Source: Bacilli bacterium (GTDB lineage: Bacteria; Bacillota_I; Bacilli_A; RF39; UBA660). From it: 64,000 nucleotides of DNA. Below are positions 1 through 64,000 of this stretch, piece by piece; within the stretch, counting starts at the first letter, position 1, and each line of letters begins with the position of its first letter. A program made the translations under genes and the position numbers. The notes under the pieces were generated by a model. The model was given only the letters and a program-made list of their open reading frames with translations. It did not search any database and was not told where the DNA came from. Location of the stretch: contig SKFZ01000010.1 in assembly GCA_007117695.1 (NCBI GenBank), positions 1,305 to 65,304 on the forward strand, written 5' to 3'.

Positions 1-1498
1 TACTAACAATATCTAATTTAACATCAATCTCCTCACCCATATTTTTTAATTCTTTTTCATTAACATAAACACCGTTGTATTCCATTTCTGCCAATGTGCT
101 TGCAAGCGGCATTTCCATATCGATAAAAAGATCATACTCATCTTCTTCTTTTAACTTACTTATAAATTCCTCTTTTGTCTCATGAATAAATTTTGCTTTC
201 TTAACAGCATTTTCGATCATTTTAGATTCATTAAATTCTTCTTTTTTAGAATATATATTTTCTGCGAAAAAAACATCATACCCTAACTGATTAGCCAAAT
301 ATGCAACATCTTCCTTAACATTATAATTTAACAAATACGCTGCAATCATAGTATCAAAACAAACATTATTTACTGTTGAGTTCATATATTTTAAACAAAC
401 TTCTAGTTTTTTTAAATCATACGTATACTTTTCAACTCCATTAAACAAGTTTTCAATGTTTTCTAAGTTTTCTCGTTTAACAAAATAACTAACATCTTCG
501 TTATAAAGCGCTACGCCTAAAACATTCGCCTTATGATAATTGATGTTATCGGTTTCAATATGAATAGATAGTGGTTTGTCTGTTTTAATTAAAGAAATAT
601 CATCAATAACCGCATACTTTACCTTTTCATCACTTTTATTATTTTCTTTTTTTAAAAAAGAATAAAATTCTAAATCTTCATAAAGTTCGGTTAATCTTTT
701 ATGATCTTTATTTTTATAAAGCACATCGCACATGTCAATTTTAAGGGGTGCATCCTTAGTTATTTTAGCTAACTTATAAGATAAATATGCATTATCCTTA
801 TCATTTTCTAACTTCTCTCTTAATTTTCCCTTGATATCCTCTATACTCTCATATATACCATCAAGAGACCCATAATCTTTTAACAGTTTTAAAGCCGTTT
901 TCTCACCTATCCCCTTAACTCCAGGAATATTATCAGAAGAATCACCTTGCAAAGATTTTAAATCAACAATTTTTTCAGGTTTAATTCCATAATCTTTGTA
1001 AAAAGAGTCCAAATCATATCTAATATAATCTTTTTGCTTTAAAAGCTTAATATCAACATCGTTAGAAATCAGTTGTAACAAATCTTTATCACTGCTAATA
1101 ATAGTGCCTTGAAAATCTTTGGCATCATCACAATAGGAAGCAAAAGTTCCAATTATATCATCGGCTTCATAACCTTCAATCTCATAATATTTGATTCCCA
1201 TTGCCGTTAACAAATCTTTTGCAATAGGAAACTGAACTTTAAGTTCCTCAGGCATTTCAATTCGACCAGCTTTATAGTCATCGTACATTTCATTTCTAAA
1301 TGTCTTTCCTTTATCGAATGCTACCAAAATATATGTAGGTTTTTCTTCTAATATTATTTTGTTAATCATATTAGTAAATCCAAAAAGAGCATTCGTTGGA
1401 AAATCTTTGCTATTTTTCATGAAATTACCAGTATATGCAGTTGCATAATAACTTCTAAAAAGTAAATTATTCCCATCAATTAATATAAGTCTATTCAT
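1..1498 (-). CDS. polA: DNA polymerase I, N-terminal part only (5'-3' exonuclease domain and following region). The gene continues past the window start.
   Basis: The minus-strand translation from the ATG at 1498 reads MNRLILIDGNNLLFRSYYA...FDKGKTFRNEMYDDYKAGR...GYEADDIIGTFA...GVKGIGEKTALKLL. These are classic Pol I 5'-3' exonuclease (FEN) motifs. The frame stays open to coordinate 1. It is absent from the ORF track because it has no upstream boundary in the window. Confidence 0.85.
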   Translation of the reverse strand, partial: MNRLILIDGNNLLFRSYYATAYTGNFMKNSKDFPTNALFGFTNMINKIILEEKPTYILVAFDKGKTFRNEMYDDYKAGRIEMPEELKVQFPIAKDLLTAMGIKYYEIEGYEADDIIGTFASYCDDAKDFQGTIISSDKDLLQLISNDVDIKLLKQKDYIRYDLDSFYKDYGIKPEKIVDLKSLQGDSSDNIPGVKGIGEKTALKLLKDYGSLDGIYESIEDIKGKLREKLENDKDNAYLSYKLAKITKDAPLKIDMCDVLYKNKDHKRLTELYEDLEFYSFLKKENNKSDEKVKYAVIDDISLIKTDKPLSIHIETDNINYHKANVLGVALYNEDVSYFVKRENLENIENLFNGVEKYTYDLKKLEVCLKYMNSTVNNVCFDTMIAAYLLNYNVKEDVAYLANQLGYDVFFAENIYSKKEEFNESKMIENAVKKAKFIHETKEEFISKLKEEDEYDLFIDMEMPLASTLAEMEYNGVYVNEKELKNMGEEIDVKLDIVS

Positions 1499-1859
1499 AA
1501 ATCACATCCATTTTGTCTATAATATTAAGTTCATATAATTTTTCTAAACTTATTAAATTGTCTTCTAAAACATCATATATATTCAGTTTTATATCATCTT
1601 TAATAAACAATATATTGCTCCCCTTCAAACAAGACAAGTAATAATCATGTCCATCTACAGTGCCTAAGACTTCAATCATTTCAGCACACATCAATCCCTT
1701 TTGTTCAACTAAATCATATATGGCATAGCCATCATATTTGGCAATTGGATCAAGGCCTTTATACTTTTCATCATCACGAGAATTTGAAAAGGCAAAAATA
1801 ATACTTCCCAACACCAAAGATACAAATAATACACTTAAAAATACAACTTCTTTTTTCAT
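1491..1859 (-). CDS. Hypothetical small exported or membrane-anchored protein (122 aa) with an N-terminal hydrophobic signal/anchor. Its stop lies 2 nt before the polA start codon.
   Basis: ORF starts with the hydrophobic N-terminus MKKEVVFLSVLFVSLVLGSIIFAF. No recognisable family. Confidence 0.4.
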   Translation of the reverse strand: MKKEVVFLSVLFVSLVLGSIIFAFSNSRDDEKYKGLDPIAKYDGYAIYDLVEQKGLMCAEMIEVLGTVDGHDYYLSCLKGSNILFIKDDIKLNIYDVLEDNLISLEKLYELNIIDKMDVIYE

Positions 1860-1909
1860 TTTATCACCACTTAAATTATATCATATATATATTCAATAAA
1901 AAAAGGAAG

Positions 1910-3106
1910 TTACCTTCCTCTAACTTTATTATATATTTGCTTATCTTTCTTATCTAAATGTTTTCTTATAATTTCAACTACTTCATCATCAATAGACGTG
2001 TAATTTAAAATGTCATCTTTATACCCTTTTATTAACGAAGACAACTCAGATGAAGTGAATTCATATAAATAATTTTTTTTCTCAAAATCATTTAGTCTTT
2101 TTCTCAATCTAACATAATCTTTTGAAGTGACTTCATTTTTGGTCTTGTTTAAAGCAAGCTTTTCTATTAACTTTTTTCTATATGTTCCAACATTGATAAC
2201 TTTAATATCCAAATCTAATTCTTTTTGTTTTTTAACAGCTTCAATATATTCGTCAAATAAAAAATCAACAGAATTAGAGATCATCAATATCCCTTTTGGT
2301 TTTATTTCCTTTGAATCTAATATAACCTCATTAAAAACATCGTTATCATATTCAAAAATATCTGGGTTGACAGTAAAATTTATATTTATATTTTTTTCTA
2401 TAATCCTATCAGGCGTAAGTAATTTATTAAAACCATTTGTAAGAGAAACATAATTATATCCGTTTACTTTGAGAACTGATAAAACACTATCTTCTTTTTG
2501 CTTTGTTAAATTAATCTCTCCTATATTAGATCCCAATACGCTTTTATTGTTTATATCATATACTACACCCACATTGGAAGAATTCATGCTTAGCTGCATC
2601 TCAGTAATCAAGGAAGCCTTTTTATAATCTTTTTCTTCATAATTGAGCGGTTCTATTAGAAACCTAAATTGTTCATTTCCGTTTTTAAAATCATCAAAAT
2701 CCGTTAAATATCTAGGCCAGCTATTTCTAGCTATATTGGCAAAAAAGTTTTCAATACTAAATAAAGCATCAAACCTTTTTTTCAAATAATTAAGTGTTTT
2801 TGAACCATCATTTTTGACTTTTCTACCATTCTTTTCAAAGTGATGTAAATTTTCTTCAGATAAGAATTCATTAATAACCGATATTTTAGCAGAATCATAG
2901 TCACCAACTTCATCATAAATACTATTAAAATAACTAATAAACAAACTATATAAATTCAATATATAGTCTCCCTCTTGATAATCAGCGATGATCCCGTCGT
3001 TCACTAAATGCATGATTTCTTTACGTGCATTAGAGACTATTTCAAACGACATTTTTAAATTTTTGTTACTTAAATCATGAATATTCTTAGTACTTCTAGC
3101 ATTCAT
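1910..3106 (-). CDS. Hypothetical protein, 398 aa, no recognisable family.
   Basis: Long intact ORF with typical local codon usage. A terminator upstream suggests it starts its own transcript. No signal peptide and no recognisable motifs. Confidence 0.4.
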   Translation of the reverse strand: MNARSTKNIHDLSNKNLKMSFEIVSNARKEIMHLVNDGIIADYQEGDYILNLYSLFISYFNSIYDEVGDYDSAKISVINEFLSEENLHHFEKNGRKVKNDGSKTLNYLKKRFDALFSIENFFANIARNSWPRYLTDFDDFKNGNEQFRFLIEPLNYEEKDYKKASLITEMQLSMNSSNVGVVYDINNKSVLGSNIGEINLTKQKEDSVLSVLKVNGYNYVSLTNGFNKLLTPDRIIEKNININFTVNPDIFEYDNDVFNEVILDSKEIKPKGILMISNSVDFLFDEYIEAVKKQKELDLDIKVINVGTYRKKLIEKLALNKTKNEVTSKDYVRLRKRLNDFEKKNYLYEFTSSELSSLIKGYKDDILNYTSIDDEVVEIIRKHLDKKDKQIYNKVRGR

Positions 3107-3169
3107 AATATCACCTACTGACTTTTTTATTAATAGTTAGAATAACATATTTTGAGAACTTTTACAAAA

Positions 3170-3205
3170 CATAAAAAACCAATAGTATCATTCTAATACT
3201 ATTGG
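3170..3205 (-). terminator. Rho-independent terminator downstream of comEB. A 10-bp perfect stem spans the stop codon.
   Basis: The stem is ccaatagtat / atactattgg with loop cattcta. It is followed on the minus strand by TTTTTTAT. Confidence 0.6.
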
Positions 3206-3676
3206 AAAATTATCACTAATATCAAGTTGTTTATATTTAACGCCACACTCATCAAAAAGCCTTTTACTTGCTTTTGTCATATCTAAATCAGCGTATTTGT
3301 CAGATAAATAAATTACTTCACTAATTCCAGCCTGAATAATTATTTTAGCGCATTCATTACACGGGAAAAGGTCCACATATATTTTAGCACCCTTTAAGTC
3401 TTTTCTACTTCCTTGAAAGTTTAAAACGGCATTAAACTCTGCATGACAAACGTAAAAATACTTAGTATTAAAAGGTTCACCTTCCCTATCCCAAGGGAAC
3501 TTATCATCATGAAAACCATTGGGAGCACCATTATATCCAATAGAAAGAATTCTATTGTCCTCACTCACAATGCATGCTCCAACTTGAGTTGAAGGATCTT
3601 TACTTCTTTTAGCAGAAAGTTTTGCTACTGCCATAAAATAAGTATCCCAATCAATATAATCTTTTCTTTTTTCCAT
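3188..3676 (-). CDS. comEB: dCMP (CMP/dCMP-type) deaminase
   Basis: Contains the zinc-binding motifs HAEFNA and PCNECAK. Size is 162 aa. It overlaps or abuts polC. Confidence 0.8.
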
Positions 3677-3684
3677 ATTACCTC

Positions 3685-6600
3685 CTAAAACAAACTCAGT
3701 TGGCTTGATTCATCAAGATCATCTAGTATTTTCATTTTTCTCATCTTCTCTATTAGAGTTGAAGAAACTTTGCACCTTTTTTGCAAATCTTCAATACTCA
3801 AGAAAGGTGCCTTTTCGCGTTCTTCGACTATTTTTTTGGCAACTGTCGTACCAAGTCCATCAATTGATGAAAAAGGTGGTATCAATGCCATATCATGGCT
3901 ACCTTTAGTAAAATATGATGCATCACTTTTGTTTAGATCAACATTTTCAAAAACTACACCTCTAGCAGTTGCTTCTAAAGCAAGCTTCAAAACCTCCTGG
4001 GTATCTAATTCTTTATTTGATGCTTCTCTACCTTTATTAACTATTTCAACGAGTTTTCTTTTTATAGCATCTCTACCTTCGATCATTACATCAATATCGA
4101 AGTCACTACACCTAACAGAAAAATAACCTAAATAATATTCAAGTGGATAATGAACTTTAAACCAGGCGATTCTAAACGCACTCATAACATAAGCTGCTGC
4201 ATGAGCTTTTGGGAACATATATTTAATTTTATAGCAAGAATCAATATACCAATCTACAATACCAGCATCTTGCATGATTTTTTTATACTCACTCCACTTT
4301 TCTTCATCTTTACTTGCTTTACCTTTTCTAACAAATTCCATAATTTTAAAGGCATCTTTTGGTTTTAAGCCATTATACATTAAATAAACCATAATATCAT
4401 CACGACAACCAATAACTTCTTTAAAATCACAAACATTGTTTCTAATTAATTCCTGAGCATTACCTAACCAAACATCTGTACCATGAGAAAGACCAGATAA
4501 CTTAATAAGTTCTGCAAATGTTGTAGGTTTAGTATCGACTAACATGTTTATAGTAAAGTTTGTCCCAAACTCCGGTACACCTAGTGTTCCAGTAGGGCAA
4601 TTTATTTCTTCACTAGTAACTCCAAGCGGTTCTGGACTTCTAAATATACCCATAACCTTTTGATCATCAAAGGGTATTTTCATTATATCCACACCAGTTA
4701 AATCTTGTAAAACTTTTAATAAAGTTGGATCATCGTGGCCTAATATATCTAATTTTAAAATGTTTTCTTCTATCGCATGATAATCAAAGTGTGTTGTTTT
4801 CCACGCTGAGTTTGGATCATCTGCTGGAAATTGATAAGGCGTAAAGTCAAAAGCATCCATATAGTCTGGAATAACAACTATTCCGCCCGGGTGCTGACCA
4901 GTAGTTCTTTTAACCCCAGTACATCCTAATGCAAGTCTTTCAACCTCAGCATTTCTCATCAAAATACCTTTGTCTTCACAATATCCTTTAACAAACCCGT
5001 ATGCTGTTTTAGCAGCAACCGTTCCAATTGTTCCAGCTCTTAAAACATAATCTTCACCAAATAACTCTTTAGTATAATCATGAGCTTTTGACTGATAATC
5101 GCCCGAGAAATTAAGATCAATATCTGGAACTTTATCAGCATTAAATCCCAAAAATGTCGCAAAAGGCATATCTTGACCTTCTTTAGTCATAACTTCATCA
5201 CATTTACTACAATTCATATCCGGTAGGTCAAAGCCAGATGGATATTTTGAACCTAACGTTTCTCCATTAATTTCAAAAATGCTCTCGCCACATTTAGGAC
5301 ACCTATAATGAGCCGGAAGTGGATTAACCTCAGTTATCCCCATTAAAGTCGCGACAAAAGAAGACCCAACAGAACCCCTAGAACCAACTAGGTAACCCTC
5401 ATCATTTGATTTTTTAACAAGTTTTTGAGAAATCAAATATATAACATCGAATCCTCCGCCTATAATACCTTCAAGCTCTTTTTCAATTCGATCTTTAACA
5501 ATTTCTGGTAAATTATCACTATAAAGCCTGTGAGCTTCATCATAAACAAGTTTTTTTACAGTTTCTTCTGAATTTTCAATTTTAGGAGAAAAAGGAACTC
5601 CTTTAGTATCTATTATCACTTCAATAACATCAATCATATCTGCTATAGCATTAGGGTTTTCTATGACGATTTTATTTTTCATTTTTTCATCTAAAAAGCT
5701 AAATTCATCCAGCATTTCATTAGTAGTCCTAAAATGTGCTGATGGTATATCTGTTATACCTTTTCTAGATAATGGATGTCTACCACCACCTGGTACTTTT
5801 TGATTAACTATTATTTGTCTATATATTTTGTCTTCTTTAGTTAAATGATGCACATCACCAGTAGCAACTAAAAGTTTATTACACTCCTCAGTTACCTTAA
5901 TTATTTTCATTAAATGATCTTGCAATTCTTTTCTAGAAGCAAAACTATCTGACTGAACTAAATGATCATAAAGTGATGGCGGTTGAATTTCAATATAATC
6001 ATAAAATGAAATAACGTTAATTAATTCTTCTTCCGTTTTAGAAGCGGCCTCTTTAAAAACTTCACTTTCATAGCAACTGCTCCCGATTAATAATCCTTCT
6101 CTTAAATTATTAATCTCACTTCTAGGTATTCTTGGAGTTTTATACAAATATTTTGTGCTAGCTAGTGAAATTAATTTAAATAAATTTTTAAGCCCTACTT
6201 TATTTTTAGCAAGCACATTCACATGATACTGCTTACCAAATTTTAATATTTCTTCACGCCCAACTAGTTTTTCTATATCTGTCAACTTTTTAATGTTTTG
6301 GTCATTTAACTTTTTCAACATCTTCATTAATACATAAGCTGTTGCTTCTGCATCATAATCAGCTCTATGATGATTATTCTCATCAAATTCAACATCATAC
6401 CTTTTAACAAGAGCAGACAAATTATGTCTAGCATAATTAGAATCAAGAACACGAGATAATTCCAATGTATCAATAACAGTGTTTTTTATCTCTCCCAAAC
6501 CATACTTTTTATACGCCATTTCTAAAAAAGACATATCAAACTTCGCATTATGAGCAACCAAAGGTAAATCTTGAATATATTCTTGAAATTCCTTAATAAC

Positions 6601-8007
6601 CTCTTCTTCTGACGCCTGTCCTTTTAACATTTCATCTGTAATACCTGTTATTTCTGTAATCTTTTTTACTAACTTTCTTTTAGGATCAACTAATTTAGAA
6701 AACTTAGAAATAATTTCACCGTTTTTAATTTTAACGGCTCCAACTTCAATTATTTGATCACCGGCTCCAGCATTAAAACCTGTTGTCTCCAAATCAAAAA
6801 CTACATATGTATTAGATATGATATCACTATCAGTAGGCCTTACAACAACATCAATAGTATCATCAATCATTACTAATTCTGCCCCATAAATCATTTTAAA
6901 AGGTTCTTCTCCATCTTTTAATGATTTGTTCATATTAGTTACTGTATGAAACAAATTCGGATAAGACTGAACACTATTGTGGTCTGTGACCGCAACTGCT
7001 TTATGACCTAACTTTTTCGCCATATTAATAAGGCTAGTAGGTTTAATCAAACCATCCATTTGGCTCATAAAAGTGTGCGCATGAAGTTCAACTCTTTTAT
7101 TTGGCGCATCATCAATAACTTCTTCATCTTTAAAATTTGATCTATTAATATCTCTTATATTTAAAACCAATTCTCCGGCATAAGCATCATTTTTAGTATA
7201 TCCTCTGAATTTATAATAATTTCCAATTTCTATTTTCTTTTTTAAATCCTTATATACAGAAGCATCTTTTGTAAAAATTTTACAATAAATGCTATCTGTT
7301 TTATCGGTCACCTTTAAAGTAATAATCTTAAAAGAAGTTTTAGGAGACTCAAAAAAATCTACATCAAAAACTTTAGCATCAATACAAACATTATTTTCTT
7401 CAGAAATAATATCAGAAACACCAGTAACTTTAGATCTTATTTCCTCACCAAAAATTATTTTAGATTCAACTTTTTTTCTCTTTGTTATTTTATGTCCGTT
7501 TCTCTCTTTATTTATTACTTCTTTTATTTCATTGCTTTTGTTTTTATCAATTGAAACATTAAAGCAAGCATCTTTAAATCCTGCTTGTTTTAACTTTTTA
7601 GTTATTTTGCTCTTAACAGAGTTAAATTTCATTTCCTCGGCTTTATTGCTAATTTCTAAATTAATCTGGCATCCATCAACCCCACAAACAGAATCTTTAT
7701 ATATACTTAATAAGGGGTATTCCTTACTATATGTATCAATTAAATGTTTGAAATAGTTATCTATGCCTTTTGGATTAACCACTGTTAAATCAAGCTTTAC
7801 TTTATAGTTAGAATATTTATCACTTAATTTTTGACAAAAATCTTCATATACATGAATCGGCAAATTATTCTCTATAGTAATAAAAAAAGTATAGGCATCT
7901 TTACTTCTGTTACCTACTATCTTATTTAGCTTTCCATCTAAAAAATAATTATAATTATCTTTTTCTAAACCAATTTGTTCTAATAAAACTTTTAATTTTT
8001 CATGCAT
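3685..8007 (-). CDS. polC: DNA polymerase III alpha subunit PolC (Gram-positive type, with PHP, OB, exonuclease and polymerase domains)
   Basis: 1440 aa. Contains the PHP motif [13 protein letters not shown], a DEDDh exonuclease block (VVFDLETTG...[10 protein letters not shown]) and the polymerase core. Confidence 0.95.
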
Positions 8008-8075
8008 ACTATCACCAACTCAATTATACCAAATATTATGATCACATAAAAGAAAAAAGAACCTAAGTTCTTTTA

Positions 8076-8699
8076 TTAATCTTGATTCAATTCAACTAAT
8101 TTTTCATAATACATAGCTTCAGCAATTGTATAATATGGGATAAACCAAATAAGGGCCAACCCTAAAGTAATTATACAAAGTATAATCCAAGGAATAAAGC
8201 TCAATTGAAAGATAAAGAAATCCATTTTTTTGCCACGCATTAACTTCTTCCCTTCTTTAATTGACTCCTTATAACTATATTCTTTGTTCATAGCTTTGAC
8301 ATATAAAACCATGTAATAAACATATGCCGCTATAATTCCTGGTATTATAAGAAATATCGACCAAAACAATACTATTAAAAATACAATTAACATAATTGCC
8401 AAAACACTTAATAGTTCCTCTTGGAATTCCTTCATCAAAGTCATAATATTTTTTTTGTACCCCCTAGTGAAAGATACAACGTAATTTAAGTAAGCAACCG
8501 AAAACACAACGGAAACTAATATGTATAAAACTTCAAAAGCTAATACAAATATTTCTAAATTACCAAAAACTTCAATCATACCTTGAAAAAAACCTATTGC
8601 AGCTGCAAATAAAGCAAAATAAATAACCGGTTCCCATATAACCCACTTATTATTAAATGCTAAATTTTTTGCGCCACTTTTAATTTCTAACCTATCCAT
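8076..8699 (-). CDS. Integral membrane protein of unknown function (possibly DUF975-like). Start moved to the internal ATG that has an AGGAGG ribosome-binding site.
   Basis: Several predicted transmembrane segments. The minus-strand sequence TAGGAGGTTTTATGGATAGG places a strong Shine-Dalgarno sequence before MDRLEIKSG. The longer ORF-track start has no ribosome-binding site. Confidence 0.45.
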   Translation of the reverse strand: MDRLEIKSGAKNLAFNNKWVIWEPVIYFALFAAAIGFFQGMIEVFGNLEIFVLAFEVLYILVSVVFSVAYLNYVVSFTRGYKKNIMTLMKEFQEELLSVLAIMLIVFLIVLFWSIFLIIPGIIAAYVYYMVLYVKAMNKEYSYKESIKEGKKLMRGKKMDFFIFQLSFIPWIILCIITLGLALIWFIPYYTIAEAMYYEKLVELNQD

Positions 8700-8740
8700 A
8701 AAACCTCCTATTATTATAATATCACAAAAAAAAGAATTTT

Positions 8741-9454
8741 TCACTCCTTAATTATAAACAAAAACCTTATTTTATTAGATAAATCTTCTTCTATTAGTAT
8801 TTTTGAATCCTTAAAATATTGTTTTGAAATTTTCAAAACACTGTCCCCTTGATCAAAGCCTATTTCGAAAGCAATAATAAACCTCTCCTTAACATACTTT
8901 CTAGCCTCACTTAAAATTTTTTCGTAAAAGTATAGTCCATCATTATCTGCAAATAAGGCTAGATGAGGTTCATTTTTTAAAACAACATCTTCAATTTCAC
9001 CAGACTTCGAAATATATGGGGGGTTACTAATTAAAACATCAAACTTGTCATCAATATTCTCAAAAATATCACTCAAAACAAACTTTATTTTTGCATTATT
9101 TAATTTACTATTTTCTTTTGCAACAAGCAAAGCATCACTTGAAATATCGCTTGCTACTACAACCGAATTTAATTCATTGAATAATGTAATAGCAATAGCA
9201 CCAGAACCAGTGCCTATATCCAAAACTTTAGGATTAATAAAATTCATTTTTTTAATGTAAGATATAGTTTTTTCCACTAATTGTTCTGTTTCAAACCTAG
9301 GAATCAAAACACTCTTATTAACTTTTAAGTTGTATCCATAAAAATCAACATTACCAACGATATATTGAACAGGCTCATTATTTTCTAACCTTCTCATGCC
9401 ATCTTCTAATTTATCCTTAGGTAAATGCTTTAATAAGTATTTTTTAGATTCCAC
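8741..9454 (-). CDS. prmC: Release-factor glutamine N5-methyltransferase PrmC/HemK
   Basis: NPPY motif (ISNPPYI) and SAM-binding motif DIGTGSG. It overlaps prfA by 11 nt, the conserved prfA-prmC arrangement. Confidence 0.85.
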   Translation of the reverse strand: MESKKYLLKHLPKDKLEDGMRRLENNEPVQYIVGNVDFYGYNLKVNKSVLIPRFETEQLVEKTISYIKKMNFINPKVLDIGTGSGAIAITLFNELNSVVVASDISSDALLVAKENSKLNNAKIKFVLSDIFENIDDKFDVLISNPPYISKSGEIEDVVLKNEPHLALFADNDGLYFYEKILSEARKYVKERFIIAFEIGFDQGDSVLKISKQYFKDSKILIEEDLSNKIRFLFIIKE

Positions 9455-10505
9455 TGCTAGTCAACTTCCTATTTTGGTCTTCGATAATTAAAGCTTCTAT
9501 AATTTGCTCTAAATCGCCTTCCATAACTTTATCTAATTGTTTTAAAGTAAATGAAATCCTATGATCTGTAACTCTATTTTGTGGATAATTATAAGTCCTT
9601 ATTTTCTCAGACCTATCTCCTGTTCCAACTTTTGATTTTCTCTCGTCACCTTGTTCTTTTTCTTTTTGCTTTTCAGTTTCTTCATAAACTCTACTTCTTA
9701 ATATTTTCATAGCATTCTCTTTATTTTTAATCTGGCTTCTCTCTTTTTGGCTCGACACTACAACCCCTGTTGGGATATGAGTTATTCTAACTGCACTGTC
9801 TGTAGTATTTACAGACTGGCCACCAGCTCCACCACTTCTAAAAACATCGATTCTAATATCATCTGCTTTAATCTCAACATCTACCTCTTCTGCTTCTGCC
9901 ATACAAACAACAGTAGCAGTAGACGTATGAACTCTTCCTTGTGTTTCGGTTAAAGGAACTCTTTGAACTCTATGAGCTCCGCTTTCATACTTAAGTTTTG
10001 AATAAACATTCTCACCTTTGATCATGAACTCCACTTGTGAATAACCGCCGGCATCTGATTCTTCAGCATTTAACTCTTCTATTCTCCAGCCTTGTTTTTC
10101 AGCATACCTAGTATACATTCTATACAAATCACCGGCAAAAATGTTTGCCTCATCACCACCTGCAGCACCTCTAATTTCTACAATAACATTTTTATCATCT
10201 CTAGCATCCTTTGGAAGAAGTTCCATTTTAATTTCCTCTTCCATAGACTCCATCTCTTTTTTAGCGCTTAAAAATTCTTCTTCTGCAAACTCTTTCATCT
10301 CAGGATCATCTAACATTTCTTTGGCCTCTTCTCTTGTTTGCTTCAAAAGAGAATATTTTTCATACAATTCATGCGCTTTTTTAAGTCTCGATTGTTCTTT
10401 CGATAATTCAGTTAATCGCTTAACATCCGAAACTACTTCTTCTTGAGTCAATAAGTTACTAATTTCTAAATATCTATCACTTAAATTTTTTAATTTATCT
10501 ATCAT
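9444..10505 (-). CDS. prfA: Peptide chain release factor 1
   Basis: GGQ motif (SGGAGGQSVNTTDSAVRITHIPTG) and an RF1-type PxT region. Confidence 0.95.
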   Translation of the reverse strand: MIDKLKNLSDRYLEISNLLTQEEVVSDVKRLTELSKEQSRLKKAHELYEKYSLLKQTREEAKEMLDDPEMKEFAEEEFLSAKKEMESMEEEIKMELLPKDARDDKNVIVEIRGAAGGDEANIFAGDLYRMYTRYAEKQGWRIEELNAEESDAGGYSQVEFMIKGENVYSKLKYESGAHRVQRVPLTETQGRVHTSTATVVCMAEAEEVDVEIKADDIRIDVFRSGGAGGQSVNTTDSAVRITHIPTGVVVSSQKERSQIKNKENAMKILRSRVYEETEKQKEKEQGDERKSKVGTGDRSEKIRTYNYPQNRVTDHRISFTLKQLDKVMEGDLEQIIEALIIEDQNRKLTSSGI

Positions 10506-10594
10506 TTTATCACCTTCATTTTTTTATTGCTTACAAGTCAATAATTAACGTTTTAAATAAGCCGCCTCTAAGTAAATATATTACCACAATAGTT

Positions 10595-10626
10595 ATATAA
10601 ATAAAAGAAGTAGCCAAACTACTTCT
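10595..10626 (-). terminator. Terminator hairpin after rpoE
   Basis: 8-bp stem agaagtag / ctacttct with loop ccaaa, followed by a T-rich run on the minus strand. Confidence 0.5.
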
Positions 10627-11056
10627 CTAATTCATCTTCGTCAACTATAGGCAAATCTTCAAATTCATCTTCTTCGACATCGTCTTCTAAGTCATCATCT
10701 AGCGAAAGATCGTCTTCAGTTTCTTCTTCACCTTCGTCTTCTTCAACTTCTTCAACATCATCTTCAGTTTTTTCTTCATCTTCATCTTCGTCGATGTCAT
10801 CATCTTTACTCAAGTTTCTCTCCCTAAGATCCCACTCAAAATTGTCTAGTAAAGTAAATCTCTTATCGATTGTTAAAGATGTATAAAAATCACCTATTTT
10901 TTCTTCAAACAAACCATCACTAAAATTTAAAAGTTTACAAACCTCTTTAAAAATTGCTGGTGTATTTAATGTTTGACCTTTTTCTTTTAAAATATGATAC
11001 GAAATATCTGTATATGACATCAATTCTAAATCTTCTCTTGAAATGTCTTTTAACAT
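10619..11056 (-). CDS. rpoE: RNA polymerase delta subunit RpoE
   Basis: N-terminal HARE-HTH-like domain followed by a roughly 70-aa poly-Asp/Glu acidic tail. This is diagnostic of Firmicute delta factor. Confidence 0.85.
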   Translation of the reverse strand: MLKDISREDLELMSYTDISYHILKEKGQTLNTPAIFKEVCKLLNFSDGLFEEKIGDFYTSLTIDKRFTLLDNFEWDLRERNLSKDDDIDEDEDEEKTEDDVEEVEEDEGEEETEDDLSLDDDLEDDVEEDEFEDLPIVDEDELEK

Positions 11057-11067
11057 AATATCCCCCC

Positions 11068-12744
11068 TTACATTTTATTTGGTGCATCAATATTCAATAG
11101 TCTTAAACTTTCTTTAAGAACTATTGCAACTGATTTTGACACTCTTAATTTAAAAGCTTTTTCATTGTTATTACCATCATTTATTTTATAATTGCCATAA
11201 AACTTATTAAAGTCTTGAGCAAGGTCAATTGCATACTTTGCAATCAATGATGGATCATATCCCAACTTAGCCTTAACGATTATATCATTAAATTCATATA
11301 ATTTAAACACTAAATTCCAAATTAATTGATTAAATTCTATATCATTATAATCAATTTCTAAATCAGTAGATTCATTTAATAAAGAATTAATTCTAGCATG
11401 AGTATACTGGATGTAAGGACCTGTTTCACCCTCAAATTTTAAAACATCTTCTAAATTAAACTCTATATCACTAATACGGTAGTTTTTCAAATCATTAAAA
11501 ATTACTGCTCCAATTCCGATCTGCCTACTAACTTCTTCAACATCTTTTTCGTCAACGTTTTTAACATGCTTTTTAGCCATCTCTTTAGCCTCTAGTAAAA
11601 CATCGTGAAGCATTACTGTTCTTCCTTTTCTTGTTGCCATCTTCTTTCCATTTTGAAGTATCATTCCAAAATTAACATGATGCATATTATTGGCAAAGTC
11701 ATATCCCATTTTAGATATAACTGCTTTTAACTGTTTTAAATGAAGTGACTGTTCATTTCCAATAACATAAACTGCCTCATCAAAATCGTATGTTTTTTTT
11801 CTATAAAAAGCCGCGGCTAGATCTCTAGTGATATACAATGTCGCCCCATCTTTTTTCATAATTAAGGCAGGCGGCATATCTTCTAGTTCAACAACATATG
11901 CGCCTTGATCTTTCTTGAGTAGTCCTTTTTCCTTCAACTCCTCAATAACAGGTTCCATTTTATCTAAGTAAAATGACTCCCCATTATATGAATCAAATTT
12001 ATCTATTCCTAGTAAATCATAAGTTTTTTGAAACTCTTTTAAAGATTCATCTCTAAACCACTTCCAAAGTTTTAAAGCCTCATCATCACCTTCTTCTAAA
12101 GCTTTAAAATACGCACGTCCTTCTTCTTCTAGGTGTTTATCATTTTCCGCTTCTTCATGAAATTTAATATATAACTTCAACAACTCTTTTATAGGTTCAT
12201 TTCTTATCGCTTCTTCGTTTCCCCATTTTTTATAAGCACAAATCATTTTACCAAACTGAGTCCCCCAATCACCTAGGTGATTAATACCTACAGTTTCGTA
12301 TCCCGTTTTCTCTAAAATGTTTTTTATAGCTTGCCCTATTGCAGTACTTCTTAAGTGCCCTACACCAAAAGGTTTAGCAATATTGGGTGCTGAATAATCA
12401 ATAATTGCGGTTTTTCCAAAACCAATATTTGAATAACCGTAGTTTTCTTTTTCTGATTCTATTTTCTCTAATACATACTTAGTTAATTCTTCTTTTTTTA
12501 CAAAGAAGTTTAAGTATCCTGACACAACCTCTATTTTTTCATACTTTGATTGATCTAATTTTGACTTAATCTCATTAGCTATATTAATTGGACTATTTCT
12601 GAATATTTTTGCAAAAACAAAGCAAGGAACAGCATAGTCTCCTAAAGTTCTATCTTTTGGATACTCTACTATAACATCTTCTATGCTTATATCATTTTTT
12701 AAAACATCATAAACATCATTTTTGATTTGATCTTTCAATTCCAT
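11068..12744 (-). CDS. argS: Arginyl-tRNA synthetase
   Basis: 558 aa. Class I HIGH-type motif (PNIAKPFGVGHLRS) and a C-terminal DALR anticodon-binding region. Confidence 0.95.
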   Translation of the reverse strand: MELKDQIKNDVYDVLKNDISIEDVIVEYPKDRTLGDYAVPCFVFAKIFRNSPINIANEIKSKLDQSKYEKIEVVSGYLNFFVKKEELTKYVLEKIESEKENYGYSNIGFGKTAIIDYSAPNIAKPFGVGHLRSTAIGQAIKNILEKTGYETVGINHLGDWGTQFGKMICAYKKWGNEEAIRNEPIKELLKLYIKFHEEAENDKHLEEEGRAYFKALEEGDDEALKLWKWFRDESLKEFQKTYDLLGIDKFDSYNGESFYLDKMEPVIEELKEKGLLKKDQGAYVVELEDMPPALIMKKDGATLYITRDLAAAFYRKKTYDFDEAVYVIGNEQSLHLKQLKAVISKMGYDFANNMHHVNFGMILQNGKKMATRKGRTVMLHDVLLEAKEMAKKHVKNVDEKDVEEVSRQIGIGAVIFNDLKNYRISDIEFNLEDVLKFEGETGPYIQYTHARINSLLNESTDLEIDYNDIEFNQLIWNLVFKLYEFNDIIVKAKLGYDPSLIAKYAIDLAQDFNKFYGNYKINDGNNNEKAFKLRVSKSVAIVLKESLRLLNIDAPNKM

Positions 12745-13097
12745 TCTACCACCTCATACTCTAATATAAACATAGTGTCTATATCTTTAGTATCTACTTT
12801 GTAATTAATCTTTAATAATCCTTCCTCTATAATAATTTCTTTAGTAATTATTTGCAAATTCAAAACTTGGTTTTCATCTATTAACAAATATTCACACTTA
12901 TTATTCGAAAAATCTAAAGTTATTTTATATTGTGGACTACTTCTAATAATTTTTATATTGTTATCTTTTAAAAAAATTTTATTTTTTATGTTCTTATCCT
13001 TAAAATTAATGACTTCTCCCACTTTGATTCCCGTACAAGACGATTTTTCAATTACTTTTTCTGCCTCTATCAAAGAGGTCTTAACTTTGACTTTCAT
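12735..13097 (-). CDS. DUF1934 (YwiB-like) small beta-barrel protein. It lies upstream of and overlaps argS, as ywiB-argS does in Bacillus.
   Basis: 120 aa. The position matches the conserved ywiB-argS synteny and the two genes overlap by 10 nt. Confidence 0.5.
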   Translation of the reverse strand: MKVKVKTSLIEAEKVIEKSSCTGIKVGEVINFKDKNIKNKIFLKDNNIKIIRSSPQYKITLDFSNNKCEYLLIDENQVLNLQIITKEIIIEEGLLKINYKVDTKDIDTMFILEYEVVEWN

Positions 13098-13149
13098 TAA
13101 AAACCTCCTTTTTTATGTAAGCATTATAACATACATTTTAAAAATATAA

Positions 13150-13180
13150 AACAAAAAAAAGCTTGTCACAAGCTTTTATT
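13150..13180. terminator. Hairpin terminator with an A-run on one side and a T-run on the other. Stem is aaaagcttgt/acaagctttt.
   Basis: 10-bp stem with flanking A and T runs, immediately after the stop of the 13176..13736 gene. Confidence 0.6.
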
Positions 13181-13736
13181 TAATTACTTTTAAAACATCC
13201 CCTGTTTTAAGCAAGTTAGCATTCGCATCATCAGTGTCTAAATGAAGTTCTAAAGTAAAACTTTCATCTACTTTTAAAAATACATTATTTAAAATCCCGC
13301 CTTTAATTCCAGGCGTTTCAACACTCACCTTTTCTTGTCCTTCAAGCCCATATTTTTCAACGTCTTTTGGGGTTAAATGAATATGCCTATTTGCAATTAT
13401 ACAACATTCTTCAACCGTAACTTCATTTGTTTCTGACACTATGGTTATTTTTTCTGCGTTTTTCAAATCACCTGAATCTCTTACCGGTGGGTTAATACCT
13501 AATTTATACGCATCTGTTTTAGAAATTTCTACTTGTGTATAATTTCTAATGGGCCCTAATACCCTAACATTTTTTATAATACCTTTGTCTGTTTTTATAT
13601 CCACAGTTTCATTACTTGCATAATGCCCTGTTTGAATTAAGTCTCTTTTCTTTGTCAATTCGCCTTCAAACAAAATTTCTAATATTTCCTCACTCAAATG
13701 TACATGCCTGTTTGAAACACCCAACTTCACTTCCAC
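13176..13736 (-). CDS. PduL/EutD-like phosphate propanoyl/acetyl-transferase family protein
   Basis: N-terminal GVSNRHVHLS motif and a second RHIHL repeat, characteristic of PduL. Confidence 0.55.
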   Translation of the reverse strand: MEVKLGVSNRHVHLSEEILEILFEGELTKKRDLIQTGHYASNETVDIKTDKGIIKNVRVLGPIRNYTQVEISKTDAYKLGINPPVRDSGDLKNAEKITIVSETNEVTVEECCIIANRHIHLTPKDVEKYGLEGQEKVSVETPGIKGGILNNVFLKVDESFTLELHLDTDDANANLLKTGDVLKVIK

Positions 13737-13786
13737 AATATCACTCTCCTAAATATAATTTTAACATGAAGTTAATATAAACACAA

Positions 13787-13815
13787 AAGTAATTGATAAC
13801 ATATAGTTATTTTGC
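13787..13815 (+). promoter_or_regulatory. Sigma-A type promoter for lemA: TTGATA, 17-nt spacer, TATAAT.
   Basis: Read directly from the sequence as ttgataacatatagttattttgctataat. Confidence 0.55.
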
Positions 13816-13838
13816 TATAATTTATTTAGGTGATTATA

Positions 13839-14387
13839 ATGATGGTTAGTATACTATTTTCTTTTATTTCTTTACTTGCGATATTAATAGTATTTGCACA
13901 AATATATAATAAATTTCAAAGCTTTTTAGTTAGGATCAATGAAGCAGAAGCTAGCATTGACTCAGTTCTTAGAAAAAGGTTTGATTTACTAAATAGATCA
14001 ATAAGCATTATAAGTGGACACATTGAGAAAGAAGAGGATAAAAAAAACATTCTTTCAATGATTGTTAAACTGAGAAGTAGAAAAATATCAAACTTCGAAT
14101 TAGATAGAGTGCTTTATGATGCTATTGGAGAATTCAATCAATACAAAGATTACTATGATGAACTTCATCATAACGAAAGTTTCGTTAAAATAGATGCTAG
14201 TTTGGAAGAAACAGAAATAGAAGTACATGCACTTAGAAAATATTATAATGATGTAATAACTGGATATAACAAACTTGTTAGAAAACTACCTTCTAACATA
14301 ATTGCTAAAATGTTCAAATACAAACTGAAACCATATTATGATGGGAAAAACATGGAAGATGACGACATACACGACTTTAAACTATAA
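13839..14387 (+). CDS. LemA family membrane protein
   Basis: N-terminal transmembrane segment, then the YN..L......ID.VLRKRFDLL block typical of LemA. The ATG at 13839 is preceded by AGGTGA. Confidence 0.65.
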   Translation: MMVSILFSFISLLAILIVFAQIYNKFQSFLVRINEAEASIDSVLRKRFDLLNRSISIISGHIEKEEDKKNILSMIVKLRSRKISNFELDRVLYDAIGEFNQYKDYYDELHHNESFVKIDASLEETEIEVHALRKYYNDVITGYNKLVRKLPSNIIAKMFKYKLKPYYDGKNMEDDDIHDFKL

Positions 14388-14393
14388 AAAAGA

Positions 14394-15029
14394 CTACATA
14401 TGTAGTCTTTTATAATGCTTACAAATATTTTTTAATTCACAATTTTCACATAATGGAGATTGTGCCTTACAATAATATCTTCCAAACAGCACTAATTGGT
14501 GATGAAGCCTAACTAAATCTTTTTTTAAAAATTTTTTATTAAGTTTAACCTCGATTTTCTCAGGGCAATCATTTTCTGATGCTAATCCTAGTCTTTTAGA
14601 AACTCTTGATACATGAGTATCTACAGCAATCAATGGTTCATTATATATGTTACTCAAAACAACATTAGTTGTCTTTCTACCGACTCCATCTAAACTTTCT
14701 AAAAAAGCCCTATCATTTGGCATGCAGCCTTTCTCAACTAATTTATTAGAAATTGAAATTATATTTTTAGCTTTTTTATTGTAAGTGCCTATAGGCCTAA
14801 TTATTTCTTTTATATCATCTATATTAGCATTAGCTAATTTGTTTATCGTATCATATTTTGAAAATAATTTTTCTGTTACCATATTTACTTTCTTATCAGT
14901 AGTTTGTGCACTAAGCATAGTTGCAATTAATAACTCATAGTCTTTAGTATACATCAATTCACATTTTGCATCAGGTATAAGTTTATTTAAATAATCTACA
15001 ATAATTTTACTTTTCATTGAGCCAGTCAT
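14394..15029 (-). CDS. nth: Endonuclease III
   Basis: HhH-GPD motif LESLDGVGRKTTNVV and a C-terminal 4Fe-4S cluster loop CKAQSPLCENCELKNIC. Confidence 0.9.
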   Translation of the reverse strand: MTGSMKSKIIVDYLNKLIPDAKCELMYTKDYELLIATMLSAQTTDKKVNMVTEKLFSKYDTINKLANANIDDIKEIIRPIGTYNKKAKNIISISNKLVEKGCMPNDRAFLESLDGVGRKTTNVVLSNIYNEPLIAVDTHVSRVSKRLGLASENDCPEKIEVKLNKKFLKKDLVRLHHQLVLFGRYYCKAQSPLCENCELKNICKHYKRLHM

Positions 15030-15669
15030 AGTCTACCAACTCCAAATCGCTTTTTTCATCATCACTAATATGAGATTTTTTCTCTAAGTCTTCTTTAGTG
15101 TTTATATTTTTTCTTTTCCACTCAAATAAAATCTTATCTATATACCTTAAATTAAAAACACCATTATAAACTGCTTCTGATAGCGCTAGCTTTATCATTT
15201 CTTCTGAAAAACCATTCTCTTGCCACTTTGATAAAATCTCAAACTCCATTGGAGAAAGTGCTCTTCCAAATTCTTTTTCAAAGACATCAAAAAGTTTATT
15301 ATCAACTTGCTTTTCTTCTTCATCTAGCATTTTATACGCTAGTTTTTCGTATAACTTATCAACTTCAATTACTTCTTCTCGAAATTTTTCAATTTTTTGG
15401 AACTTCAAACTAATTAACTCTTTTTCTTTTAAGGAATTAACAATAACTAAAACTTCATTTAAATCCATTGATAAGTCTTCACAAATTTTCTTAGGATTAT
15501 AAATAGATTCTTTGCAATTAATTAAGTATATCAATACAATCAAAGATTTTTCATCTAATTCCATTTTTTTATAATTTAAAATTAGCTCTTTTGGAACAAC
15601 CCAATTACTATTTCTTAATATATCTATAACTTTTCCAACCATTTTATCACCAACTTCATTATACAACAT
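15007..15669 (-). CDS. dnaD: DnaD domain replication initiation/primosomal protein
   Basis: C-terminal DnaD-type domain (YNGVFNLRYIDKILFEWKRKNI). The conserved dnaD-nth adjacency is present. Confidence 0.7.
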   Translation of the reverse strand: MLYNEVGDKMVGKVIDILRNSNWVVPKELILNYKKMELDEKSLIVLIYLINCKESIYNPKKICEDLSMDLNEVLVIVNSLKEKELISLKFQKIEKFREEVIEVDKLYEKLAYKMLDEEEKQVDNKLFDVFEKEFGRALSPMEFEILSKWQENGFSEEMIKLALSEAVYNGVFNLRYIDKILFEWKRKNINTKEDLEKKSHISDDEKSDLELVDYDWLNEK

Positions 15670-15699
15670 TGTATAAAAAAAAACTACTAAGTAGTTTTT

Positions 15700-15918
15700 T
15701 TATTTCGTTACATCATCAATTTTTTCGTTCACCTTTTTTAAAGCTTCGTCACTTTTTTCATCAAGTTTCTCTTTAGCATTATTAGTTTTTTCTTCTACCT
15801 TCTCTTTGAACTCTTCTTTAAGCCTTTCTGACTTACCTTCAAATTCCATTTTAGGGTTGTCTGTTTTCTTTCCAACCTCTTCTTTAGTTTTGCCAAATAG
15901 TTTTTTAAAAAATCCCAT
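15700..15918 (-). CDS. Small, highly charged K/E-rich protein (72 aa), possibly CsbD/YtxH-like stress protein
   Basis: Low-complexity charged helical sequence. A hairpin terminator follows at about 15672-15698. Confidence 0.35.
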   Translation of the reverse strand: MGFFKKLFGKTKEEVGKKTDNPKMEFEGKSERLKEEFKEKVEEKTNNAKEKLDEKSDEALKKVNEKIDDVTK

Positions 15919-15942
15919 AATAGCACCTCCTATATAATTATA

Positions 15943-16608
15943 CTATAAATTTGCTAGCTTTGACAAATTATACTCTTTTAACAGTTCTTTACTTTTACTT
16001 TCATTGATTAATAAAATCTTTGAAACTTCATCCTTAACTTTATTTGATGAAACGTTAAATATAGTATGCGCCTTTTCATGCATTACCTTTGATAATTCAG
16101 TATCAATTTCAAACCCTAATTTCAAACTAAACCTAATTGCTCTAAGAATTCTTAAAGGGTCTTCCGCAATGCTTTCGCCTGGATTTTTAACGGTTCTAAT
16201 TATTTTGTTATTTAAGTCAGTTCTTGCATCTAACAAATCAACATAAATCCCATTGCTATCAATAGCAAGAGTATTTATTACGAAGTCTCTTCTTTTTAAA
16301 TCTTCAAGTAAATTATTAACATATTCAATCTTAGGCATTCTTTTAAAGTCGTAACTAACATCCCTTCTATAAGTAGTAATTTGATATACATTACTTTTCA
16401 AATAAACATCAACTCTACCAAAAGAAGCATATGACACATCAGTTTTAGTAAAAATTTTCTTAATTTCTTCTGGTCTAGCAACAGTACAAATATCAAAGTC
16501 ATGACTAGTAACCCCTAAATACTTATCTCTAGGATAACCACCTACAATATATGCATCATAGCCTTTTTCATTTAACTTTTTTAAAATACATAATGCATCT
16601 TCATACAT
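15943..16608 (-). CDS. Class II tRNA nucleotidyltransferase/poly(A) polymerase family protein, head-and-neck domain only (221 aa)
   Basis: Contains the motifs GGYPRDKYLG...DFDICT, RRDFVINTLAID and DPLRILRAIRFSLKLGF. It ends at 221 aa, whereas full-length CCA-adding enzymes are about 400 aa. Confidence 0.65.
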   Translation of the reverse strand: MYEDALCILKKLNEKGYDAYIVGGYPRDKYLGVTSHDFDICTVARPEEIKKIFTKTDVSYASFGRVDVYLKSNVYQITTYRRDVSYDFKRMPKIEYVNNLLEDLKRRDFVINTLAIDSNGIYVDLLDARTDLNNKIIRTVKNPGESIAEDPLRILRAIRFSLKLGFEIDTELSKVMHEKAHTIFNVSSNKVKDEVSKILLINESKSKELLKEYNLSKLANL

Positions 16609-16612
16609 AAAA

Positions 16613-17467
16613 TCACCTACTTCTTATATAGTCTATTAAAGAAACGTTGTTTACTTCCAATTGGTTATTAGCAACCTTACCAATAAAAACATCTGGCTTA
16701 ACACTTGGTCCATGATAATCACTACCACAAGATACTAACAAATCATATTTATCGGCGATTTCAAGCATTTTTTCACTATATTCAATCGATTGTTTACTAT
16801 GATATACTTCGATACCCATGAGTCCATAACGTTTAAGTTCCCCAATGTATTCATCAAGTTCGTCAATTGGCTTTTGCAGAAATATTGGGTGTGCTAAAAC
16901 AGGAATACCACCGGCCCCCTTTATAAGAGCAATTATTTCTTCCCCACTTAAATAATCAATTGCACCTTTAATATTGTTGTGTGCTTCGATTAAATATTTA
17001 GCAAATGCTTCTCTAACACTACTAGCATAACCATGTTTTATAAGTAATTTTCCCACTTCTGGTCTACCAACATTACCTTTTTTATTTAATAGTGCCGATT
17101 CTTCTTCTTTTGAAAACTCTATTTCAAAAACCTCTTTTAAATAGCTAAGCAGCATTTTGACTCTAAATCTAGCTAGATTATCTTGATTAGCTAGCTCTTT
17201 TTTTAACTCTTTGTTATTTAAATCAATGTCATAGCCTAAAATATGAAGTTCTCCTTTTTCTATAAAAGCAGTCATTTCAACTCCCGTAATAAATTCCATG
17301 CCCTCATCTAAGTGCTCAATAATTTCAAAGTTTCCCATAATAGTATCATGATCTGTTAGAGAAAAAGTCTTTACTCCGCTTTCTTTGATTAGTTCAACTA
17401 TTTTTTTTGTAGTATAATCTCCATCTGATACGTAACTGTGTATATGCATATCTATTTTGTCTTTCAT
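16613..17467 (-). CDS. PHP-domain metal-dependent phosphoesterase
   Basis: MHIHSYVSDGD N-terminal PHP signature, with additional His/Asp motifs (LTDHDT, GSDYHG). Confidence 0.7.
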   Translation of the reverse strand: MKDKIDMHIHSYVSDGDYTTKKIVELIKESGVKTFSLTDHDTIMGNFEIIEHLDEGMEFITGVEMTAFIEKGELHILGYDIDLNNKELKKELANQDNLARFRVKMLLSYLKEVFEIEFSKEEESALLNKKGNVGRPEVGKLLIKHGYASSVREAFAKYLIEAHNNIKGAIDYLSGEEIIALIKGAGGIPVLAHPIFLQKPIDELDEYIGELKRYGLMGIEVYHSKQSIEYSEKMLEIADKYDLLVSCGSDYHGPSVKPDVFIGKVANNQLEVNNVSLIDYIRSR

Positions 17468-17492
17468 TTTATCACCACATTAATTATACCAT

Positions 17493-17523
17493 AAAAAAAG
17501 AAGACTTTCGTCTTCATTTTTTT
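17493..17523 (-). terminator. Rho-independent terminator after hup
   Basis: Stem gaagac/gtcttc with loop tttc, flanked by A and T runs. Confidence 0.6.
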
Positions 17524-17794
17524 AGTTTAAAGCTTCTTTTAACTTTGAACCTGGTTTAATAGTTACTGCTGTTCTTGCCGCAATTTTAACTGGCTCACCA
17601 GTTTTTGGATTACGTCCCATTTTTGCTTCTTTATGCTTAGCATTGAAAGTAGCAAATCCAGTTAATGTAACTTTTCCTTCATCTTTTAATCCTTTTGTAA
17701 CTCCTTCAACCATAGCATCGTATGCTCTTGCAGCGTCTGCTTTAGTTAAACCTGTTTCTTCTGCCATAAATGCAACTAATTCTGTTTTTGACAT
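17522..17794 (-). CDS. hup: DNA-binding protein HU
   Basis: 90 aa with the HU signature (GFATFNAKHKEAKMGRNPKTGEPVKIAAR). Confidence 0.9.
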   Translation of the reverse strand: MSKTELVAFMAEETGLTKADAARAYDAMVEGVTKGLKDEGKVTLTGFATFNAKHKEAKMGRNPKTGEPVKIAARTAVTIKPGSKLKEALN

Positions 17795-17906
17795 AATATA
17801 TACCTCCTTATTATAAACCCTATTGGCTTATATCTAAAGAATAGCACTAAATCAGAATAAAATCAAGTTTTTTTGTTGCTTTTAAAGGAAAAACGGTAAT
17901 TTTGGC

Positions 17907-19223
17907 CTATTTATATTGCTCTCCTTTGTTTTTAAACTGCAAAATAATAGGTGTTCCTTCAAAATCAAAAGCTTCTCTTAATTTGTTTTCTAAATACCTT
18001 TCATATGAAAAATGAATCAAACCTTTACTATTTACTGAAATGTTAAAAGTCGGTGGTTTTGTATCCACTTGCGTCGAAAAATATATTTTCAACCTTTTAC
18101 TTCTATATGAAGGGGGTAAATTAAGCATATATGCATCCATTATTACTCCATTTAAAACACTAGTTTTTATTTCCCTATTAGCATTTTGATATGCTTTTAA
18201 AATTTCTGGCATCAAAGTGTGAATTCTTTTCTTAGTTAATGCTGATAAGAAAACGACAGGTGCATAGCTAACGAATTTAAGTTCTTGTCTTACTAACTCT
18301 TCAAATTCCTTTATACTAACTTTAGATGTGTCCCACTTATTAACGGCTATAACCAATGCCTTACCTTCATCGATTGCATAACCAGCAATGTGTTTGTCAT
18401 GCTCTATAATACCTTCTTCAGCATTTATAACCAACACACACACATCACTTCTATCTATAGCTTTCATTGACCTTAAAAAACTATACTTCTCAATGTTTTC
18501 ATACATTTTTCCTTTTTTGCGCATCCCTGCTGTGTCTATCACAACATATTCATCGCCATTATACTTAAATAATGTATCAACCGCATCTCTAGTAGTTCCC
18601 GCTACTTCGCTTACAATAGCCCTCTTTTCATTGACTAATGCGTTTACCAAACTACTTTTACCAACATTTGGTCTTCCTATTAATGAGAATTTAATTTTAG
18701 AAGGGTCATAATCTTCATCTTCTTCAATTTCATGAAACCCTTTTACTACTGATTCTAAAAGATCGTATATACCTTCATTTTGTTCCCCGCTTACCATATG
18801 ATATTCGTCGAAACCTAACTCATAAAAATCATACATATTTTCTTTAGCTAATTTGCTATCTATTTTATTAACTACTACGATAACTCTTTTTTTGCTTTTT
18901 AAAAGCATATCCTTTATATAATGGTCATTAGAATTTATCCCTTCTTTACCATCAACTACAAATAATATTACATCGGCTTCATCGATTGCTAGTGATGCTT
19001 GCATTTTTATTTCAGTATTAAAATTAGCATTTTCCAAATCTATTCCACCAGTATCCACTAAATGAAATACATGGTTTTCAAAATTTGCTTTAGCATAAAT
19101 TCGATCTCTAGTTACACCTGGGGTGTCTTCTATTATAGCGATTTTCTTTTTTGCAATTCTATTGAAAATAGTACTTTTACCAACATTTGGTCTTCCAATT
19201 AATGCGACAGTTGCCTTTTTCAT
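17907..19223 (-). CDS. der: GTPase Der/EngA (two GTPase domains plus KH)
   Basis: Two P-loops (GRPNVGKST and GRPNVGKSS) and a C-terminal KH-like domain. Confidence 0.95.
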   Translation of the reverse strand: MKKATVALIGRPNVGKSTIFNRIAKKKIAIIEDTPGVTRDRIYAKANFENHVFHLVDTGGIDLENANFNTEIKMQASLAIDEADVILFVVDGKEGINSNDHYIKDMLLKSKKRVIVVVNKIDSKLAKENMYDFYELGFDEYHMVSGEQNEGIYDLLESVVKGFHEIEEDEDYDPSKIKFSLIGRPNVGKSSLVNALVNEKRAIVSEVAGTTRDAVDTLFKYNGDEYVVIDTAGMRKKGKMYENIEKYSFLRSMKAIDRSDVCVLVINAEEGIIEHDKHIAGYAIDEGKALVIAVNKWDTSKVSIKEFEELVRQELKFVSYAPVVFLSALTKKRIHTLMPEILKAYQNANREIKTSVLNGVIMDAYMLNLPPSYRSKRLKIYFSTQVDTKPPTFNISVNSKGLIHFSYERYLENKLREAFDFEGTPIILQFKNKGEQYK

Positions 19224-19252
19224 ACATTACCTCCTTCTTAAAAAAATAGATG

Positions 19253-19843
19253 CTAGGCATCTATTATAGTACGTTCAATTTTATTTTGTATTTCATCGCG
19301 ACCTTGCTTTGTAACACTTGAAAATAAAACAAAATCATTACCTATAACTAAATCTAGTTCTTCAAGTATTAAATTTCTTTGTTTTTGTTGCTGCGTAACG
19401 CCAATTTTATCAACTTTCGTCGCCACAATAGTTACTGGAATATTATAATGCTTCAAAAAATCATACATCATAATATCATCTTTGCTTGGCTTATGCCTAA
19501 AATCTATTAATAAAAAAACATGCTTCAAGTTAGTTCTACTCGTTAAATAATCTTCCATCATTAAGCCAAATTTTTTCTTAACTTTTTTACTTACATTCGC
19601 ATACCCATAACCAGGTGCATCAACAAGATAAAATTCTTCATTTACATTATAAAAATTAATCGTCTGTGTTTTCCCAGGGTTTGAAGATGTTCTAGCATAG
19701 TTTTTTCGATTTATTATCGAATTAATAAAACTACTTTTACCAACATTAGATCTTCCTACCAGCAAAAACTCAGGTTTTTCGTCTGTTGGATATTGACTTC
19801 TCCTAACAGCACTGATTACTAAATCAACACTTGATATTTTCAT
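19253..19843 (-). CDS. engB: Ribosome biogenesis GTPase EngB/YsxC
   Basis: P-loop GRSNVGKSS, 196 aa. Confidence 0.9.
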   Translation of the reverse strand: MKISSVDLVISAVRRSQYPTDEKPEFLLVGRSNVGKSSFINSIINRKNYARTSSNPGKTQTINFYNVNEEFYLVDAPGYGYANVSKKVKKKFGLMMEDYLTSRTNLKHVFLLIDFRHKPSKDDIMMYDFLKHYNIPVTIVATKVDKIGVTQQQKQRNLILEELDLVIGNDFVLFSSVTKQGRDEIQNKIERTIIDA

Positions 19844-19975
19844 AACAATCCCCTATCTCTATTTGTATTTCTTGATTAAAATAGCGTTATAATTATAGCA
19901 CTTTATATTTTTTTTGTCAAAGAATTAAAAGTGGAATTTTAGCACCAATTATAGTATAATGTTAATGGTGATACG

Positions 19976-20560
19976 ATGAAATATCCAAACGGAATAAAAA
20001 AGGATAAGAAAAGAGAAACATGCTTTTCAAATAGAGGTATGAAGTTAGAATCTGAGCTAAATGACACTAACAAATATTACCTAGATTTAAATATCGCATG
20101 CATTCATAAAAAGCCTACACCAATTAAAGTTGTTGATGTATATTATAAGTCATGCAAAGAAGCGGTAATTACTAAAGCCTACTTTGAAAAACAATCGACA
20201 TTGGATTACAATGGAATATACAAAGGAAAATACATAGACTTCGAAGCGAAAGAAACAAAAAATTCTAATTATTTTCCATTAAAAAATATTCACACTCACC
20301 AAATCAAACATATGGAAAAAGTTATTCAAATGAATGGCATAACATTTTTAATTATAAGATTTTCATCTTTAAATTTGACATTTTATTTAGATGGTAGTAA
20401 ATTGTTATCGTTCATAGAAAAAAATGATAGAAAATCTATTCCAGTTTCTTACTTTAAAGAACACGGGATTCAAATATTAGATAAGTTGAGACCAACAATT
20501 GATTATATAAAAGTTATTGATGATCTCTACTTTAAAGGAGGTATTTATGAAAACAAATAA
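19976..20560 (+). CDS. recU: Holliday junction resolvase RecU
   Basis: Near-identical motif blocks to Bacillus RecU (YPNG..., SNRGM.LE..LN.TNKYY, IHKKPTP, YFEKQSTLDYNGIYKGKYIDFEAKETK). The recU-ponA synteny is present. Confidence 0.9.
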   Translation: MKYPNGIKKDKKRETCFSNRGMKLESELNDTNKYYLDLNIACIHKKPTPIKVVDVYYKSCKEAVITKAYFEKQSTLDYNGIYKGKYIDFEAKETKNSNYFPLKNIHTHQIKHMEKVIQMNGITFLIIRFSSLNLTFYLDGSKLLSFIEKNDRKSIPVSYFKEHGIQILDKLRPTIDYIKVIDDLYFKGGIYENK

Positions 20561-23500
20561 ATATAAAAAATATATGAAAAATTTTAATAGGAATATGAGT
20601 AAAGTGCTAAAGGATTTTGCAAACACTTTGAAAAGTGATAAGTTAGTCGCAACAATCTTTTTGATAAATATATTACTATTTTTAACAGTTAGTTTTTTTA
20701 CCACTGCTATTAATGGTATTATCGCAGTAGCACTAGTTGGTGGATTTAGTTTTTACTTAATAGGGAAAGGTAGAGCAAGTAATAAAAGTAATATTTCTAG
20801 AAGTAAAAATAAAAAGCAAGTGCAATATTCAAAAAAATCTAATGACAACATAAAAATTAATCGTAATAAGAAAAAAAATGTTAACACTAAAAGCAATAAA
20901 AAGAAAAATATTCAATCGAAAAAACCAATAAAAGATCAAAACAAATTTAAAGTTATTTTATCTAAAATACTTTCAAAAAACATTTTTAGAAAAATTGCTG
21001 CTGGTGTTTTAGTCCTAGGTATAATCGGTATGATTGGTGGATTTGTATTTATTGGTTATGTAGTTGCAACTGCACCAGAATTCGACCCAGATAACATGGT
21101 TAGAGCAGAGGCATCAATACTTTATGATGCTAATGGTGAAGAAATTACTAGACTTGGTGCTGAGCGAAGAGAAAAAATTACATTTGATGAATTGCCCGAT
21201 GTTTTAGTAGATGCTATTATCGCGACAGAAGATGCAAGATTCTTTCAACACAATGGAATTGATCTTCCAAGATTTACTAGAGCAGTAATCGGTCAAGCTA
21301 TGCGAAGAGATGCAGGTGGTGGTTCTACGTTAACTATGCAAGTTTCCAAAAATAACTATACCTCGGTAGTTGCATCTGGTTTTGAAGGTGTTACAAGAAA
21401 ATTTACAGATATATATATGTCTATTTTTGAAATAGAGAGAAATTATACAAAAGAAGAAATAATAGAGTTTTACATTAATCAACCTTATTTAGGCGGTGGT
21501 GCTTATGGAGTTGAACAAGCTAGCCAAACATACTTTAATAAAAGCGCTAGAGACTTAAATTTATCTGAAGCATCATTGATTGCAGGGCTTTTCCAAGCGC
21601 CTGGTGCCCATGATCCTTTTAATAACCCAGAGTCAGCAACTAGAAGAAGAAGCACTGTTTTGTACTTAATGGAGCGACACGGATATATTAGTAGTGAAGA
21701 AAGAGATATAGCAAACAGTATACCTGTTGAAGATTTATTAGCAACAAGAGCTCCAGGTGGAGCACATCAAGGATTTATAGATACTGTTGTTGAAGATGTA
21801 ATTAAAAAAACAGGTTTTGACCCTTATGTAGTATCTATGAACATATATACTACTATGGATAGAGAAATTCAAAGCCATATAAATGGTATAATGTCAGGTG
21901 AAAATTTCGAATGGGAAAATGATGTTGTAAATGCTGGAGTAGCAGTAGTTGATGTTAATAATGGTGCTATTAAAGGAATCGGTGCTGGAAGAAACAGAAG
22001 CGGACAAAGACAATTTAATACAGCAACTATGATAAAAAGGCATATAGGGTCAACTTCAAAACCCTTTTATGCTTATGCTCCAGGAATTGAATATAACAAT
22101 TGGTCTACTTATAGACTGTATGTAGATGAACCACACAGTTACACAAGTGGAACAGAAATTAGAAACTGGGATAGTAGGTTTGAAGGTTTACAAACAATGA
22201 GAACTACATTATCTAGATCAAGAAATATACCAGCTTTAAAAGCCTTTCAACAAAATACAAATAGAAACATCAGGGAAATGGCTACTGGACTAGGTCTTAG
22301 CCCAGAAATTTCTGGTAATATAGTGCATGAAGCACACGCGCTAGGTGGTTATAGTGGTGAGTCACCATTATCAATGGCTATTGCAAATGCTGCTTTCGCT
22401 AATGGAGGTTATTATGTTGAACCTCATGCTTTTACTAGGATAGAATTTAGAGAATCAAGAGAAGAATTTACATTTAGGCCGAAAAAAGAGCGTGTTATGA
22501 GTGAAGAAACTGCATATATGATTTCAGACATGCTTATAGATGCAGCAAACCATGGACTTGGTAGAAACTCTAATATAAACAATGCAGTTTATGGAGCTAA
22601 AACAGGGACATCAAACTTTGATAGAGAAACAATGAACAGATTTAATTTCCCAAGAGGAACAGTAAATGATAGATGGGTTGCTGGAACATCACCAGATTAT
22701 GGAATGGCCATTTGGTATGGTTATGATAGGGCTAATCCCGATTACTTTACTAATATTAATAATAGACAACACGCTATTTTATACCAAGCTTTAGGACGAG
22801 GGATTTTCAAAACAAACTCCAACTTCACTAAGCCATCATCAGTTGTTGAAGTACAAGTAGAGATGGAAAGTTGGCCAGCTATGCTACCTAGCTCAAATAC
22901 ACCAAGTAATATGATTGTAACTGAGTTATTCAAAGCTGGAACAGAGCCTACTGAAGTTTCAGATAGATACAAAGATTTAAATACTCCAACAAATTTAGAA
23001 ATAAATATTAATGGTAACACTGCTAACTTGAGTTGGGATAAAATTAGCACTCCAAAAGCATATGATAATGAATTTTTAGATAATTATTTTAGAACATTGT
23101 ATTTCAGTTCTTCTAGACGTAGTAGTGCTATAAGTGCTAGAAATTCCTACAACCAACAAAATATTGGAGATATTGGTTATAACATTTACGCTATTAACAA
23201 TGGCAATAGAACTTTGCTTGGATTTACCAAAGATAATAATTTCAGCACACAAATTCAAAATGGAACTGAAGCTTACGAAGTAACGGCAACATTCCAAATA
23301 TTCAAAAATGCAGAAAGTGATGCAATTAGAAAAGATGTAGATCGAAGCCAACTATCAATTATAGAAGCCGAAATTAATGGTAGTGAAGAAATATTTATAG
23401 AAATTGATAGCACCTTCATTGATCCAGGGGTTTCTGTAATTGAAAACAACGAAGATGTAACAGATCAAGCAACAATAGTTAAAGTTATTAGAAAAAATGG

Positions 23501-23612
23501 TCAACCAGTTAGCGAATTATTAACTGATGAACCAGGTGAATATAATATTAATTATGAAATAAAGTATAAAAATTTATCGAAAACACTAACTAGAAAAGTT
23601 ATTGTTCAATAA
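20547..23612 (+). CDS. ponA: Class A penicillin-binding protein PBP1A (glycosyltransferase plus transpeptidase) with an N-terminal extension
   Basis: GT51 motifs (EDARFFQHNGID, RKFTDIY) and transpeptidase motifs (STSKPF, SGT, KTGT). The AAAGGAGG Shine-Dalgarno sequence before the ATG at 20547 supports that start. It overlaps the recU 3' end by 14 nt. Confidence 0.9.
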   Translation: MKTNKYKKYMKNFNRNMSKVLKDFANTLKSDKLVATIFLINILLFLTVSFFTTAINGIIAVALVGGFSFYLIGKGRASNKSNISRSKNKKQVQYSKKSNDNIKINRNKKKNVNTKSNKKKNIQSKKPIKDQNKFKVILSKILSKNIFRKIAAGVLVLGIIGMIGGFVFIGYVVATAPEFDPDNMVRAEASILYDANGEEITRLGAERREKITFDELPDVLVDAIIATEDARFFQHNGIDLPRFTRAVIGQAMRRDAGGGSTLTMQVSKNNYTSVVASGFEGVTRKFTDIYMSIFEIERNYTKEEIIEFYINQPYLGGGAYGVEQASQTYFNKSARDLNLSEASLIAGLFQAPGAHDPFNNPESATRRRSTVLYLMERHGYISSEERDIANSIPVEDLLATRAPGGAHQGFIDTVVEDVIKKTGFDPYVVSMNIYTTMDREIQSHINGIMSGENFEWENDVVNAGVAVVDVNNGAIKGIGAGRNRSGQRQFNTATMIKRHIGSTSKPFYAYAPGIEYNNWSTYRLYVDEPHSYTSGTEIRNWDSRFEGLQTMRTTLSRSRNIPALKAFQQNTNRNIREMATGLGLSPEISGNIVHEAHALGGYSGESPLSMAIANAAFANGGYYVEPHAFTRIEFRESREEFTFRPKKERVMSEETAYMISDMLIDAANHGLGRNSNINNAVYGAKTGTSNFDRETMNRFNFPRGTVNDRWVAGTSPDYGMAIWYGYDRANPDYFTNINNRQHAILYQALGRGIFKTNSNFTKPSSVVEVQVEMESWPAMLPSSNTPSNMIVTELFKAGTEPTEVSDRYKDLNTPTNLEININGNTANLSWDKISTPKAYDNEFLDNYFRTLYFSSSRRSSAISARNSYNQQNIGDIGYNIYAINNGNRTLLGFTKDNNFSTQIQNGTEAYEVTATFQIFKNAESDAIRKDVDRSQLSIIEAEINGSEEIFIEIDSTFIDPGVSVIENNEDVTDQATIVKVIRKNGQPVSELLTDEPGEYNINYEIKYKNLSKTLTRKVIVQ

Positions 23613-23646
23613 AAAAAATGATTTAGGTTTTCTAAATCATTTTTTC
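23613..23646. terminator. Bidirectional terminator between convergent ponA and the ftsB-like gene
   Basis: Stem aaaatgatttag / ctaaatcatttt with loop gtttt. An A-run precedes it and a T-run follows. Confidence 0.6.
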
Positions 23647-24065
23647 TTTTTCTTTTGTTTTCTTCTTTTCATTAAATAAATTATTAAAATCAGTAATGAA
23701 AAAGATGATATTATAAATACTTTGTTTCCTTGACTAATGTCTTCCAATAAATAAGAATCGTCTTTTACTTCTTCTCTCTCAATCCTAATTATGTATTCGC
23801 CTTCTTTAGAGTAAAGAAAATTTTCTCTAGCAAACCTAGCGATATAATCAGGGTCTTGTAATTTACCTAATTCTAATTCTAATTGTTCTTGTTTTTTTTC
23901 TAGTAAAGCAATTTCTTTTTGTAATTCTTTCTTTTGACTATTCAACTCTAAAATACTATAAACATTTTGCCCGATTGAAAAAAGTGTGTAGAAAATCACT
24001 ACTGCTGAAATAGTTCCAAAAATAATTAATCTTCTTTTTACGCCTTTACTAACCTTTTTTTTCAT
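23637..24065 (-). CDS. Septum formation initiator (FtsB/DivIC family). Start moved to MKKKV with an AAAGGTGA ribosome-binding site.
   Basis: One N-terminal transmembrane segment, then coiled-coil LELNSQKKELQKEIALLEKKQEQLELELGKLQDPDYIARFARENF. The ORF-track N-terminus has no ribosome-binding site. Confidence 0.6.
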   Translation of the reverse strand: MKKKVSKGVKRRLIIFGTISAVVIFYTLFSIGQNVYSILELNSQKKELQKEIALLEKKQEQLELELGKLQDPDYIARFARENFLYSKEGEYIIRIEREEVKDDSYLLEDISQGNKVFIISSFSLLILIIYLMKRRKQKKKKK

Positions 24066-24144
24066 ACGATCACCTTTACTATAAATAAAGTATACCATTT
24101 ATGATGATTGCTATCAACAAATAAAAAAACTCCTCAGAGCTTTT

Positions 24145-24402
24145 TTATGATTCGTTTTTGTACGCTTCAAGAATAGTGTCTTCGAACATTTTTCTTGTTT
24201 CAGGATTAATTGGATGCGCTATGTCGCGGTAACCACCAGTCGCTGTCTTACGACTAGGCATTGCAACAAAAAGTCCGTTATCTCCTTCGATGATTTTCAA
24301 ATCGTGAATTGCAAAACAATCGTCGAGCAAAACTGAAGCGATACCTTTCATTCGTGAGTCTTCTTTTTCGACTTTACGAACGTTAACAGATGAAATTTTC
24401 AA
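24145..24402 (-). CDS. spoVG: SpoVG
   Basis: Strong match to SpoVG (NGLFVAMPSRKT..G.YRDIAHPIN..TR). A probable TTG start is preceded by GGGAGA. Confidence 0.85.
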   Translation of the reverse strand: MKISSVNVRKVEKEDSRMKGIASVLLDDCFAIHDLKIIEGDNGLFVAMPSRKTATGGYRDIAHPINPETRKMFEDTILEAYKNES

Positions 24403-24503
24403 GCAAACATCTCCCTTCATAGTACTTTACACCTTCATTATATACCACAAAATAAATAAATGCAATAAAAAGAGAACAAATGTACAATGTTCCCTTTTTA
24501 TAA

Positions 24504-25403
24504 TTATATTTTCAAATGCTTTCTAACAGCACGCCATGAACCAAACATACCTACAATAATTCCTAGGCCTATTAATATAATGGTTACACCATATAAAAAT
24601 GGGAATGGCTCAACTAACCTTATAAACGGACTAAATAGTTGACCATCAAAGTTCTCATAAATTCTATTATAAGCATATATTGTTGCCCCAACAGGTATTA
24701 TTGACCCTATAAACCCTAAAAATAATCCCTCTATTATAAAAGGTACTTTAATGTTTATATTAGAAGCTCCTACTAGTCGCATTATTTCTATTTCTCTTTT
24801 TCTAGAAAATATCGCTATTTTTATTGTGTTTGATATTAAAAATGCAGTAACTACTATTAAAGCTAAAACAATACCTACAGAAACTTTTCTAACTACATCA
24901 AACAATGAAACAAGTTGCTCAATCATACCTTCACCATACTTGGTCGAATCAACTGGCTCTAATTCTAATATTCTAGCGGCTATGAAACCGATTTCATCTA
25001 TATTGTCAACTTTGATTAAAAATGTATCTTGTAAAGGGTTTTCATCTTCTGACCAGTTTTTCATAATATTTTGGAAAACTTCCGATGATTCCATCATCTC
25101 TTCAGTAATAGCCATCTTAGATTGGAAAACAAAAGAGTCAATTCCATCCATATTTTTTATGGCATTCTCAACTTCAATCACTTCTTCACGTGTTGCAGTA
25201 GTTTCTAAAAATGCAACAATTGTAACATCCCTTTCAACTAACGTAGCAAAATTATCCACATTATAACTAAGTATTAATGAAATTGATACAACAAGCAAAG
25301 TTATAGTTATTGATGAAACAGATGCAAGAGAAAGAGAAAAATTTCTAATTACACTTAAAGCAGCATCTCTTATGTTTCTTGAAAAAATTCTAAAAAATTT
25401 CAT
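24504..25403 (-). CDS. ftsX: Cell division permease FtsX
   Basis: Four-transmembrane-segment FtsX topology with a large extracellular loop. It overlaps ftsE by 4 nt. Confidence 0.85.
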   Translation of the reverse strand: MKFFRIFSRNIRDAALSVIRNFSLSLASVSSITITLLVVSISLILSYNVDNFATLVERDVTIVAFLETTATREEVIEVENAIKNMDGIDSFVFQSKMAITEEMMESSEVFQNIMKNWSEDENPLQDTFLIKVDNIDEIGFIAARILELEPVDSTKYGEGMIEQLVSLFDVVRKVSVGIVLALIVVTAFLISNTIKIAIFSRKREIEIMRLVGASNINIKVPFIIEGLFLGFIGSIIPVGATIYAYNRIYENFDGQLFSPFIRLVEPFPFLYGVTIILIGLGIIVGMFGSWRAVRKHLKI

Positions 25404-26083
25404 GCGTACTCACCTTCTTTGTACTCTTTTAAGACTCTGCCTGATTCCATCAAAATAACTCTTTTATTATTTTCCTTAACAACATCGTGATTGTGTGTAA
25501 CCATAATCACGGTAGTACCCATCTTATTTATTTCCATTAAAACCTTCATTATCTCGGCACTTGTAGGGGGATCTAAATTTCCCGTTGGCTCATCACATAT
25601 TAAAATTTTAGGACCATTAACTATAGCTCGTGCTATTGCAATTCTTTGTTGTTCACCACCAGAAAGTTGTTCTGGATAGTTTTTAGCCTTGTTTTTCAAA
25701 CCCACAAGGTCTAGCGCCTTGATTACCTTTTTATGAATCTCACTTTTGGGCAACCCTAAAACATCTAATGCAAAAGCAACATTTTCATAAGCAGTTGCTT
25801 TGTTCAACAATTTATAATCTTGAAAAACAACCCCTAATTTTCTTCTTAATTTATAAACTTTACTGTTTCTTAATTTACCAACATTAAGACCACCTACTAC
25901 AATTGTCCCTGAAGTCGGTTTTTCTTCTCTATACATCATTTTTATAACAGTTGACTTTCCGCACCCTGTCGAACCTATTATAAAAACAAATTCTCCTTTA
26001 TTAATGTTTAAGTTGATATCTTGAGCAGCCGTAACACCGTTCTTATATCGCTTCTTGACATCTCTCATTTCAATTAAACTCAT
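25400..26083 (-). CDS. ftsE: Cell division ABC ATPase FtsE
   Basis: Walker [13 protein letters not shown] signature LSGGEQQR and Walker B ILICDEPT. Confidence 0.9.
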
Positions 26084-26098
26084 TGTATTTCCCCTTTC

Positions 26099-26992
26099 TT
26101 AATAAACACCTTTCAAACTTCCACCAAATGTTTCATATGTGTCTGAAACCACAAAGAATGCATCTTCATCTATTTGGTTTATACCTTCTTTTAAAATAAA
26201 ATATTGTTTCGTTGGCACAGTACACATTATAACTTTTTGCTTATGGCCACTAAAGCCACCTTTGGAATCCATCATTGTAACACCTTGATGTAAATTTTTT
26301 ATAATGAAATCTTTTACTTCTTTTTCTTTAGACGTAACTATATAAAACATTTTAGAATTAGAAATACCTAAAATAACCTTATCTGTCAGAACACTAATTA
26401 TATATAGAGCCATTAAAGAATACATAGCGATATGAAGTCCAAAAGAATACATACCTATTAAAATTATTGCCCCATTAATTATAATCATTGCTGTTCCTAT
26501 TGATATTTTCGCATACTTATATGCAATTTGATTTAATATGTCCGTTCCGCCTGTAGTAAACCCTGTTTTAAAAACTAATCCGATACCAAACCCTGTTATT
26601 ACAGAACCATATAAAACTATCAAAAGAGGATCTTCTAAATTCATATTAACCATATCTGGAACATTTTCGGTCAGTCTAATAAATATAGGATATAATATTG
26701 CCCCAGCAATAGAATATTTGGTTTTATCTTTGCCTAGGAAAAAATAGCTTAGGCCAAGTGCAAATATACTTGATAATAGCAATACATTACCTGCATTAAA
26801 GCCAAATGCTTGATTTAATACAACAGCAATTCCACTAAAACCAAAAGTAATTCTCATTGGAAGAATAAAAAGGTTAAATGATATGGCTGCTAAAAAAACT
26901 CCGGTTAAAAAAAGTGCATATCTGACAATTAAGTCTTGTTTATATATTTCTTTTAAAATGTTTTCATTTTTCTTTGAAAAAAACCTCATCAT
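26099..26992 (-). CDS. YitT family membrane protein (DUF161 plus a C-terminal DUF2179-like domain)
   Basis: Multi-transmembrane N-terminus plus a soluble C-terminal domain. The architecture is typical of YitT. Confidence 0.65.
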   Translation of the reverse strand: MMRFFSKKNENILKEIYKQDLIVRYALFLTGVFLAAISFNLFILPMRITFGFSGIAVVLNQAFGFNAGNVLLLSSIFALGLSYFFLGKDKTKYSIAGAILYPIFIRLTENVPDMVNMNLEDPLLIVLYGSVITGFGIGLVFKTGFTTGGTDILNQIAYKYAKISIGTAMIIINGAIILIGMYSFGLHIAMYSLMALYIISVLTDKVILGISNSKMFYIVTSKEKEVKDFIIKNLHQGVTMMDSKGGFSGHKQKVIMCTVPTKQYFILKEGINQIDEDAFFVVSDTYETFGGSLKGVY

Positions 26993-28087
26993 TTCACACT
27001 CCTTAAATTTGAATTTATAAACTCTTCAATGTAGCCATCCATTACCTTATCAACATTGCTAGTTTCGTAATTGGTTCTATGATCTTTGACAAGTGAATAA
27101 GGATGCATAACATAACTTCTTATTTGAGAACCAAAGTCAATAGAACTTTGATCACCTTTTATATCACTTAATTCTTTTTCTTGCTTCTCAATTTCTAATT
27201 TATGAAGCTTATTTTTCAAAATTTCTATCGCTTTTGCTTTATTTTGAATTTGGCTTCTTTCATTTTGGCAAGTAACAATTACACCAGTTTCTATGTGAGT
27301 AACTCTTACTGCACTATCAGTCGTGTTTACCGACTGCCCTCCAGCTCCGCTACTTTTGTACACATCAATTTTAATATCCGCGTCTGATATTTCTATTTCG
27401 ATATCATTGTTTTGAAAGATCGGTTCAATTGATACTGATGCAAAAGAAGTATGTCTTCTATTATTTGAGTCAAACGGCGATATTCTAACTAATCTATGAA
27501 CTCCTTGCTCATTTTTTAAGTATCCATATACGTAATCACCTTTAACAAGTATAGAAGCACTTTTTATTCCTACATCCATATTATTAACGTTTATAATTTC
27601 ATAATTATAACCTTTTAAATCAAAATATCTTAAATACATTCTAAAAAGCATATTAGCCCAATCACAAGATTCAGTACCACCTGCACCTGAATGAATTTCT
27701 ACAATCGCATCATTTGAATCATATGTTCCGCTTAACAATACTTTAATTTCTAAATCATTGATAATTTTTTTTATTTCACTAATGTCAGTTAAAAGCAATT
27801 CTTTTAAATCTTCTTCACTATCAATTTCATCAGTTTTTAAAATTTCTAAATTAGAATTTATTTTTTCTAGTGCTAAATCCGCTTTAGAAAGCGATTCTTT
27901 TATACTATTAAATTCTTTTATAACAGACTCACTTTTTTCACGATCATCCCAAAAATTCTCACTACTCATAAGTGACTCTAATTTAATCATTTTCTTCTTT
28001 TTCTCTTCTATGTCAAAGAGACCCCCTGATCTCATTTATTGTACTTAAAAGAGATTCATAACTTTTTAATAATTCATACTTTTCCAT
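26989..28087 (-). CDS. prfB: Peptide chain release factor 2, expressed through a programmed +1 ribosomal frameshift. ORF0 runs 28087..28013 and the main frame runs from 28014 downstream.
   Basis: The minus-strand sequence reads ATG GAA AAG TAT ... ATC AGG GGG TCT CTT TGA C. ORF0 therefore encodes 24 codons (MEKYELLKSYESLLSTINEIRGSL) ending at an in-frame UGA. An internal SD-like AGGGGG sits 3 nt before CUU UGA C. A +1 slip continues into GAC (D) of the 348-aa GGQ-containing RF2 frame (SGAGGQSVNTTDSAVRVTH, SPF tripeptide region). Confidence 0.9.
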
Positions 28088-28158
28088 ATCATCACCGTAT
28101 ATATAATTATAACATTTTTAGTTTGATTTTACTATTTTTTAGCAAAGAAAAAAAAGTG

Positions 28159-28455
28159 CTATACACTTTTTTTCATAATGAAATATTTACACCCATACGC
28201 ACAATGCTCTTTTAAATAAGTTTCCTTATTATTTATGTCATTTACTTTATTATAAATTTTATTACCCTTTGTACAAAAACCTTTTAACCTAAGTTTTCCA
28301 TAAGCCCAATCACCTAAAATGTAATCATAATTATCGAAAAAATCAGTCAACTTAGTAGTTACCTCTTCTTTGTCAAATGCTTGGTTGTGATTCTCAATTA
28401 TTTCATATTCTTTATTATTTATAATTACTTTTTCCATATTAATACTCCTTTTCAA
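28159..28455 (-). CDS. YutD-like DUF1027 small protein
   Basis: Motif DYILGDWAYGKLRLKGF ... CAYGCKYF, resembling YutD family proteins. Confidence 0.45.
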   Translation of the reverse strand: MKRSINMEKVIINNKEYEIIENHNQAFDKEEVTTKLTDFFDNYDYILGDWAYGKLRLKGFCTKGNKIYNKVNDINNKETYLKEHCAYGCKYFIMKKSV

Positions 28456-30115
28456 ATGCTTCTATATAACTATTATACCTTGATAATGAAGATGCTGCAT
28501 TCCAAGTCATAAAACCACCATTTAAATTGCTATCAAAAAGAGCTTGTATTTGATCCTCAATCATCTTATTATCATATTTTACCCTCGGATTTCTAATAGC
28601 ATCATAAGCTTGTATCCAAGTTCTAACTTTAGCCGGCGTTGGAGTTTCTTTTTGCCTTTGGTTAGTAAAATTACCCCAAATTTTCAAAAGATCATATGGT
28701 ATTGTCCAAACTGGCTGGCTAAGTCCATATTCATACATTGAAAAATGATCTGGATAGGGCATTGGACTAATTACATCAACAACATTTGATATGGCAGGCA
28801 AATATTGTCCATATGCTGTAACGTAAGCATGTGATGATTCACCAAATACATCCGCTGATATGTATGCATCAACTTCCCTTAATTCATCTTTGGCATATAT
28901 CAAAAAATTTTGAACAGCTTCCGCTTTATCTTCATCATATCTATTTTTTAAATCAATATGCCCTTCATTTTCTAATCTATTAATTCGATCAGGAAACCTT
29001 ATATAATCAAATTGAATTTCGTTAAACCCAAAATTTAAAACCGCCTCTTTAGCTAATTCAACATTAAATTCCCACACTTCTCTAGAATACGGTGTTGGCC
29101 AATTTGAGTTGTTGTGAACTAGTGGTTTATCCGTTCTTTTATCAATAATCGCATGATCAGGATGGTCCATAACAAAGTATTCATCTTTAAAAACCGTTAT
29201 TCTTCCAATAGTATAAAACCCTGCCTCATTTAACTTGTTAATTGCAGTTTCATATCTTTCATATGAGTTTAATGCTCTATTATAATTAGTTTTACTATAA
29301 TTTTTCATAACCTCAGATTTATATGCAGGCATTTTATCGTCCTTGATATCAACAACAAAGGCATTTATTGATGTGTCTTTAAAACTCTCTATATATTCAT
29401 CAATTCTATGCAGGACTGCACCATTCAAGTACAAACTTCTAACTTCATCTGGCATGTCGTTATCTATTATAGGTGATTTATCTACTGGGAAAAAATCTAA
29501 ATTTGCAGCAGATCCACCACCAAGATTGTTGCCTCTTCTATTGTGAATTTCATATTCCCCTGTTGCATAAGTTGACTTAGCATAATCTAAATCATCAGTT
29601 AAGTACTTTGCATAAACCCAGCCAACTTTTTCATCATGCTCAATTTTATACATATTTATACTACCGTCTGCTAAAAGAGAATCATAGTCTATTATATTAA
29701 CTTTATTAGCCTTTTTCACAAGTGAAAGACCGTCTTCTTTCCTAACTGTGACTGGCGTTCTAACATACATAAATGACTCTGTTACAACATCTTCAATATT
29801 TTCTTTTAAATCGCTATAGTCTATCAAGTATTTTCTCTCGTTATATAATATTTTAGTTTTATCTTCTAACTCCTCTACAAATTCAACTTTTGTTCCTCTT
29901 ATTATTTCAACAGTTTCAGAAGTTTCATAATCAATCACTTTTAAAGTTTTTTGGTTTGAAGAGATATAATAATGTCTTGTTTCGAAAGGAAGTGTCCCGC
30001 TCATACTATAATATGCTAACAATATAGTTAAAATTAACAAAGTGATGAAAAAAAACATTACCAAATATAATTGTTTAATTAAATAAGATTTTGAAACTTT
30101 AACCATATTGATCAC
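28439..30115 (-). CDS. Membrane-anchored putative extracellular glycoside-hydrolase-like TIM-barrel protein (DUF4015-like)
   Basis: N-terminal transmembrane anchor. The FNEIQFDYIRFPD block is typical of DUF4015/GHL-type proteins, which are often misannotated as GTP-binding. It overlaps the yutD-like gene by 17 nt. Confidence 0.45.
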   Translation of the reverse strand: MINMVKVSKSYLIKQLYLVMFFFITLLILTILLAYYSMSGTLPFETRHYYISSNQKTLKVIDYETSETVEIIRGTKVEFVEELEDKTKILYNERKYLIDYSDLKENIEDVVTESFMYVRTPVTVRKEDGLSLVKKANKVNIIDYDSLLADGSINMYKIEHDEKVGWVYAKYLTDDLDYAKSTYATGEYEIHNRRGNNLGGGSAANLDFFPVDKSPIIDNDMPDEVRSLYLNGAVLHRIDEYIESFKDTSINAFVVDIKDDKMPAYKSEVMKNYSKTNYNRALNSYERYETAINKLNEAGFYTIGRITVFKDEYFVMDHPDHAIIDKRTDKPLVHNNSNWPTPYSREVWEFNVELAKEAVLNFGFNEIQFDYIRFPDRINRLENEGHIDLKNRYDEDKAEAVQNFLIYAKDELREVDAYISADVFGESSHAYVTAYGQYLPAISNVVDVISPMPYPDHFSMYEYGLSQPVWTIPYDLLKIWGNFTNQRQKETPTPAKVRTWIQAYDAIRNPRVKYDNKMIEDQIQALFDSNLNGGFMTWNAASSLSRYNSYIEAFEKEY

Positions 30116-30142
30116 CTACTTAAAATTATAGCAAAAAAACAT

Positions 30143-30706
30143 CTATAAAAATAGATGTTTTTCTTTTATAAATGGTTTTTTATTAACCTTTTTTTTAATA
30201 TACTTAGTTACAAGAACCACTCGATCCTTTTTTAAACTCTCTTTAACATTTATAACTCTTTGATTAGCCGACCCTCTAAACATTAAATCACTGCTTTTTT
30301 CATCTAAAATGAATTTACCATCAATTAATACATCAACGTTTAAAAGCAATTCCTTAATTAGAGGATTCGAATTCGCCATAACTAAAAGTTGCTCATATGT
30401 AAACCCTGTATAGCACCAAACATTTAATCCTATACTCTTAGAAAAAGACGCAATTTCAAGAGATTGTTTAACTTGAAGAAGTGGATCACCGCCAGTTAAA
30501 GTAATTCCATCATTATTTTTAACCGCCGCTATTTCCTCTTTTAATTCTGCTATATCTTTTTCAAATCCACCCTTTAAACTGTGTGTTTTTTTATTATGAC
30601 AGCCTGGGCAATTGTGAATACAACCTTGCATCCAAACTACCATTCTTATTCCTTCGCCATCTACAATACTGTCTTGTTGAAGAGGGCTTGATAACCTAAC
30701 TTTCAT
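30143..30706 (-). CDS. nrdG: Anaerobic ribonucleoside-triphosphate reductase activating protein (radical SAM)
   Basis: CxxxCxxC-type cluster (GCIHNCPGCHNK), about 187 aa, immediately downstream of nrdD. Confidence 0.85.
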   Translation of the reverse strand: MKVRLSSPLQQDSIVDGEGIRMVVWMQGCIHNCPGCHNKKTHSLKGGFEKDIAELKEEIAAVKNNDGITLTGGDPLLQVKQSLEIASFSKSIGLNVWCYTGFTYEQLLVMANSNPLIKELLLNVDVLIDGKFILDEKSSDLMFRGSANQRVINVKESLKKDRVVLVTKYIKKKVNKKPFIKEKHLFL

Positions 30707-33072
30707 CAGTCATGTTTCACCCTATCTTGCTCTTCAGCTTTTTTACCATCATTGAATCTATCAACAGTCCCTACTAAATAACCAGTTATTCTTCTAATCC
30801 TTTCAAAAGGGATGCCATCTTCCTCTGTTCTTCTACAACCAGGGCACTGGTCACCTATAACTCCGGTAAATCCACAAACTGGATCTCGATCTACAGGGTG
30901 GTTTATAGCACCGTATCCAATTCCCGCCTCTTTCATTAATCTAACAACTTTTTCGAACGCCTTAACATTACTGCTTGCATCACCATCTAATTCAATATAT
31001 GTTATATGACCTGCATTAGTATATGCATGATATGGAGCTTCAATTTTAATTTTCTTTTCAATAGAAATTTTGTGGGCTACTGGAACATGAAATGAGTTAG
31101 TATAGTAATCTTTATCTGTTACTCCTTTTATAGTTCCGTATATTGCCTTGTCTATGCCAACAAACCTTCCTGATAGCCCCTCTGCTGGAGTTGCAATCAA
31201 AGAAAAGTTTAATTTATGTTTCTCAGCAAAACTATCAATTTTGTTTTTCATAAACTCAATTATTTCTAACCCTAATTTTTCTGCTTCTTTAGATTCCGCA
31301 TGGTGCTTGCCTATAAGGGCTGTTAAAGTTTCTGCAAGACCGATAAAACCAATAGTTAAAGTTCCATGCTTCAACACTTTTTTAAGCCTATCATTTGGTT
31401 TTAACTTTTCACTATCAATCCAAATTCCTTGGCCTAGTAAAAATGGAAAATTATATACTCTTTTATTACATTGAATTTCAAATCTTGCTAACAGTTGATC
31501 TTTTAAAAGCTCTAATTTTTCTTCTAATTCTTTATAAAAACCTTCCATATCAACTTCTTTATTGCTTACAATACCATGCTTTATTCCTAATCTAGGTAAA
31601 TTAATAGATGAAAATGATAAATTACCTCTCCCAACTACAACTTCCTTTTTAGAATCAACGACATTTGCAATAACTCTTGTTCTACAACCCATGTAAGTAA
31701 CTTCAGTTTCATAGTTTTCTTTATCATAGTATTTTAAGTTATATGGTGCATCTAAAAATGCAAAGTTTGGAAATAATCTTTTTGCAGACACTTCACAAGA
31801 GTATTTAAACAAATCATAGTTTGGATCTTTTTTGTTGTAATTAACCCCTTCTTTTACTTTGAAAATTGAAATAGGAAAAATCGGTGTTTCTCCTTTACCT
31901 AATCCTGCTTCGGTTGCTTTTAAATAATTTAAAGTTACCATTCTACCTTCTTTAGAAACATCGGTTCCAAAATTAATAGAACTAAAAGGTACTTGTGCCC
32001 CTGCCCTAGAGTGCATAGTATTTAAGTTATGAATAAAAGCTTCCATAGCTTGATAAACCATACGCTCAGTTTTTTGTAAGGCTTTTTCATAAGATAAATT
32101 AAATATTTTTTCTATTTCTTTAGAATTTTTATACAATTTATAAAAATTTTCAAGGTCGACTTCAATAGATGTTAGTTTGTCTATTTCTTTAAGTGCCTTA
32201 TCTACATTAAGAAACGCACCAAAGCCTGAATAGTCAAGTAAATCATATACCGCTTGCTTAAATTGTTTTTTAAATGTCTTTAAAACACCTGGTGCTAAAT
32301 AATAATCAAATGCTGGTACACTTTGTCCCCCGTGTTGATCATTTTGATTAGATTGAATGGCGATTGCAGCTAAAGCTGAATAACTCATTATATCATTGGG
32401 TTCTCTTAGGTGGCCATGGCCTGTTGAAAATCCATTTTTAAATAATTTATTCAAATTTATTTGACAACAAGTAGTAGTACCCATTGGTAAAAAATCCATA
32501 TCATGTATATGTATATCTCCACTATCATGACCAGTTTTAAAACGGTCTTCTAATAAATATGATTTCGCAAATTCTTTAGAAATCGTACTTCCATATTGCA
32601 ACATAGTACCCATGGCAGTATCACCATCTACATTAGCATTCTCACGCTTAGCATCATCTTCACTAGCAGATTTCAATCCTAAACTTTCAATTGCTTTTAC
32701 AAACTTATGATTTTCTTGATCATCAGTCTTTAAAAACATCTCTCTTGATCTAGTTCTTTTTTTACGGTAATCTGAAAACGATCGCTTCACTTCATCATAA
32801 CCTAAATCCGAAAAAGTAGATTCAATTAAGTCTTGAATATTCTCAATCTTAATTACTGATCTTTCCTTATTTTCTTTAATCAACAAGGAAATAACACGTT
32901 CATACACCTTATTTACGTCGTGGTCATCATAAATTAAATTATCATCCTCATCTTTAACACTATCAAACCCCTTTTTAATAGCAAGAGCGATTTTACCTCC
33001 ATTAAATGGTGCTTTTTTACCATTTCTTTTCTCGACTTTATAAGTCGATAATAACATCTCTTTTTCTAACAT
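30706..33072 (-). CDS. nrdD: Anaerobic ribonucleoside-triphosphate reductase (class III) with an N-terminal ATP-cone
   Basis: 788 aa. C-terminal zinc ribbon CPGC and the glycyl-radical motif RRITGYLVG. Confidence 0.95.
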   Translation of the reverse strand: MLEKEMLLSTYKVEKRNGKKAPFNGGKIALAIKKGFDSVKDEDDNLIYDDHDVNKVYERVISLLIKENKERSVIKIENIQDLIESTFSDLGYDEVKRSFSDYRKKRTRSREMFLKTDDQENHKFVKAIESLGLKSASEDDAKRENANVDGDTAMGTMLQYGSTISKEFAKSYLLEDRFKTGHDSGDIHIHDMDFLPMGTTTCCQINLNKLFKNGFSTGHGHLREPNDIMSYSALAAIAIQSNQNDQHGGQSVPAFDYYLAPGVLKTFKKQFKQAVYDLLDYSGFGAFLNVDKALKEIDKLTSIEVDLENFYKLYKNSKEIEKIFNLSYEKALQKTERMVYQAMEAFIHNLNTMHSRAGAQVPFSSINFGTDVSKEGRMVTLNYLKATEAGLGKGETPIFPISIFKVKEGVNYNKKDPNYDLFKYSCEVSAKRLFPNFAFLDAPYNLKYYDKENYETEVTYMGCRTRVIANVVDSKKEVVVGRGNLSFSSINLPRLGIKHGIVSNKEVDMEGFYKELEEKLELLKDQLLARFEIQCNKRVYNFPFLLGQGIWIDSEKLKPNDRLKKVLKHGTLTIGFIGLAETLTALIGKHHAESKEAEKLGLEIIEFMKNKIDSFAEKHKLNFSLIATPAEGLSGRFVGIDKAIYGTIKGVTDKDYYTNSFHVPVAHKISIEKKIKIEAPYHAYTNAGHITYIELDGDASSNVKAFEKVVRLMKEAGIGYGAINHPVDRDPVCGFTGVIGDQCPGCRRTEEDGIPFERIRRITGYLVGTVDRFNDGKKAEEQDRVKHD

Positions 33073-33210
33073 CTAATTCATCCTCCCTTTATTGTCGTAA
33101 TTTAATTATAACGAAAAAACCGATAAAAATCAAACAAAAGTTCGTGTTATTTTGACAAAATTTTCTTCTTTTATAATCCCTTTAATTTCAATAGTTTAAA
33201 GATTTATGTC

Positions 33211-33237
33211 AAAAAAAGTAGAGAAAACTCTACTTTA
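33211..33237 (-). terminator. Rho-independent terminator ending the long minus-strand operon after nrnA
   Basis: Stem agtagag/ctctact with loop aaaa. On the minus strand a T7 run follows. Confidence 0.65.
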
Positions 33238-33241
33238 ATAT

Positions 33242-34252
33242 TTAACTTAAACTATCATCATAACTAGAGGCAACATCATCCAAATCTCTTACAAGTTCTG
33301 CAATTTGTTCTTTTTCATTAATAACTACTCCACTAGCAAAAACATGGCCTCCACCATTGTACTTAGTAGCAACCTCATTAATAATAGGACCCCTAGACCT
33401 TATCGAACCTTTAAAAGTTTTCTTTTCTTTTTCTTCGGTAATTATAAGCCAAACTTTAATCTCTTTAATATAATTAAAATTTCCCACCATATTTCTTGCG
33501 GTTGGTGCATCAATTTCATAATCTTTTAAAACATCATCATTAATTAAAATGCTAGCAACACCATTTTCTGTGATTTCAAAATTATTTGTGATATAACCTT
33601 GAAACTTTATTTCATTTAGCGGCCTAAAATACAATTTTTCATAAAGTTTAGTAAAATCAATATTAGTTTCTTCTAATAATTTTGAAACTAACCTAAAAGT
33701 TTTAGGCGTCGTATAATAAAATAAAAACCTATTAGTATCCGCTACAATACCTATAAATAATTTTTCTGCAGCACTTTTAGTTAAATTCAACTTAGTATTA
33801 AAAACCAATTCAACAATCATTTGTGCAGCAGAAGAAGCATCAGCATCTATCCACTCAAAATCACAAAATTTTTCCATAAATGGATGATGGTCAATTTTAA
33901 TGCAATAATCAAATTTTTTTGGATCAGCGCCATCAACTCTTCTATAATCTGGTGTATCAACTACAATTAATAGCGAATCTTCATACATCTCTTCAGTAAA
34001 TTTATCTAGCGTTCCTAAATATTTAAACTTAGATGCTGGATACCCAATCGCATAAACTTTCTTATCTGGGAAACTATTCAAAATTATTTCCTTTAAAGCA
34101 AGCTGGCTTGAAAGTCCATCTGGATCAGCACCAACATGCCTCGCTATCACAATCGTGTCATATTCTTTTATTTTTTTATAAATCTTTTTGTAAGTACTTT
34201 TCCACATCTTTATCCTCTTTCTATTTTGCAAGCCTATAAGTTTCTTTAGCAA
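33242..34252 (-). CDS. nrnA: DHH/DHHA1 bifunctional oligoribonuclease and pAp phosphatase
   Basis: Contains DHH (KIDHHPF) and GGGH (YNGGGHVFASG) motifs. Confidence 0.8.
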   Translation of the reverse strand: MLKKLIGLQNRKRIKMWKSTYKKIYKKIKEYDTIVIARHVGADPDGLSSQLALKEIILNSFPDKKVYAIGYPASKFKYLGTLDKFTEEMYEDSLLIVVDTPDYRRVDGADPKKFDYCIKIDHHPFMEKFCDFEWIDADASSAAQMIVELVFNTKLNLTKSAAEKLFIGIVADTNRFLFYYTTPKTFRLVSKLLEETNIDFTKLYEKLYFRPLNEIKFQGYITNNFEITENGVASILINDDVLKDYEIDAPTARNMVGNFNYIKEIKVWLIITEEKEKKTFKGSIRSRGPIINEVATKYNGGGHVFASGVVINEKEQIAELVRDLDDVASSYDDSLS

Positions 34253-35399
34253 TCATAACTTCTTCATCAGTCTTTATTACATAACATTTAACTTTAGAAC
34301 TATCATTACTTATTAAAAACTCATCTTCTCTTTTATCATTAAGTGTTTCATCTAAATAAATTCCTAATGGTTGTAGTTCTTCTATAATCATTTTTCTAGT
34401 CAAACTAGAGTTCTCCCCAATTCCTCCAGAAAAGGTTATAGCATCTACTTCTTTTAAGAAAACAAAGTACTTAGCAATATAAGATACAATTCTTTTCACA
34501 TACATTTTTTGAGTAAGAACTGCTTTTTCATCGTTATTTAAATAAGCCTCTTCAATTTCCCTTGAGTCACTACTTATTTTACTAATTCCTAAGAATCCAC
34601 TCTTCTTGTTTAAATCGTTTAATACTTCATTTAGATCTTTTTCTTCTTCATCCATAACATGAAGGATTAAAGTGAAATCAATATCACCACTTCTAGTTCC
34701 CATAATTAACCCAGCATTTGGCGTAAATCCCATTGTTGTATCTTTTGACTCACCATTTTTCACAGCACATAAACTAGCGCCATTACCTAAATGGCAAGTA
34801 ATTAAGTTAACATCTTCCTTGTTCAAAACATCTTTCATTCTGCTAGTTATATATTTATGGCTAGTTCCATGAAAACCGTACTTTCTTACTTGATGTTTTT
34901 CATACCACTCATACGGTGTAGAATATAAAAACTCTTCTTTCTCGATTGTTTGATGGAAGGCTGTGTCAAAAATTGCGACAGAAACTGCCTTAGAAATTTT
35001 CTTCATAAATGCTTTTATACCTATTAAGTTTGCTGGATTGTGAAGTGGTGCAAGCTTGCTTAAATCTTCAACAGTTTTTAGCACATCATCATCAATTATT
35101 ACTGAGTCTGAATACTTATCTCCTCCGTGTACAACTCTGTGGCCTATTGCTTTTATCTCATCCAATGAGCTAACAATATTATTGTTTATCAACTCATCAC
35201 TTAGCATTTCAACCGCTTTTTCATGGTCTTCCAAATTTACTTGTTTTTTTACTTTATTACCATCTATTTTTAATGTATAGAAACTATCCTTAAGTCCTAT
35301 TCTTTCAAAAACGCCGGAAATCAAAACTTTTTCATATGGCATTTCATACATTTGAAACTTCAATGATGAACTACCTGCATTAACTGACAATATTTTCAT
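34221..35399 (-). CDS. ackA: Acetate kinase
   Basis: 392 aa with ASKHA fold motifs (KILSVNAGSSSLKFQ, HLGNGASLCAV). Confidence 0.95.
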   Translation of the reverse strand: MKILSVNAGSSSLKFQMYEMPYEKVLISGVFERIGLKDSFYTLKIDGNKVKKQVNLEDHEKAVEMLSDELINNNIVSSLDEIKAIGHRVVHGGDKYSDSVIIDDDVLKTVEDLSKLAPLHNPANLIGIKAFMKKISKAVSVAIFDTAFHQTIEKEEFLYSTPYEWYEKHQVRKYGFHGTSHKYITSRMKDVLNKEDVNLITCHLGNGASLCAVKNGESKDTTMGFTPNAGLIMGTRSGDIDFTLILHVMDEEEKDLNEVLNDLNKKSGFLGISKISSDSREIEEAYLNNDEKAVLTQKMYVKRIVSYIAKYFVFLKEVDAITFSGGIGENSSLTRKMIIEELQPLGIYLDETLNDKREDEFLISNDSSKVKCYVIKTDEEVMIAKETYRLAK

Positions 35400-35411
35400 A
35401 ATTACCTCTTT

Positions 35412-35950
35412 CTATAATTCATATTTTATGAACTTACTATTACCCATTTTTTTATATTTTAGCTTACCATCTTCTGGAACTCCATTAATGTAATGGTTAA
35501 TAACATTTATCGCTCCATTATGAGTAACTATTAAAACATTTTTACCTTTATGCTTTTGCCTGATCTCCTCAATAAAATTTGTAACTCTATTAAATAAATC
35601 AGAAATCCCTTCGACGTTTTTTTCTTTTGTATTTAGATTCAAATCATCAAACTTCTCATCAATATTTCCATTATCATCATTGAAAGAGGTCCCCTCATAA
35701 TCTCCTAAATTTCTTTCAATTATTCTACTGTCTACTTCTACATTGACGTAAGGTGCTATTATTTCGGCAGATTCAACAGCTCTTTTCAAAGGCGAAGAAT
35801 ATACAAAATCAAATTTTACATCTTTCAACTCATCTCGAAGTTTAAAACTTTCTGATCGTCCAAATAAATTTAATTCTATATCAGTTCTTCCTTGATACAA
35901 GTTTTTGACATTGTATTCTGTTTTTCCATGCCTAACCAAATATAAATTCA

Positions 35951-35951
<1 letters not shown>
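35412..35951 (-). CDS. Histidine phosphatase (phosphoglycerate mutase) family protein
   Basis: N-terminal RHG motif (LYLVRHGKTEYN). 179 aa. Confidence 0.75.
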
Positions 35952-38002
<2,051 letters not shown>

Positions 38003-38019
<17 letters not shown>

Positions 38020-38995
38020 ACTCCTTTATAAATTCATCTACTAATAAATTAAATTCTTCTTTGCTTTCTGCTTTAGCAATTTTACTCTTTAATCCACTTG
38101 CATTCCTAACACCTTTCAAATAATAACACCCTTGTGTTCTCATTTCTAAAACCGCTACTTTTTCAGGCTTGTTCTCAATTAATAAGTCAAGGTGATACTT
38201 CATCATATTTATGCGCTCTTTTAAAGTTATATCATCTTCGTAAGAACCTTTACTCAAATAATCAACACAATTTTTAATCAACCATGGATTTCCAAGAGCG
38301 CCTCTTCCTATCATAACGGCGTCACAGTTAGTAAATTCAATCATTTGTTTTGCAAGTTCAGGAGTTGTAACATCTCCATTTCCAATCACAGGTATACTGA
38401 CTGCATTTTTAACCTCTTTAATAATATTCCAGTCTGCATGACCACTGTAGCCTTGCTTTCTAGTTCTACCATGTATAGTTATTGCACTTGCTCCAGCTTC
38501 TTCACAAATTTTAGCAACTTCTACTGCATTTATATTATTGCTATCCCATCCACTTCTAATTTTGACAGTAACTGGAGTTTTAACCTCACTAACAACTGAT
38601 CTAACTATTAACTTTATTTTATCAGGGTCTTTAAGCAAAGCGCTTCCTGCTTGACTTTTAATAGCAATTTTGGGAACAGGACAGCCCATATTTATATCAA
38701 TAATATCTGGCTTCATTTCCTTTTCAATGAATTTAGCTGCTTCGACAAATGATTTTGTATCACTTCCAAAAATCTGTTGTGAAATTGGCCTTTCAAAATC
38801 AGTCATATAAAGCAAATCCAATGTCTTTTTGTTTTTATACATAACCGCCTTATCACTGACCATTTCAGCAACTATAAGACCGGCTCCCATCTTTTTTATA
38901 ATTGTTCTGTAGGCACTATTACTTACACTGGCCATCGGCGCTAGAACAACTCTGTTTTTTATAGTAACAGTTCCCACTTTCCACATATAAATCAC
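38003..38995 (-). CDS. dusB: tRNA-dihydrouridine synthase
   Basis: LAPMASVSN and DINMGCP active-site blocks on a FMN TIM-barrel. Confidence 0.85.
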
Positions 38996-39057
38996 CTATT
39001 TAATTATAATATATATATACTTATTTTACAACAAATCAAAAAAATAATACTTATGTA

Positions 39058-39609
39058 TTATTCAATTTCATTATAAAGATAATATATAATTTCTTTATTC
39101 GTATCAAAACTAGAAGAACTCTCTACACAAGTTCTAATTGCTCTTTCAATACTTTCAGTACTTTTGTCATGTTCAAGCGATAATTTTTTATATAAATCTT
39201 GCATGCTATATTGATATTCTTTTAAATATAACACACTCTTTTTTATATATTCATATCCCTTTAACTTAGGATGGATGCCTTGCTTAATTAAAGCTTTACT
39301 TATTTCAATTTCTAGGGAATTAGATAAATAAGTCATGAACCTTTTTCGCAAATTTATAAACTTATTAGTAAACATCTTTTCATTTGTAATAATAACCTTA
39401 GCTTTCAAAAAATCACTAATTTTAGAAAAATTTCTATCAAAAGGAACTAAATCAATATCGACTATTATTATATCTGGTCGAAATAATTCATTAATAGATT
39501 CAATACTTTTTGTTGTTTCAACAACTTTTTCAACTTTAATACTTTTAGGAGAGACAGTTTTAATTACTTTTAAAAAATCGGGTCGCTTAGTTACTACTAC
39601 TATTTTCAT
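39058..39609 (-). CDS. Compact Spo0A-like transcriptional regulator (shortened receiver-like N-domain plus Spo0A_C DNA-binding domain)
   Basis: The C-terminal half aligns to the Spo0A effector domain: GIHPKLKGYEYIKKSVLYL against GVPAHIKGYLYLREAISMV, and TESIERAIRTCVE against ASRVERAIRHAIE. The N-terminal 90 aa is receiver-like (IVVVTKRPD, IIIVDIDL, VIITNE) but short. It overlaps the tpiA 3' end by 23 nt. Confidence 0.5.
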   Translation of the reverse strand: MKIVVVTKRPDFLKVIKTVSPKSIKVEKVVETTKSIESINELFRPDIIIVDIDLVPFDRNFSKISDFLKAKVIITNEKMFTNKFINLRKRFMTYLSNSLEIEISKALIKQGIHPKLKGYEYIKKSVLYLKEYQYSMQDLYKKLSLEHDKSTESIERAIRTCVESSSSFDTNKEIIYYLYNEIE

Positions 39610-40318
39610 AATTGTTATTTATAAATTCTACAATTTCAAAAAATTCATCTTTCAAAGATGCTCCACCAATCAAATAACCATCAATTACTGATATTTTTTC
39701 TAAAGTTGAAATATTCTCCTTATTAACACTTCCACCATATAAAACAGGAATGTTTTGATATCCGTACTTGTCTTTTAAAATAGATTTTATTAAATCTACA
39801 CTTTCAATGATTTCCTCATTTGTTGGTGTTATGTTAGTCCCTATTGACCAAACTGGCTCATATGCTACTACTAACTTATCCAAATTGTGAACATTATCAA
39901 GTGCTTCAGTTAATTGTTTTTCAATAAATTTCAATTTCTTTTTGCTAGTCTCTTTCTCGCCAACACAAAGTATAACACTTAAACCATTATCAATTACTGA
40001 GATTATTTTTTTGTTTATAATCTCATTTGTTTCATTAAAGTGTTCTCTTCTTTCACTATGCCCTATTATGACAGCACTTACACCGACACTTTTTGCTTGA
40101 TGAGCAGAAATTTCTCCGGTATATGCTCCTTCATTTTTAAAATAAACATTTTGAATACCTACTTTAAACTTGTTTTTCAAGAAAAAAGGTACATAAATGC
40201 TTGTCGGACAAACTAAAACATTTGAATAATTAGCCTTTGATTGCATAAGTTTAATATAAACATTAATTTTTTTAGCATCCAAATTCATTTTATGGTTTGC
40301 TACAATAAGCTTTTTCAC
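39587..40318 (-). CDS. tpiA: Triosephosphate isomerase
   Basis: 243 aa with active-site blocks (ANHKMN..., VIIGHSERR, AYEPVWSIGT, GGASLK). Confidence 0.9.
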   Translation of the reverse strand: MKKLIVANHKMNLDAKKINVYIKLMQSKANYSNVLVCPTSIYVPFFLKNKFKVGIQNVYFKNEGAYTGEISAHQAKSVGVSAVIIGHSERREHFNETNEIINKKIISVIDNGLSVILCVGEKETSKKKLKFIEKQLTEALDNVHNLDKLVVAYEPVWSIGTNITPTNEEIIESVDLIKSILKDKYGYQNIPVLYGGSVNKENISTLEKISVIDGYLIGGASLKDEFFEIVEFINNNYENSSSN

Positions 40319-40329
40319 TAAAATCCCCC

Positions 40330-41511
40330 TTACTTATTTAATACTTTTATTCCAGGGAGATCTTTTCCTTCAAGCAATTCTAAAGATGCCCCTCCTCCAG
40401 TTGAAATATGTGTTATTTTGTCTTTAAACCCTAAGTTTATGGCTGCAGAAGCCGTGTCGCCACCACCAACAATTATTGTTTTGCCAGTATCTACAATCCC
40501 TTTAAAAACTTCTTTTGTTCCTTTTGAAAAACTATCATGCTCAAAAACGCCTAAAGGCCCATTCCAAACAACTGTTTTACTTTCAGATAAAACTTCTAAA
40601 AAATTAGCTATAGTTTCATCACCAATATCAACACCCATCATATCCTCGTTTATGGAATCTGAACTTGCGTAATAACCTAATTCATCATCGATTGATTTAG
40701 CTAAAATGTTATCTACAGGCAAAATTATTTTATCAGAATACTTAACTAACATCTCTTTGCAAAAATCAATATATTCTTCTTCTAAAAGGGAATTCCCTAC
40801 TTCATAACCTTTTGCTTTTAAAAAAGTATATGCCATTCCTCCGCCGATAATAATATTATCTACTTTATGAACTAAATTTTCTATAACACCAATTTTATCA
40901 GAAACTTTTGCACCACCTAAAATTAGTGAAAACGGCTTTTCTGGACTTTCTAAAACCTTTTTAAAATTAATCAACTCTTTTTCAATTAAAAAACCTACAC
41001 CTACATCACTTAAGTTATTAGCGATTCCAACATTGGAAGCGTGGGCTCTATGAGCAGTACCAAATGCATCGTTTATGAATATTTCTCCAAGAGATGCCCA
41101 GTACTTGCCAAGTGTTTGATCATTTTTACTTTCAGCTTTTTCATTTAAATCTTCAAATCTTGTGTTTTCAACTAATAAAACATCCCTATCTTTCATATTA
41201 GAAATGCTATCTTCAAGTTTAATCCCTCTTGTTTCACCAGGAAAAGCAACTTGCTTATTCAAATAAAAGCTTAACTTCTCTGCAACAATCCCCAATGACA
41301 ACTTTTCTTTATCTTCAGGAGTTTTAACGCGCCCCAAATGCGAAAATATAATAACTTTAGCCCCTTGATCTAGTGCATAATTTATTGTTTTTAAGCTTTC
41401 TTTTAACCTGTTATCGTCTTTAATTTCACCATCTTTAATAGGAACGTTAAAATCACACCTAATTAACACTTTTTTTCCTTTTAATTCAAAATCTTTTATA
41501 GTTTTAATCAT
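40330..41511 (-). CDS. pgk: Phosphoglycerate kinase
   Basis: 393 aa with motifs RCDFNVP and GGGDTA...GGGASLE. Confidence 0.95.
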   Translation of the reverse strand: MIKTIKDFELKGKKVLIRCDFNVPIKDGEIKDDNRLKESLKTINYALDQGAKVIIFSHLGRVKTPEDKEKLSLGIVAEKLSFYLNKQVAFPGETRGIKLEDSISNMKDRDVLLVENTRFEDLNEKAESKNDQTLGKYWASLGEIFINDAFGTAHRAHASNVGIANNLSDVGVGFLIEKELINFKKVLESPEKPFSLILGGAKVSDKIGVIENLVHKVDNIIIGGGMAYTFLKAKGYEVGNSLLEEEYIDFCKEMLVKYSDKIILPVDNILAKSIDDELGYYASSDSINEDMMGVDIGDETIANFLEVLSESKTVVWNGPLGVFEHDSFSKGTKEVFKGIVDTGKTIIVGGGDTASAAINLGFKDKITHISTGGGASLELLEGKDLPGIKVLNK

Positions 41512-42512
41512 AAATCCTCCTGAAAATCAAATCTTTTAACATCTACTTGATAATTTCTATTTATTTCCTCGCTTGATAAAGAACGATTATATACTCTTAT
41601 TGAATGAATTTCGCCTTCAAAATAATTCGACCCATCTCCTATTATGAAATGATTATCATCACCAATTTGAATATAATCGCTTACCTCTTCGCTATTATCA
41701 TTCAAATATATAATAGAGTTATTTAATGAACCATTATTTATGAGTGCTAGCCTATAGGGCTCACCCATACTATATGATGAACTATATCCATGTGTATTAG
41801 ATGATCCATAATGCCAAAGAGGGTCAGTAGAAGAAAATTCTAAGTATGCAAAATCTCTAATACCTACATAAGACGTTGATGTTCCACTTTGCCTCAAAAC
41901 CAACTCTATGGTAAAGTCTTCACCTAGTAAACTTGGTTTTATTTTTCTTGCAGAATTTAAAACATCATTGCTATTTTCAAATTTTAAACTATTCACAGTC
42001 CATCTATCTTTATCGATTAATATTATATCATTATTAGAGCTGGTTAAATCTTGCATATAATTATTAAACCTAAAACCTTTTCCATTATTGTTTATGGCAT
42101 CATAATGAAGCACAAGCCCTTCTTGTTCATACATGTCAATTCCTGCTTTAAATCTTTCAAATGAATAATCTATCATTCCACTTGAAAGCCTTTCTGCTAC
42201 TATAGTAAAATTATTATTAACCGTGTCATCAGTTTCAGGATCAATCACCGTTTGCCTAATAAGACCTTTTTCTTCTAAAAACTTTATCGATATAAATGCT
42301 TTTCCTGATTCAACATTTAACTGTTCAAAATAATTTCTGTTTGACTCAATATATGATTCTGTTGCCATATACAAATTTTGCAAGTAGGTATCAAAGTCAT
42401 TTTGATTTGTTCTTCTGAATGTATTTATTATTGTTGGTACAGAAATTATAAGCACAATTGCAAGCACAACTATAACACCTAATAATTCAACTAATGTAAA
42501 ACCCTTTTTCAT
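41508..42512 (-). CDS. Prepilin-type (class III signal peptide) modular pilin-like protein with a C-terminal LamG/ConA-like lectin module
   Basis: The N-terminus MKKG|FTLVELLGVIVVLAIV carries a canonical prepilin peptidase site (G-1, F+1, E+5) and a hydrophobic helix. The C-terminal 200 aa ends with the Laminin_G_3-type motif GEIHSIRVYNRSLSSEEI. The stop overlaps the pgk ATG (ATGA). Confidence 0.6.
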   Translation of the reverse strand: MKKGFTLVELLGVIVVLAIVLIISVPTIINTFRRTNQNDFDTYLQNLYMATESYIESNRNYFEQLNVESGKAFISIKFLEEKGLIRQTVIDPETDDTVNNNFTIVAERLSSGMIDYSFERFKAGIDMYEQEGLVLHYDAINNNGKGFRFNNYMQDLTSSNNDIILIDKDRWTVNSLKFENSNDVLNSARKIKPSLLGEDFTIELVLRQSGTSTSYVGIRDFAYLEFSSTDPLWHYGSSNTHGYSSSYSMGEPYRLALINNGSLNNSIIYLNDNSEEVSDYIQIGDDNHFIIGDGSNYFEGEIHSIRVYNRSLSSEEINRNYQVDVKRFDFQEDL

Positions 42513-42535
42513 AATTCACCTACTTTACTAGTTTA

Positions 42536-42560
42536 AAAAGATTAGTTAAACTAATCTTTT
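42536..42560 (-). promoter_or_regulatory. AT-rich hairpin immediately after the gap stop codon. It could be an intra-operon attenuator or an RNA processing element.
   Basis: Near-perfect palindrome aaaagattagtt(a)aactaatctttt spanning the gap stop. Only about 46 nt separate gap from the pilin-like gene. Confidence 0.4.
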
Positions 42561-43566
42561 ATAGTTCGTTTATAAATTTTGCAAGTCTAACCATTTGAGC
42601 GCTATAGCCCATCTCATTATCATACCAAGCAACAACTTTAACTAGTTGCTTACCATCGACTTCCAATACTTCAGTTGAAAGACCATCAACCAAGCTTCCA
42701 TAAGTACTACTAATTACATCGCTTGAAACAATTGGGTCTTCTGTATATTTAAAAGTATCATTTTGGTTATTTTCAAATAATTTATTAATTTCTTCTTTCG
42801 AAGTGTTTTTGTTTAATTCAATTGTTAAATCAACTACTGAACCCGTAGTTGTTGGAACTCTAAGTGCACTACCATCTAGTTTTCCTTTTAATTCAGGTAT
42901 AACAAGCCCTATTGCCGCTGCTGCACCAGTCGAAGAAGGAACAATGTTAGCAGCACCTGCTCTTCCTCTTCTTGCTTTATGACCTTTTGAATGAGCCACA
43001 TCTAAAATCGTTTGATCATTAGTATAAGCATGAACTGTAGTCATAAAACCTTTCACTACTTTAAACTCCTTGTTTAACAAATCAACTACTGGAGCCAAAC
43101 AATTAGTTGTACAACTTGCCGCACTAATAACTTGTTCACTTCCGTCTAAAACATTTTCATTAACGCCGAATACAACAGTTTTTAAGTCTCCTTTTCCTGG
43201 TGCCGAAATAATTACCTTCTTAGCACCAGCTTCAATATGAGATTCTGCTTTTTCCTTTTTTGTAAATAGCCCCGTACATTCAAAAACTTGATCCACTTCT
43301 AATTCACCCCAAGGTAAATTTTTAGGGTCCATCTCGCTATAAACTTGTATTTTTCTACCATCCACTATAATGCTATCTTCTGTGTTTGATATAGAATCTT
43401 GTTTATATCCTCTATGACTAGTGTCATATTTTAAGAGATATGCTAATTGTGCTGCATCGGTTAAGTCGTTAATCGCTACAACTTCAAAATTAGGATCATC
43501 TTCCATAATTCTAAATACTAACCTTCCTATTCTTCCAAAACCATTAATTGCTACTTTAATTTTCAT
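42559..43566 (-). CDS. gap: Glyceraldehyde-3-phosphate dehydrogenase
   Basis: 335 aa with NGFGRIGR Rossmann motif and the ASCTTNCLAP active-site Cys. Confidence 0.95.
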   Translation of the reverse strand: MKIKVAINGFGRIGRLVFRIMEDDPNFEVVAINDLTDAAQLAYLLKYDTSHRGYKQDSISNTEDSIIVDGRKIQVYSEMDPKNLPWGELEVDQVFECTGLFTKKEKAESHIEAGAKKVIISAPGKGDLKTVVFGVNENVLDGSEQVISAASCTTNCLAPVVDLLNKEFKVVKGFMTTVHAYTNDQTILDVAHSKGHKARRGRAGAANIVPSSTGAAAAIGLVIPELKGKLDGSALRVPTTTGSVVDLTIELNKNTSKEEINKLFENNQNDTFKYTEDPIVSSDVISSTYGSLVDGLSTEVLEVDGKQLVKVVAWYDNEMGYSAQMVRLAKFINEL

Positions 43567-45220
43567 AAATACTTCCTCCTATAAATTCTCTTAATATTGA
43601 ATTTCCTGGCACCATCTCACTTGGAAGTGGCAAGAAATTTCTTAAAAATTTAAGCAACCTTATTGCTTCATGATACATTGGGTCTTCTTCTGAGACTGTA
43701 TATAAAAGCGGCTCCGCATAAATTTTTAAAACACTAATTTCATAAACTAACGATGAGTTTATTATTGCATCTACATCTCTTTGAAATGGGTAAATAAATA
43801 TTTCTTCGCCTTCTTTTATCTTCTCCCACATTTTAAGAGTATCGGATGCTGTATATCCTCGATATTTATTATCTCTTACAATTCTTCTTATCTTTCTAAC
43901 ATCTGTCGCATGAACTCTATTATGATTATCTACATTTATGTGAGTTAATGGACTAATAAATATTTTATATTTATTTTTATCTTCTATAGAGACAGTTAAT
44001 TGGTCATTCAATGCATGTAGTCCCTCTACAATAATAATATCATCATCTTTTATTTGAAGACATCTGTCTTTATATTCTCTTTCTCCTGTTAAAAAATTAT
44101 ATTCAGGGAGCAAAACAGTTTCCCCTTCTAATAATTTAGTCATATGCTTATTAAATAAGTCTATATCTATCGCATTTACAGACTCAAAGTCTAAGTTACC
44201 ATTTTTATCCCTAGGCGTATCTGCTCGATTATGGAAATAATCATCTATAGATATTTGATGAGTTCTAAGCCCTCTACTGTTTAAATATATTTCTAACCTT
44301 TTAGCAGTAGTAGTTTTACCACTGGATGTCGGACCTGCTAAAAGAACTAGCTTAATGTTATTATGATGCTTATATATTTTATCAGCAACTGTTCCAAGTT
44401 GTTCTTCATAATAAGTTTCGCAAACATTAACAAAGTTTTTATACTTTCCTTTAGATATTAATTTGTTAAGTTCTGGAGCATTACTTACTCCAATAAATTT
44501 TCCCCAATCAGTATACTTTATATAAGAATCAAACAATATTTTATTGTGGTTATAATCGCTAGTATATTCTGGGTTCTCATAGTCTGGATAATTAATTACA
44601 AACCCTCTCTCGCTAGTTTTAGCAAGTTTAAATTCATCTATAGCACCCGTAGATTCTGCTAAATCAATAAAAAAATAATCAAAAATATTATCTAACTTAA
44701 ACAATGTTACATAACTATTACTTATATATTTTAGTAAATCTACTTTGTCATTTTGTTTTTTCTTTCTAAAATACTCAATCGCCTCGACGCGGGCTACTTG
44801 CATCTTTTTAATAGGTAAGTCTTTTTTTATTATCTTATTTAACTCTTTTTCTAAATCATCCAACAACTTTTCAGTTATTACTATCCCAGGTATTTCACAA
44901 TAAACCCCCTTATCCATAGAGTGTTCTATAATTATGTCTCGATCTTCTCCGAGCATTTTCTTAACAGCTAATACTAACATAAAATGCAAAGTTCTTTCAT
45001 AAGCAATATTACCTATTTTAGATGACCTATCATAAAAATCAACTAATGAATCTGAATGAACCTTTTCACTTAGATGGCATAAGGTGTTTTTTAAAGAGGC
45101 TACTAATATAGGATATTCATATTTGCTTTGATAATCTTTTGCAACTTCTCTTAAACTAACAGAATGATTATATTCTTTGTACTCTAAGTTTTTATAGTTT
45201 ATTTTTATTTTGCCCTTCAT
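43556..45220 (-). CDS. Uridine kinase/phosphoribulokinase-family P-loop kinase fused to an N-terminal ThrRS-like (TGS/second additional domain) region
   Basis: P-loop AGPTSSGKTTTAKRL and Udk-like blocks (ISIDDYFHNR, IIIVEGLHALN). The N-terminal 260 aa resembles the threonyl-tRNA synthetase N-terminus. It overlaps the gap start by 11 nt. Confidence 0.65.
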   Translation of the reverse strand: MKGKIKINYKNLEYKEYNHSVSLREVAKDYQSKYEYPILVASLKNTLCHLSEKVHSDSLVDFYDRSSKIGNIAYERTLHFMLVLAVKKMLGEDRDIIIEHSMDKGVYCEIPGIVITEKLLDDLEKELNKIIKKDLPIKKMQVARVEAIEYFRKKKQNDKVDLLKYISNSYVTLFKLDNIFDYFFIDLAESTGAIDEFKLAKTSERGFVINYPDYENPEYTSDYNHNKILFDSYIKYTDWGKFIGVSNAPELNKLISKGKYKNFVNVCETYYEEQLGTVADKIYKHHNNIKLVLLAGPTSSGKTTTAKRLEIYLNSRGLRTHQISIDDYFHNRADTPRDKNGNLDFESVNAIDIDLFNKHMTKLLEGETVLLPEYNFLTGEREYKDRCLQIKDDDIIIVEGLHALNDQLTVSIEDKNKYKIFISPLTHINVDNHNRVHATDVRKIRRIVRDNKYRGYTASDTLKMWEKIKEGEEIFIYPFQRDVDAIINSSLVYEISVLKIYAEPLLYTVSEEDPMYHEAIRLLKFLRNFLPLPSEMVPGNSILREFIGGSIYEN

Positions 45221-45253
45221 ATTATAACCCCTATTCTATATTACAATTTTAGC

Positions 45254-45283
45254 AAAAAAAAAGTGTTTTGTCACACTTTTTTA
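45254..45283 (-). terminator. Rho-independent terminator after ezrA
   Basis: Stem aagtgt/acactt with loop tttgtc. It is flanked by an A9 run and a T6 run. Confidence 0.6.
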
Positions 45284-47026
45284 ATCCTCTTTATAAAATG
45301 ATGATAATTTGTCATATATACCTGGTTCAACACGATTTAAAGCATTTATAGTCACTTCTAAAGACTTATAATAATCACCTTTATAAAAGAGTGATTCTGA
45401 TACAGTTAGATTTTTATCAAGTTCTTCAGTATTTGTTCTATACCTATTACCATATACAATCGCCATTTCGCAAAATTTAGCAGTTTTCATTAAATCTTTA
45501 GTTTTAGAAAATAATTTAAGCGACAAATCCCTAGCTGTATCAACTCTAGTATTTAAAACACTAATTGTAATAGGTGTTTTTTTAAGTTCTTTTACCACTT
45601 CTTTAATAGCATCTTGAGCCTCATTTAATTCGACAAAATAACTTCTTGGAATAACTGGGAAATTATATTCTCTTATTTTATTTTTAGACTCTTTTAAAAT
45701 TTGTTTAACTTCTTCTAATTGTTGTCTAGCTCTCAGTTCATCTTCTCTCATCGTCCCAATTGCATCAAGTGAATTATCAAGTCTATCTTCAATTTCAACA
45801 AGCCTTACTTTCAAATCTTCAATTTCACTAGTCAACTTAGAATAAGCAAATGTGTTATTACTAGTATGATTTTTTAAAAGTTTATAATCTTCATTCAATT
45901 TTTCAACATCACTATGAACTTCCTCTAACAAACTCATATCATCATCCGAAAAATTATATACATTCTTTATATCGTCAATTTGCGAATAAATTTCTTTCAT
46001 CAAGTTATTGATTTTATCTAGTTTTTCTTTAAATGTTTTGTTTGCTTCCTCATAATTTTTTCTATTAATTTTTTCTCTTTCAAAATCATCGAAAACACCA
46101 TCAAAATACTCTAATAATAACTTAAGTTCAAAAAGACTATCTTCTAAATTTAAAATGTTGGCTCTAGTTAAAATGTCTGCAATTTTCTTCTTTGCTTCTT
46201 CAATATTATAATCAACATTTAAGTAATCCAGTGGATACCCTTCTTCTAACATTTTGTGATAAACTTTTTCCACTTCATTAATTTTTTTAGGAATTAAATC
46301 ATTAGCTAGTAAATCAATATTCGGTACTTCATCAACGACAACTTCCATATGCTTTAATGTATCATCAATTGATTTTATAATTGTAGTAACTTCGCTATAC
46401 TCATTATTTTCCATAGCATTTTCAAAATCATCAAATTTATATGCTATGTTCTCAAATTGTATTGAAACAGGCTTCTTAATAGAACCAAAATCTTTTTCAG
46501 TATCTTTAAATTTTTTATATAAATCACGATAATTAGCTTTCAAACCAGTTATTATAGAACGGTTTTTCTCCTCGCAAGTTGTTATTTCTTTTATTTCATC
46601 TAATAACTTCTCAGCAGTCTCACGAACTCTATAAATTTCCATCTCTAACTTAACTATTTTATGGGTTGCCCTATTATAACCATTTTGGTTTACAGCATGA
46701 TCAGCTTCAATAAGCATATCTGCCAATTTTGGTAATTCCTCATTTTGAATCAAGTCAAGCCTTGCTCGCCAACTATTATATTTGTTTTCTAATTTTTCAT
46801 TTTTTAAAAATGAGTCTATTTTTGCAAGTTCTGACCTAATTGGTGTTCCTTCAATATCATTTTTATCTATTTCTAACTTTTCTAAGTTTTTCTTTACCTT
46901 TTTATTAGAAATGCTTTGTATTATATTTAGTACAATTACAACTAAAATTATAGCTAGCAAAAACATCGAAAACATGAATAACATAATAGCGTCCATTTCT
47001 ACCACCTCGTATAATAATGATATCAT
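45281..47026 (-). CDS. ezrA: Septation ring formation regulator EzrA
   Basis: N-terminal transmembrane anchor plus about 560 aa of coiled-coil/spectrin-like repeats. It is divergent from rpsD, as in Bacillus. Confidence 0.8.
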   Translation of the reverse strand: MISLLYEVVEMDAIMLFMFSMFLLAIILVVIVLNIIQSISNKKVKKNLEKLEIDKNDIEGTPIRSELAKIDSFLKNEKLENKYNSWRARLDLIQNEELPKLADMLIEADHAVNQNGYNRATHKIVKLEMEIYRVRETAEKLLDEIKEITTCEEKNRSIITGLKANYRDLYKKFKDTEKDFGSIKKPVSIQFENIAYKFDDFENAMENNEYSEVTTIIKSIDDTLKHMEVVVDEVPNIDLLANDLIPKKINEVEKVYHKMLEEGYPLDYLNVDYNIEEAKKKIADILTRANILNLEDSLFELKLLLEYFDGVFDDFEREKINRKNYEEANKTFKEKLDKINNLMKEIYSQIDDIKNVYNFSDDDMSLLEEVHSDVEKLNEDYKLLKNHTSNNTFAYSKLTSEIEDLKVRLVEIEDRLDNSLDAIGTMREDELRARQQLEEVKQILKESKNKIREYNFPVIPRSYFVELNEAQDAIKEVVKELKKTPITISVLNTRVDTARDLSLKLFSKTKDLMKTAKFCEMAIVYGNRYRTNTEELDKNLTVSESLFYKGDYYKSLEVTINALNRVEPGIYDKLSSFYKED

Positions 47027-47068
47027 AAAATCAAATTTTTTACATCTTTTTTTGTTCCTTGATTTAGG

Positions 47069-47097
47069 TTGACTATTTAAGCGAAAACCTATATAAT
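47069..47097 (+). promoter_or_regulatory. Consensus sigma-A promoter of rpsD (TTGACT, 17 nt, TATAAT)
   Basis: Sequence ttgactatttaagcgaaaacctatataat. Confidence 0.7.
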
Positions 47098-47099
47098 TG

Positions 47100-47266
47100 T
47101 TTATGCGTATTCATTAGCAGCGTTAGCTTGAAAATAGTAACGTGTTTATTACCTAAAAGGTCATTTGAGTAACTTGTGCTGCAAAGCGAAAATTCAAAAA
47201 TAAACACCCTATTATTTGGCGAGTTAACCTCAATGTTTAAGCAAAAAATTATTGAGGAGGGATTAA
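47100..47266 (+). promoter_or_regulatory. rpsD 5' leader with an SD-sequestering hairpin. This is a likely S4 autoregulatory element.
   Basis: Roughly 160-nt leader. A 7-bp helix cctcaat (47228-47234) / attgagg (47251-47257) overlaps the GAGGAGG ribosome-binding site 6 nt before the ATG. Confidence 0.5.
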
Positions 47267-47869
47267 ATGTCAAGATACACAGGTCCACAATATAGAAAAT
47301 CAAGAAAATTTGGTTTTTCTATTCTTGAAACTGGTAAAGAGCTTTTGAAAAAGCCATATAAGCCAGGTCAACACGGACAAAAAAGATCTAAAAAAATGTC
47401 GAACTACGGAATCCAACTACAAGAAAAGCAAAAAGTTAGATTTATGTATGGACTTAGCGAAAGACAATTTAAAAGAACATTCGAAGATGCTTCTAAACTT
47501 AAAGGCGTTCATGGTGAAGATTTCTTAAAATTGTTGGAAAGTCGTTTAGACAATGTAGTTTATCGTCTTGGTTTTTCTAACACAAGAAAAGGTGCTAGAC
47601 AATTAGTAAATCACGGACATATTTTAGTGAATGGTAATAAAGTTGATATTCCATCATACAGAATTAAACCTAATGATGTTATTGGAATAAAAGAAAAATC
47701 AATTAACCATCCAAGTATCAAAGCTTCATTAGAAGCTATGAATCAAAGAGTTGATTTTGTTACATTTGATGACGCTAAGCTTGAAGGAACTTTTGTAAGA
47801 TACCCTGAGAGAAGCGAACTAAATTCAGATATTAATGAAGCTCTAATCGTTGAATATTACAACAGATAA
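47267..47869 (+). CDS. rpsD: 30S ribosomal protein S4
   Basis: 200 aa, [16 protein letters not shown]..., with an S4 RNA-binding domain. Confidence 0.95.
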
Positions 47870-47900
47870 CAAAAAAACACGTTTAACGTGTTTTTTTTTA
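47870..47900. terminator. Bidirectional terminator between convergent rpsD and tyrS
   Basis: A7 run, then stem aacacgtt/aacgtgtt, then a T9 run. Confidence 0.65.
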
Positions 47901-49124
47901 TTGCCACTTAATTAATGAATATTTTTTCTTCCCTCTTTTTAATATACATACACTTTCTTTAAGCATATCTTCAGCATTCAAAACTTTTTCAACATCTAAT
48001 TCCTTAATGCCATTAACTTTAACAGATCCATTTTTGATGAATTCTCTTGCCTCTCTCTTGCTGCTGGCTAATTTAGATTCAATCAAGCAATCTACCAAAA
48101 GTTTTGGTCCATTAATATTTATTGAATCAACACCCCTAAATGCAACTAAAAGTTCATTTAAAGTTAATGTTTCATATTTTTCATCGAATAAAACTTTTGT
48201 AACTTTTAAAGCTTTTTCAAGTTCTTCTTCTCCATGCAAATCTCTAACTACACTTTCCGCTAATATTTTGTGCGGCTTTCTCAAGTGAGGCTCTTCTTTT
48301 AAAGAGATTTCAAGTTCATCAATTTCTTCCTTATTTAAGAAAGTAAATTTTTTCAAATAATCTACAACTTTTTCATCTTCGGTGTTTAAGAAAAATTGAT
48401 AAAGCTCATAACTAGAAGTTTTTTCTTTGTCTAACCAAATTGTTGCCCCTTCACTTTTACCTATTTTAGAACCGTCTGAATTTGTCATTAATGGATAAGT
48501 CATGGCAAAAACTTGATTTCCAAGTTTTTTTCTAATTAACTCCACACCTGATGTAAGGTTACCCCATTGATCTTGTCCGCCAATTTGAAGTGCACAATTT
48601 TCTGTTTCGTATAAATAAAGAAAATCAAGAGCTTGCATAATCATATATGAAAATTCAGTATACGTTATACCCACTTCTAACCTACTTTTCACTACATCTT
48701 TAGCAAGCATATAAGGGACAGGAAAATACTTTCCATAATCTCTCAAATAGTCAATAAAATTAATATCTTTACACCAGTCGTAGTTGTTCACCACTTTAAA
48801 TCCAAATAAACCTTGAATTTGATTCCTAAGCGAATTGAAATTACTTTCAATAACTTCTTTTGAAACAATTGGTCTTTCCGAACTAGGTCGGGGATCCCCA
48901 ATCAAACCAGTTGCCCCACCTACTAAAATAATAGGATTATGCCCATAATTTTGTAATCTTTTTGCTAAAATTAAAAACATTAAATGACCTATATGTAAAC
49001 TATCGGCAGTCGGATCAGTACCAATATAAAAAGTCATTTTTTCGTTATTTAACTTATCAATTAAATCCTCACTAGTTTTATTTGCTACCATATCTCTGTA
49101 TTTTAAATCTTCAAATAATTTCAT
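47898..49124 (-). CDS. tyrS: Tyrosyl-tRNA synthetase. Start moved to MKLFEDLKY with an AAGGAGG ribosome-binding site.
   Basis: HIGH motif (DSLHIGHL), KMSKS-like motif (KIGKS) and a C-terminal S4 domain. The AAGGAGG sequence lies 9 nt upstream of the ATG at 49124. Confidence 0.9.
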   Translation of the reverse strand: MKLFEDLKYRDMVANKTSEDLIDKLNNEKMTFYIGTDPTADSLHIGHLMFLILAKRLQNYGHNPIILVGGATGLIGDPRPSSERPIVSKEVIESNFNSLRNQIQGLFGFKVVNNYDWCKDINFIDYLRDYGKYFPVPYMLAKDVVKSRLEVGITYTEFSYMIMQALDFLYLYETENCALQIGGQDQWGNLTSGVELIRKKLGNQVFAMTYPLMTNSDGSKIGKSEGATIWLDKEKTSSYELYQFFLNTEDEKVVDYLKKFTFLNKEEIDELEISLKEEPHLRKPHKILAESVVRDLHGEEELEKALKVTKVLFDEKYETLTLNELLVAFRGVDSININGPKLLVDCLIESKLASSKREAREFIKNGSVKVNGIKELDVEKVLNAEDMLKESVCILKRGKKKYSLIKWQ

Positions 49125-49353
49125 TTTCTTTTTCCTCCTTTTATTTAAACAAAAAAATATTATGCCCAAGGACGAGTGTAACCCGCGGTACCACCTTAGT
49201 TCATAATATTTTATGCTCTTATACTTTTAACGCAAGTTAACGATTTGGCTCCACGTGTGTAATTCATTTAATAACATTTAAGCATTCACACTACCATGCT
49301 CTTTCTTTAAAAAAATTATTAAGCTACTTTTCACATATCAATGCCAATTAATT
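49125..49353 (-). promoter_or_regulatory. T-box leader (tRNA-Tyr responsive riboswitch) upstream of tyrS
   Basis: The minus strand contains the conserved T-box sequence AAGGTGGTACCGCGGG (plus coordinates 49182-49197) and a single UAC (Tyr) candidate specifier in AAUUACAC (49259-49261). Confidence 0.75.
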
Positions 49354-49360
49354 TAAATTA

Positions 49361-49388
49361 ATTATATCATCATCTCAATTATTGTCAA
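49361..49388 (-). promoter_or_regulatory. Sigma-A promoter for the tyrS leader (TTGACA, 16 nt, TATAAT). It overlaps the 3' end of rbfA.
   Basis: Minus strand reads ttgacaataattgagatgatgatataat. Confidence 0.5.
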
Positions 49389-49720
49389 TCATTCAATGAA
49401 TCGATAATTTTTTCGATTTTATTTCCATAGTCTACTGATTCGTCATAAACAAATTTCAACTCGGGTATATGCTTCATATCATGTCTTTCGAAAAGTTTTG
49501 ATCTAATAAAGCCCTTAGCTCTATCTAGACCTTTTAGCACATCATCCTTTTCTTCATCGTTTAACACTCTAACATAAACTTTAGCTATACTCAAATCACT
49601 TGTAATTTTAACATCAGTGATTGTTACATCTTTAACTTTTTCATCTTTAACTTCACTTGCTAAAATCATACTAATTTCTCGCATAAAACTTTTATTTAAA
49701 CGTTCAACTTTAAGACTCAT
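49385..49720 (-). CDS. rbfA: Ribosome-binding factor A
   Basis: 111 aa, KH-like RbfA family, last gene of the nusA-infB operon. Confidence 0.9.
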   Translation of the reverse strand: MSLKVERLNKSFMREISMILASEVKDEKVKDVTITDVKITSDLSIAKVYVRVLNDEEKDDVLKGLDRAKGFIRSKLFERHDMKHIPELKFVYDESVDYGNKIEKIIDSLND

Positions 49721-49727
49721 ATTAACA

Positions 49728-51821
49728 CTACCTTTCTACTTCAACAAGTTCATACGATTCAATAATATCACCTTGTTTAATATCATTATAATTTTCAATA
49801 GTAATACCGCACTCAAGTCCTTTTTTAACCTCTTTTACAGTATCCTTTTCTCTTTGTATAGACTCTATAATACCATCGTAAATTACAATATCATCTCTAA
49901 TTATTCTAACCTTTGATTTGCTTTTGACTTTTCCATCTATAATATAACTTCCTGCAATTGTTCCAACTTTAGAAAACTTAAATAATTGTCTCACTTCTGC
50001 AGATCCTAAAACCTTTTCTTCAAATACCGGCTCTAGCATCCCTTTCATAGCTTGTTCCATGTCTTCAACAATTTTATAAATTATATTATAAAGTCTAATT
50101 TCAACTCCATTATGTTTTGCATAGTCTTGAATTTTTTTGTTTGGCCTAACATTAAAACCAATGATTACAGCATTCGAAGCTTTTGCTAAAACGATATCAC
50201 TTTCAGTAATTCCTCCAACACTACTTCTAACTACATTTAACTTAACTTCTTCAAGCTCTAATTTTTCAAGCGTAGCTTTTATAGCTTCAGCACTACCATG
50301 AACATCTGCTTTAACAAGAACATTCACTTCCTTAGTGCCTTCCTTTATTTTAGAAAAAACATCTTCTAAGCTGATCGAAGTCGATTTAGGTGCCTGCTCT
50401 TTCATTCTAGATTCTTTCTTCCTAATTTCGCCGACATTTCTTGCTTCTTTTTCATTTTCAAAAGCCATAAATTTATTACCTGCAAAAGGAACTCCATTCA
50501 AACCTGTTATTTCGACTGGTTGAGATGGAGAAGCACTTGCTATGTCATTGCCTAAATCATCTCTCATTGTTCTTACTTTACCGTAATAACAACCTACAAC
50601 TAAAGGATCTCCAAGCCTAAGTGTTCCATTTTGAATTAAAAGCGTCACCACTGGTCCTAAACATTTATCTAGCCTTGATTCAACAACCGTACCTAGAGCA
50701 TACCTATTTGGATTTGCTTTATATTCTTGCATTTCTGAAATTAGTAAAATGTTTTCTAGTAATGCATCAATTCCATCACCATTAATTGCTACAACTTTAG
50801 AAAACAAAGTATCTCCACCCCATTCATCTGGCATAAGACCGTATTCACTAAGTTCTGTCATAATTCTCTCACTATTTGCGCCTGGTCTATCCATTTTATT
50901 TATTGCAACAATAATTGGTACACCTGAAGCTTTTGCATGATCTATCGCCTCTTTAGTTTGTGGCATAACACCATCATCTGCAGCAACAATAATAATAACA
51001 ATATCAGTAATACTTGCTCCCCTAGCACGCATCTCTGTAAATGCCGCATGCCCAGGTGTATCAATAAACGTTATCTTTTTGCCGTTATACTCAGTTTGAT
51101 ATGCGCTGATTGATTGAGTAATCCCTCCAGCCTCACCTTCAGCAACACTTGTTTTTCTTATGGTGTCTAAAAGAGTTGTTTTACCATGGTCAACATGCCC
51201 CATAATAGTTACAACTGGCGCTCTTTCAACCAAATCTTCTTCTTTATCAAATGCAACAAATTCTTCAAAATTAGTAATGTCTGCACACTCTTGCTTTTTA
51301 AGTTCTTTATCATAATCTGAAACTATTAATTCTGCTTCTTCAAAAGTAACAGTTGTATTTACATTAACAATTTTTCCTAGTAAAAATAATTTCTTAATAA
51401 CTTCTGCTGACGAAACTAAAAGACCGTCTGAAAGTTCCTTTATTGTCATACCATCTTTATAAAGAACAATTCTATTGTCACAAGTAATATCGTCTGAACT
51501 AAGTTTATCTCTCTTTTTATAAATTTCTTTTTTTTGAGCCATAAACTCTTCCTTGTTTGCTTTGTTTGGTCTGCTTATTTTAGACGACTTTTTCACATCT
51601 TTAGTAGCACTTTTCACTACTTCCTCTTCTAATTCTTCATCATCAGTGTCATCTTCTACTTCAAGCTCTAAATTATTGTCAAGCAATGTTATTGCTTCAT
51701 CATTAAGCATATCTTCTCCATTAGAAACATCAATATCTAATTTACTACACAAATTCAAAATCTCTTCAACTGACTTTGAAACATCTTCTGCATATTCTAA
51801 GACACTCATCATAAAAATCAC
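49728..51821 (-). CDS. infB: Translation initiation factor IF-2
   Basis: GTP-binding domain ([21 protein letters not shown]) and C-terminal beta-barrel domains. Confidence 0.95.
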
Positions 51822-51829
51822 CTCTTTCC

Positions 51830-52093
51830 TTATTGTTTTATTAATTTATCTAAATCATCATATATTGAATCTGATAGTTCAGCTTCAAAAAAGCGATTTA
51901 AAATCTTTGTTTTTTTTGCTTTTTGAAACACTAGGGCATCTTTTTTTAAATACACGCCTCGCCCATTAGCTTTAGAAGTTTCATCAACAAAAATATCCCC
52001 TTCTTTGTTCTTAACAATTCTAACCAATTCCATTTTAGGTAATCTTTCTTTAGTCACAACACAACTTCTCATTGGCACTTTGCGCTTTTTCAT
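51830..52093 (-). CDS. ylxR: YlxR/RnpM family (DUF448) RNA-binding protein
   Basis: 87 aa with the MRSCVVTKERLPKMELVR motif, located between nusA and infB. Confidence 0.75.
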   Translation of the reverse strand: MKKRKVPMRSCVVTKERLPKMELVRIVKNKEGDIFVDETSKANGRGVYLKKDALVFQKAKKTKILNRFFEAELSDSIYDDLDKLIKQ

Positions 52094-52101
52094 CTAACCA
52101 C

Positions 52102-53229
52102 CTAACTTTCTTCTTCTTTTATGTTAATTCCCATTTCTCTAGCTTCTTCGTAAGTTTTAATGTCTAATTTATGTTTCGTTAATCTAGCTGCAAGCCTAAC
52201 ATTTATTCCTTTTTTACCTATAGCAAGCGATAAATTTTCATCATTTGCTATAACAAGAGCCTCACTAGAGTCTTCACTTGCTAAAAAAACATAAATGTCT
52301 TTAGCAGGACTTAATGCATTTTTAATAAAGGTTACTTTATCCTCATCATATGGTATGATATCTACTTTTTCATTACCTAATTCATTTAAAATGTTTGAAA
52401 TTCTACTACCTCGTTCACCTACACATGAACCAATTGCATCAACACGTGGGTTTTCAGAATAAACAGCAATTTTAGTTCTAACCCCCGCTTCTCTAGCGAC
52501 ACTATACACTAAAATAACTCCTTCGTTTATTTCTGGAATTTCTTTTTCAAAAAGTCTTTTAACAAAACCATAATGTGATCTAGATAGTAAAATTAAAGGC
52601 CCTTTAGTTGTAGATTCAACTTTAGTAACATAAACTTTTATACTAGAACCCATTTTTATGTTTTCACCAGGTATAATTTCTGTTTTTGGTAAAACTCCTT
52701 GGGCTTTCCCTAAGTCTATATAATAGTTTTTGGCATCTTCCATAGAAGCCTTACCAACTAATAATTCATCAACTTTATCTTGGAATTGTTCAATAACTTT
52801 TTCTCTTTCAGCTTCTCTAATTTTTTGAATTACAACTTGCTTAGCAGTCGATGCTGCTACTCGTCCAAAATCATATGGTGTAACTTCTTCTTCAATAGTT
52901 TCTCCAACTTTGATAGTAGGAACTATTTTTTTTGCTTCTGAAAGTTCAATTGGAACGATTGGTTCAATTTCTTCAACGCTATCTTCTTCTTCAACAATTT
53001 GATCTTTTTCAATTTCACTATATCCATCTTCAACTACAGTTCTTACCGAAAAAACTTTAATATCCCCAGTACTTCTGTTAATATCTACTCTAACGTTTGA
53101 CATAGCATTATAATTTTTTTTATATGCCGATGTTAATGCTAATTCCATTGCATCATATATTACATCTTCACTAATATCTTTTTCAGAAACAACTGTTTCT
53201 ACTGCTTTTTTAAACGCTTTATTGTCCAT
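52102..53229 (-). CDS. nusA: Transcription termination/antitermination factor NusA
   Basis: N-terminal domain plus S1 plus two KH domains. 375 aa with no C-terminal acidic repeats, as in Firmicutes. Confidence 0.95.
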   Translation of the reverse strand: MDNKAFKKAVETVVSEKDISEDVIYDAMELALTSAYKKNYNAMSNVRVDINRSTGDIKVFSVRTVVEDGYSEIEKDQIVEEEDSVEEIEPIVPIELSEAKKIVPTIKVGETIEEEVTPYDFGRVAASTAKQVVIQKIREAEREKVIEQFQDKVDELLVGKASMEDAKNYYIDLGKAQGVLPKTEIIPGENIKMGSSIKVYVTKVESTTKGPLILLSRSHYGFVKRLFEKEIPEINEGVILVYSVAREAGVRTKIAVYSENPRVDAIGSCVGERGSRISNILNELGNEKVDIIPYDEDKVTFIKNALSPAKDIYVFLASEDSSEALVIANDENLSLAIGKKGINVRLAARLTKHKLDIKTYEEAREMGINIKEEES

Positions 53230-53482
53230 CTTCTATTTCTCCTTTTTCTTTAGAGCTCACTTCAAGAATGTAGCTTTCTTCTATCAAGTCTTCATCAAAC
53301 ATCGGATCTATTGCTTTACTAACTAATTCACAATCCTCTAAATTAACATATCCTGATTTATCTATAGTTATTCTCAAAATATTAAGCCCTTCTTCTTTTA
53401 AATAATCTACACCATCTAAAACAAATCCCAGTTCATTGATTTTATTTTCTACCATTTTTTTCACTTTTTTTTCTATATCCAC
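53219..53482 (-). CDS. rimP: Ribosome maturation factor RimP, N-terminal domain only (87 aa)
   Basis: Matches the RimP N-domain through the YILEVSS block (equivalent to YFLEVSSPG). It ends there and overlaps the nusA start. No C-terminal domain is encoded. Confidence 0.55.
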   Translation of the reverse strand: MDIEKKVKKMVENKINELGFVLDGVDYLKEEGLNILRITIDKSGYVNLEDCELVSKAIDPMFDEDLIEESYILEVSSKEKGEIEDGQ

Positions 53483-53506
53483 ATTTACCCTCCACGACTA
53501 GATTAA

Positions 53507-53548
53507 AGAGTGGAGAAATCCCCCACTCTAGATACAAATATTATAACA
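53507..53548 (-). promoter_or_regulatory. rimP-nusA operon extended -10 promoter (TGtTATAAT) followed by a leader hairpin
   Basis: Minus strand reads tatgTTATAATatttgtatctAGAGTGGgggatttctCCACTCTttaat. A 7-bp stem plus a short U tract lie in the 5' UTR. Confidence 0.45.
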
Positions 53549-53627
53549 TAAAATAGATGTAAATGGAAATTAAATTGAACATTAATGCTTTTTTTTGTTA
53601 TAATGATTATTATATGGAGATGATAAT

Positions 53628-54332
53628 ATGAAAAGTAACACTTTTGACTTAAAAAAATATGCAAAAAGCGCCTCGCTAGGAATTGCTTCGTTGGGGGTTT
53701 TCTTGCTAGGGCAATTTATAATTGCACTACCCTTGATTATTTTTAATATTGAAGGTAGTATCATGAGAACAATACTATTGCTCTTGGGACAAACATTTTT
53801 GGCCTTGGTTTTAATATATATATTCAAGGAGCGCTTGTGGGAAGACTTACTAGACCTGCTTGAAAATCACGAGTCCTATTTTAAAAAATATTTCAAATAT
53901 TGGTTTTATATTTTAATAGGAATGGCTCTTAGCAATCTTTTGATAATACCATTTTCAGATGGAATAGCCCAAAACCAAGAGAATGTTTTAGGACTACTTA
54001 GAGATATGCCTGTTTATATGTATTTTTCAGCAGTTTTTTTTGCTCCTTTAACAGAAGAATTAGTGTTTAGACAAGGTTTTAGACAAGTTATATTAAACGA
54101 CAAATTATTTATATTGCTATCTGGACTATCATTTGGTGTTGTCCATATAATCAGTTCAAATGATATAATTAGTCAACTGCCTTTTTTACCTGCTTATACT
54201 ATCCCAGGCCTAATATTTGCTTATCTTTTAGTAAAAAGTAAAAATATTTTTGTTCCGATGGGAATACATTTTGTTCATAATGGTGTTTTAGTTTCTCTTC
54301 AAATTATAGCGATGATATTTGGAGGAATTTAA
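53628..54332 (+). CDS. CPBP family (CAAX-type) intramembrane metalloprotease
   Basis: EELVFRQG motif, a second His motif (FGVVHI) and the HFVHN block. About six transmembrane segments. Confidence 0.75.
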   Translation: MKSNTFDLKKYAKSASLGIASLGVFLLGQFIIALPLIIFNIEGSIMRTILLLLGQTFLALVLIYIFKERLWEDLLDLLENHESYFKKYFKYWFYILIGMALSNLLIIPFSDGIAQNQENVLGLLRDMPVYMYFSAVFFAPLTEELVFRQGFRQVILNDKLFILLSGLSFGVVHIISSNDIISQLPFLPAYTIPGLIFAYLLVKSKNIFVPMGIHFVHNGVLVSLQIIAMIFGGI

Positions 54333-54334
54333 AT

Positions 54335-55192
54335 ATGGAAAATAAGAACAAAAAATTACTTACATTATTAGTGATTTTCTTTGTTTTAGTAATTTCATTT
54401 TTCCTATATGCAAGACTAGTGGCGACTAGCGGATTATTTGTAAAAGAGTACAAAATAACTAATGAAAAAATTTTAGATGATTTTCACGGTTTTAAAATTG
54501 TTCATATATCAGACTTACATTACGGAACATCTGTAGGAATAAATGAGATTGAGGACATTGTTAATAAAATAAATTATATCAGCCCAGATATAGTACTGTT
54601 TACTGGTGACTTAATAGATAGAACTATTGACTTAAGTTCAAACGAAAAAAACACTATAATAAGTGCTTTTCAAAAAATAGAACCTAATCTTGGGAATTAT
54701 GCTATAACTGGAAAACATGATGTGGAAAATGATAATTACTATGAAATTTTAAAAAAATCAAATTTCACTTTATTAGATGATGAAATCGAAACTATTTACA
54801 AAAATAATACAACGCCCATTTTATTAACCGGTCTTTCGTCAACTAATAAAAGCAATGATTTAGAAAGTAAGATGAGTGCTACAAATGAATTTTTAAAAGA
54901 AGATGAAAACGAATATTATCATATTTTAATGATTCACGAGCCCGATTTAGTAAATGAATTAGATTTAAATAAATTTGATCTTGTTTTAGCAGGTCATTCT
55001 TTAAACGGTCAAGTTAGACTGCCAATTATAGGTCCGATAATTTTACCAGAAGGGGCTAAAACATACTTTGAAAATAAATATATAGTAAATAACACGGAAC
55101 TTTATATTTCAAGCGGTGTCGGCACAACAAGGATGCAACTTAGATTATTTAATAGACCATCAATAAACTTCTATCGTTTAACAAATAAATAA
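54335..55192 (+). CDS. Membrane-anchored calcineurin-like metallophosphoesterase
   Basis: N-terminal transmembrane segment plus metallophosphoesterase motifs (HISDLHYG, GDLID, GKHD, GHSLNGQ). Confidence 0.7.
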   Translation: MENKNKKLLTLLVIFFVLVISFFLYARLVATSGLFVKEYKITNEKILDDFHGFKIVHISDLHYGTSVGINEIEDIVNKINYISPDIVLFTGDLIDRTIDLSSNEKNTIISAFQKIEPNLGNYAITGKHDVENDNYYEILKKSNFTLLDDEIETIYKNNTTPILLTGLSSTNKSNDLESKMSATNEFLKEDENEYYHILMIHEPDLVNELDLNKFDLVLAGHSLNGQVRLPIIGPIILPEGAKTYFENKYIVNNTELYISSGVGTTRMQLRLFNRPSINFYRLTNK

Positions 55193-55200
55193 GAGATAAA

Positions 55201-57512
<2,312 letters not shown>

Positions 57513-57527
57513 CTACTTATATTATAA

Positions 57528-57556
57528 CAAAAAAACAGTATAAAAATACTGTTTTA
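57528..57556 (-). terminator. Rho-independent terminator downstream of the pilin-FGE-like gene. The ligA promoter TGtTATAAT follows.
   Basis: Stem acagtat/atactgt with loop aaaa, flanked by A and T runs. The minus-strand TTGTTATAAT plus AGGTGA precede the ligA ATG. Confidence 0.65.
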
Positions 57557-57559
57557 ATT

Positions 57560-59161
57560 TTATTTGTTATGAATAGCAATACGAAAGCCTCTTGATGAAC
57601 TAGCACCACCATTGACAGCAGTAAAGGAAAATATACTAGCCCCAGGGTCCAAACTGTTAAGTCCACCCCTAACATACCAAGAATTATCATGGTCTCCTCT
57701 AGCAGCTACCATTAAAGCATCTTCCCAATTAAAAGTTTCCCCAAGAGCATCACCTAATTTACTATGTGAGAAGTCTTCTATGTCATCATTAAAATCATAC
57801 TTATCTATAAGAGGTTCTAAAGAAGGATTGTTTATATTTGGAGATAGTTCGCTAGCGGATTCTTCATCAGATGTAAAACCAGATTGCGATATTCTAAGTG
57901 ACTCATTTCCCGATGTTTTGACTCCAGCCATTACATATTCATAAGCCCCACCAGCCATATCATAAACACCATACACATTCCCTGTGGTACTTGTTTTTTG
58001 TCCATTTTCACTATTGTATTGGTTGCAATCAGAATTAGCTGGCCCAAGTGCCGAATCAGAAGCGCATCCAGTTAAAAACGAGTTATTTCTATTCGACCAT
58101 ATTTGTTCGTCACTACCGTATACAGACCTTGATAAATACACTACTGCTCCCCAGTCTATATTTCTTAAAAGCCTTGACTCAGCCTCATCTCCATTCAATC
58201 CATATATATTACCATGTTCATTAAAATCTCTTGCAACAACGAAGGCTTTAGATAACTCAATTCCTCTCCACATAATACTATTTGGTTTTATTATTGCGCT
58301 ATCAAGTTCAGGCGAACTAACAACACCTTCAGCAGCAGTAGTAGCACCTTCAAATCCGGTTGTATATTTTCCAACCCATAACCCATTTAATTCATCTTCA
58401 CCAAAGCTAAATGCTGGATGAGTTAACCATTCATTTTCTAAATTTCCAAGTGATTTTTCGGTTGATATTCCTTCAAAAATCACATCAAACATTACATCTT
58501 CATATGCCATTGCTGAAAAACTTGAGTTTAAAATTCTATACCTATATCTTGGTATCCAAACAAAGTATGCTAATACATCTTCGTCATCAACTTCCTCACC
58601 AGGTGAAATGTTTTGATAATAACCCCTGCTAGTAGCTGTTAACAAAGCAGCATTGGCCCACATTTTATCACTGTAGTCATACCAACGCGAATTAAGGTCC
58701 GCTTTTACCCATGTATCTTGTTCTTCATCATACATTATTGGTAGCATACCCTCGACTAGTTCAGGTCTTGAAGCACCTGATGGATCTATATATCCACACT
58801 TGCCTTGGTTTAATAGTTCATACTCAATATTATCGATTTCATTTATTTTTATTTTAACTTCTTTTAACTCTGATATTTCTTCATTTGTGTTTGGATCTAA
58901 AAGTGGACTTGGTAATATCCCTGAATTAAAAAGTTGACGAAGAGTTATACAATACTCCCTGTCTTCAATCAACGGATATTGATCTCTGTTATCGTCCATA
59001 TATCTCCTTGTAGAAGCGTAAATAAGCTTTAAAGTATCATCACCGACACTTGTTCTTATAGTTCTAATTTGATTAATAATAGGCGGAACTACTATGAGTG
59101 AAATAATTCCTAAAATAACAATAACTCCTAGTAACTCGACTAGTGTAAACCCTTTTTTCAT
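57560..59161 (-). CDS. Prepilin-type (class III signal peptide) modular pilin-like protein with a C-terminal FGE-sulfatase/C-type-lectin-like module
   Basis: The N-terminus MKKG|FTLVELLGVIVILGIISLIVV is a canonical prepilin leader. The first 15 aa are identical to the gap-pgk pilin-like protein. The C-terminal third shows FGE-sulfatase (SUMF1-like) signature blocks: GNVYGVYDMAGGAYEYV (compare GNVWEW), RGGLNSL and a terminal RGFRIA. This assignment is tentative. Confidence 0.55.
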   Translation of the reverse strand: MKKGFTLVELLGVIVILGIISLIVVPPIINQIRTIRTSVGDDTLKLIYASTRRYMDDNRDQYPLIEDREYCITLRQLFNSGILPSPLLDPNTNEEISELKEVKIKINEIDNIEYELLNQGKCGYIDPSGASRPELVEGMLPIMYDEEQDTWVKADLNSRWYDYSDKMWANAALLTATSRGYYQNISPGEEVDDEDVLAYFVWIPRYRYRILNSSFSAMAYEDVMFDVIFEGISTEKSLGNLENEWLTHPAFSFGEDELNGLWVGKYTTGFEGATTAAEGVVSSPELDSAIIKPNSIMWRGIELSKAFVVARDFNEHGNIYGLNGDEAESRLLRNIDWGAVVYLSRSVYGSDEQIWSNRNNSFLTGCASDSALGPANSDCNQYNSENGQKTSTTGNVYGVYDMAGGAYEYVMAGVKTSGNESLRISQSGFTSDEESASELSPNINNPSLEPLIDKYDFNDDIEDFSHSKLGDALGETFNWEDALMVAARGDHDNSWYVRGGLNSLDPGASIFSFTAVNGGASSSRGFRIAIHNK

Positions 59162-59225
59162 ATGTGATCCTCCTACTATAAATATACCACATTCATAAAA
59201 ATTAAAAAAGCACTTGCGTGCTTTA
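59162..59225 (-). promoter_or_regulatory. Terminator for the pcrA transcript, followed by an extended -10 promoter and AGGAGG ribosome-binding site for the pilin-FGE-like gene
   Basis: Minus strand reads aaAGCACgcaaGTGCTtttttaat ... TGGTATATT ... AGGAGG atcacat ATG. Confidence 0.5.
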
Positions 59226-59226
59226 A

Positions 59227-59379
59227 TTATCTTCTACTTAGTTCACTATACACAAACTTTGAAATTAAAATGGCCCCGAAAAACACTATAACCCAAAAAC
59301 CAATATTATTGTGGTTATCTACAATGAACTCCTTTACGGGCTCCATAGCCCCTTCAAACCAATCAAAAAATCTTCTCAT
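59227..59379 (-). CDS. Small hypothetical membrane protein (50 aa), translationally coupled to pcrA
   Basis: Encodes MRRFFDWFEGAMEPVKEFIVDNHNNIGFWVIVFFGAILISKFVYSELSRR. The GGAAGGAG ribosome-binding site lies inside the pcrA 3' end, and the ATG is 2 nt after the pcrA stop. One predicted transmembrane helix. It falls below the ORF-track length cut-off. Confidence 0.35.
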   Translation of the reverse strand: MRRFFDWFEGAMEPVKEFIVDNHNNIGFWVIVFFGAILISKFVYSELSRR

Positions 59380-59381
59380 AA

Positions 59382-61463
59382 TTACTCCTTCCTAATACTT
59401 TTATGGCCTTTCATAATGCTCTTGACACCATATGGGTGTGGAAAGGCAATACTTAAAATACTTTTATTTATAGCAACAACAATTCCTTCACCAAAAGTTA
59501 TGTGTGTTACATTATCACCAATTTTATATTCAATGCTAGAATCAATATTTCTTGCATTACTTATAGAAACATCGTTTTCAGAATTCAAACTTTCTAAAAA
59601 TTCATCACCAATTTCTTCTATGAAACGACTTTGTGGGCTGTACGTGTCCATCCCAAAAATACGTCTTCTCTTAGCATTTAATAAAAACAACTCTTTTTTA
59701 GCTCTAGTTATAGCAACATAACATAATCTTCTTTCTTCTTCTAACTGCTCATTATCCATCAAAGAATTTTTATGTGGAAAAATTGTTTCCTCAAGCCCTA
59801 TTACAAACACGTAATCAAACTCTAACCCTTTAGCAGAATGAACAGTCATTAAAGTTACTACATCTCTTTTATCTTTATATTCTTCGATGTCCGCAACTAA
59901 ACTAATCTCTTCTAAAAACTCATCTAACATTATTGTACCATATCTTTCTTCAAAAGACTTAGTAATAGATTTAAACTCCTCTAAATTTTCAATCCTTATT
60001 TCAGCATCTAATGTTTTTTCGTTTTTTAATTCTTGTCTCATACCACTTTTGTCTAAAACCTCTTCTACTAATTCGGTAATTGAAAGTTTAGGTTTTTTTG
60101 CAATTATATCGTTAATTATTTTTTTGAATTCAAGCTCTTTTCCGCTTTCAATTGAATCAAACAAACTAGAATTTAAATCATTAGCACGGCTTTGGATTTT
60201 TTGAATTGTTTTTAACCCAATTTTTCTTTTTGGAACGTTTATTATCCTTTGTAAACTAATATCATCATTACTATTGTGAATAAGCTTCAAATAGGCAATT
60301 AGATCTTTTATTTCTTTCCTTTGATAAAAGTAAAATCCTCCGACAACTTTATATGGAATATTTTCCGCTAGCAAAACTTCCTCAATGTTTCTAGATTGAG
60401 CGTTTGTTCTATATAAAATAGCAATATTATTTCTAGTTACACCATCCTCTAACAAACTTTTAATCTTCGCTTTAACAAAAAAAGCCTCATCTTTTTCATC
60501 TACTAGCCTTTTATATTTTATTTTTACCCCTTCATCCTGTCTTGTCCAAAGCTTTTTGTCTTTTCTTTGCTTATTATTTTTAATAACCGCATTAGCAGCT
60601 TCTAAAATGTTTTTAGTAGATCTATAATTTTCTTCAAGCATAATAACTTCTGAATTAGCATAATCTTTTTCAAAATTTAAAATATTGCGATAATTTGATC
60701 CTCTAAATGAATAAATTGACTGGTTCTCATCACCCACTACACAAATATTTTTATATTTAGCGCTAATCATCTTAGTTAAAATATATTGAGCCTCGTTTGT
60801 ATCCTGATATTCATCTATTAATACATAATTAAATCTTTCTTGGTAGTTTTTCAAAACTTCTTTATTCTCATTAAATAGTTTTATAGGCATAATTAGCAAA
60901 TCATCAAAATCAAAAGAATTATTTACTTTTAATTTTTTTTGATAAGACTTATACACTTTGTAAACTAACTCTTCATATTCATTTGTTACAAACTTTTCAT
61001 ATTCCTCAGGCGTTATTAATTCATTTTTTGCACTACTTATTTTTGATTTAATACCTCTTGGATTATATTGTTTTGGGTCAAGATTCATTTCTTTAATAAT
61101 TTTTTTCACAACACTTAATGAATCATCACTATCAAAAATTGTAAAGTTCTTTTTATATTCCAACTTTTCATAATTTTCTTTAATAATGCTAAGCCCAAAA
61201 GAATGGAAGGTTGATATTTGCATCTCATAAGCACTTGGGCCTATCAAATTTATAATTCGCTCTTTCATCTCTTTCGCTGCTTTATTAGTAAAAGTTATCG
61301 CCAATATATTATATGGATCGATACCTAATTCTTTTATCATATATGCTATTCTAGTAGTTAGAACTCTAGTTTTACCACTTCCTGCACCAGCAAGTACCAA
61401 AAGTGGTCCTTCAGTTTTAGTAACTGCTTTTTTTTGTACTTCGTTTAATCCTTCTAAATTCAT
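59382..61463 (-). CDS. pcrA: ATP-dependent DNA helicase PcrA (UvrD family)
   Basis: Walker A AGAGSGKT and UvrD motifs (DEYQDTN, VGDENQSIY, TVHSAKGLE). 693 aa. Confidence 0.9.
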   Translation of the reverse strand: MNLEGLNEVQKKAVTKTEGPLLVLAGAGSGKTRVLTTRIAYMIKELGIDPYNILAITFTNKAAKEMKERIINLIGPSAYEMQISTFHSFGLSIIKENYEKLEYKKNFTIFDSDDSLSVVKKIIKEMNLDPKQYNPRGIKSKISSAKNELITPEEYEKFVTNEYEELVYKVYKSYQKKLKVNNSFDFDDLLIMPIKLFNENKEVLKNYQERFNYVLIDEYQDTNEAQYILTKMISAKYKNICVVGDENQSIYSFRGSNYRNILNFEKDYANSEVIMLEENYRSTKNILEAANAVIKNNKQRKDKKLWTRQDEGVKIKYKRLVDEKDEAFFVKAKIKSLLEDGVTRNNIAILYRTNAQSRNIEEVLLAENIPYKVVGGFYFYQRKEIKDLIAYLKLIHNSNDDISLQRIINVPKRKIGLKTIQKIQSRANDLNSSLFDSIESGKELEFKKIINDIIAKKPKLSITELVEEVLDKSGMRQELKNEKTLDAEIRIENLEEFKSITKSFEERYGTIMLDEFLEEISLVADIEEYKDKRDVVTLMTVHSAKGLEFDYVFVIGLEETIFPHKNSLMDNEQLEEERRLCYVAITRAKKELFLLNAKRRRIFGMDTYSPQSRFIEEIGDEFLESLNSENDVSISNARNIDSSIEYKIGDNVTHITFGEGIVVAINKSILSIAFPHPYGVKSIMKGHKSIRKE

Positions 61464-61584
61464 TTTATCACCACACTTATAATAACATATTTAAAAATTA
61501 ATTATAAGACTTGCTTTTTTAATTTTTATCACTAAAATAAAATAAAAAAAAGTAATAATTATGTAAAAACTACATTTCATTACT

Positions 61585-62589
61585 TTATTTTATCGAATCG
61601 GTTGGTTTTGAGTTTAGATTAAGGCTAGCTCTAATTCCCTTTTTATAAGCAAAATATCCTGCTGCCCCAATCATAGTGGCATTGTCTGTACAATACTTGA
61701 AAGAGGGAATAATTAAATTAATATTGTTTTTATTAGCCTGTAATGCAAGTTCTTCCCTAAGTCCGCTATTAGCTGCTACACCACCCGCTAAAACTAAATT
61801 ATTAACATTATATTTTTTTGCTGCCGCAATTGTTTTTTTAGTCAAAACTTCAACAACTCTATTTTGAAAAGTGTTGGCTAAATCTTCTTTAACGATCTCA
61901 TTTCCTCTTTGTGATTCATTATGAACTAAATTTATAACAGCACTTTTCAACCCGCTAAAACTAAAATCAAAACTATCATCATCTAAAGGAATAGGCAATT
62001 TGTATGAATCTTCCCCTTGTTTAGCAAGTTTATCAACTAATGGACCTCCAGGGTATCCAATATCCATAACTCGCGCAACTTTATCATATGCCTCACCTAC
62101 AGCATCATCAAGCGTTCCACCGATTTTTTCAAATTCATAGTGATTTTTCATATAAATCAAATCTGTATGACCGCCACTTACTACTAAAGCAATTAAAGGA
62201 AACTCCATTTCTTTTTCTAAGTTATTTGCATAAATATGACCTGCAATATGATGAACCGGAATTAAAGGCTTGTCATATAAAAAACTCAATGTCTTAGCAG
62301 CTTGCAACCCAATAAATAGCGATCCAATTAGCCCTGGTCCATATGTCACTGCAATTGCATCTATTTGATCCATAGTTAACTCGCTTTTTTCAAGGCATTC
62401 CTCTATTACGATAGTTATATTTTCAACATGACTTCTAGAGGCAACCTCAGGAACGACACCTCCAAATTTTTTATGAATATCTATTTGCGATAACACAACT
62501 GTTGCAATGTCTTTTTTTCCGTTTTCCACAATAGAAACACTTGTCTCATCGCAAGATGATTCAATTGCTAATATATATTCTCTTTTCAT
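61585..62589 (-). CDS. tsaD: tRNA N6-threonylcarbamoyladenosine synthase TsaD (Kae1/Qri7 family)
   Basis: Has the tandem His motif HxxH in HIAGH. Reads [15 protein letters not shown] ... HIAGH ... GGVAANSGL. Confidence 0.95.
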
Positions 62590-62984
62590 AATTCACCTCT
62601 TACCATTAAGTACGCATCTTCTCCTTGATAATACTTTTTAATTCTCTTTGTAACTCTAAATCCATATTTTTCATAAAGTTTTACGGCCGCCAAGTTATTA
62701 ACATTAACTTCTAAGCTAATATTTTTATACTTACTTTTATCACAATAATTTATTAAATATTTAACCATCCAGGATGCATAATTTTTATTTCTCTTTTCTT
62801 TTTCAACATATATATAATCCAATTCTACTCTATCATATAATACGCTAATACCCATAAAAGCAATGTCATCAATCAAAAAATATCTTTTGTAACTTAAAAT
62901 TTTTTTAATTTTATAATCACTAGAAAATTTTTGTAAAAAATAGTTAATTTTTTTCAAATCATTTTCTTTAGCTTCTCTTATCAT
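62586..62984 (-). CDS. rimI: Ribosomal-protein-alanine N-acetyltransferase (GNAT)
   Basis: GNAT fold of 132 aa located between tsaB and tsaD, the conserved tsaE-tsaB-rimI-tsaD arrangement. Confidence 0.75.
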
Positions 62985-63600
62985 CTTTTAATGATTCCTC
63001 CGCATTAGTATTTTTCAAATATTTAGGCTTAATACTATGTGCATTTTCGCCTTCTATATCAATGTAATGTGAAAATATTTTTTTTACGTCTACTAAAACT
63101 TTCTTGCTATTTATGCCTTCTAATTCATCGTTTGATACTACAGTTAAATCAAATTCTTTTGAATATTTAGCAAAAAAATCATTTAAATTAGTCCTCTGAT
63201 CAGAAATAACACAATTTAATTCATTATCATATATAGCAACATAAGCTTCACCATTGCGGTCTAAAATAACTGGCATAATATACTTAGTTTTAACATTTGT
63301 AGTCGCCATAAACAAAAGTGTTGAAATAGGAACCACTTTTCTTTCTACTGCCCATGCATAAGTCTTAATTACCGTTACAGCCATCCTTATTCCAGTAAAA
63401 GAACCCGGGCCAACAGTAACAATAAATTTGTGAAAATCTTTTTTATTAATATTTGATTCATCAATTAGTTCTTTTAATACTATGTGCATTTTTTCTGGAA
63501 TATCATTTTTTGTTACTTGTTTTTTTTCATAAACTTTATCATCACGTAAAACAGCAGCGAAGATCTCCTTATTCGATGAGTCTAAAAATAATATATTCAT
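62968..63600 (-). CDS. tsaB: tRNA threonylcarbamoyladenosine biosynthesis protein TsaB
   Basis: Inactive Kae1-like ASKHA fold (ILFLDSSNKEIFAAVL). 210 aa. Confidence 0.8.
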   Translation of the reverse strand: MNILFLDSSNKEIFAAVLRDDKVYEKKQVTKNDIPEKMHIVLKELIDESNINKKDFHKFIVTVGPGSFTGIRMAVTVIKTYAWAVERKVVPISTLLFMATTNVKTKYIMPVILDRNGEAYVAIYDNELNCVISDQRTNLNDFFAKYSKEFDLTVVSNDELEGINSKKVLVDVKKIFSHYIDIEGENAHSIKPKYLKNTNAEESLKDDKRS

Positions 63601-64000
63601 AAAACCTCTCCTAGCAATCTATCATATTTATCTCCGTATGAAGTAATTGTTAATTCCCTTTTAGTTTCAGAAATTCTTTTGATATCTATTTCAATCCTTT
63701 CCTTAGGAAGAAAGTTTTTGATCATACTGGACCATTCGATGAAAACAATACCACCTTTATCAAAGTATTCTTCTAAACCAATCCCTTCAACGTCACCATT
63801 TAAACGGTAAACATCTATGTGATAAAAAGGAGTTTTACCCTCATATTCTTTTATAATTGTAAAAGTCGGCGATGTTACTGCCTCGTTTATTCCTATTTCT
63901 TTGGCAAAACTTTTAGAAAAAAATGTTTTACCACTACCTAAATCACCGTCAAGACAAACAATCATATTTTTAAACTTGCTTTTAGCAAATTTCTTAGCCA
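63597..64000 (-). CDS. tsaE: tRNA threonylcarbamoyladenosine biosynthesis ATPase TsaE. The N-terminus is truncated by the window end.
   Basis: P-loop LDGDLGSGKTFFSK. The reading frame stays open upstream of the ORF-track Met through coordinate 64000. Confidence 0.8.
   Translation of the reverse strand, partial: AKKFAKSKFKNMIVCLDGDLGSGKTFFSKSFAKEIGINEAVTSPTFTIIKEYEGKTPFYHIDVYRLNGDVEGIGLEEYFDKGGIVFIEWSSMIKNFLPKERIEIDIKRISETKRELTITSYGDKYDRLLGEVL

Follow-up and report, generated by a model that had tools for sequence, protein, structure and literature searches.

A reduced Spo0A ortholog with a predicted pseudo-receiver and a compact DNA-binding domain in RF39-order Bacilli from a soda lake

We describe a gene at positions 39058-39609 of a 64-kb stretch of bacterial DNA (hereafter the window, meaning the whole of the stretch that was analysed), whose product is probably a Spo0A-derived, phosphorylation-independent DNA-binding regulator, the vertically inherited and reduced spo0A ortholog of small-genome soda-lake Bacilli of the RF39 order. 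The predicted protein of 183 amino acids would be what is left of Spo0A after reduction, with a pseudo-receiver of only four strands, a linker that is helical and variable, and a DNA-binding domain of Spo0A type cut to a minimum. The gene and its parts are as follows.

39058..39609, minus strand: whole gene, reduced Spo0A ortholog by its ORF, Spo0A_C match and conserved gene order; 183 aa, ATG to TAA, stop codon at 39058-39060
39367..39609, minus strand: truncated pseudo-receiver, residues 1-81; beta1-alpha1-beta2-alpha2-beta3-alpha3-beta4, D51 invariant, T7-K8 in the place of the DD pair, no beta5 Lys
39307..39366, minus strand: variable linker, residues 82-101; predicted helical, standing in for alpha4-beta5-alpha5 and the hinge of Spo0A
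39061..39306, minus strand: compact Spo0A_C domain, residues 102-183; helices A, B, C, D and F, with the alpha-E segment of about 20 residues deleted
39118..39159, minus strand: recognition helix, residues 151-164 (T-E-S-I-E-R-A-I-R-T-C-V-E-S), with invariant E155-R159

Identity, family and rate of evolution

An earlier note on this DNA, made from the letters alone, had proposed that the C-terminal half of the protein is Spo0A-like, and this was borne out by profile searches. Residues 103-166 matched the Pfam family Spo0A_C (PF08769) at 40.6 bits, above the gathering score of 25, with an E-value of 2.7e-10; of the 104 positions in the profile, only 1-68 are covered. Both blocks that the note had named, a motif in the region of the recognition helix and the ERAIR block, were found in the protein as QGIHPKLKGYEYIKK and STESIERAIR. 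The receiver profile Response_reg (PF00072) gave no match in the 183-aa protein at E<=10 and none in any of the four family members at E<=1, so that the two profile searches suggested in the note returned a significant effector domain and no receiver. Against the Spo0A equivalog TIGR02875 of NCBIfam the protein scored 26.0 bits, below the cutoff of 200 and over residues 95-165 only, and a direct sequence search of the PDB yielded only a marginal match to Spo0A (E 0.28). At the level of sequence, the protein is thus a real relative of Spo0A but not a canonical Spo0A.

Full-length relatives are rare. When 5.8 billion protein clusters at 90% identity were searched with a word index, only two were returned, P0002 and P0003, both of 176 aa and 39-41% identical. 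One further member, P0004 (184 aa), came from a complete HMMER search of 1.84 billion sequences that represent about 15 billion proteins. Among the public predicted proteins covered by both searches, the family is therefore known from four members of 176-184 aa, counting the 183-aa protein, and all four come from a single soda-lake brine data set (SRR7083930 / ERZ27301260). P0003 sits in the metagenome-assembled genome (MAG) 'Bacilli bacterium CSBr16_55' and was the sole match in a scan of GTDB species representatives. Its authors placed this genome, the closest MAG, in GTDB Bacilli; RF39; CAG-822, and it measures 0.45 Mb at 60% completeness with 29% GC (PMC6704655 supplement); it is through this close relative that the window is assigned to RF39. 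Related MAGs measure about 0.45-0.55 Mb at 60-72% completeness. A scan of JGI metagenomes revealed no more full-length members, just two loci with Spo0A_C only. P0266, P0265 and P0268 (182-187 aa) were considered as members and rejected, being unrelated high-GC Spo0A_C proteins in other contexts. A protein of 235 aa, P0041, has a degenerate N-terminus and lies on a contig too short for synteny to be judged.

Gene order is common to the window and CSBr16_55 over 20 kb, and within this syntenic block the 183-aa protein is by far the fastest-evolving product, at 39% identity compared to 53-90% for its neighbours. The four lineages have drifted apart to 34-42% identity, and in each of them the ORF is intact. 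For the closest pair, P0002/P0003, which is the least affected by saturation, dN/dS was 0.17, and it was 0.30-0.58 for the remaining pairs, where dS is near saturation. With three full-length homologues (36-42% identity), the same gene order around them and the low ratio of the closest pair, 39058-39609 is by these comparative measures a real gene, not a chance ORF, and one under purifying selection. The fast divergence could also be that of a dispensable relic under relaxed constraint. A former spo0A would then be drifting to loss with no function of its own, kept open only because its deletion would disturb expression of tpiA or dus. This account, which we consider unlikely, can draw not only on the rate of divergence but also on the ratio of up to 0.58 in one pair, on the lack of a Shine-Dalgarno sequence and on the stepwise loss of domains along the Spo0A series described below. 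It fits poorly with the intact ORF in four diverged lineages and the ratio of 0.17, with a recognition helix and a G/K-G-Y motif that stay invariant while the rest drifts, and with two deletions that are both in frame and leave what is predicted to be a compact, foldable protein (pLDDT 83-90).

The truncated receiver and the compact effector domain

We compared the N-termini of the family with Spo0A receivers by profile-profile alignment (hhalign), which joined the two over 76 columns with a probability of 82% and an E-value of 1e-5. The match runs over beta1-beta4, in agreement with the earlier proposal of a receiver-like but truncated N-terminus. In alignments with 34 canonical Spo0A sequences and with low-GC relatives, residues 1-77 of the 183-aa protein align to beta1-beta4 of the Spo0A receiver, which puts D51 on the phospho-Asp column, T7-K8 on the acidic-pair column and T75 on the Thr/Ser column, and the alpha4-beta5-alpha5 block with its conserved Lys is missing. 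These alignments confirmed the imperfect acidic pocket suspected before, with TK in the place of DD; across the four family members the position reads T-K, T-D, T-T and T-K. All four lack the entire beta5 strand together with its Lys. The column of T75 holds T, L, L and V, with Thr in the 183-aa protein only, and hence, of the Asp and Thr that had been described as retained, the Asp stands, invariant and in the right column, while the Thr is not conserved. Within the phospho-acceptor set (acidic pair, Asp, Thr/Ser, Lys), D51 is the sole residue that is invariant in the family (4/4).

For its chemistry a receiver depends on the acidic pair and the Asp, and usually on the Thr/Ser and the Lys as well; furthermore, Spo0A dimerises via the alpha4-beta5-alpha5 face of its receiver. 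Since only the Asp of the set is invariant, phosphorylation of the family is unlikely, and with three of the five active-site residues gone family-wide, together with the dimerisation face, phospho-control appears very unlikely. Judged by its alignments, the N-terminal half is a pseudo-receiver homologous to the Spo0A receiver, in which the invariance of D51 may reflect residual phospho-chemistry or a role with another ligand. D51 is also the residue on which a working minimal Spo0A would depend, in which an orphan kinase phosphorylates this Asp and a reduced sporulation programme is still switched on. The invariance of D51 in four members and its place on the phospho-Asp column speak for this possibility, but the Mg-binding acidic pair and the beta5 Lys with its strand are gone, the Thr is not conserved, and no Response_reg match was found at E<=10. 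We therefore regard a working minimal Spo0A as improbable, and return to it with the gene content of the window.

The C-terminal half is better conserved, with identities within the family of 39-50% for the C-domain and 29-39% for the N-domain, and Spo0A_C matches all four members at 40.6-54.6 bits (cutoff 25). Identity in the linker is lower still, at 13-27%, except in the closest pair, P0002/P0003 (89%). In 48 Spo0A-family sequences including the 183-aa protein, G118, Y140, E155, R156, A157, I158 and R159 are invariant, and the run from E155 to R159 is likewise invariant within the four-member family. Both the K-G-Y motif of helix B and the S-x-V/I-E-R-A-I-R recognition motif are kept. By these alignments the helix-turn-helix is intact, and no other part of the protein is as well conserved. 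Alpha-E (consensus W-x-R-G...F-G...K-P), however, is removed by a clean gap of 20 columns that separates the recognition helix from the last one, and the final T-N-x-E-I/F-I helix is kept despite this loss. The gap was seen against P0047, P0064, P0147, P0095 and P0041 as well as against the 34 canonical Spo0A. We take the deleted segment to be the helix that contacts sigma-A for activation in B. subtilis Spo0A.

The deletion of alpha-E from the effector domain had not featured in the earlier reading of the gene.

AlphaFold2 (AF2) models were consistent with these alignments. With Spo0A homologues included in its alignment, one model reached a pLDDT of 89.8; the other, built from the four family members only, reached 83.0 and fell below 50 at residues 88-96 only. 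Both have the same predicted topology of four strands, a helical linker and five, not six, C-terminal helices, so that the five strands of a (beta-alpha)5 receiver are not present. The linker is a single long helix (82-109) in the model with Spo0A homologues and two helices (77-96 and 99-109) in the family-only model. With Foldseek, both models matched the C-domain of Spo0A (1fc3/1lq1) at a TM score of 0.62-0.77, an rmsd of 1.6-3.0 A and a probability of 1.00. Two-domain alignments to REC-HTH regulators were weak, with a TM of only about 0.3, at probabilities of 0.97-0.99 for the family-only model and 0.80-0.91 for the model with Spo0A homologues.

Thus, the protein resembles Spo0A of Bacillus and Clostridium (TIGR02875; 1fc3, 1lq1) in helices A-D and F, in the GxxxxxKGYxY and SxERAIR motifs, and in an N-terminus that derives from the same receiver, with an Asp at the phospho-acceptor column. 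It differs in length (183 residues vs about 250-270), in its score (26 bits against a cutoff of 200), in having a short variable linker helix in the place of the Spo0A hinge, and in lacking the acidic pair, the beta5 Lys, the alpha4-beta5-alpha5 dimerisation face and alpha-E.

The spo0A slot and its surroundings

We compared the surroundings of the gene with those of related Spo0A proteins. Scored against TIGR02875 (cutoff 200 bits), these form the following series.

P0231, 251 aa: 234.8 bits; YabP, 104-aa gene, DivIC, ClpP, PRK-like gene, gap, pgk, spo0A, gpmI
P0238, 254 aa: 239.6 bits; pgk, tpiA, inserted DUF1016 genes, spo0A, gpmI
P0064 and P0147, 230 and 238 aa: about 137 bits, receiver intact; pgk, tpiA, small ORF, the gene, BaxI
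P0047, 210 aa (locus L010): 86.9 bits; tpiA, the gene, dus, RDD, lysS, HisPhos, ackA, nrnA
Family of the 183-aa protein, 176-184 aa: 23-41 bits (22.8-41.4); tpiA, the gene, dus, RDD, lysS

The slot follows tpiA in L016/L017, L012/L013, L010 and the window, and it directly follows pgk in L018/L019, where no tpiA was called. At one end of the series are bona fide Spo0A proteins of low-GC uncultured Bacilli (P0231 and P0238; loci L016-L019), which lie in the same glycolytic neighbourhood of PRK-like gene, gap, pgk, tpiA and slot, and are among the closest full-length relatives of the 183-aa protein; L018 and the window also have in common a PRK-like gene immediately upstream of gap. They differ from the 183-aa protein in scoring above the equivalog cutoff (235-240 bits) and having an intact receiver, and their loci differ in that gpmI, not dus, follows, with yabP at one of them. 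Closer to the window stands P0047, whose locus has the identical order tpiA-X-dus-RDD-lysS-HisPhos-ackA-nrnA. Four of the six comparable neighbours (the tpiA fragment, dus, lysS and ackA) are 54-71% identical between the two, with dus, lysS and ackA at 65-71%, RDD at 32% and the HisPhos gene at 42%. As in the 183-aa protein, Pfam no longer recognises a receiver in P0047, and beta5 is gone, but P0047 retains a full Spo0A_C domain (96 bits, profile positions 1-102 of 104, alpha-E included), the DD pair and its own Shine-Dalgarno sequence, and does not overlap tpiA. Because a slot beside the glycolytic genes holds a bona fide Spo0A at one end of this series and the 183-aa protein at the other, gene order makes the 183-aa gene the positional ortholog of spo0A and not a paralog. 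Of the two alternatives entertained in the earlier note, a minimal Spo0A therefore gains support, and a divergent orphan paralog does not.

The same comparison bears on whether the protein could be an accessory or horizontally acquired Spo0A_C protein, of a phage or stand-alone Firmicutes type, with the canonical spo0A elsewhere in the genome. Hundreds of stand-alone or repeated Spo0A_C proteins do exist (1089 matches in the HMMER scan); like the 183-aa protein they carry the Spo0A helix-turn-helix without a functional receiver, some of them (P0022, P0152) have the same compact form without alpha-E, and the phage families phrog_24603 and phrog_37855 match, the former profile scoring 30.7 bits against the 183-aa protein. 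However, stand-alone and tandem forms lack the receiver-derived N-terminus and occur in unrelated, often mobile contexts, whereas the 183-aa gene sits at a conserved place among housekeeping genes, without mobile-element genes in its vicinity and in a window of uniform base composition, and related lineages hold bona fide spo0A or intermediates at that very place. With its receiver-derived N-terminus and housekeeping context, the protein falls outside the phage and stand-alone class, and an accessory origin seems very unlikely.

The gene lies among the following features of the window.

39587..40318, minus strand: tpiA, upstream neighbour; PF00121 on orthologs, 71% identity to the copy in locus L001
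39587..39609, minus strand: 23-nt overlap of the gene start with the 3' end of tpiA, from ORF coordinates; no upstream Shine-Dalgarno sequence
38996..39057, minus strand: conserved intergenic spacer that carries a promoter-like TTGTAA-17-TATAAT (39031..39003) and, for dus, an AGGTGA Shine-Dalgarno sequence
38003..38995, minus strand: dus (tRNA dihydrouridine synthase), downstream neighbour; PF01207 on orthologs, likely true start ATG at 38986
24145..24420, minus strand: spoVG; PF04026, E 5e-34, not sporulation-specific

The 23-nt overlap with the end of tpiA is exactly as given in the earlier note, and the corresponding overlaps are 26 nt in L001 and 29 nt in L003; start codon and overlap are conserved in every member with a long enough upstream sequence. 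A Shine-Dalgarno sequence precedes 39 of the 55 genes of the window and is lacking for the 183-aa gene, whereas the gene for P0047 is preceded by an AAGGAG and has 41 nt of spacer in the place of the overlap. Downstream, in an alignment of the window, L001, L008 and L010, conservation is higher in the 62-nt spacer that leads up to dus than in the 183-aa gene itself. Promoter-like matches in a promoter scan were as frequent as expected from shuffling, and the weight given to TTGTAA-17-TATAAT thus rests solely on its conservation across loci. No terminator was found in a scan from ezrA to nrnA, near the 183-aa gene, and an Rfam scan of the window revealed nothing near it, the T-box upstream of tyrS being the only match. 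Since the promoter-like element separates the 183-aa gene from dus, the single 12-kb operon envisaged before is doubtful. Altogether, the missing Shine-Dalgarno sequence, the conserved overlap with tpiA and the signals in the dus spacer lead us to place the 183-aa gene at the end of the glycolytic unit, as its final cistron, with translation coupled to that of tpiA, and to see in dus-RDD-lysS a putative separate transcription unit.

The remainder of the window was searched for genes that a sporulation programme would use. Pfam matches identified PolC, RF1/RF2, ArgRS, Der, RecU, a class A PBP, DivIC, FtsEX, IF2, NusA, LigA, PcrA and TsaBDE among its ORFs; NrdDG, AckA, LysRS, PGK, GAPDH, EzrA and TyrRS were named by orthology to annotations of L001, and the remaining ORFs scanned were housekeeping genes or matched no family. 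SpoVG was confirmed as the only other product with a sporulation name, and no sporulation-specific family was found among the ORFs scanned against Pfam in the 64 kb. For a working minimal Spo0A this counts against the idea, as the window would make up about 8% of a genome possibly under 1 Mb, and so does the deletion of alpha-E, which we take to be needed for activation of sigma-A promoters. In its favour are the positional orthology of the gene with spo0A and the presence of a cell wall, for which the window encodes a class A PBP, DivIC, FtsEX and, by orthology, EzrA. Furthermore, genomes of the RF39 order carry spo0A, and the order is predicted to be able to form spores (PMC10868615).

Proposed mode of action and significance

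A constitutive, occupancy-type DNA-binding protein is the mode of action that we propose for the reduced regulator, because phospho-control is apparently lost, the helix-turn-helix is intact and the activating segment is deleted. The protein would no longer be phosphorylatable and would bind DNA constitutively through the retained Spo0A helix-turn-helix; consistent with this, the isolated DNA-binding domain of Spo0A binds its targets without phosphorylation (PMC3485338). Dimerisation might occur through the stub of the receiver or through the linker helix. The protein would act by occupancy, mainly as a repressor, an occluder or an autoregulator rather than as an activator, since the segment that presumably contacts sigma-A in B. 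subtilis is gone. Translational coupling to tpiA may keep its synthesis low and would tie its dosage to the expression of the glycolytic genes.

We looked for sites to which such a protein might bind. The 0A box TGTCGAA, whose distribution the earlier note had pointed to, occurs 6 times in the window where 3.5 are expected, a count that 12 of 100 shuffles reach and that is not significantly above chance, and all six sites lie inside called ORFs. A comparison of the window with L001, L008 and L010 revealed no conservation of TGNCGAA positions, save for one site within dus that is common to the window and L008 and absent in L001. No candidate binding sites for the 183-aa protein were found in the window.

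Atypical response regulators and pseudo-receivers that act independently of phosphorylation exist, such as HP1043 of H. pylori and the N-domain of KaiA. By analogy, the 183-aa protein would be expected to share with them a receiver fold kept as a structural or dimerisation module and an output domain that is constitutively available. It differs in that their output domains are unrelated and in that its own receiver is also cut to four strands, a truncation that goes beyond most cases described. In the literature open to search, we found no description of a Spo0A with a truncated pseudo-receiver and a compact effector domain, and none of a linkage of spo0A to the gap-pgk-tpiA cluster.

Spo0A serves as a marker gene for the prediction of sporulation in uncultured Firmicutes. 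Matches to the Spo0A_C domain should not be counted as sporulation capacity, since they can stem from derivatives that are probably without phospho-control and activation, and the family described here thus carries a practical caution for the use of such matches as a sporulation marker in MAGs. Of moderate relevance to the evolution of sporulation and of response regulators, the loci also offer, in an order given by synteny, a rare progression that starts with an intact response regulator and ends with a pseudo-receiver joined to a minimal helix-turn-helix, and this series shows which parts of a master regulator persist as a developmental programme decays. Tentatively, and as a possibility we hold with much less confidence than the reduction of Spo0A itself, a probably non-sporulating lineage with a genome well under 1 Mb may have rewired the DNA-reading head of Spo0A into a kinase-independent regulator dosed by the glycolytic operon, which would report or control central carbon flux or else replication and the cell cycle in a minimal cell that still has a wall; the wider linkage of spo0A to gap-pgk-tpiA in RF39-like lineages would then be the ancestral stage of this coupling. 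The location of spo0A inside the glycolytic cluster of several RF39-like lineages may hint that carbon metabolism and the control of Spo0A are connected.

Glycolytic gene clusters that contain spo0A

In several low-GC uncultured lineages, we observed a glycolytic gene cluster that contains spo0A (loci L016-L019, L012 and L013; also window 39058-45220), and its gene order is a PRK-like gene, gap, pgk, tpiA, spo0A and gpmI. The cutoff of the Spo0A equivalog model (TIGR02875, 200 bits) was passed by two of the spo0A genes from these loci and the window. No account of the linkage between spo0A and the glycolytic cluster was found in the literature searched. The following features of the window lie upstream of gap, between gap and pgk, and downstream of the Spo0A-like gene, respectively:

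43556-45220, minus strand: PRK-like gene, 554 aa, with the PRK/uridine-kinase domain in the C-terminal half only
41508-42512, minus strand: pilin-like/LamG-like protein, 334 aa
38996-39057: intergenic spacer separating dus from the Spo0A-like gene, holding TTGTAA-17-TATAAT

The PRK-like gene and the start of gap overlap by 11 nt, and in L018 and L019 gap is likewise preceded by the same gene; in Bacillus, CggR would occupy this position before gap. When the window was compared with the related loci L001, L008 and L010, the spacer was more conserved than the Spo0A-like coding sequence, and an AT-repeat (TATATATATAT) separates its two hexamers.

The N-terminus of the 334-aa protein resembles that of a type IV pilin (MKKGFTLVELLGVIVVLAIV) and its C-terminus is LamG-like; the protein is kept in L001 at 57% identity. 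In so small a genome, it and a second protein are uncommon passengers for a glycolytic operon:

57560-59161, minus strand: protein with an N-terminal methylation motif, 533 aa

Elements flanking tyrS

The tyrS gene is accompanied by three elements:

49388-49361: perfect promoter-like TTGACA-16-TATAAT
49165-49350, minus strand: T-box leader upstream of tyrS, 108.8 bits
47897-47871: terminator-like hairpin after tyrS

Other Spo0A_C-domain proteins

A representative-library search returned Spo0A_C proteins of two kinds: stand-alone ones 90-130 aa long, which number in the hundreds, and, among matches P0005-P0049, tandem proteins with two to six domains each (e.g. the 849-aa P0009 and the 959-aa P0049). 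Among phage proteins, the PHROG families phrog_24603 and phrog_37855, both without an assigned function, are also Spo0A_C-like.

Lineage history at lysS and divIC

35951-37426: lysS, compared with the copies in L001, L008 and L010

Although L001 (83%) and L008 (79%) are nearest to the window by dus, their lysS copies share only 53-54% identity with that of the window, whereas the copy of the more distant L010 shares 71%. This pattern suggests that lysS was replaced or recombined in some lineages.

At 23637-24420 of the window (minus strand), divIC has spoVG directly upstream, while in Spo0A-bearing L018 (442-1351) divIC is preceded by yabP and by a gene of 104 aa whose position is that of a yabQ-like gene. 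This difference, while no proof, is consistent with the window's lineage having lost sporulation genes.

Follow-up and report, generated by a model that had tools for sequence, protein, structure and literature searches.

A modular type IV pilin-like protein with a predicted LamG lectin module, encoded next to pgk in uncultured gut Bacilli

On the minus strand of the 64-kb stretch of DNA analysed here (the window), a gene next to pgk encodes a protein in which a type IV pilin-like N-terminus is combined with a predicted LamG lectin module. With moderate confidence, we propose that this is a modular type IV pilin-like protein whose gene is the conserved head of the pgk operon and is coupled to pgk. 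The conserved linkage partner of the gene is pgk, not gap. This linkage appears to be new to the literature, as a literature search for a pilin gene in a gap or pgk operon found nothing relevant.

The prepilin-LamG gene and its predicted modules

The gene occupies positions 41508..42512 of the minus strand (334 aa plus stop; ORF list and translation, with Pfam matches to N_methyl and Laminin_G_3), and its product starts with MKKGFTLVELLGVIV. The leader peptide MKKG (42501..42512, minus strand) is followed by the mature prepilin motif, MKKG|FTLVELLGVIVVLAIVLIISVP, and a prepilin-peptidase cut between Gly4 and Phe5 is predicted from the sequence and from a comparison of the family profile with mature pilins. 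Pfam N_methyl (PF07963) matches residues 2-23 with 23.4 bits (cutoff, 21.2 bits), and NCBIfam TIGR02532 is also over its cutoff (19.8 versus 16.3 bits). The N-terminus shows the features of a class III signal peptide (PF07963/TIGR02532/IPR012902), namely a short, positively charged leader ending in Gly, Phe+1, Glu+5, and about 20 hydrophobic residues. The translation and both profiles agree with the canonical MKKG|FTLVE prepilin leader that the first-pass annotation had assigned to this 334-aa protein.

Among the 38 family members compared, F+1, T+2, and E+5 are invariant. Ala replaces Gly at position -1 in some members, and the prepilin motif is lost in one (P0174); both observations count against the pilin reading. 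The family of prepilin-LamG proteins, each of about 340 aa, forms about 60 clusters at 50% identity (from the best 150 profile matches) and carries no names in the source databases. One member is present in well over a hundred public assemblies, and a protein identical to that of the window (P0001) is found on an independent ENA/NCBI record. The ORF is long for a genome of 30% GC, has the same GC3 as the neighbouring genes, and is kept intact in many relatives, which together indicate that it is a real gene. A Shine-Dalgarno sequence, AGGTGA (42516..42521, minus strand), precedes it and is kept as AGGTGA/TAGGTG in the relatives.

The window has just one other pilin gene, the ORF at 57560..59161; it has the identical leader and stands between pcrA and ligA, at a distance of 15 kb. 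In MAGs of uncultured gut Bacilli, prepilin-leader ORFs of 100-1573 aa are dispersed beside housekeeping genes (120 motif matches in 85 sequences); at one such locus (L006), obg is followed by three pilin genes. A leader-pattern scan of genome contigs yielded at least 80 generic prepilin loci, with no orthologue among the matches listed. A metagenome scan with a four-sequence LamG alignment yielded distant LamG proteins only (at most 31% identity), none of them adjoining pgk.

The pilin module (residues 5 to ~120; 42153..42500, minus strand) is predicted to consist of an alpha-1 helix at residues 7-57, followed by a small beta-sheet. AF2 gave a pLDDT of 79.7 for the full-length protein and 86.5 for this module. 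The isolated module gave no significant Foldseek match, and the family profile aligns to solved mature pilins exactly from their Phe1 (M. xanthus PilA, E 2e-9; S. sanguinis PilE1, E 7e-9).

For the C-terminal part, the AF2 model contains a beta-sandwich at residues 133-308, after a low-confidence linker at ~121-132. Pfam, AF2, Foldseek, and the family profile place the LamG/ConA-like lectin module at residues ~130-330 (41523..42125, minus strand), and it ends in the PF13385 C-terminal motif, IHSIRVYNRSLSSEEI. The match to Laminin_G_3 (PF13385) at residues 258-318 is borderline (27.7 bits versus a cutoff of 27.6) and covers the last 60 residues only, which we count against our proposal. Precomputed PF13385 matches are present on several orthologues. 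In Foldseek searches, the AF2 model matched a trans-sialidase lectin domain (E 9e-10), S. sanguinis PilC (7oa8, E 8e-8), and BoNT Hc. When the LamG part of the family profile was compared with the PDB, it matched 4qvs (E 7e-19), and it also resembles sialidase-associated CBM40-type modules (4c1w, E 1e-7; 6er2; 1sli). This CBM40-type similarity is the sole lead on the predicted glycan binding of the module. The profile search and structure prediction that had been suggested earlier for the LamG/ConA-like module thus agree on it, PF13385 being just over its cutoff and the predicted beta-sandwich matching lectin domains.

Sequence and model together indicate a predicted domain make-up of leader, alpha-1 helix, small pilin beta-sheet, linker, and LamG/ConA module, in which a short linker connects the pilin module with the ConA/LamG-like module as an extra C-terminal part.

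Linkage to pgk and transcription signals

In the window, the pilin gene lies between gap (GAPDH; 42559..43566, minus strand; Pfam Gp_dh_N/Gp_dh_C) and pgk (phosphoglycerate kinase; 40330..41511, minus strand; Pfam PGK, E 1e-142), as first described, and the Pfam matches of both flanking genes are very strong. The next gene in the operon is tpiA (39587..40318, minus strand; Pfam TIM, again a very strong match). Upstream, the end of a 554-aa udk/PRK-like gene (43556..45220, minus strand; Pfam PRK, NCBIfam udk-like) overlaps the start of gap by 11 nt. This udk-like and gap pair is kept in relatives, and in the window genome the transcription unit probably starts with the udk-like gene. No mobile-element genes or repeats were found flanking the pilin gene.

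At the junction with pgk (41508..41521, minus strand), the final codons of the pilin ORF contain the pgk Shine-Dalgarno sequence AGGAGG (41516..41521), and the pilin stop and the pgk start share ATGA (41508..41511), in line with the overlap reported at first reading. No terminator-like site was found between the two genes in the window. The sequence of the junction supports a tight coupling of the pilin gene to pgk.

In relatives from uncultured gut Bacilli, pgk is the next gene downstream in 11 of the 11 family members looked up, with identities across these loci of 27-57% for the pilin proteins and 57-79% for PGK. The gene upstream varies: besides gap, it can be dpaB, rmuC, or yutD. The pilin gene was first placed inside a gap-pgk operon; this holds for the window, but the conserved link is with pgk only, since the synteny comparison shows the pilin-pgk order throughout and gap is not constant. 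The accompanying statement that gap and pgk adjoin in essentially all bacteria was too broad: within the same clade, pgk does not adjoin gap in three relatives (L088, L089, and L156), and gap is not followed by pgk in a fourth (L036).

The operon order in most relatives is pilin gene, pgk, a flippase-like gene, a glucosyl-diacylglycerol-synthase-like GT4 gene, and tpiA. The flippase-like gene (TIGR00374) and the GT4 gene follow pgk in seven of the nine gene arrangements with sequence past pgk. The GT4 is closest to alpha-monoglucosyl-DAG synthase (NF049988), which it matches at full length with 299-313 bits, under the curated cutoff of 400 bits. By tblastn, no homologue of either envelope gene was found in the 64-kb window or in L002, the closest relative of the window.

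The spacer between gap and the pilin gene is 46 nt in the window, and a 25-nt perfect hairpin (42536..42560, minus strand; 11-bp stem, 3-nt loop UUA), preceded by an A-tract and followed by a U-tract, overlaps with the gap stop codon. Its folding energy is -8.9 kcal/mol (z = -3.4 versus shuffles), and it is probably a weak intrinsic terminator or attenuator. In L002, the hairpin is conserved at 100% between differing flanks, and the relatives each have a different hairpin with a T-run at the equivalent place.

In seven other relatives, a predicted promoter of the form TTGwAA-N17-TAAAAT follows the terminator, directly upstream of the pilin gene, whereas the window and L002 have the hairpin only. 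The earlier view that the hairpin leaves no room for a promoter is therefore correct for the window and L002, but not for the seven relatives with a terminator and then a sigma-70-like promoter. The presence of these two elements upstream of the gene suggests that the pilin gene was ancestrally the first gene of the pgk operon, rather than an insertion into the gap transcript.

A consensus promoter scan found no minus-strand site within the 46-nt spacer. A candidate overlapping the gap stop, TTGCAA-17-TAAAAG, was not relied on, as it has no conserved final T. The best promoter-like site upstream of the unit is a candidate from the consensus scan, GTGACA-17-TAAAAT with a TG extension (45246..45274, minus strand); promoter-like sites in the window are not in excess (56 found versus 46.8 +/- 7.5 expected).

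In one relative (L085), 590 nt with a terminator and a promoter separate the pilin gene from pgk, which indicates that co-transcription of the two genes is not universal. The expected expression of the pilin gene together with glycolysis genes is consistent with the tight junction with pgk in the window, but would not extend to L085.

Possible roles of the pilin-pgk pairing

Within the 64-kb window and the pgk-linked loci, no gene for a prepilin peptidase, a T2SSE ATPase, or a T2SSF platform protein was found, and Peptidase_A24 is absent among the multi-pass membrane ORFs of the window (Pfam: DUF975, Rce1-like, YitT, FtsX, and others). Regex and phmmer searches with Romboutsia PilB and PilC and the Tad proteins of locus L035 found no pilus ATPase or platform genes in the pgk-linked loci. 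Because the 64 kb hold no machinery genes, processing and filament assembly are inferred. In L035, a 'Bacilli' MAG locus whose kinship to the window genome is not established, a Tad-type set directly follows a 334-aa GFTLVE pilin gene. Only one machine-adjacent locus labelled uncultured Bacilli is among the approximately 80 prepilin matches listed. This and the absence of machinery genes from the window and the pgk-linked loci weigh against our proposal, whereas the Tad-type set in L035 speaks for it.

According to our proposal, the precursor would be cleaved after Gly4 by a prepilin peptidase encoded elsewhere in the genome, and a machine that is likewise encoded elsewhere would take the processed protein out of the membrane and build it into a type IV filament or place it at the filament tip. 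The lectin module would then bind extracellular glycans.

As for expression, the window gene has no consensus promoter of its own and would most likely be transcribed from a promoter ahead of the udk-like gene, with polymerase reading through the weak hairpin that follows gap. The same ribosomes would translate first the pilin ORF and then pgk, by means of the internal Shine-Dalgarno sequence and the ATGA overlap. Since the translation of pgk would be coupled to the pilin ORF, pilin mRNA would be produced no less often than pgk mRNA. The clade as a whole would keep the pilin-LamG gene, with its own promoter, as the first gene of the pgk operon, and the locus in the window would be a compacted derivative that lacks the promoter region and the two envelope genes at this position.

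With the pgk promoter upstream of the pilin gene, the latter could not be separated from pgk without losing pgk expression, and promoter sharing would be the most economical account of why the pairing is kept. The pairing would also give the surface lectin steady, growth-following expression. Two further points count against the proposal: a pgk-like expression level would be unusual for a bulky, tip-located minor pilin, and co-expression of the pilin gene and pgk is not obligatory, as seen in L085.

The first of these points bears on an alternative to which we give a low but appreciable probability, namely that the protein is a surface lectin anchored in the membrane and never polymerised. Its prepilin N-terminus would then be a processed or unprocessed anchor, or form a very short pseudopilus stub, and would hold the LamG module at the cell surface, in a manner resembling the class III signal-peptide proteins of the Sulfolobus bindosome. 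High constitutive expression would be more fitting for an abundant surface protein than for a tip pilin, the pgk-linked genes have no pilus machinery nearby, and many prepilin-leader ORFs are dispersed beside housekeeping genes, both in L006 and at pcrA-pilin-ligA in the window. The archaeal system provides a precedent (PMC3047682), but it too needs a PilB/PilC-like assembly system, and the module here is a predicted LamG lectin and not an ABC-transporter substrate-binding protein. Moreover, the family-wide invariance of F+1 and E+5 corresponds to a requirement of filament assembly, beyond what an anchor needs.

The envelope genes after pgk point to a second alternative, which we consider distinctly improbable. 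The lectin could bind or organise a glucosyl-diacylglycerol-type glycolipid or a lipoteichoic-acid anchor, with the GT4 synthesising the glycolipid and the flippase-like protein exporting it; or these two proteins could glycosylate the pilin. Three envelope proteins (pilin, flippase-like, and GT4) would on this account be encoded among glycolysis genes, with the latter two after pgk in most arrangements. Adjacency is, however, the only argument: the window and L002 keep the pilin-pgk pair with neither envelope gene at the locus, the 64 kb of the window hold no homologue of either, the GT4 score is below the curated cutoff, and no oligosaccharyltransferase is present.

A chimeric assembly join or a functionless, decaying remnant of a mobile insertion, which might be suspected from the metagenome assembly source, a gene foreign to glycolysis, and a poorly conserved LamG core, is so improbable that we reject it on the synteny evidence, as the arrangement is identical on an independent record and the same order recurs in 10 more diverged lineages, for which samples and assemblers differed, with the ORF intact everywhere, GC3 equal to that of the neighbours, the Shine-Dalgarno sequence and coupling junction conserved, and no flanking repeats or mobile-element genes.

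Returning to the modular pilin-like protein, a more far-reaching interpretation, which we hold with little confidence, is that the prepilin-lectin and pgk, joined in most relatives by the GT4 and the flippase-like protein, form a real functional unit, a bindosome-like, filament-dependent surface structure. Such a unit might capture glycans or organise the cell's own glycolipid, with its synthesis tied by translational coupling to glycolytic flux. If true, type IV pilin-like proteins would gain a new functional class, and central metabolism would be tied to surface display in a new way. If promoter sharing is the only cause, the locus would be a clean example of an operon architecture that freezes an unrelated gene beside an essential one.

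Modular pilins are a recognised way to mount a binding module on a type IV filament, and they have been studied inside pilus loci. Here, a whole family of ~340-aa prepilin-LamG proteins from uncultured gut Bacilli is detached from any pilus locus. The pilin-pgk pairing offers a simple genomic marker for the clade and a testable case in which the expression of a surface lectin would be hard-wired to a glycolytic gene, and the dispersed prepilin-leader ORFs hint at a possibly broad use of the prepilin pathway for surface display in these bacteria.

Comparison with known systems

The glycolytic operon of Bacillus subtilis has the order cggR-gapA-pgk-tpiA-pgm-eno. The window resembles it in that gap, pgk, and tpiA have one orientation, and the stem-loop after gap could raise gap expression over that of the downstream genes. 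In contrast to B. subtilis, the window has no cggR, the three co-oriented genes are not contiguous because the pilin gene stands between gap and pgk, the udk-like gene overlaps the gap start, and a spo0A-like gene follows instead of pgm/eno. The relatives additionally differ in having the flippase-like and GT4 genes between pgk and tpiA.

In the bindosome of Sulfolobus solfataricus, ABC-transporter substrate-binding proteins with class III signal peptides are assembled by BasEF (PMC3047682). The two systems have in common carbohydrate-binding (here, predicted) surface proteins with a pilin-type signal peptide, tied to sugar use. Unlike the archaeal proteins, the window protein has a predicted LamG lectin in place of a substrate-binding fold, and no ABC transporter, Bas-like, or PilB/PilC-like genes adjoin its gene.

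TANB77, an uncultured gut clade, has a Tad-like pilus cluster with a TadZ/TadA/TadB-C type machine (PMC11680825). Like the genomes considered here, these are uncultured low-GC gut Firmicutes with pilin-like proteins, and the same type of machine is found in L035. The TANB77 pilins, however, are clustered with the machine, are 143-236 aa long, and have neither a LamG module nor a link to pgk.

The combination of a prepilin N-terminus with PF13385 (IPR012902 + PF13385) is among the common modular-pilin architectures (Raynaud et al., 2021; PMC8179133), and the window protein has exactly the same two-part architecture. That survey is an architecture catalogue, in which no family fixed upstream of pgk is described. 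The first-pass annotation had called the placement inside the gap operon highly unusual; the architecture itself is not unusual, and it is the pgk linkage that appears undescribed.

S. sanguinis PilC (PDB 7OA7/7OA8; PMC9934059) is encoded in a 22-kb pil locus with the machinery and the stabilising partner PilA nearby, whereas the window gene is an orphan before pgk, with gap and pgk as its neighbours. The window protein is 10-11% identical to PilC, with no detectable sequence homology outside the leader, and it has no intervening Ig-like module. Nevertheless, 299 columns of its AF2 model can be aligned with 7oa8 (E 8e-8). As far as the predicted modules of the window protein go, both proteins combine a class III signal peptide with a short pilin module, a linker, and a ConA/LamG-type beta-sandwich, and both belong to a monoderm host.

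The pilin-LamG protein and its junctions in the window

The 334-aa prepilin-LamG ORF (41508..42512, minus strand; N-terminus MKKGFTLVELLGVIVVLAIVLIISVP, C-terminus ...GEIHSIRVYNRSLSSEEINRNYQVDVKRFDFQEDL) matched the Pfam family N_methyl at residues 2-23, above the cutoff, and Laminin_G_3 (PF13385) at residues 258-318, with 27.7 bits against a cutoff of 27.6. In NCBIfam, the GFxxxE prepilin domain scored above its cutoff, and sub-threshold likeness to the N-termini of PilA, GspG, and ComGC/D/E was observed. An AlphaFold2 model built from ten orthologues (mean pLDDT 79.7) comprised, in order, a helix (7-57), a small sheet (71-119), a low-confidence linker, a beta-sandwich (133-308), and a C-terminal helix. 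Foldseek searches of the PDB with this model returned ConA/LamG-type lectin domains, including the T. cruzi trans-sialidase lectin domain (E 9e-10) and botulinum Hc, as well as the S. sanguinis modular minor pilin PilC (7oa8, E 8e-8, 299 aligned columns).

A family profile of 38 sequences, searched against PDB sequences, split cleanly into a pilin part and a LamG part. Positions 6-68 matched mature type IV pilins from their Phe1 (M. xanthus PilA, E 2e-9; S. sanguinis PilE1, E 7e-9; Geobacter and Thermus pilins; GspG), and positions 138-326 matched the S-layer-domain LamG protein 4qvs (E 7e-19), sialidase-associated CBM40-type modules, and pentraxins. Phe+1, Thr+2, and Glu+5 were invariant in all 38 members, which is a requirement of processing and filament assembly, beyond the need of a membrane anchor. 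The prepilin leader and LamG/ConA-like module proposed in the first-pass annotation are thus recovered in agreement by Pfam, NCBIfam, Foldseek, and profile matches, the PF13385 score being borderline. Its predicted architecture makes the protein a modular pilin of an ordinary type.

In the window, which has a GC content of 30%, the pilin gene lies between gap (42559..43566, minus; Gp_dh_N and Gp_dh_C) and pgk (40330..41511, minus; PGK, E 1e-142), followed by tpiA (39587..40318) and a 183-aa Spo0A-like ORF with only the Spo0A_C domain (39058..39609, minus). The pilin stop overlaps the start of pgk in the tetranucleotide ATGA (41508..41511), and the final pilin codons include AGGAGG (41516..41521), the Shine-Dalgarno of pgk. 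The spacer between gap and the pilin gene, 46 nt long, contains a hairpin of 25 nt with a perfect 11-bp stem and a UUA loop (42536..42560; -8.9 kcal/mol, z = -3.4 relative to dinucleotide shuffles); after it come a short run of U and AGGTGA, the Shine-Dalgarno of the pilin gene. The earlier description of the ORF, its flanks, the ATGA overlap, and the hairpin was accurate.

Upstream, the end of a 554-aa udk/PRK-like gene (43556..45220, minus) overlaps the gap start by 11 nt (43556..43566), so that gap is coupled to an unusual udk-like gene instead of cggR. This kinase carries a ThrRS-like region at its N-terminus, and the udk-like/gap pair is kept in the relatives L002, L003, L036, L085, and L152. 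The Spo0A-like ORF overlaps the tpiA end and has no receiver domain; Spo0A in L085, L152, and L156 is 253 aa with Response_reg, and SASP, dpaAB, and yunB are also found there. The sporulation regulator of the window organism may be degenerate.

Conserved linkage to pgk

For ten more members of the family, with 27-57% identity to the window protein, the genomic place was looked up and confirmed by tblastn. Together with the window arrangement, pgk was the next downstream gene in 11 of 11 cases, at a spacing of -4 to 12 nt in eight, 78 and 106 nt in two, and 590 nt in one (L085). The upstream gene was gap in the window, its closest relative L002, L003, L085, L151, and L152; it was dpaB in L088, rmuC with overlapping ends in L089, and yutD-like in L156. 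PGK identity among these loci was 57-79%, and the arrangement therefore covers considerable divergence. With pgk constant downstream and the upstream gene variable, the conserved linkage is that of pilin-LamG with pgk.

Thus, the placement between gap and pgk, as first annotated, holds for the window, whereas an insertion into a universal gap-pgk pair is ruled out by the dpaB, rmuC, and yutD-like upstream genes. The chimeric join considered in that annotation was not borne out, since an independent ENA/NCBI record carries the same protein in the same gene order and the diverged relatives all keep pgk downstream, which rules out an assembly artefact.

Wherever the sequence extends past pgk, the window and L002 excepted, the arrangements contain two extra genes (L003, 8186..10435; L152, 7322..9557; also L085, L088, L089, and L156), followed by tpiA and/or spo0A. 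The first encodes a flippase-like membrane protein (TIGR00374/PF03706) and the second a GT4, for which the best full-length NCBIfam match is alpha-monoglucosyl-diacylglycerol synthase (299-313 bits, below the 400-bit equivalog cutoff). Predicted membrane-glycolipid-type genes thus lie inside the glycolytic operon of the relatives, between pgk and tpiA/spo0A; no homologues of either were found in the window.

Transcription signals and the pilin-pgk pairing

Every relative with an intergenic region 5' of the pilin gene has its own, different hairpin and T-run right after the preceding gene (-5.3 to -9.4 kcal/mol, z -2.7 to -6.3). In seven of them (L003, L085, L088, L149, L150, L151, and L152), the hairpin is followed by a well-spaced TTGwAA-N17-TAAAAT (or TATACT) and then the Shine-Dalgarno. 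This pattern therefore gives the ancestral order as terminator, promoter, pilin-LamG, pgk, and the genes beyond; judged from these signals, the pilin gene is the ancestral leader gene of the pgk operon, and the window a compacted form. In the window and L002, the hairpin alone is left, 100% identical in both with differing flanks, and no consensus promoter fits the 46-48 nt spacer. The earlier statement that there is no room for a promoter therefore applies to these two, but not to the seven relatives.

Promoter-like sites internal to the window pilin ORF were only weak 9/12 matches at background frequency. A fermentative organism must express pgk; barring a non-consensus promoter, transcription of pgk in the window would therefore run through the hairpin and the entire pilin ORF. 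Conversely, pgk of L085 has an extended -10 promoter of its own (TGCTATAAT), placed with a terminator in the spacer that follows the pilin gene. Co-transcription with pgk, as first proposed, is thus predicted to be common but not obligatory. The 590-nt L085 spacer (7699..8288) holds a GC-containing terminator hairpin and a small hydrophobic ORF (MKEIYMEYIVLILILPYLLKEDE), and the L085 pilin gene product is 565 aa with two LamG stretches.

The proposed mechanism builds on what is seen directly, namely the prepilin motif, the predicted two-module structure with its lectin-type module, the Shine-Dalgarno/ATGA junction, the adjacency, and the terminator/promoter pattern. The leader would be cut after Gly4, and the protein would enter a type IV filament, or its tip, with the machine encoded elsewhere; the LamG module would bind glycans. 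In the window genome, the hairpin would be read through and pgk translation coupled to the pilin ORF. The simplest cause of the frozen adjacency would be a pgk promoter 5' of the pilin gene, as a rearrangement parting the two would then silence pgk. A real functional link, with glycan capture tied to glycolysis or binding to the glycolipid of the neighbouring GT4/flippase pair, is improbable.

Family distribution and comparison with known modular pilins

A profile search of 1.84 billion representative proteins gave 614 matches at E <= 1e-30. Among the best 150 of these, about 60 were full-length (320-370 aa) with the same two-part architecture, and the rest were LamG repeats in giant surface proteins. 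P0048, P0050, P0055, and P0075 (4,000-7,400 aa, up to 24 LamG repeats) were matched by the LamG part of the profile; such proteins are presumably surface adhesins of a shared module type. None of the family clusters checked carried a name. Cluster P0099 occurred in 142 blocks of the collection, on contigs of up to 0.6 Mb, and therefore belongs to a common organism.

Among the matches listed, related prepilin loci came mostly from 'uncultured Bacilli bacterium' MAGs of rabbit, Hadza human, sheep, and other guts. Among the window's genes are those for a class A PBP, FtsX, and DivIC, and SASP, dpaAB, yunB, and full-length spo0A genes are present in relatives, indicating walled monoderms with spore-forming relatives. 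The PBP (20517..23612, plus; transglycosylase and transpeptidase) ends in a bacterial surface Ig-like domain, also found in the TadB-like protein of L035, a sheep-gut 'Bacilli' MAG locus, and in several prepilin relatives (PF16403).

A motif count gave 120 prepilin-leader ORFs (~100-1570 aa) in 85 sequences. Only seven prepilin loci among the matches listed had a T2SSE ATPase within ~8 kb, six from other phyla or cultured clostridia and one being L035 (era-recO-[334-aa GFTLVE pilin]-tadE-tadE-tadZ-tadA-tadB-tadC-murC). The L035 block (7992..14069) places a T4a-style leader beside a Tad-type machine (tadA = T2SSE; two T2SSF genes). As such adjacency is rare, prepilin genes in uncultured Bacilli MAGs typically lie away from any machinery, beside housekeeping genes. 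No pilus ATPase, platform protein, or prepilin peptidase was found within the 64-kb window.

A second prepilin-type ORF in the window (57560..59161, minus, 533 aa), with the identical leader MKKGFTLVELLGVIV, sits between pcrA (59382..61463) and ligA (55533..57512), again a pair of housekeeping genes. Its C-terminal ~410 aa had no significant Pfam match (FGE-sulfatase hint only, E 0.027), and its relatives in other Bacilli MAG loci, at 25-31% identity (L009, L050, L007, and L033), adjoin neither pcrA nor ligA. In locus L006 (3777..7004 and 1117..2175), three prepilin-type genes (133, 138, and 350 aa) come directly after obg without pilus machinery near them, and a reverse-transcriptase (RVT_1) ORF lies ~3 kb upstream.

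Modular pilins are an established class. One of them, S. sanguinis PilC, includes a lectin module of the ConA-like type, and its ligands are sialylated glycans and heparin oligosaccharides (PMC9934059). In a survey of databases, >1,200 such pilins fell into 264 architectures, and PF13385 was one of the modules often added (PMC8179133). By its architecture, the window protein therefore belongs to a known kind. Unlike PilC, it lacks an Ig-like module and sequence homology past the leader, and its gene lies outside any pil locus. The Sulfolobus bindosome (PMC3047682) and the TANB77 Tad-like cluster (PMC11680825) are analogies only, not the family of this protein. Literature searches turned up no description of a pilin gene kept within a pgk or gap operon; the conserved pgk-operon context of the pilin-LamG gene appears new and is curious.

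Follow-up and report, generated by a model that had tools for sequence, protein, structure and literature searches.

Two proteins encoded in this stretch, here termed X1 (334 aa) and X2 (533 aa), share an N-terminus of pilin type, and their genes lie among housekeeping genes. This raises the question of whether they are pilins, and of what their unlike C-terminal parts contribute. As the earlier note had claimed, translation gave identical N-termini: both proteins start with MKKGFTLVELLGVIV (15/15 residues), and the underlying DNA has differences, exclusively synonymous ones, in 8 of 15 codons (nt identity 37/45). A degenerate pattern for MKKGFTLVE matched the window, that is the whole 64-kb stretch analyzed, at exactly two sites (42486-42512 and 59135-59161, both on the - strand), which are the starts of X1 and X2. 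A six-frame scan of the 64-kb window detected no further N-terminus of the G-F-x-x-x-E type.

A canonical class III (prepilin) signal, with Gly-1, Phe+1, Glu+5 and Pro+22, opens both proteins: a hydrophilic leader up to Gly (MKKG) precedes a hydrophobic stretch (FTLVELLGVIV...). In the precursors, Glu+5 and the Pro22 kink, the latter a usual trait of T4a pilins and pseudopilins, correspond to E9 and P26. For the X1/X2 pair, PF07963 (N_methyl) scored 23.4 and 23.6 (cut-off 21.2) and TIGR02532 scored 19.8 and 23.3 (cut-off 16.3). Alignments of both families (A1 for X2, A2 for X1) showed the G-1, F+1, E+5 and P+22 residues to be invariant or else conserved to at least 90%; in A2, F5 and E9 were invariant, and G4 and P26 near-invariant. 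The AF2 models predict for both proteins the pilin layout of a long α1 (helix 7-57, ~50 residues) and then 3-4 strands that form a small β head. The family profiles matched pilins from solved filaments (S. sanguinis PilE1, Geobacter PilA-N, MshA, GspG and PpdD; E=1e-11 to 1e-4) and aligned to solved pilins across up to about 100 residues; the X1 profile matched solved type IV pilins with E=5e-11 to 1e-3, and the X2 profile matched PilE1 (8pfb), Geobacter PilA, MshA and GspG. The proposed class III signal and pilin-like head were thus borne out for both proteins. The features of the two loci are collected in Table 1.

Table 1. Coordinates of X1, X2, their modules and neighboring features (positions in the window)
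Feature	Coordinates	Strand	Description and basis
X1 modular pilin	41508..42512	-	pilin + ConA/LamG lectin module; N_methyl, TIGR02532, PF13385, AF2 (pLDDT 81.9), Foldseek, profile
X1 pilin module	42138..42512	-	residues 1-125; MKKG leader, F+1, E+5, A+14, P+22, helix 7-57, small β head
X1 ConA/LamG-like β-sandwich module	41511..42125	-	residues ~130-334; ends in PF13385 motif RVYNRSLSSEEINRNY
gap (GAPDH)	42559..43566	-	directly upstream of X1; 46-nt spacer with AT-rich hairpin; translation
pgk	40330..41511	-	4-bp overlap (ATGA) with X1 stop; coordinates, translation
X2 modular pilin	57560..59161	-	pilin + FGE/C-type-lectin-fold module; N_methyl, TIGR02532, AF2, Foldseek, profile
X2 pilin module	58796..59161	-	residues 1-122; MKKG leader, F+1, E+5, G+14, P+22, helix 7-57, β head
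X2 FGE/CLec-fold module	57563..58789	-	~409 aa; no above-threshold Pfam or NCBIfam coverage
X2 residues 495-527 (WYVRGG...GFR)	57581..57679	-	conserved scaffold and variable residues interleaved (A1); no Cys
pcrA helicase	59382..61463	-	upstream of X2; translation
50-codon ORF	59227..59379	-	encodes a small protein with one TM; lies between pcrA and X2; translation
Hairpin, then T run	59207..59224	-	terminator-like (putative function), after the 50-codon ORF; scan, sequence
ligA	55533..57512	-	47 nt downstream of X2; translation

The relationship between X1 and X2 was less close than their first residues imply. Residues 1-99 shared 38% identity (BLASTP, E=1e-18), and the segment without the hydrophobic N-terminus (residues ~31-120) 21% (E=1e-4). 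Among GTDB species genomes, 103 stretches contained the 13-residue core KGFTLVELLGVIV, and the X2 pilin module was nearer to a free-standing pilin of 130 aa from another organism (L131; 45% identity over 115 aa, E=6e-32) than to X1. Judged from the sequences, the N-terminus common to X1 and X2 is a clade-wide pilin consensus, not a mark of special paralogy. The earlier note had called the pair old paralogs. A recent duplication is indeed ruled out by the synonymous codon differences, but "two paralogues of one family" is too strong, because the N-terminus is a clade-wide consensus and the X2 module lies nearer to a stand-alone pilin. Such resemblance to a free-standing pilin is the mark of a complete pilin to which a further module has been grafted.

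The X1 gene lies in the order gap-X1-pgk-tpi, and X2 in the order pcrA-50-codon ORF-X2-ligA, both on the - strand. Because the pgk ATG overlaps the X1 stop codon, X1 and pgk are probably translationally coupled. A ribosome-binding site (AGGAGG) and a possible extended -10 element lie upstream of X2 within 59162-59200; X2 is probably transcribed from a promoter of its own, and probably together with ligA, and the next terminator-like site past X2-ligA in the scan was at 55191-55219. The gap-X1-pgk order was found in four related loci (L006, L007, L008 and L154) and the pcrA-X2 order in three (L001, L055 and L088), one of which (L088) has a 60% identical copy of the 50-codon ORF at the same position. 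The gap-X1-pgk and pcrA-X2-ligA orders recur in relatives whose X proteins are just 30-65% identical. X1 identity was 56% and 38% in relatives where that of gap was 90% and 74%, and X2 identity was 65% and 44% where that of pcrA was 86% and 68%; divergence is faster for the X proteins than for their neighbors, and synteny is kept. The wider clade, too, has its pilin-type genes spread among housekeeping genes. The placement of X1 and X2 is unusual but stable. The earlier claim of housekeeping-operon embedding held in the relatives, and that of dispersal held for pilin-type genes in the wider clade.

The claim that the 64-kb window is devoid of pilus assembly genes also withstood the searches. 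With tblastn, no match to the window was obtained with E. coli HofB, HofC and PppA (E≤0.1), with CpaE, CpaF, TadB, TadC and TadE of a related MAG (E≤1e-4), or with Bacilli PilC and PilD (E≤0.01); neither a prepilin peptidase (A24), nor an assembly ATPase (T2SSE), nor a platform protein (T2SSF) was found in the 64 kb. Translated, the window ORFs look like housekeeping genes; its right half is also covered by Pfam tables of relatives. A gut Bacilli MAG encodes a full-length X2 homologue (P0081, 34% identity) directly upstream of pilC (2x T2SSF) and pilD (A24_N_bact plus Peptidase_A24) (loci L042/L155), with comEC 8 kb away. Gut Bacilli MAGs with the same pilin N-terminal motif carry CpaE/CpaF/TadB/TadC/TadE sets near an N_methyl pilin (CpaF/TadB/TadC in L102 and L151). 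In the related loci, which span about 1.1 Mb, machinery lay beside pilin-type genes in just three contexts: L042 (with L155/L156, and pilC), L102 and L151. It is these relatives, with pilC-pilD beside an X2 homologue and with Tad-like sets, that lend support to a putative assembly machinery encoded elsewhere in the genome.

We consider it fairly probable that this uncultured Bacilli bacterium, a low-GC monoderm, has modular type IV pilins in X1 and X2. They would be made as prepilins with a 4-residue MKKG leader, and a prepilin peptidase encoded elsewhere would cut after Gly and methylate Phe+1. The hydrophobic α1 with Glu+5 and Pro+22 would then lead, through extraction from the membrane, to a type IV filament or a short pseudopilus. 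By analogy to PilB and PilC of S. sanguinis, the bulky C-terminal modules would most likely make X1 and X2 low-abundance or tip subunits. These modules would be the working parts, lectin-type in X1 and of FGE/C-type-lectin fold in X2. Expression would ride on core operons, X1 between gap and pgk, and X2 from its own probable promoter and then with ligA, so that both might be made constitutively.

Against a filament, such bulky subunits may be unable to polymerize, the 64-kb window yielded no assembly gene, and machinery beside pilin-type genes was confined to three contexts of the related loci. The proteins might instead use the pilin signal for surface display without filaments or a long pilus, a possibility that we regard as real yet clearly less probable, resembling the Sulfolobus bindosome sugar-binding proteins or the hundreds of prepilin-signal proteins of Planctomycetes/Verrucomicrobia. 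Archaeal binding proteins with a class III signal set a precedent for it (PMC3047682). Display is also favored by the genes being scattered over housekeeping operons instead of grouped in a pil locus, and by the many large prepilin-type proteins in the relatives' contigs. The X2 module is also fused to non-pilin N-termini (other export or anchor signals), so that the pilin part is just one of several carriers of this module, which suggests generic surface display. In type IV pilins, however, the importance of Glu+5 and Pro+22 lies in filament assembly, not in anchoring, and both are conserved in both families; X1 and X2 also keep the complete pilin head. Since the bindosome itself needs a type IV-like assembly system, display differs from the modular type IV pilin reading in degree, not in kind.

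The C-terminal module of X1 had been guessed to be ConA-like, and the results indicate a ConA/LamG-like fold. Residues 258-318 scored 27.7 bits against PF13385 (Laminin_G_3), at a cut-off of 27.6. The AF2 model folds the C-terminal module as a β-sandwich, and in Foldseek the X1 model matched a trans-sialidase lectin domain, BoNT Hc-N and S. sanguinis PilC (7oa8/7oa7). With hmmsearch, the X1 family profile matched CBM40 sialidase modules (4c1w, 1sli and 6er2) and LamG domains. This lectin-type module is predicted to be a probable glycan binder.

For X2, the CTLD/FGE-like guess agreed with the Foldseek and profile results. The AF2 model (pLDDT 94.5, pTM 0.90) matched best TaqVP (5vf4, E=9e-8), then TvpA (2Y3C, E=1e-3), PorK and EgtB (E=0.28), and the family profile matched TaqVP by sequence (E=3e-3). 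With the module alone as query, 3346 representatives of 50%-identity clusters were retrieved at E≤1e-3, 889 of these at E≤1e-30. The segment from RGG to GFR is variable between homologues; residues 495-527 presumably correspond to the variable ligand-binding region of CLec-fold DGR variable proteins, and the segment is likely, by prediction, a ligand-binding surface. X2 might otherwise be a surface-anchored enzyme of formylglycine-generating-enzyme or sulfoxide-synthase type rather than a binding protein. EgtB is among its fold matches, and a good many residues of the module are invariant (H248, K265, N170, S391 and T393 in A1), but the match to FGE-sulfatase PF03781 is weak (13.9 bits) and falls under the Pfam cut-off of 23.3. 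The catalytic Cys pair of FGE sits in the segment after the RGG motif; X2 residues 498-527 (RGGLNSLDPGASIFSFTAVNGGASSSRGFR), between RGG and GFR, have no cysteine. The best structure and sequence matches are non-enzymatic DGR variable proteins, with E=9e-8 vs. 0.28 for EgtB, and we consider an enzyme improbable.

These nearest solved structures, TaqVP and TvpA, share with X2 the FGE-type C-type-lectin fold and an RGG...GFR C-terminal scaffold with variable positions, as would be expected if X2 were a DGR target gene with a hypermutated C-terminal region. DGR variable proteins differ from X2, however, in having no pilin N-terminus, and the window revealed no retroelement: no template-repeat-like direct repeat of the X2 3' end (57560-57760) was detected anywhere in the 64 kb, and scanning for motifs turned up no ORF resembling a reverse transcriptase, either in the window or across about 150 related loci. 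Within the window X2 thus has neither a VR/TR pair nor a nearby RT, and a DGR target is very improbable. That the shared N-terminus arose by chance, or that the ORFs are not genes, is refuted by homologues and conserved synteny and has next to no probability: AT-rich composition eases long ORFs, but the MKKGFTLVE pattern had not even one match in 100 shuffles, X2 has thousands of full-length homologues and X1 about 8, gene order is kept in relatives, and both structure models are of high confidence.

Among known systems, the ComG pseudopilins of Bacilli (ComGC/GD/GE/GF) share the N-terminal motif with X1 and X2. In the ComG equivalog families (NF040999, NF040982, NF041013 and NF041002), X1 and X2 gave weak matches confined to the N-terminal about 60 residues and far under all cut-offs (best ComGC, 28.8 vs. 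75). Unlike X1 and X2, ComG proteins are small, without extra modules, and encoded inside the comG operon. Large prepilin-signal paralogue families occur in Planctomycetes, Verrucomicrobia and Lentisphaerae (TIGR02532/DUF1559 annotation); like X1 and X2, their members have a class III signal, and their genes lie outside any pilus locus. The same is true of the Sulfolobus bindosome sugar-binding proteins, which are likewise large (PMC3047682). Both groups belong to another domain or other phyla and have other passenger domains, whereas X1 and X2 retain the bacterial pilin head in full, E+5 and P+22 included.

The minor pilin PilC of Streptococcus sanguinis, like X1, joins a class III signal and a short pilin module to a ConA-like lectin module. 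It is a lectin pilin with experimentally shown glycan binding, modelled at the pilus tip; its gene lies inside a 22-kb pil locus with the machinery, and processed PilC is 52.8 kDa (PMC9934059). PilC exceeds X1 in length by about 150 residues and possesses an additional Ig-like module, whereas in the X1 model the pilin head runs straight into one β-sandwich, and X1 is encoded between gap and pgk. X1 therefore departs from a PilC-type lectin pilin, defined as pilin, Ig-like and ConA-like modules encoded in a pil locus. The Foldseek match of PilC (PDB 7OA7/7OA8) to the X1 model had E about 5e-7, and since identity in the structural alignment is just 10-12%, X1 is an analogue of PilC's design, not an orthologue.

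In the sense of Raynaud et al. (2021), X1 (PF13385, fold) and X2 (fold, profile) are modular pilins. In that catalogue (PMC8179133, Dataset S1), IPR012902-PF13385, the X1 architecture, is the commonest (229 proteins), and IPR012902-IPR005532 (FGE domain), the X2 type, is rare (8 proteins). The modular-pilin idea is thus not new for X1 and X2, as both architectures had already been catalogued. The X2-module family is largely invisible to domain-based catalogues because the X2 module scores under the Pfam threshold. The catalogue is silent on genomic context, which for X1 and X2 is housekeeping operons; this embedding and the large X2-module family, which has no Pfam or NCBIfam model above threshold, are modestly interesting.

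A degenerate M-K-K-G-F-T-L-V-E pattern was matched twice in the window (30% GC, nearly all genes on the minus strand) and in none of 100 shuffles. The two matches are the starts of X1 and X2 (see the table), and no further G-F-x-x-x-E N-terminus was found in any frame of the window. Residues 1–15 of the two proteins are identical and 8 of the 15 codons differ synonymously, so the segment is kept by selection and is not the result of recent duplication or gene conversion. The identical class III N-termini described in the earlier note are genuine, and both proteins scored above the curated thresholds for PF07963 (N_methyl) and TIGR02532. Numbered from the predicted cleavage after Gly4, X1 and X2 have Phe+1, Glu+5 and Pro+22, with Gly+14 additionally in X2, and in both family alignments conservation of the class III signal positions is complete or at least 90%. 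The AlphaFold models (X1, pLDDT 81.9; X2, pLDDT 94.5, pTM 0.90) contain an unbroken helix at residues 7–57 followed by a small beta sheet. The X1 and X2 family profiles matched pilins of solved filaments with E=1e-11 to 1e-4, including S. sanguinis PilE1, Geobacter PilA-N, MshA, GspG and E. coli PpdD. The N-terminal part is thus a pilin module and more than a transmembrane anchor, in agreement with the pilin-like head proposed earlier.

Features of the window and of related loci (L-handles)
Feature	Position	Strand	Remarks
X1	41508..42512	(-)	334 aa, starts at one pattern match
X2	57560..59161	(-)	533 aa, starts at the other pattern match
50-codon ORF (MRRFFDWFEGAMEPVKEFIVDNHNNIGFWVIVFFGAILISKFVYSELSRR)	59227-59379	(-)	one hydrophobic segment
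Terminator-like hairpin	59207-59224		after the 50-codon ORF
prfB frameshift site	~28013-28031	(-)	AGGGGG TCT CTT TGA C; upstream of ORF 26989-28035
DUF4015 protein	28439-30115	(-)	558 aa, between prfB and nrdG
Spo0A-C protein	39058-39609	(-)	183 aa
PRK-domain protein	43556-45220	(-)	554 aa, 11-nt overlap with gap start
X2-family gene, oppositely oriented yqfQ-like gene, pilC, pilD	L042 784-5457 (= L155 10001-14644, L156)		
Tad-like set (TadE, CpaE, CpaF, TadB, TadC)	L151 8432-13038; L102 4321-7865		gut/rumen Bacilli MAGs
Two proteins with YAAF(S/K)T N-termini	L054 1287-2857		directly downstream of gap
Heliorhodopsin gene	L001 11605-12378		between X2 orthologue and ligA; relative's 532-kb JGI contig

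X1 and X2 are 38% identical over 99 residues, mostly in the signal and alpha1N, and from residue 31 onward the identity falls to 21% (E=1e-4). The X2 pilin module shares 45% identity (E=6e-32) with a stand-alone 130-aa pilin encoded on a gut-metagenome contig. GTDB species genomes contain the 13-residue core KGFTLVELLGVIV in 103 stretches and metagenomes in 39, almost all of them from uncultured Bacilli or 'Tenericutes'. The majority of its carriers are small pilins of 120–140 aa, and small pilins beside housekeeping genes account for most matches on both genome and metagenome contigs; Walker-A screens of these contigs returned mainly FtsK. The low identity past residue 31 and the wide occurrence of KGFTLVELLGVIV indicate that the shared N-terminus is the pilin consensus of the clade. 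The paralogy of X1 and X2 had therefore been overstated: they are two different pilins, each of which acquired a module.

X1 lies between gap and pgk, and its TGA stop overlaps the ATG of pgk. pcrA and X2 are separated by the terminator-like hairpin and by a conserved 50-codon ORF, which starts 2 nt past the pcrA stop with its ribosome-binding site within pcrA and shares 60% identity with its counterpart at this position in L088, the nearest relative. A separate AGGAGG ribosome-binding site and a possible extended -10 precede X2, and ligA lies 47 nt downstream of X2. The nearest GTDB species representative is SKIH01000025 (Bacilli bacterium CSBr16_55, soda-lake brine), with 75% nucleotide identity. 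The gap-X1-pgk order was also observed in three related loci (L006, L007 and L008; X1 38–57% identical) and in a rabbit-gut MAG (L154), where X1 occurs in a two-LamG version; the pcrA-X2 order recurs in L088, L001 and L055 (X2 65–44% identical). At every shared-order locus the X proteins are far more diverged than the products of the neighbouring genes, as one would expect of a surface protein with a fixed position. In distant relatives, pilin-type genes were found after rpmF, after ftsK, and between nrnA and pgk, engB and der, recD2 and pheS, and rnhB and nfo, so that dispersal of pilin genes among housekeeping genes is a property of the whole clade. In one relative a heliorhodopsin gene lies next to the X2 orthologue.

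Searches of the window by tblastn with E. coli HofB/HofC/PppA, with CpaE/CpaF/TadB/TadC/TadE, or with Bacilli PilC/PilD returned nothing, and the window ORFs all read as housekeeping genes. The earlier statements that the X genes are dispersed in core operons and that no pilus assembly genes lie within the 64 kb were confirmed; the machinery may, as the earlier note proposed, be encoded elsewhere in the genome. The homologue P0081 of X2 lies in the order dnaG-rpoD-trmK-X2-pilC-pilD on the related contig L042. There, PilC (586 aa) has two T2SSF domains and PilD has A24_N_bact and Peptidase_A24 (Pfam); comEC is 8 kb upstream, an IS605-type transposase marks the contig end, and the contig shows no ATPase gene. 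In two gut/rumen Bacilli MAGs an N_methyl pilin gene lies within a few genes of a CpaE-CpaF-TadB-TadC (plus TadE) set, which is flanked by rpoA-rplQ/sigma-factor genes on one side and yebC-queH-pilin-yceD-rpmF on the other. More than 120 protein clusters contain this CpaF at 75% identity or higher, and a protein search with the L102 CpaF showed that CpaF is well conserved in gut Bacilli, with no link to the window's own lineage. The pilins that accompany the Tad-type ATPase in these two MAGs are of GFTLVE type and not of Flp type.

X1 reached PF13385 (Laminin_G_3) at threshold level, and its model resembles ConA-like lectin domains (trans-sialidase lectin domain, botulinum/tetanus Hc-N and GH43 AbnA domain 4) and the S. 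sanguinis minor pilin PilC (7OA8/7OA7). The X1 profile matched CBM40 sialic-acid-binding modules, so that acidic glycans, sialylated or otherwise, are possible ligands of X1. The X2 model matched the diversity-generating retroelement (DGR) variable proteins TaqVP (E=9e-8) and TvpA, followed by PorK and EgtB, all four being FGE-type C-type-lectin folds; TaqVP was also matched by the X2 profile at the sequence level. At residues 495–527 of X2 a conserved scaffold (RGG, AG-F-F, G, FR) alternates with variable residues and contains no cysteine, which favours a binding surface (predicted at residues 501–525) over an active site of FGE type. X2 is unlikely to be an FGE enzyme, since its match to the FGE-sulfatase family is sub-threshold and the cysteines are absent. 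X2 as a DGR target was rejected: no template-like repeat was found in the 64 kb, and no RT-motif ORF in the window or in related loci.

The X1 family is narrow (~8 full-length relatives). For X2, full-length relatives in MAGs of uncultured Bacilli/'Mollicutes' number in the thousands, and their annotation goes no further than 'prepilin-type N-terminal cleavage/methylation domain-containing protein'. When the X2 module alone (409 aa) was the query, 3346 representatives of 50%-identity clusters were recovered, 889 of them at E<=1e-30. A class III N-terminus is present in only 46 of 135 new representatives (P0284-P0418) and a KGFAISG-type N-terminus in 7; the latter type (KGFAISGxLY) has no Glu+5. 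In many of the 135, (S/T)YA(L/M/W)F(S/T) comes after a hydrophobic stretch, an arrangement resembling SipW/TasA-type signals. Giant proteins (3.7–4.5 kaa) carry 5–6 copies of the module each. At L054, a related locus, two proteins with YAAF(S/K)T N-termini follow gap.

Other genes of the window were also inspected. prfB has the classical site for programmed +1 frameshifting upstream of its called ORF; the called ORF is therefore truncated, and RF2 in fact starts at the ATG at ~28086. The 183-aa protein has only the Spo0A C-terminal DNA-binding domain (PF08769), preceded by a short N-terminus that resembles a degenerate receiver. Its place after tpi is conserved in L006, L008 and L100, while the more distant relative L154 has a full-length Spo0A and SASP genes. 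The 183-aa protein may be a remnant of lost sporulation. The membrane-anchored DUF4015 protein (putative glycosyl-hydrolase domain, E=2e-69) is probably another surface carbohydrate-active protein in a housekeeping stretch. The PRK (uridine-kinase-like) domain protein is the conserved immediate upstream neighbour of gap in every relative that was examined (L006, L008, L012, L054 and L154).

These data suggest that (i) X1 and X2 are probably modular minor pilins processed by a prepilin peptidase, with binding modules of lectin type (X1) and CLec/FGE fold (X2), and expressed from core operons; and (ii), more tentatively, that a broad clade of streamlined uncultured Bacilli, ranging from soda-lake relatives to small-genome 'Bacilli/Tenericutes' MAGs from the guts of animals and humans, could use the prepilin signal as a general surface-display route for an extensive set of modular binding proteins. 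Their genes would lie singly in core operons (gap-pgk, pcrA-ligA, engB-der, ftsK, rpmF, recD2-pheST), not in a pil locus, and the X2 module would represent a large unmodelled extracellular family (at least 3,300 50%-identity clusters), related to the fold with which DGR variable proteins bind ligands and interchangeable on at least three carriers (pilin; hydrophobic segment plus 'YAxF(S/T)'; 'KGFAISG' type). Display of X1/X2-like proteins without long filaments, for which the archaeal bindosome is a precedent (PMC3047682), seems unlikely. If the modular-pilin reading is right, X1 and X2 are two concrete adhesin/lectin candidates for an uncultured lineage, and modular pilins can be fixed over long evolutionary times within central-metabolism and DNA-repair operons, implying constitutive expression; a coupling of the glycan-binding pilin X1 to glycolysis is then possible, but speculative. 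The more useful lead is the X2 module, with its very large family that includes gut-MAG members. The current understanding of type IV filaments is not overturned: this is ordinary biology of a known class, in a genomic placement that is unusual and conserved.

The literature was searched for pilins of RF39 or 'Tenericutes' MAGs, and the only paper found was an unrelated one on a Clostridia (TANB77) pilus. In Dataset S1 of Raynaud et al. (2021; PMC8179133) IPR012902-PF13385 is the commonest modular-pilin architecture (229 proteins) and IPR012902-IPR005532 (FGE) is represented by 8 proteins. The interpretation given in the earlier note was largely right, but the proteins are not novel in kind, both architectures being already catalogued. 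X2 belongs to the rare FGE type of the catalogue. Its module is not modelled above threshold by Pfam or NCBIfam, so domain-based surveys of pilins and adhesins miss it and the catalogue greatly understates the size of the family. X1 shares its design with S. sanguinis PilC, an experimentally characterised lectin pilin (PMC9934059), but it has no Ig module and is encoded outside any pil locus.

Follow-up and report, generated by a model that had tools for sequence, protein, structure and literature searches.

The window analysed here, the whole stretch of 64 kb (64,000 nucleotides), carries between pcrA and ligA a complete gene for a modular prepilin-type protein. The gene, its predicted modules and the signals around it are arranged as follows.

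59227..59379, minus strand: conserved 50-aa ORF, predicted single-pass membrane protein, in the pcrA-ligA gap and outside the pilin gene
59207..59224, minus strand: terminator-like hairpin and U tract, 3' of the pcrA-coupled small ORF (dG -8.3 kcal/mol, z -3.3)
59181..59189, minus strand: extended -10-like motif TGgTATATT in the sequence, putative own promoter
59169..59174, minus strand: ribosome-binding site AGGAGG in the sequence, 7 nt 5' of the ATG
57560..59161, minus strand: complete CDS of 533 aa, modular prepilin-type protein, beginning MKKGFTLVELLGVIVILGIISLIVVPP
59150..59161, minus strand: class III signal peptide leader MKKG, predicted cleavage after Gly4, giving F+1 and E+5
58796..59149, minus strand: pilin module, residues 5 to ~122, with an alpha1 helix carrying G14 and P22 and a small alpha/beta head (AF2 and profile matches)
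57563..58789, minus strand: TaqVP-like module of FGE-subtype C-type-lectin fold, residues ~125-533
57563..57712, minus strand: segment homologous to the variable regions (VRs) of diversity-generating retroelements (DGRs), residues ~484-533 (WYVRGG...FRIAIHNK), putative ligand-binding surface
57532..57555, minus strand: terminator-like hairpin and U tract, directly after the stop codon of the gene (dG -9.0 kcal/mol, z -2.5)
57521..57529, minus strand: TGTTATAAT in the sequence, putative extended -10-like motif ahead of ligA, following the U tract of the downstream hairpin

The first-pass annotation had placed a prepilin-type gene between pcrA and ligA, with its own ribosome-binding site and flanking hairpins, and this location is correct. 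The 533-aa ORF, the leader and the motif blocks GNVYGVYDMAGGAYEYV, RGGLNSL and RGFRIA were all confirmed from the sequence and from HMM searches, and the perfect AGGAGG is present at 59169-59174. The annotation had also given promoters to both the gene and ligA, and terminators to both sides of the gene. The TGgTATATT and TGTTATAAT motifs are there, as are both hairpins with their U tracts, the one after the stop codon being AT-rich; promoter and terminator functions are, on the other hand, inferred from motifs that are common in DNA of 30% G+C. Promoter-like hexamers are not enriched (39 found vs 33 ± 5 in shuffled sequence), so that both promoters are unproven. Overall, the pilin gene probably has its own ribosome-binding site and promoter and is bracketed by weak terminators. 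The 50-aa ORF, overlooked in the first-pass annotation, is translationally coupled to the pcrA stop codon and precedes the upstream hairpin.

A class III signal peptide consists of a short basic leader, Gly at -1, Phe or Met at +1, Glu at +5 and about 20 hydrophobic residues. The window protein has such a peptide, MKKG followed by FTLVELLGVIVILGIISLIVVPP. The proposal of a canonical leader (MKKG cut before FTLVELL, with E+5) is borne out by the expected match to Pfam N_methyl (PF07963), which is significant (E=3.5e-5, 23.6 bits, above the gathering score of 21.2), and by NCBIfam TIGR02532 (23.3 bits, above the cut-off of 16.3). The prepilin motif is kept in 38 of 41 homologs, among which G-1, F+1 and E+5 (G4, F5 and E9) are each conserved in at least 90%. 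The AF2 model predicts helices at residues 7-37 and 41-57 and strands at 69-117, that is, an extended alpha1 helix and then a globular alpha/beta head. The family profile also matches solved pilins over residues 3-93, with E-values down to 3e-9.

Modular pilins, sensu Raynaud et al. 2021, combine a pilin module with a further domain of a kind not restricted to type IV filament biology. The window protein is built in this manner, with a pilin module at residues 1-122 and a C-type-lectin (CLec)-fold module at residues 125-533. We therefore favour, with moderate confidence, the reading that 57560..59161 encodes a surface protein or adhesin of modular, type IV pilin-like design, and that the gene is resident in the pcrA-ligA gap of its clade. 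The suggestion that this architecture was undescribed does not stand. Modular pilins are an established class of 264 catalogued architectures (Raynaud et al. 2021, PMC8179133), and Dataset S1 of the same study already contains IPR012902-IPR005532, a pilin motif with a SUMF/FGE domain, in 8 proteins. The window gene itself belongs to a very large family from uncultured gut Bacilli that has been little studied. The family comprises >4000 clusters at 90% identity, with thousands of members in MAGs of Bacilli and Mollicutes.

It had been suggested that the gene is richer in G+C than its surroundings, and that it was acquired by insertion into the pcrA-ligA operon. Its G+C content is indeed higher (0.358 vs 0.300 for the window). 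A recently acquired foreign cassette would fit this value, the separate ribosome-binding site with flanking hairpins, and the variable content of the pcrA-ligA gap, where NTP-transferase and heliorhodopsin genes come and go among relatives. Nevertheless, the excess is confined to codon positions 1-2, with a GC2 of 0.40 that is the highest of 46 window genes, and an excess in codon position 2 points to amino-acid composition as its source. GC3 (0.22, inside the window range of 0.12-0.27) and codon usage, whose divergence ranks 22nd among the 46 genes, are native, which speaks against a foreign origin. Moreover, homologs 42-47% identical to the pilin protein occupy the pcrA-ligA gap in 5/5 loci examined (L001, L002, L085, L086 and L087), within the same wider synteny. 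Between the window and L001 and L002, pcrA is ~68% and ligA ~54% identical. Presence of the gene in this slot among relatives, with native composition, is the outcome that the first-pass annotation had itself named as counting against an insertion. The borders of the gene are also free of repeats, integrase genes and tRNA genes. Recent horizontal insertion was rejected on synteny, codon usage and GC3, and we see almost no chance that a cassette of this kind explains the locus. Instead, as judged from sequence, the pilin gene is vertically inherited and has long occupied the space between pcrA and ligA in its clade. This explanation would also accommodate a possible ancient insertion at the root of the clade.

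A phage origin was considered as well and rejected, given that a tblastn search of 50,697 phage records with the module gave nothing. In PHROGs the pilin leader was the sole match, and matches in BFVD, to FGE-like and tail-fibre proteins, were at fold level only.

The structure prediction shows residues ~125-533 (~410 residues) to be a TaqVP-like module of the FGE subtype of the C-type-lectin fold; this is a predicted assignment and not a solved structure. The putative binding surface of the predicted CLec fold lies in the C-terminal ~40-50 residues. The FGE-type domain proposed earlier is thus supported in its fold and not in its HMM match, since FGE-sulfatase (PF03781) scores 13.9 bits, below the gathering score of 23.3 (E=0.042, residues 363-412 only). 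Among the homologs, 6 of 41 match this HMM at E<0.01 (best E=0.0015), again all below the Pfam gathering score. Such weak matches could be taken to indicate a secreted or surface FGE-family enzyme (a formylglycine-generating, sulfoxide-synthase-like or PvdO-like oxidase) tethered by the pilin leader. However, besides every match being sub-threshold, catalysis by hFGE requires C336/C341 in the equivalent C-terminal segment (PMC6328139), and the window protein has no Cys after residue 379; its C-terminal 150 residues, the site of the FGE catalytic pair, are without Cys. Also absent is a partner domain of the DinB or iron-binding type, such as EgtB has. On the sub-threshold HMM and the missing cysteines we discard the identity of an FGE enzyme, to which we give next to no credence. 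The absence of these catalytic cysteines leads us to read the module as a binding module, of a type that is subject to hypermutation in certain bacteria and phages. In a fold comparison, the closest solved structure is that of a DGR variable protein, and the closest relatives of the lectin-fold module are DGR variable proteins such as TaqVP, not FGE enzymes. This kinship was not among the considerations of the first-pass annotation.

Among 84 related loci, seven are proven DGR targets (L013, L016, L026, L031, L051, L077 and L083), each with bAvd, a reverse transcriptase (RT) and a pair of variable region and template repeat (VR/TR) showing adenine-specific mismatches in the last 38-50 codons. 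Prepilin N-termini are found in 6 of these 7 proteins, and the homolog of L016 is both pcrA-linked and a DGR target. To judge by these seven targets, homologs of the window gene are binding proteins under programmed variation. About 30 further homologs have VR-like, GC-rich 3' ends and no nearby RT. Where two of them come from one MAG, they have a common scaffold and their differences fall at codon positions 1-2, a pattern suggestive of multi-target DGRs. The window segment 57563..57712 aligns with the proven VRs of L013, L016, L026, L031, L051 and L083, and among the closest homologs this VR-equivalent is the most diverged part (34% vs 54% in the module core).

The window gene could then encode a variable protein of an active DGR, with an RT and a TR elsewhere in the genome diversifying it in trans. 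This would agree with the nearest solved structure, with the seven cis targets and the L016 homolog among them, and with the ~30 VR-like ends that suggest multi-target DGRs. The locus itself argues otherwise. An adenine-tolerant scan of both strands of the whole 64-kb window returned no TR and only the self-match, and tblastn queries with RT and Avd sequences from relatives, together with an RT motif scan, detected neither RT nor Avd in the window; a local DGR was rejected on these three results. The last 130 nt of the gene have a GC content of 0.41 vs 0.37 upstream, a rise of +0.04, where each of the seven proven targets rises by +0.19 to +0.28. A 3' GC jump is likewise absent from the L001 and L002 homologs, and the GC-rich VR/IMH 3' end with its conserved hairpin is missing from the window gene. 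A near-identical copy in a second assembly from another data set (P0121; 532/533 identical) has an identical VR-equivalent, but it may come from the same sample as the window, which makes the comparison uninformative on DGR activity. Diversification in trans is, on balance, very unlikely. The window copy appears to have a fixed specificity, with a VR-equivalent that is not diversified.

Regarding function, the protein would be cleaved by a prepilin peptidase after Gly4 and N-methylated on the Phe, and its hydrophobic alpha1 helix would keep it in the membrane. Type IV filament machinery may then incorporate it, in all likelihood at the tip or as a subunit of low abundance, since the filament body would have no room for a module of 45 kDa. 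Incorporation would display the lectin-fold module outside the cell. There, the C-terminal ~50 residues, corresponding to the segment that DGRs hypermutate in homologs, could provide a putative ligand-binding surface for adhesion to a putative glycan or protein ligand.

Among the ORFs of the 64-kb window, none encodes a prepilin peptidase, an assembly ATPase, a platform protein or a small major pilin. In L010, L041 and L073, a T2SSF platform and an A24 prepilin peptidase adjoin family members. The T2SSE-type Walker A motif GxTGSGK[ST]T was found neither in the window nor in the 84 related loci (988 kb), which leaves filament assembly putative even for the relatives. Alternatively, the class III signal peptide might be an export and anchoring device only, like that of T2SS pseudopilins or of the archaeal bindosome, holding the module on a short stalk or by an alpha1 tether, with no long filament. 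Large prepilin-type paralogs are numerous in genomes of the lineage and frequently stand in tandem, two being present in the window itself, and their genes are dispersed over housekeeping operons instead of being gathered in pilus operons. Both facts favour display without a pilus, as does the lack of an assembly ATPase motif in 84 loci where only the platform and the peptidase were seen. Loss of sortases has been reported for the related orders RFN20 and ML615J-28 (PMC10868615), which would favour an alternative display route. Conversely, alpha1 keeps the canonical G14, P22 and E5 features of pilins that filament packing needs, and the conservation of the T2SSF platform beside the A24 peptidase implies a filament machine. 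In addition, the modular pilins PilB and PilC of Streptococcus sanguinis are incorporated into pili (PMC8179133). We regard membrane-anchored display without a pilus as a serious but rather improbable alternative, and prefer incorporation into a type IV filament.

Considered alone, the gene gives a modest result: a well-behaved, vertically inherited modular pilin with a binding module of the DGR variable-protein branch. Its family connects modular type IV pilins with DGR hypervariation of lectin-fold sites in abundant uncultured gut Bacilli. Tentatively, the window gene may be a fixed-specificity member of a huge family of type IV pilin-borne, TaqVP-like lectin-fold proteins, a family that ranks among the principal targets of DGRs in uncultured gut Bacilli (RF39/RFN20-like MAGs). 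If this is true, wall-reduced and partly sortase-poor Bacilli would use prepilin-type anchoring as their main display of hypervariable and fixed adhesins, whose genes would sit in housekeeping operons with strong expression (pcrA-ligA, gap-pgk). In that case, type IV pilins diversified by DGRs would be a Bacilli counterpart of the type V pilus tips, likewise DGR-diversified, that were recently described in Bacteroides. The searchable literature yielded only one brief reference to a VR in a pilin domain of the GspG type (PMC11661182); searches there on DGRs with prepilins or type IV pilins, and on pili in RF39/Tenericutes genomics, otherwise gave nothing specific. The loci with and without DGRs form a concrete set for studying how surface adhesins acquire, and then fix, their specificities. 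The case also carries a caution, in that extra G+C or an interrupted operon is not evidence of horizontal transfer unless GC3 and synteny are checked.

The closest precedents in organisation are PilB (vWA) and PilC (ConA-like lectin) of S. sanguinis (PMC8179133; Shahin et al. 2023, PMC9934059). They share with the window protein a class III signal peptide, a small pilin module and a bulky C-terminal binding module, in a monoderm Firmicute host and with adhesion as the presumed role. In place of vWA or ConA, the window protein has a ~410-residue TaqVP-like module of FGE-subtype CLec fold; its gene lies in a housekeeping operon and not in a pil locus, and it is known from sequence alone. The DGR variable protein TaqVP, from a prophage of Thermus aquaticus (PDB 5VF4; Handa et al. 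2019, PMC6328139), resembles the module in fold, although no more than 14-19% of the sequence is identical. It lacks a pilin leader and is encoded in the prophage beside a DGR, whereas the window gene has a pilin leader, belongs to a chromosomal core operon and is without TR, RT and IMH. Other DGR variable proteins are not pilin-borne either: TvpA of Treponema denticola (2Y3C) is a lipoprotein, and Mtd of Bordetella phage BPP-1 (1YU0) forms a trimeric tail-fibre tip. Compared with the FGE family PF03781 (SUMF1/2, PvdO, the EgtB C-domain, PorK/GldK), the window module is sub-threshold, is devoid of the catalytic cysteines and has a large N-terminal elaboration at residues 125-245. The concept is shared with the type V pilus tip adhesins of gut Bacteroides, which are diversified by DGRs (Macadangdang et al. 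2024, bioRxiv 10.1101/2024.11.15.621889). As in the homologs of the window gene, a pilus subunit there carries a DGR-hypermutable CLec-type binding domain. Those adhesins belong to the type V pili of Bacteroidota, whereas the family described here is of the prepilin/type IV kind in Bacilli, and the window copy is not diversified.

The gene between pcrA and ligA encodes an intact, conserved modular prepilin-type protein, the bulky module of which is predicted, from an AlphaFold model, to be a binding domain of the FGE-subtype C-type-lectin (CLec) fold, similar to that of TaqVP, the variable protein of a diversity-generating retroelement (DGR) in a Thermus aquaticus prophage (PDB 5VF4). The locus comprises the following features:

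55533-57512: ligA, flanking the prepilin-type gene; mechanical ORF start at GTG 57512
57532-57555: downstream hairpin (dG -9.0, z -2.5), with a U tract behind it and TGTTATAAT after that
57560-59161, minus strand: prepilin-type gene, 533 aa, N-terminus MKKGFTLVELLGVIVILGIISLIVVPP
7 nt ahead of the ATG of this gene: ribosome-binding site AGGAGG
upstream of this AGGAGG: TGgTATATT motif
59207-59224: upstream hairpin (dG -8.3, z -3.3)
59227-59379, minus strand: 50-aa ORF, MRRFFDWFEGAMEPVKEFIVDNHNNIGFWVIVFFGAILISKFVYSELSRR
59382-61463: pcrA, flanking the prepilin-type gene

The prepilin leader scores above the cut-off with both PF07963 (23.6 bits, cut-off 21.2) and TIGR02532 (23.3 bits, cut-off 16.3), which bears out the first-pass annotation on this point, and the ribosome-binding site, -10-like motifs and flanking hairpins were found as it described them. 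Promoter-like hexamers show no excess over shuffled sequence in this DNA of 30% G+C (39 versus 33+/-5), so the motifs can be regarded only as putative promoters. The start of ligA is more likely ATG 57503 (MSKKRIKE...), which has a properly spaced AGGTGA site ahead of it (57503-57512, minus strand). The 50-aa ORF, previously overlooked, has its ribosome-binding site (GGAAGGAG) within the 3' end of pcrA; it matches no Pfam family, and its product is a predicted single-pass membrane protein. It is kept as an ORF of 47-51 aa directly after pcrA in three related loci (L085, L086 and L087), with P14, N25, F28 and W29 invariant, and the upstream hairpin would terminate pcrA together with this ORF.

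The first-pass annotation proposed that the gene had been acquired by insertion into a core operon, given its higher G+C content. The gene is indeed richer in G+C than the window (0.358 versus 0.300), but the excess resides in the first two codon positions, with GC2 (0.40) at the top of 46 genes, whereas GC3 (0.22; window range 0.12-0.27) and synonymous codon usage (divergence rank 22 of 46) are native. Moreover, all five homologs examined at 42-47% identity (P0004, P0009, P0010, P0013 and P0015) occupy the same pcrA-ligA position, within a common wider synteny of tsaE-tsaB-rimI-tsaD-pcrA ... ligA ... metallophosphatase-Rce1-like-rimP-nusA. Recent insertion is therefore rejected on the basis of a shared slot and native composition, an outcome that the first-pass annotation had itself named as counting against its proposal. 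The identities between the window copies and those of loci L001 and L002 (68-69% for pcrA, 53-55% for ligA and 44-46% for the pilin protein) fit vertical descent with quicker evolution of the pilin gene. The contents of the slot vary, including a small ORF, an NTP-transferase gene or a heliorhodopsin gene. The last of these (PF18761, E=1.7e-93 in L001) separates the pilin gene from ligA in L001 (9605-10378), L002 (9634-10407), L085 (6632-7405) and L087 (6623-7396); neither the window nor L086 has it, L086 being arranged exactly like the window.

More distant family members lie a short way downstream of pcrA in L016, L021 and L024, and in L057 a member is found between gap and pgk, a gap that holds three prepilin-type genes. 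The window itself contains a second modular pilin gene (41508-42512, minus strand, 334 aa), wedged between gap and pgk with its stop overlapping the pgk start; its leader, MKKGFTLVELLGVIVVLAIV, is near-identical to that of the first, and is followed by a Laminin_G_3 (ConA-like lectin) domain in addition to N_methyl. These pcrA- and gap-pgk-linked cases indicate that placing prepilin-type genes inside housekeeping operons is a habit of the lineage.

The Pfam FGE-sulfatase model matches the window protein only at residues 363-412 and below its cut-off (E=0.042, 13.9 bits, cut-off 23.3), and reaches E<0.01 in 6 of 41 homologs. The alignment of these 41 homologs contains the highly conserved blocks WANA, WIPRYRYKLFN, WLTHPAFTFG, EWGAVAYL, STTGNIYGVYDMSGG, LGDATGET, W..RGG and a terminal FR, and yielded an AlphaFold model with a mean pLDDT of 90.5 and a pTM of 0.87. 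The only significant PDB match found with Foldseek was TaqVP (E=9e-9), over about 420 columns corresponding to the whole module; structure comparison gave 12.8 for PvdO, 12.4 for TvpA, 11.9 for CarF, 11.3 for PorK, 11.2 for CalU17, 11.1 for SUMF2, 10.8 for EgtB and 10.7 for Mtd. TaqVP has an FGE-subtype CLec fold, lacks the Ser333/Cys336/Cys341 triad of hFGE, and uses its last 40 residues as a variable, ligand-binding surface (PMC6328139). The window protein has no cysteine beyond residue 379. The proposed FGE-type fold therefore stands, but an FGE enzyme is rejected; the module is read as one of the binding proteins with this fold, its nearest relatives being DGR variable proteins such as TaqVP.

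The pilin module spans residues 1 to ~122, with G14 and P22 in the alpha1 helix of the model, and the family profile matches solved pilins through residue ~93. Two cysteine pairs are present in most homologs, C71/C122 (YCI...C) where the pilin head ends and C366/C379 (TGC...C-x-x-Y) in the lectin module; both are candidate disulfides, and the former could be analogous to the pilin D-region.

The combination of pilin leader and FGE-type domain had been considered undescribed; the SUMF domain has the entry IPR005532. However, modular pilins are an established class with 264 architectures, and Dataset S1 of the same study already catalogues IPR012902-IPR005532, a pilin motif with a SUMF/FGE domain, in 8 proteins (Raynaud et al. 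2021, PMC8179133). More than 4000 clusters at 90% identity came up in a word-indexed search, many of them full-length proteins of 500-550 aa from MAGs of Bacilli, Mollicutes or Tenericutes, annotated solely as 'prepilin-type N-terminal cleavage/methylation domain-containing protein', and when the 50% representatives were searched exhaustively, 6403 matches passed E<=1e-3, of which 982 also passed E<=1e-30. In species-representative genomes, relatives are encoded at no fewer than 586 loci, nearly all of them in MAGs of Bacilli type from uncultured gut bacteria, where one genome carries several paralogs, frequently arranged in tandem. The TaqVP-like module of ~400 residues also occurs behind non-pilin N-termini in many proteins; the giant proteins P0122 (3713 aa), P0123 (4516 aa) and P0125 (4340 aa) carry 5-6 tandem copies.

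Leader processing is plausible in the lineage, given that a T2SSF platform protein, unusually long at 570-650 aa, and an A24 prepilin peptidase adjoin family members in L010, L041 and L073. The pair is conserved (L041 1192-3919, L010 8111-10644, L073 10704-13198) and preceded by a YqfQ-like gene in divergent orientation. No gene for a prepilin peptidase, platform protein, ATPase or small pilin was found in the 64-kb window; no T2SSE ATPase adjoins the platform-peptidase pair, and no T2SSE-type Walker A motif occurs across 84 related loci (988 kb). Most likely, a prepilin peptidase would cut the leader, and the protein would then be displayed at the cell surface, where its C-terminal ~50 residues may bind a ligand. 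The protein would probably be carried on a type IV filament or at its tip, and we infer that such a filament is assembled; alternatively, the protein may simply be membrane-tethered.

Since TaqVP was the best structural match, DGR parts were sought. Seven of the 84 related loci (L013, L016, L026, L031, L051, L077 and L083) contain bAvd together with a reverse transcriptase of DGR type (RT; IGNYTSQ...YMDD) 1-1.5 kb downstream of a family member, the complete cassettes of template repeat (TR), bAvd and RT lying about 1-4 kb downstream. All seven have a pair of variable region (VR) and TR of 116-155 nt, mismatched nearly always at template adenines, and the VR forms the last 38-50 codons of the target. 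Six of the seven targets have a prepilin N-terminus; that of L077, of more than 1500 aa, has no pilin leader. The VRs have a G+C content of 0.51-0.64 in genes of 0.31-0.38, giving jumps of +0.19 to +0.28. Some 30 other members, with no RT within the fetched flank, show the same jump, with 0.5-0.68 G+C in their last 130 nt, in genes of ~0.3-0.36, and a conserved post-stop hairpin (for example L052, L032 with two genes, L033, L066, L045, L049, L010, L059, L062, L067 and L021). Pairs from the same MAG (L059/L067, L032/L034 and L066/L045) have scaffold bases and the post-stop hairpin in common and differ at codon positions 1-2, which is the pattern that multi-target DGRs would produce. These members are probably VRs of trans or multi-target DGRs, or their relics. 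The synteny pcrA-asnS-pilin-TR-avd-RT of L016 recurs in L021 without the cassette, indicating presence/absence of the element.

In the 64-kb window, neither RT nor Avd was found, and an adenine-tolerant scan of both strands found no TR for the window gene. Its G+C jump is only +0.04 (+0.01 and +0.03 in the homologs of L001 and L002), and a second assembly, which may share the same sample, has an identical VR-equivalent. The C-terminal end can still be aligned to the scaffold of the VRs, W-x-x-RGG ... AG-x-F ... G ... (S/F)R. When the closest homologs are compared, this VR-equivalent has diverged most, at 34% identity, while the module core stands at 54% and alpha1N at 79%, consistent with a putative ligand-contacting surface. 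Taken together, the window gene appears to be fixed and non-diversified within a family that has DGR targets among its other members.

The window gene is of moderate interest as a further modular pilin. In the searchable literature, a connection of type IV pilins with DGRs came up only in passing, as a GspG-type pilin domain with a VR (PMC11661182), and the weight of our results lies mainly at the level of the family, in which type IV pilins meet DGRs in uncultured gut Bacilli.
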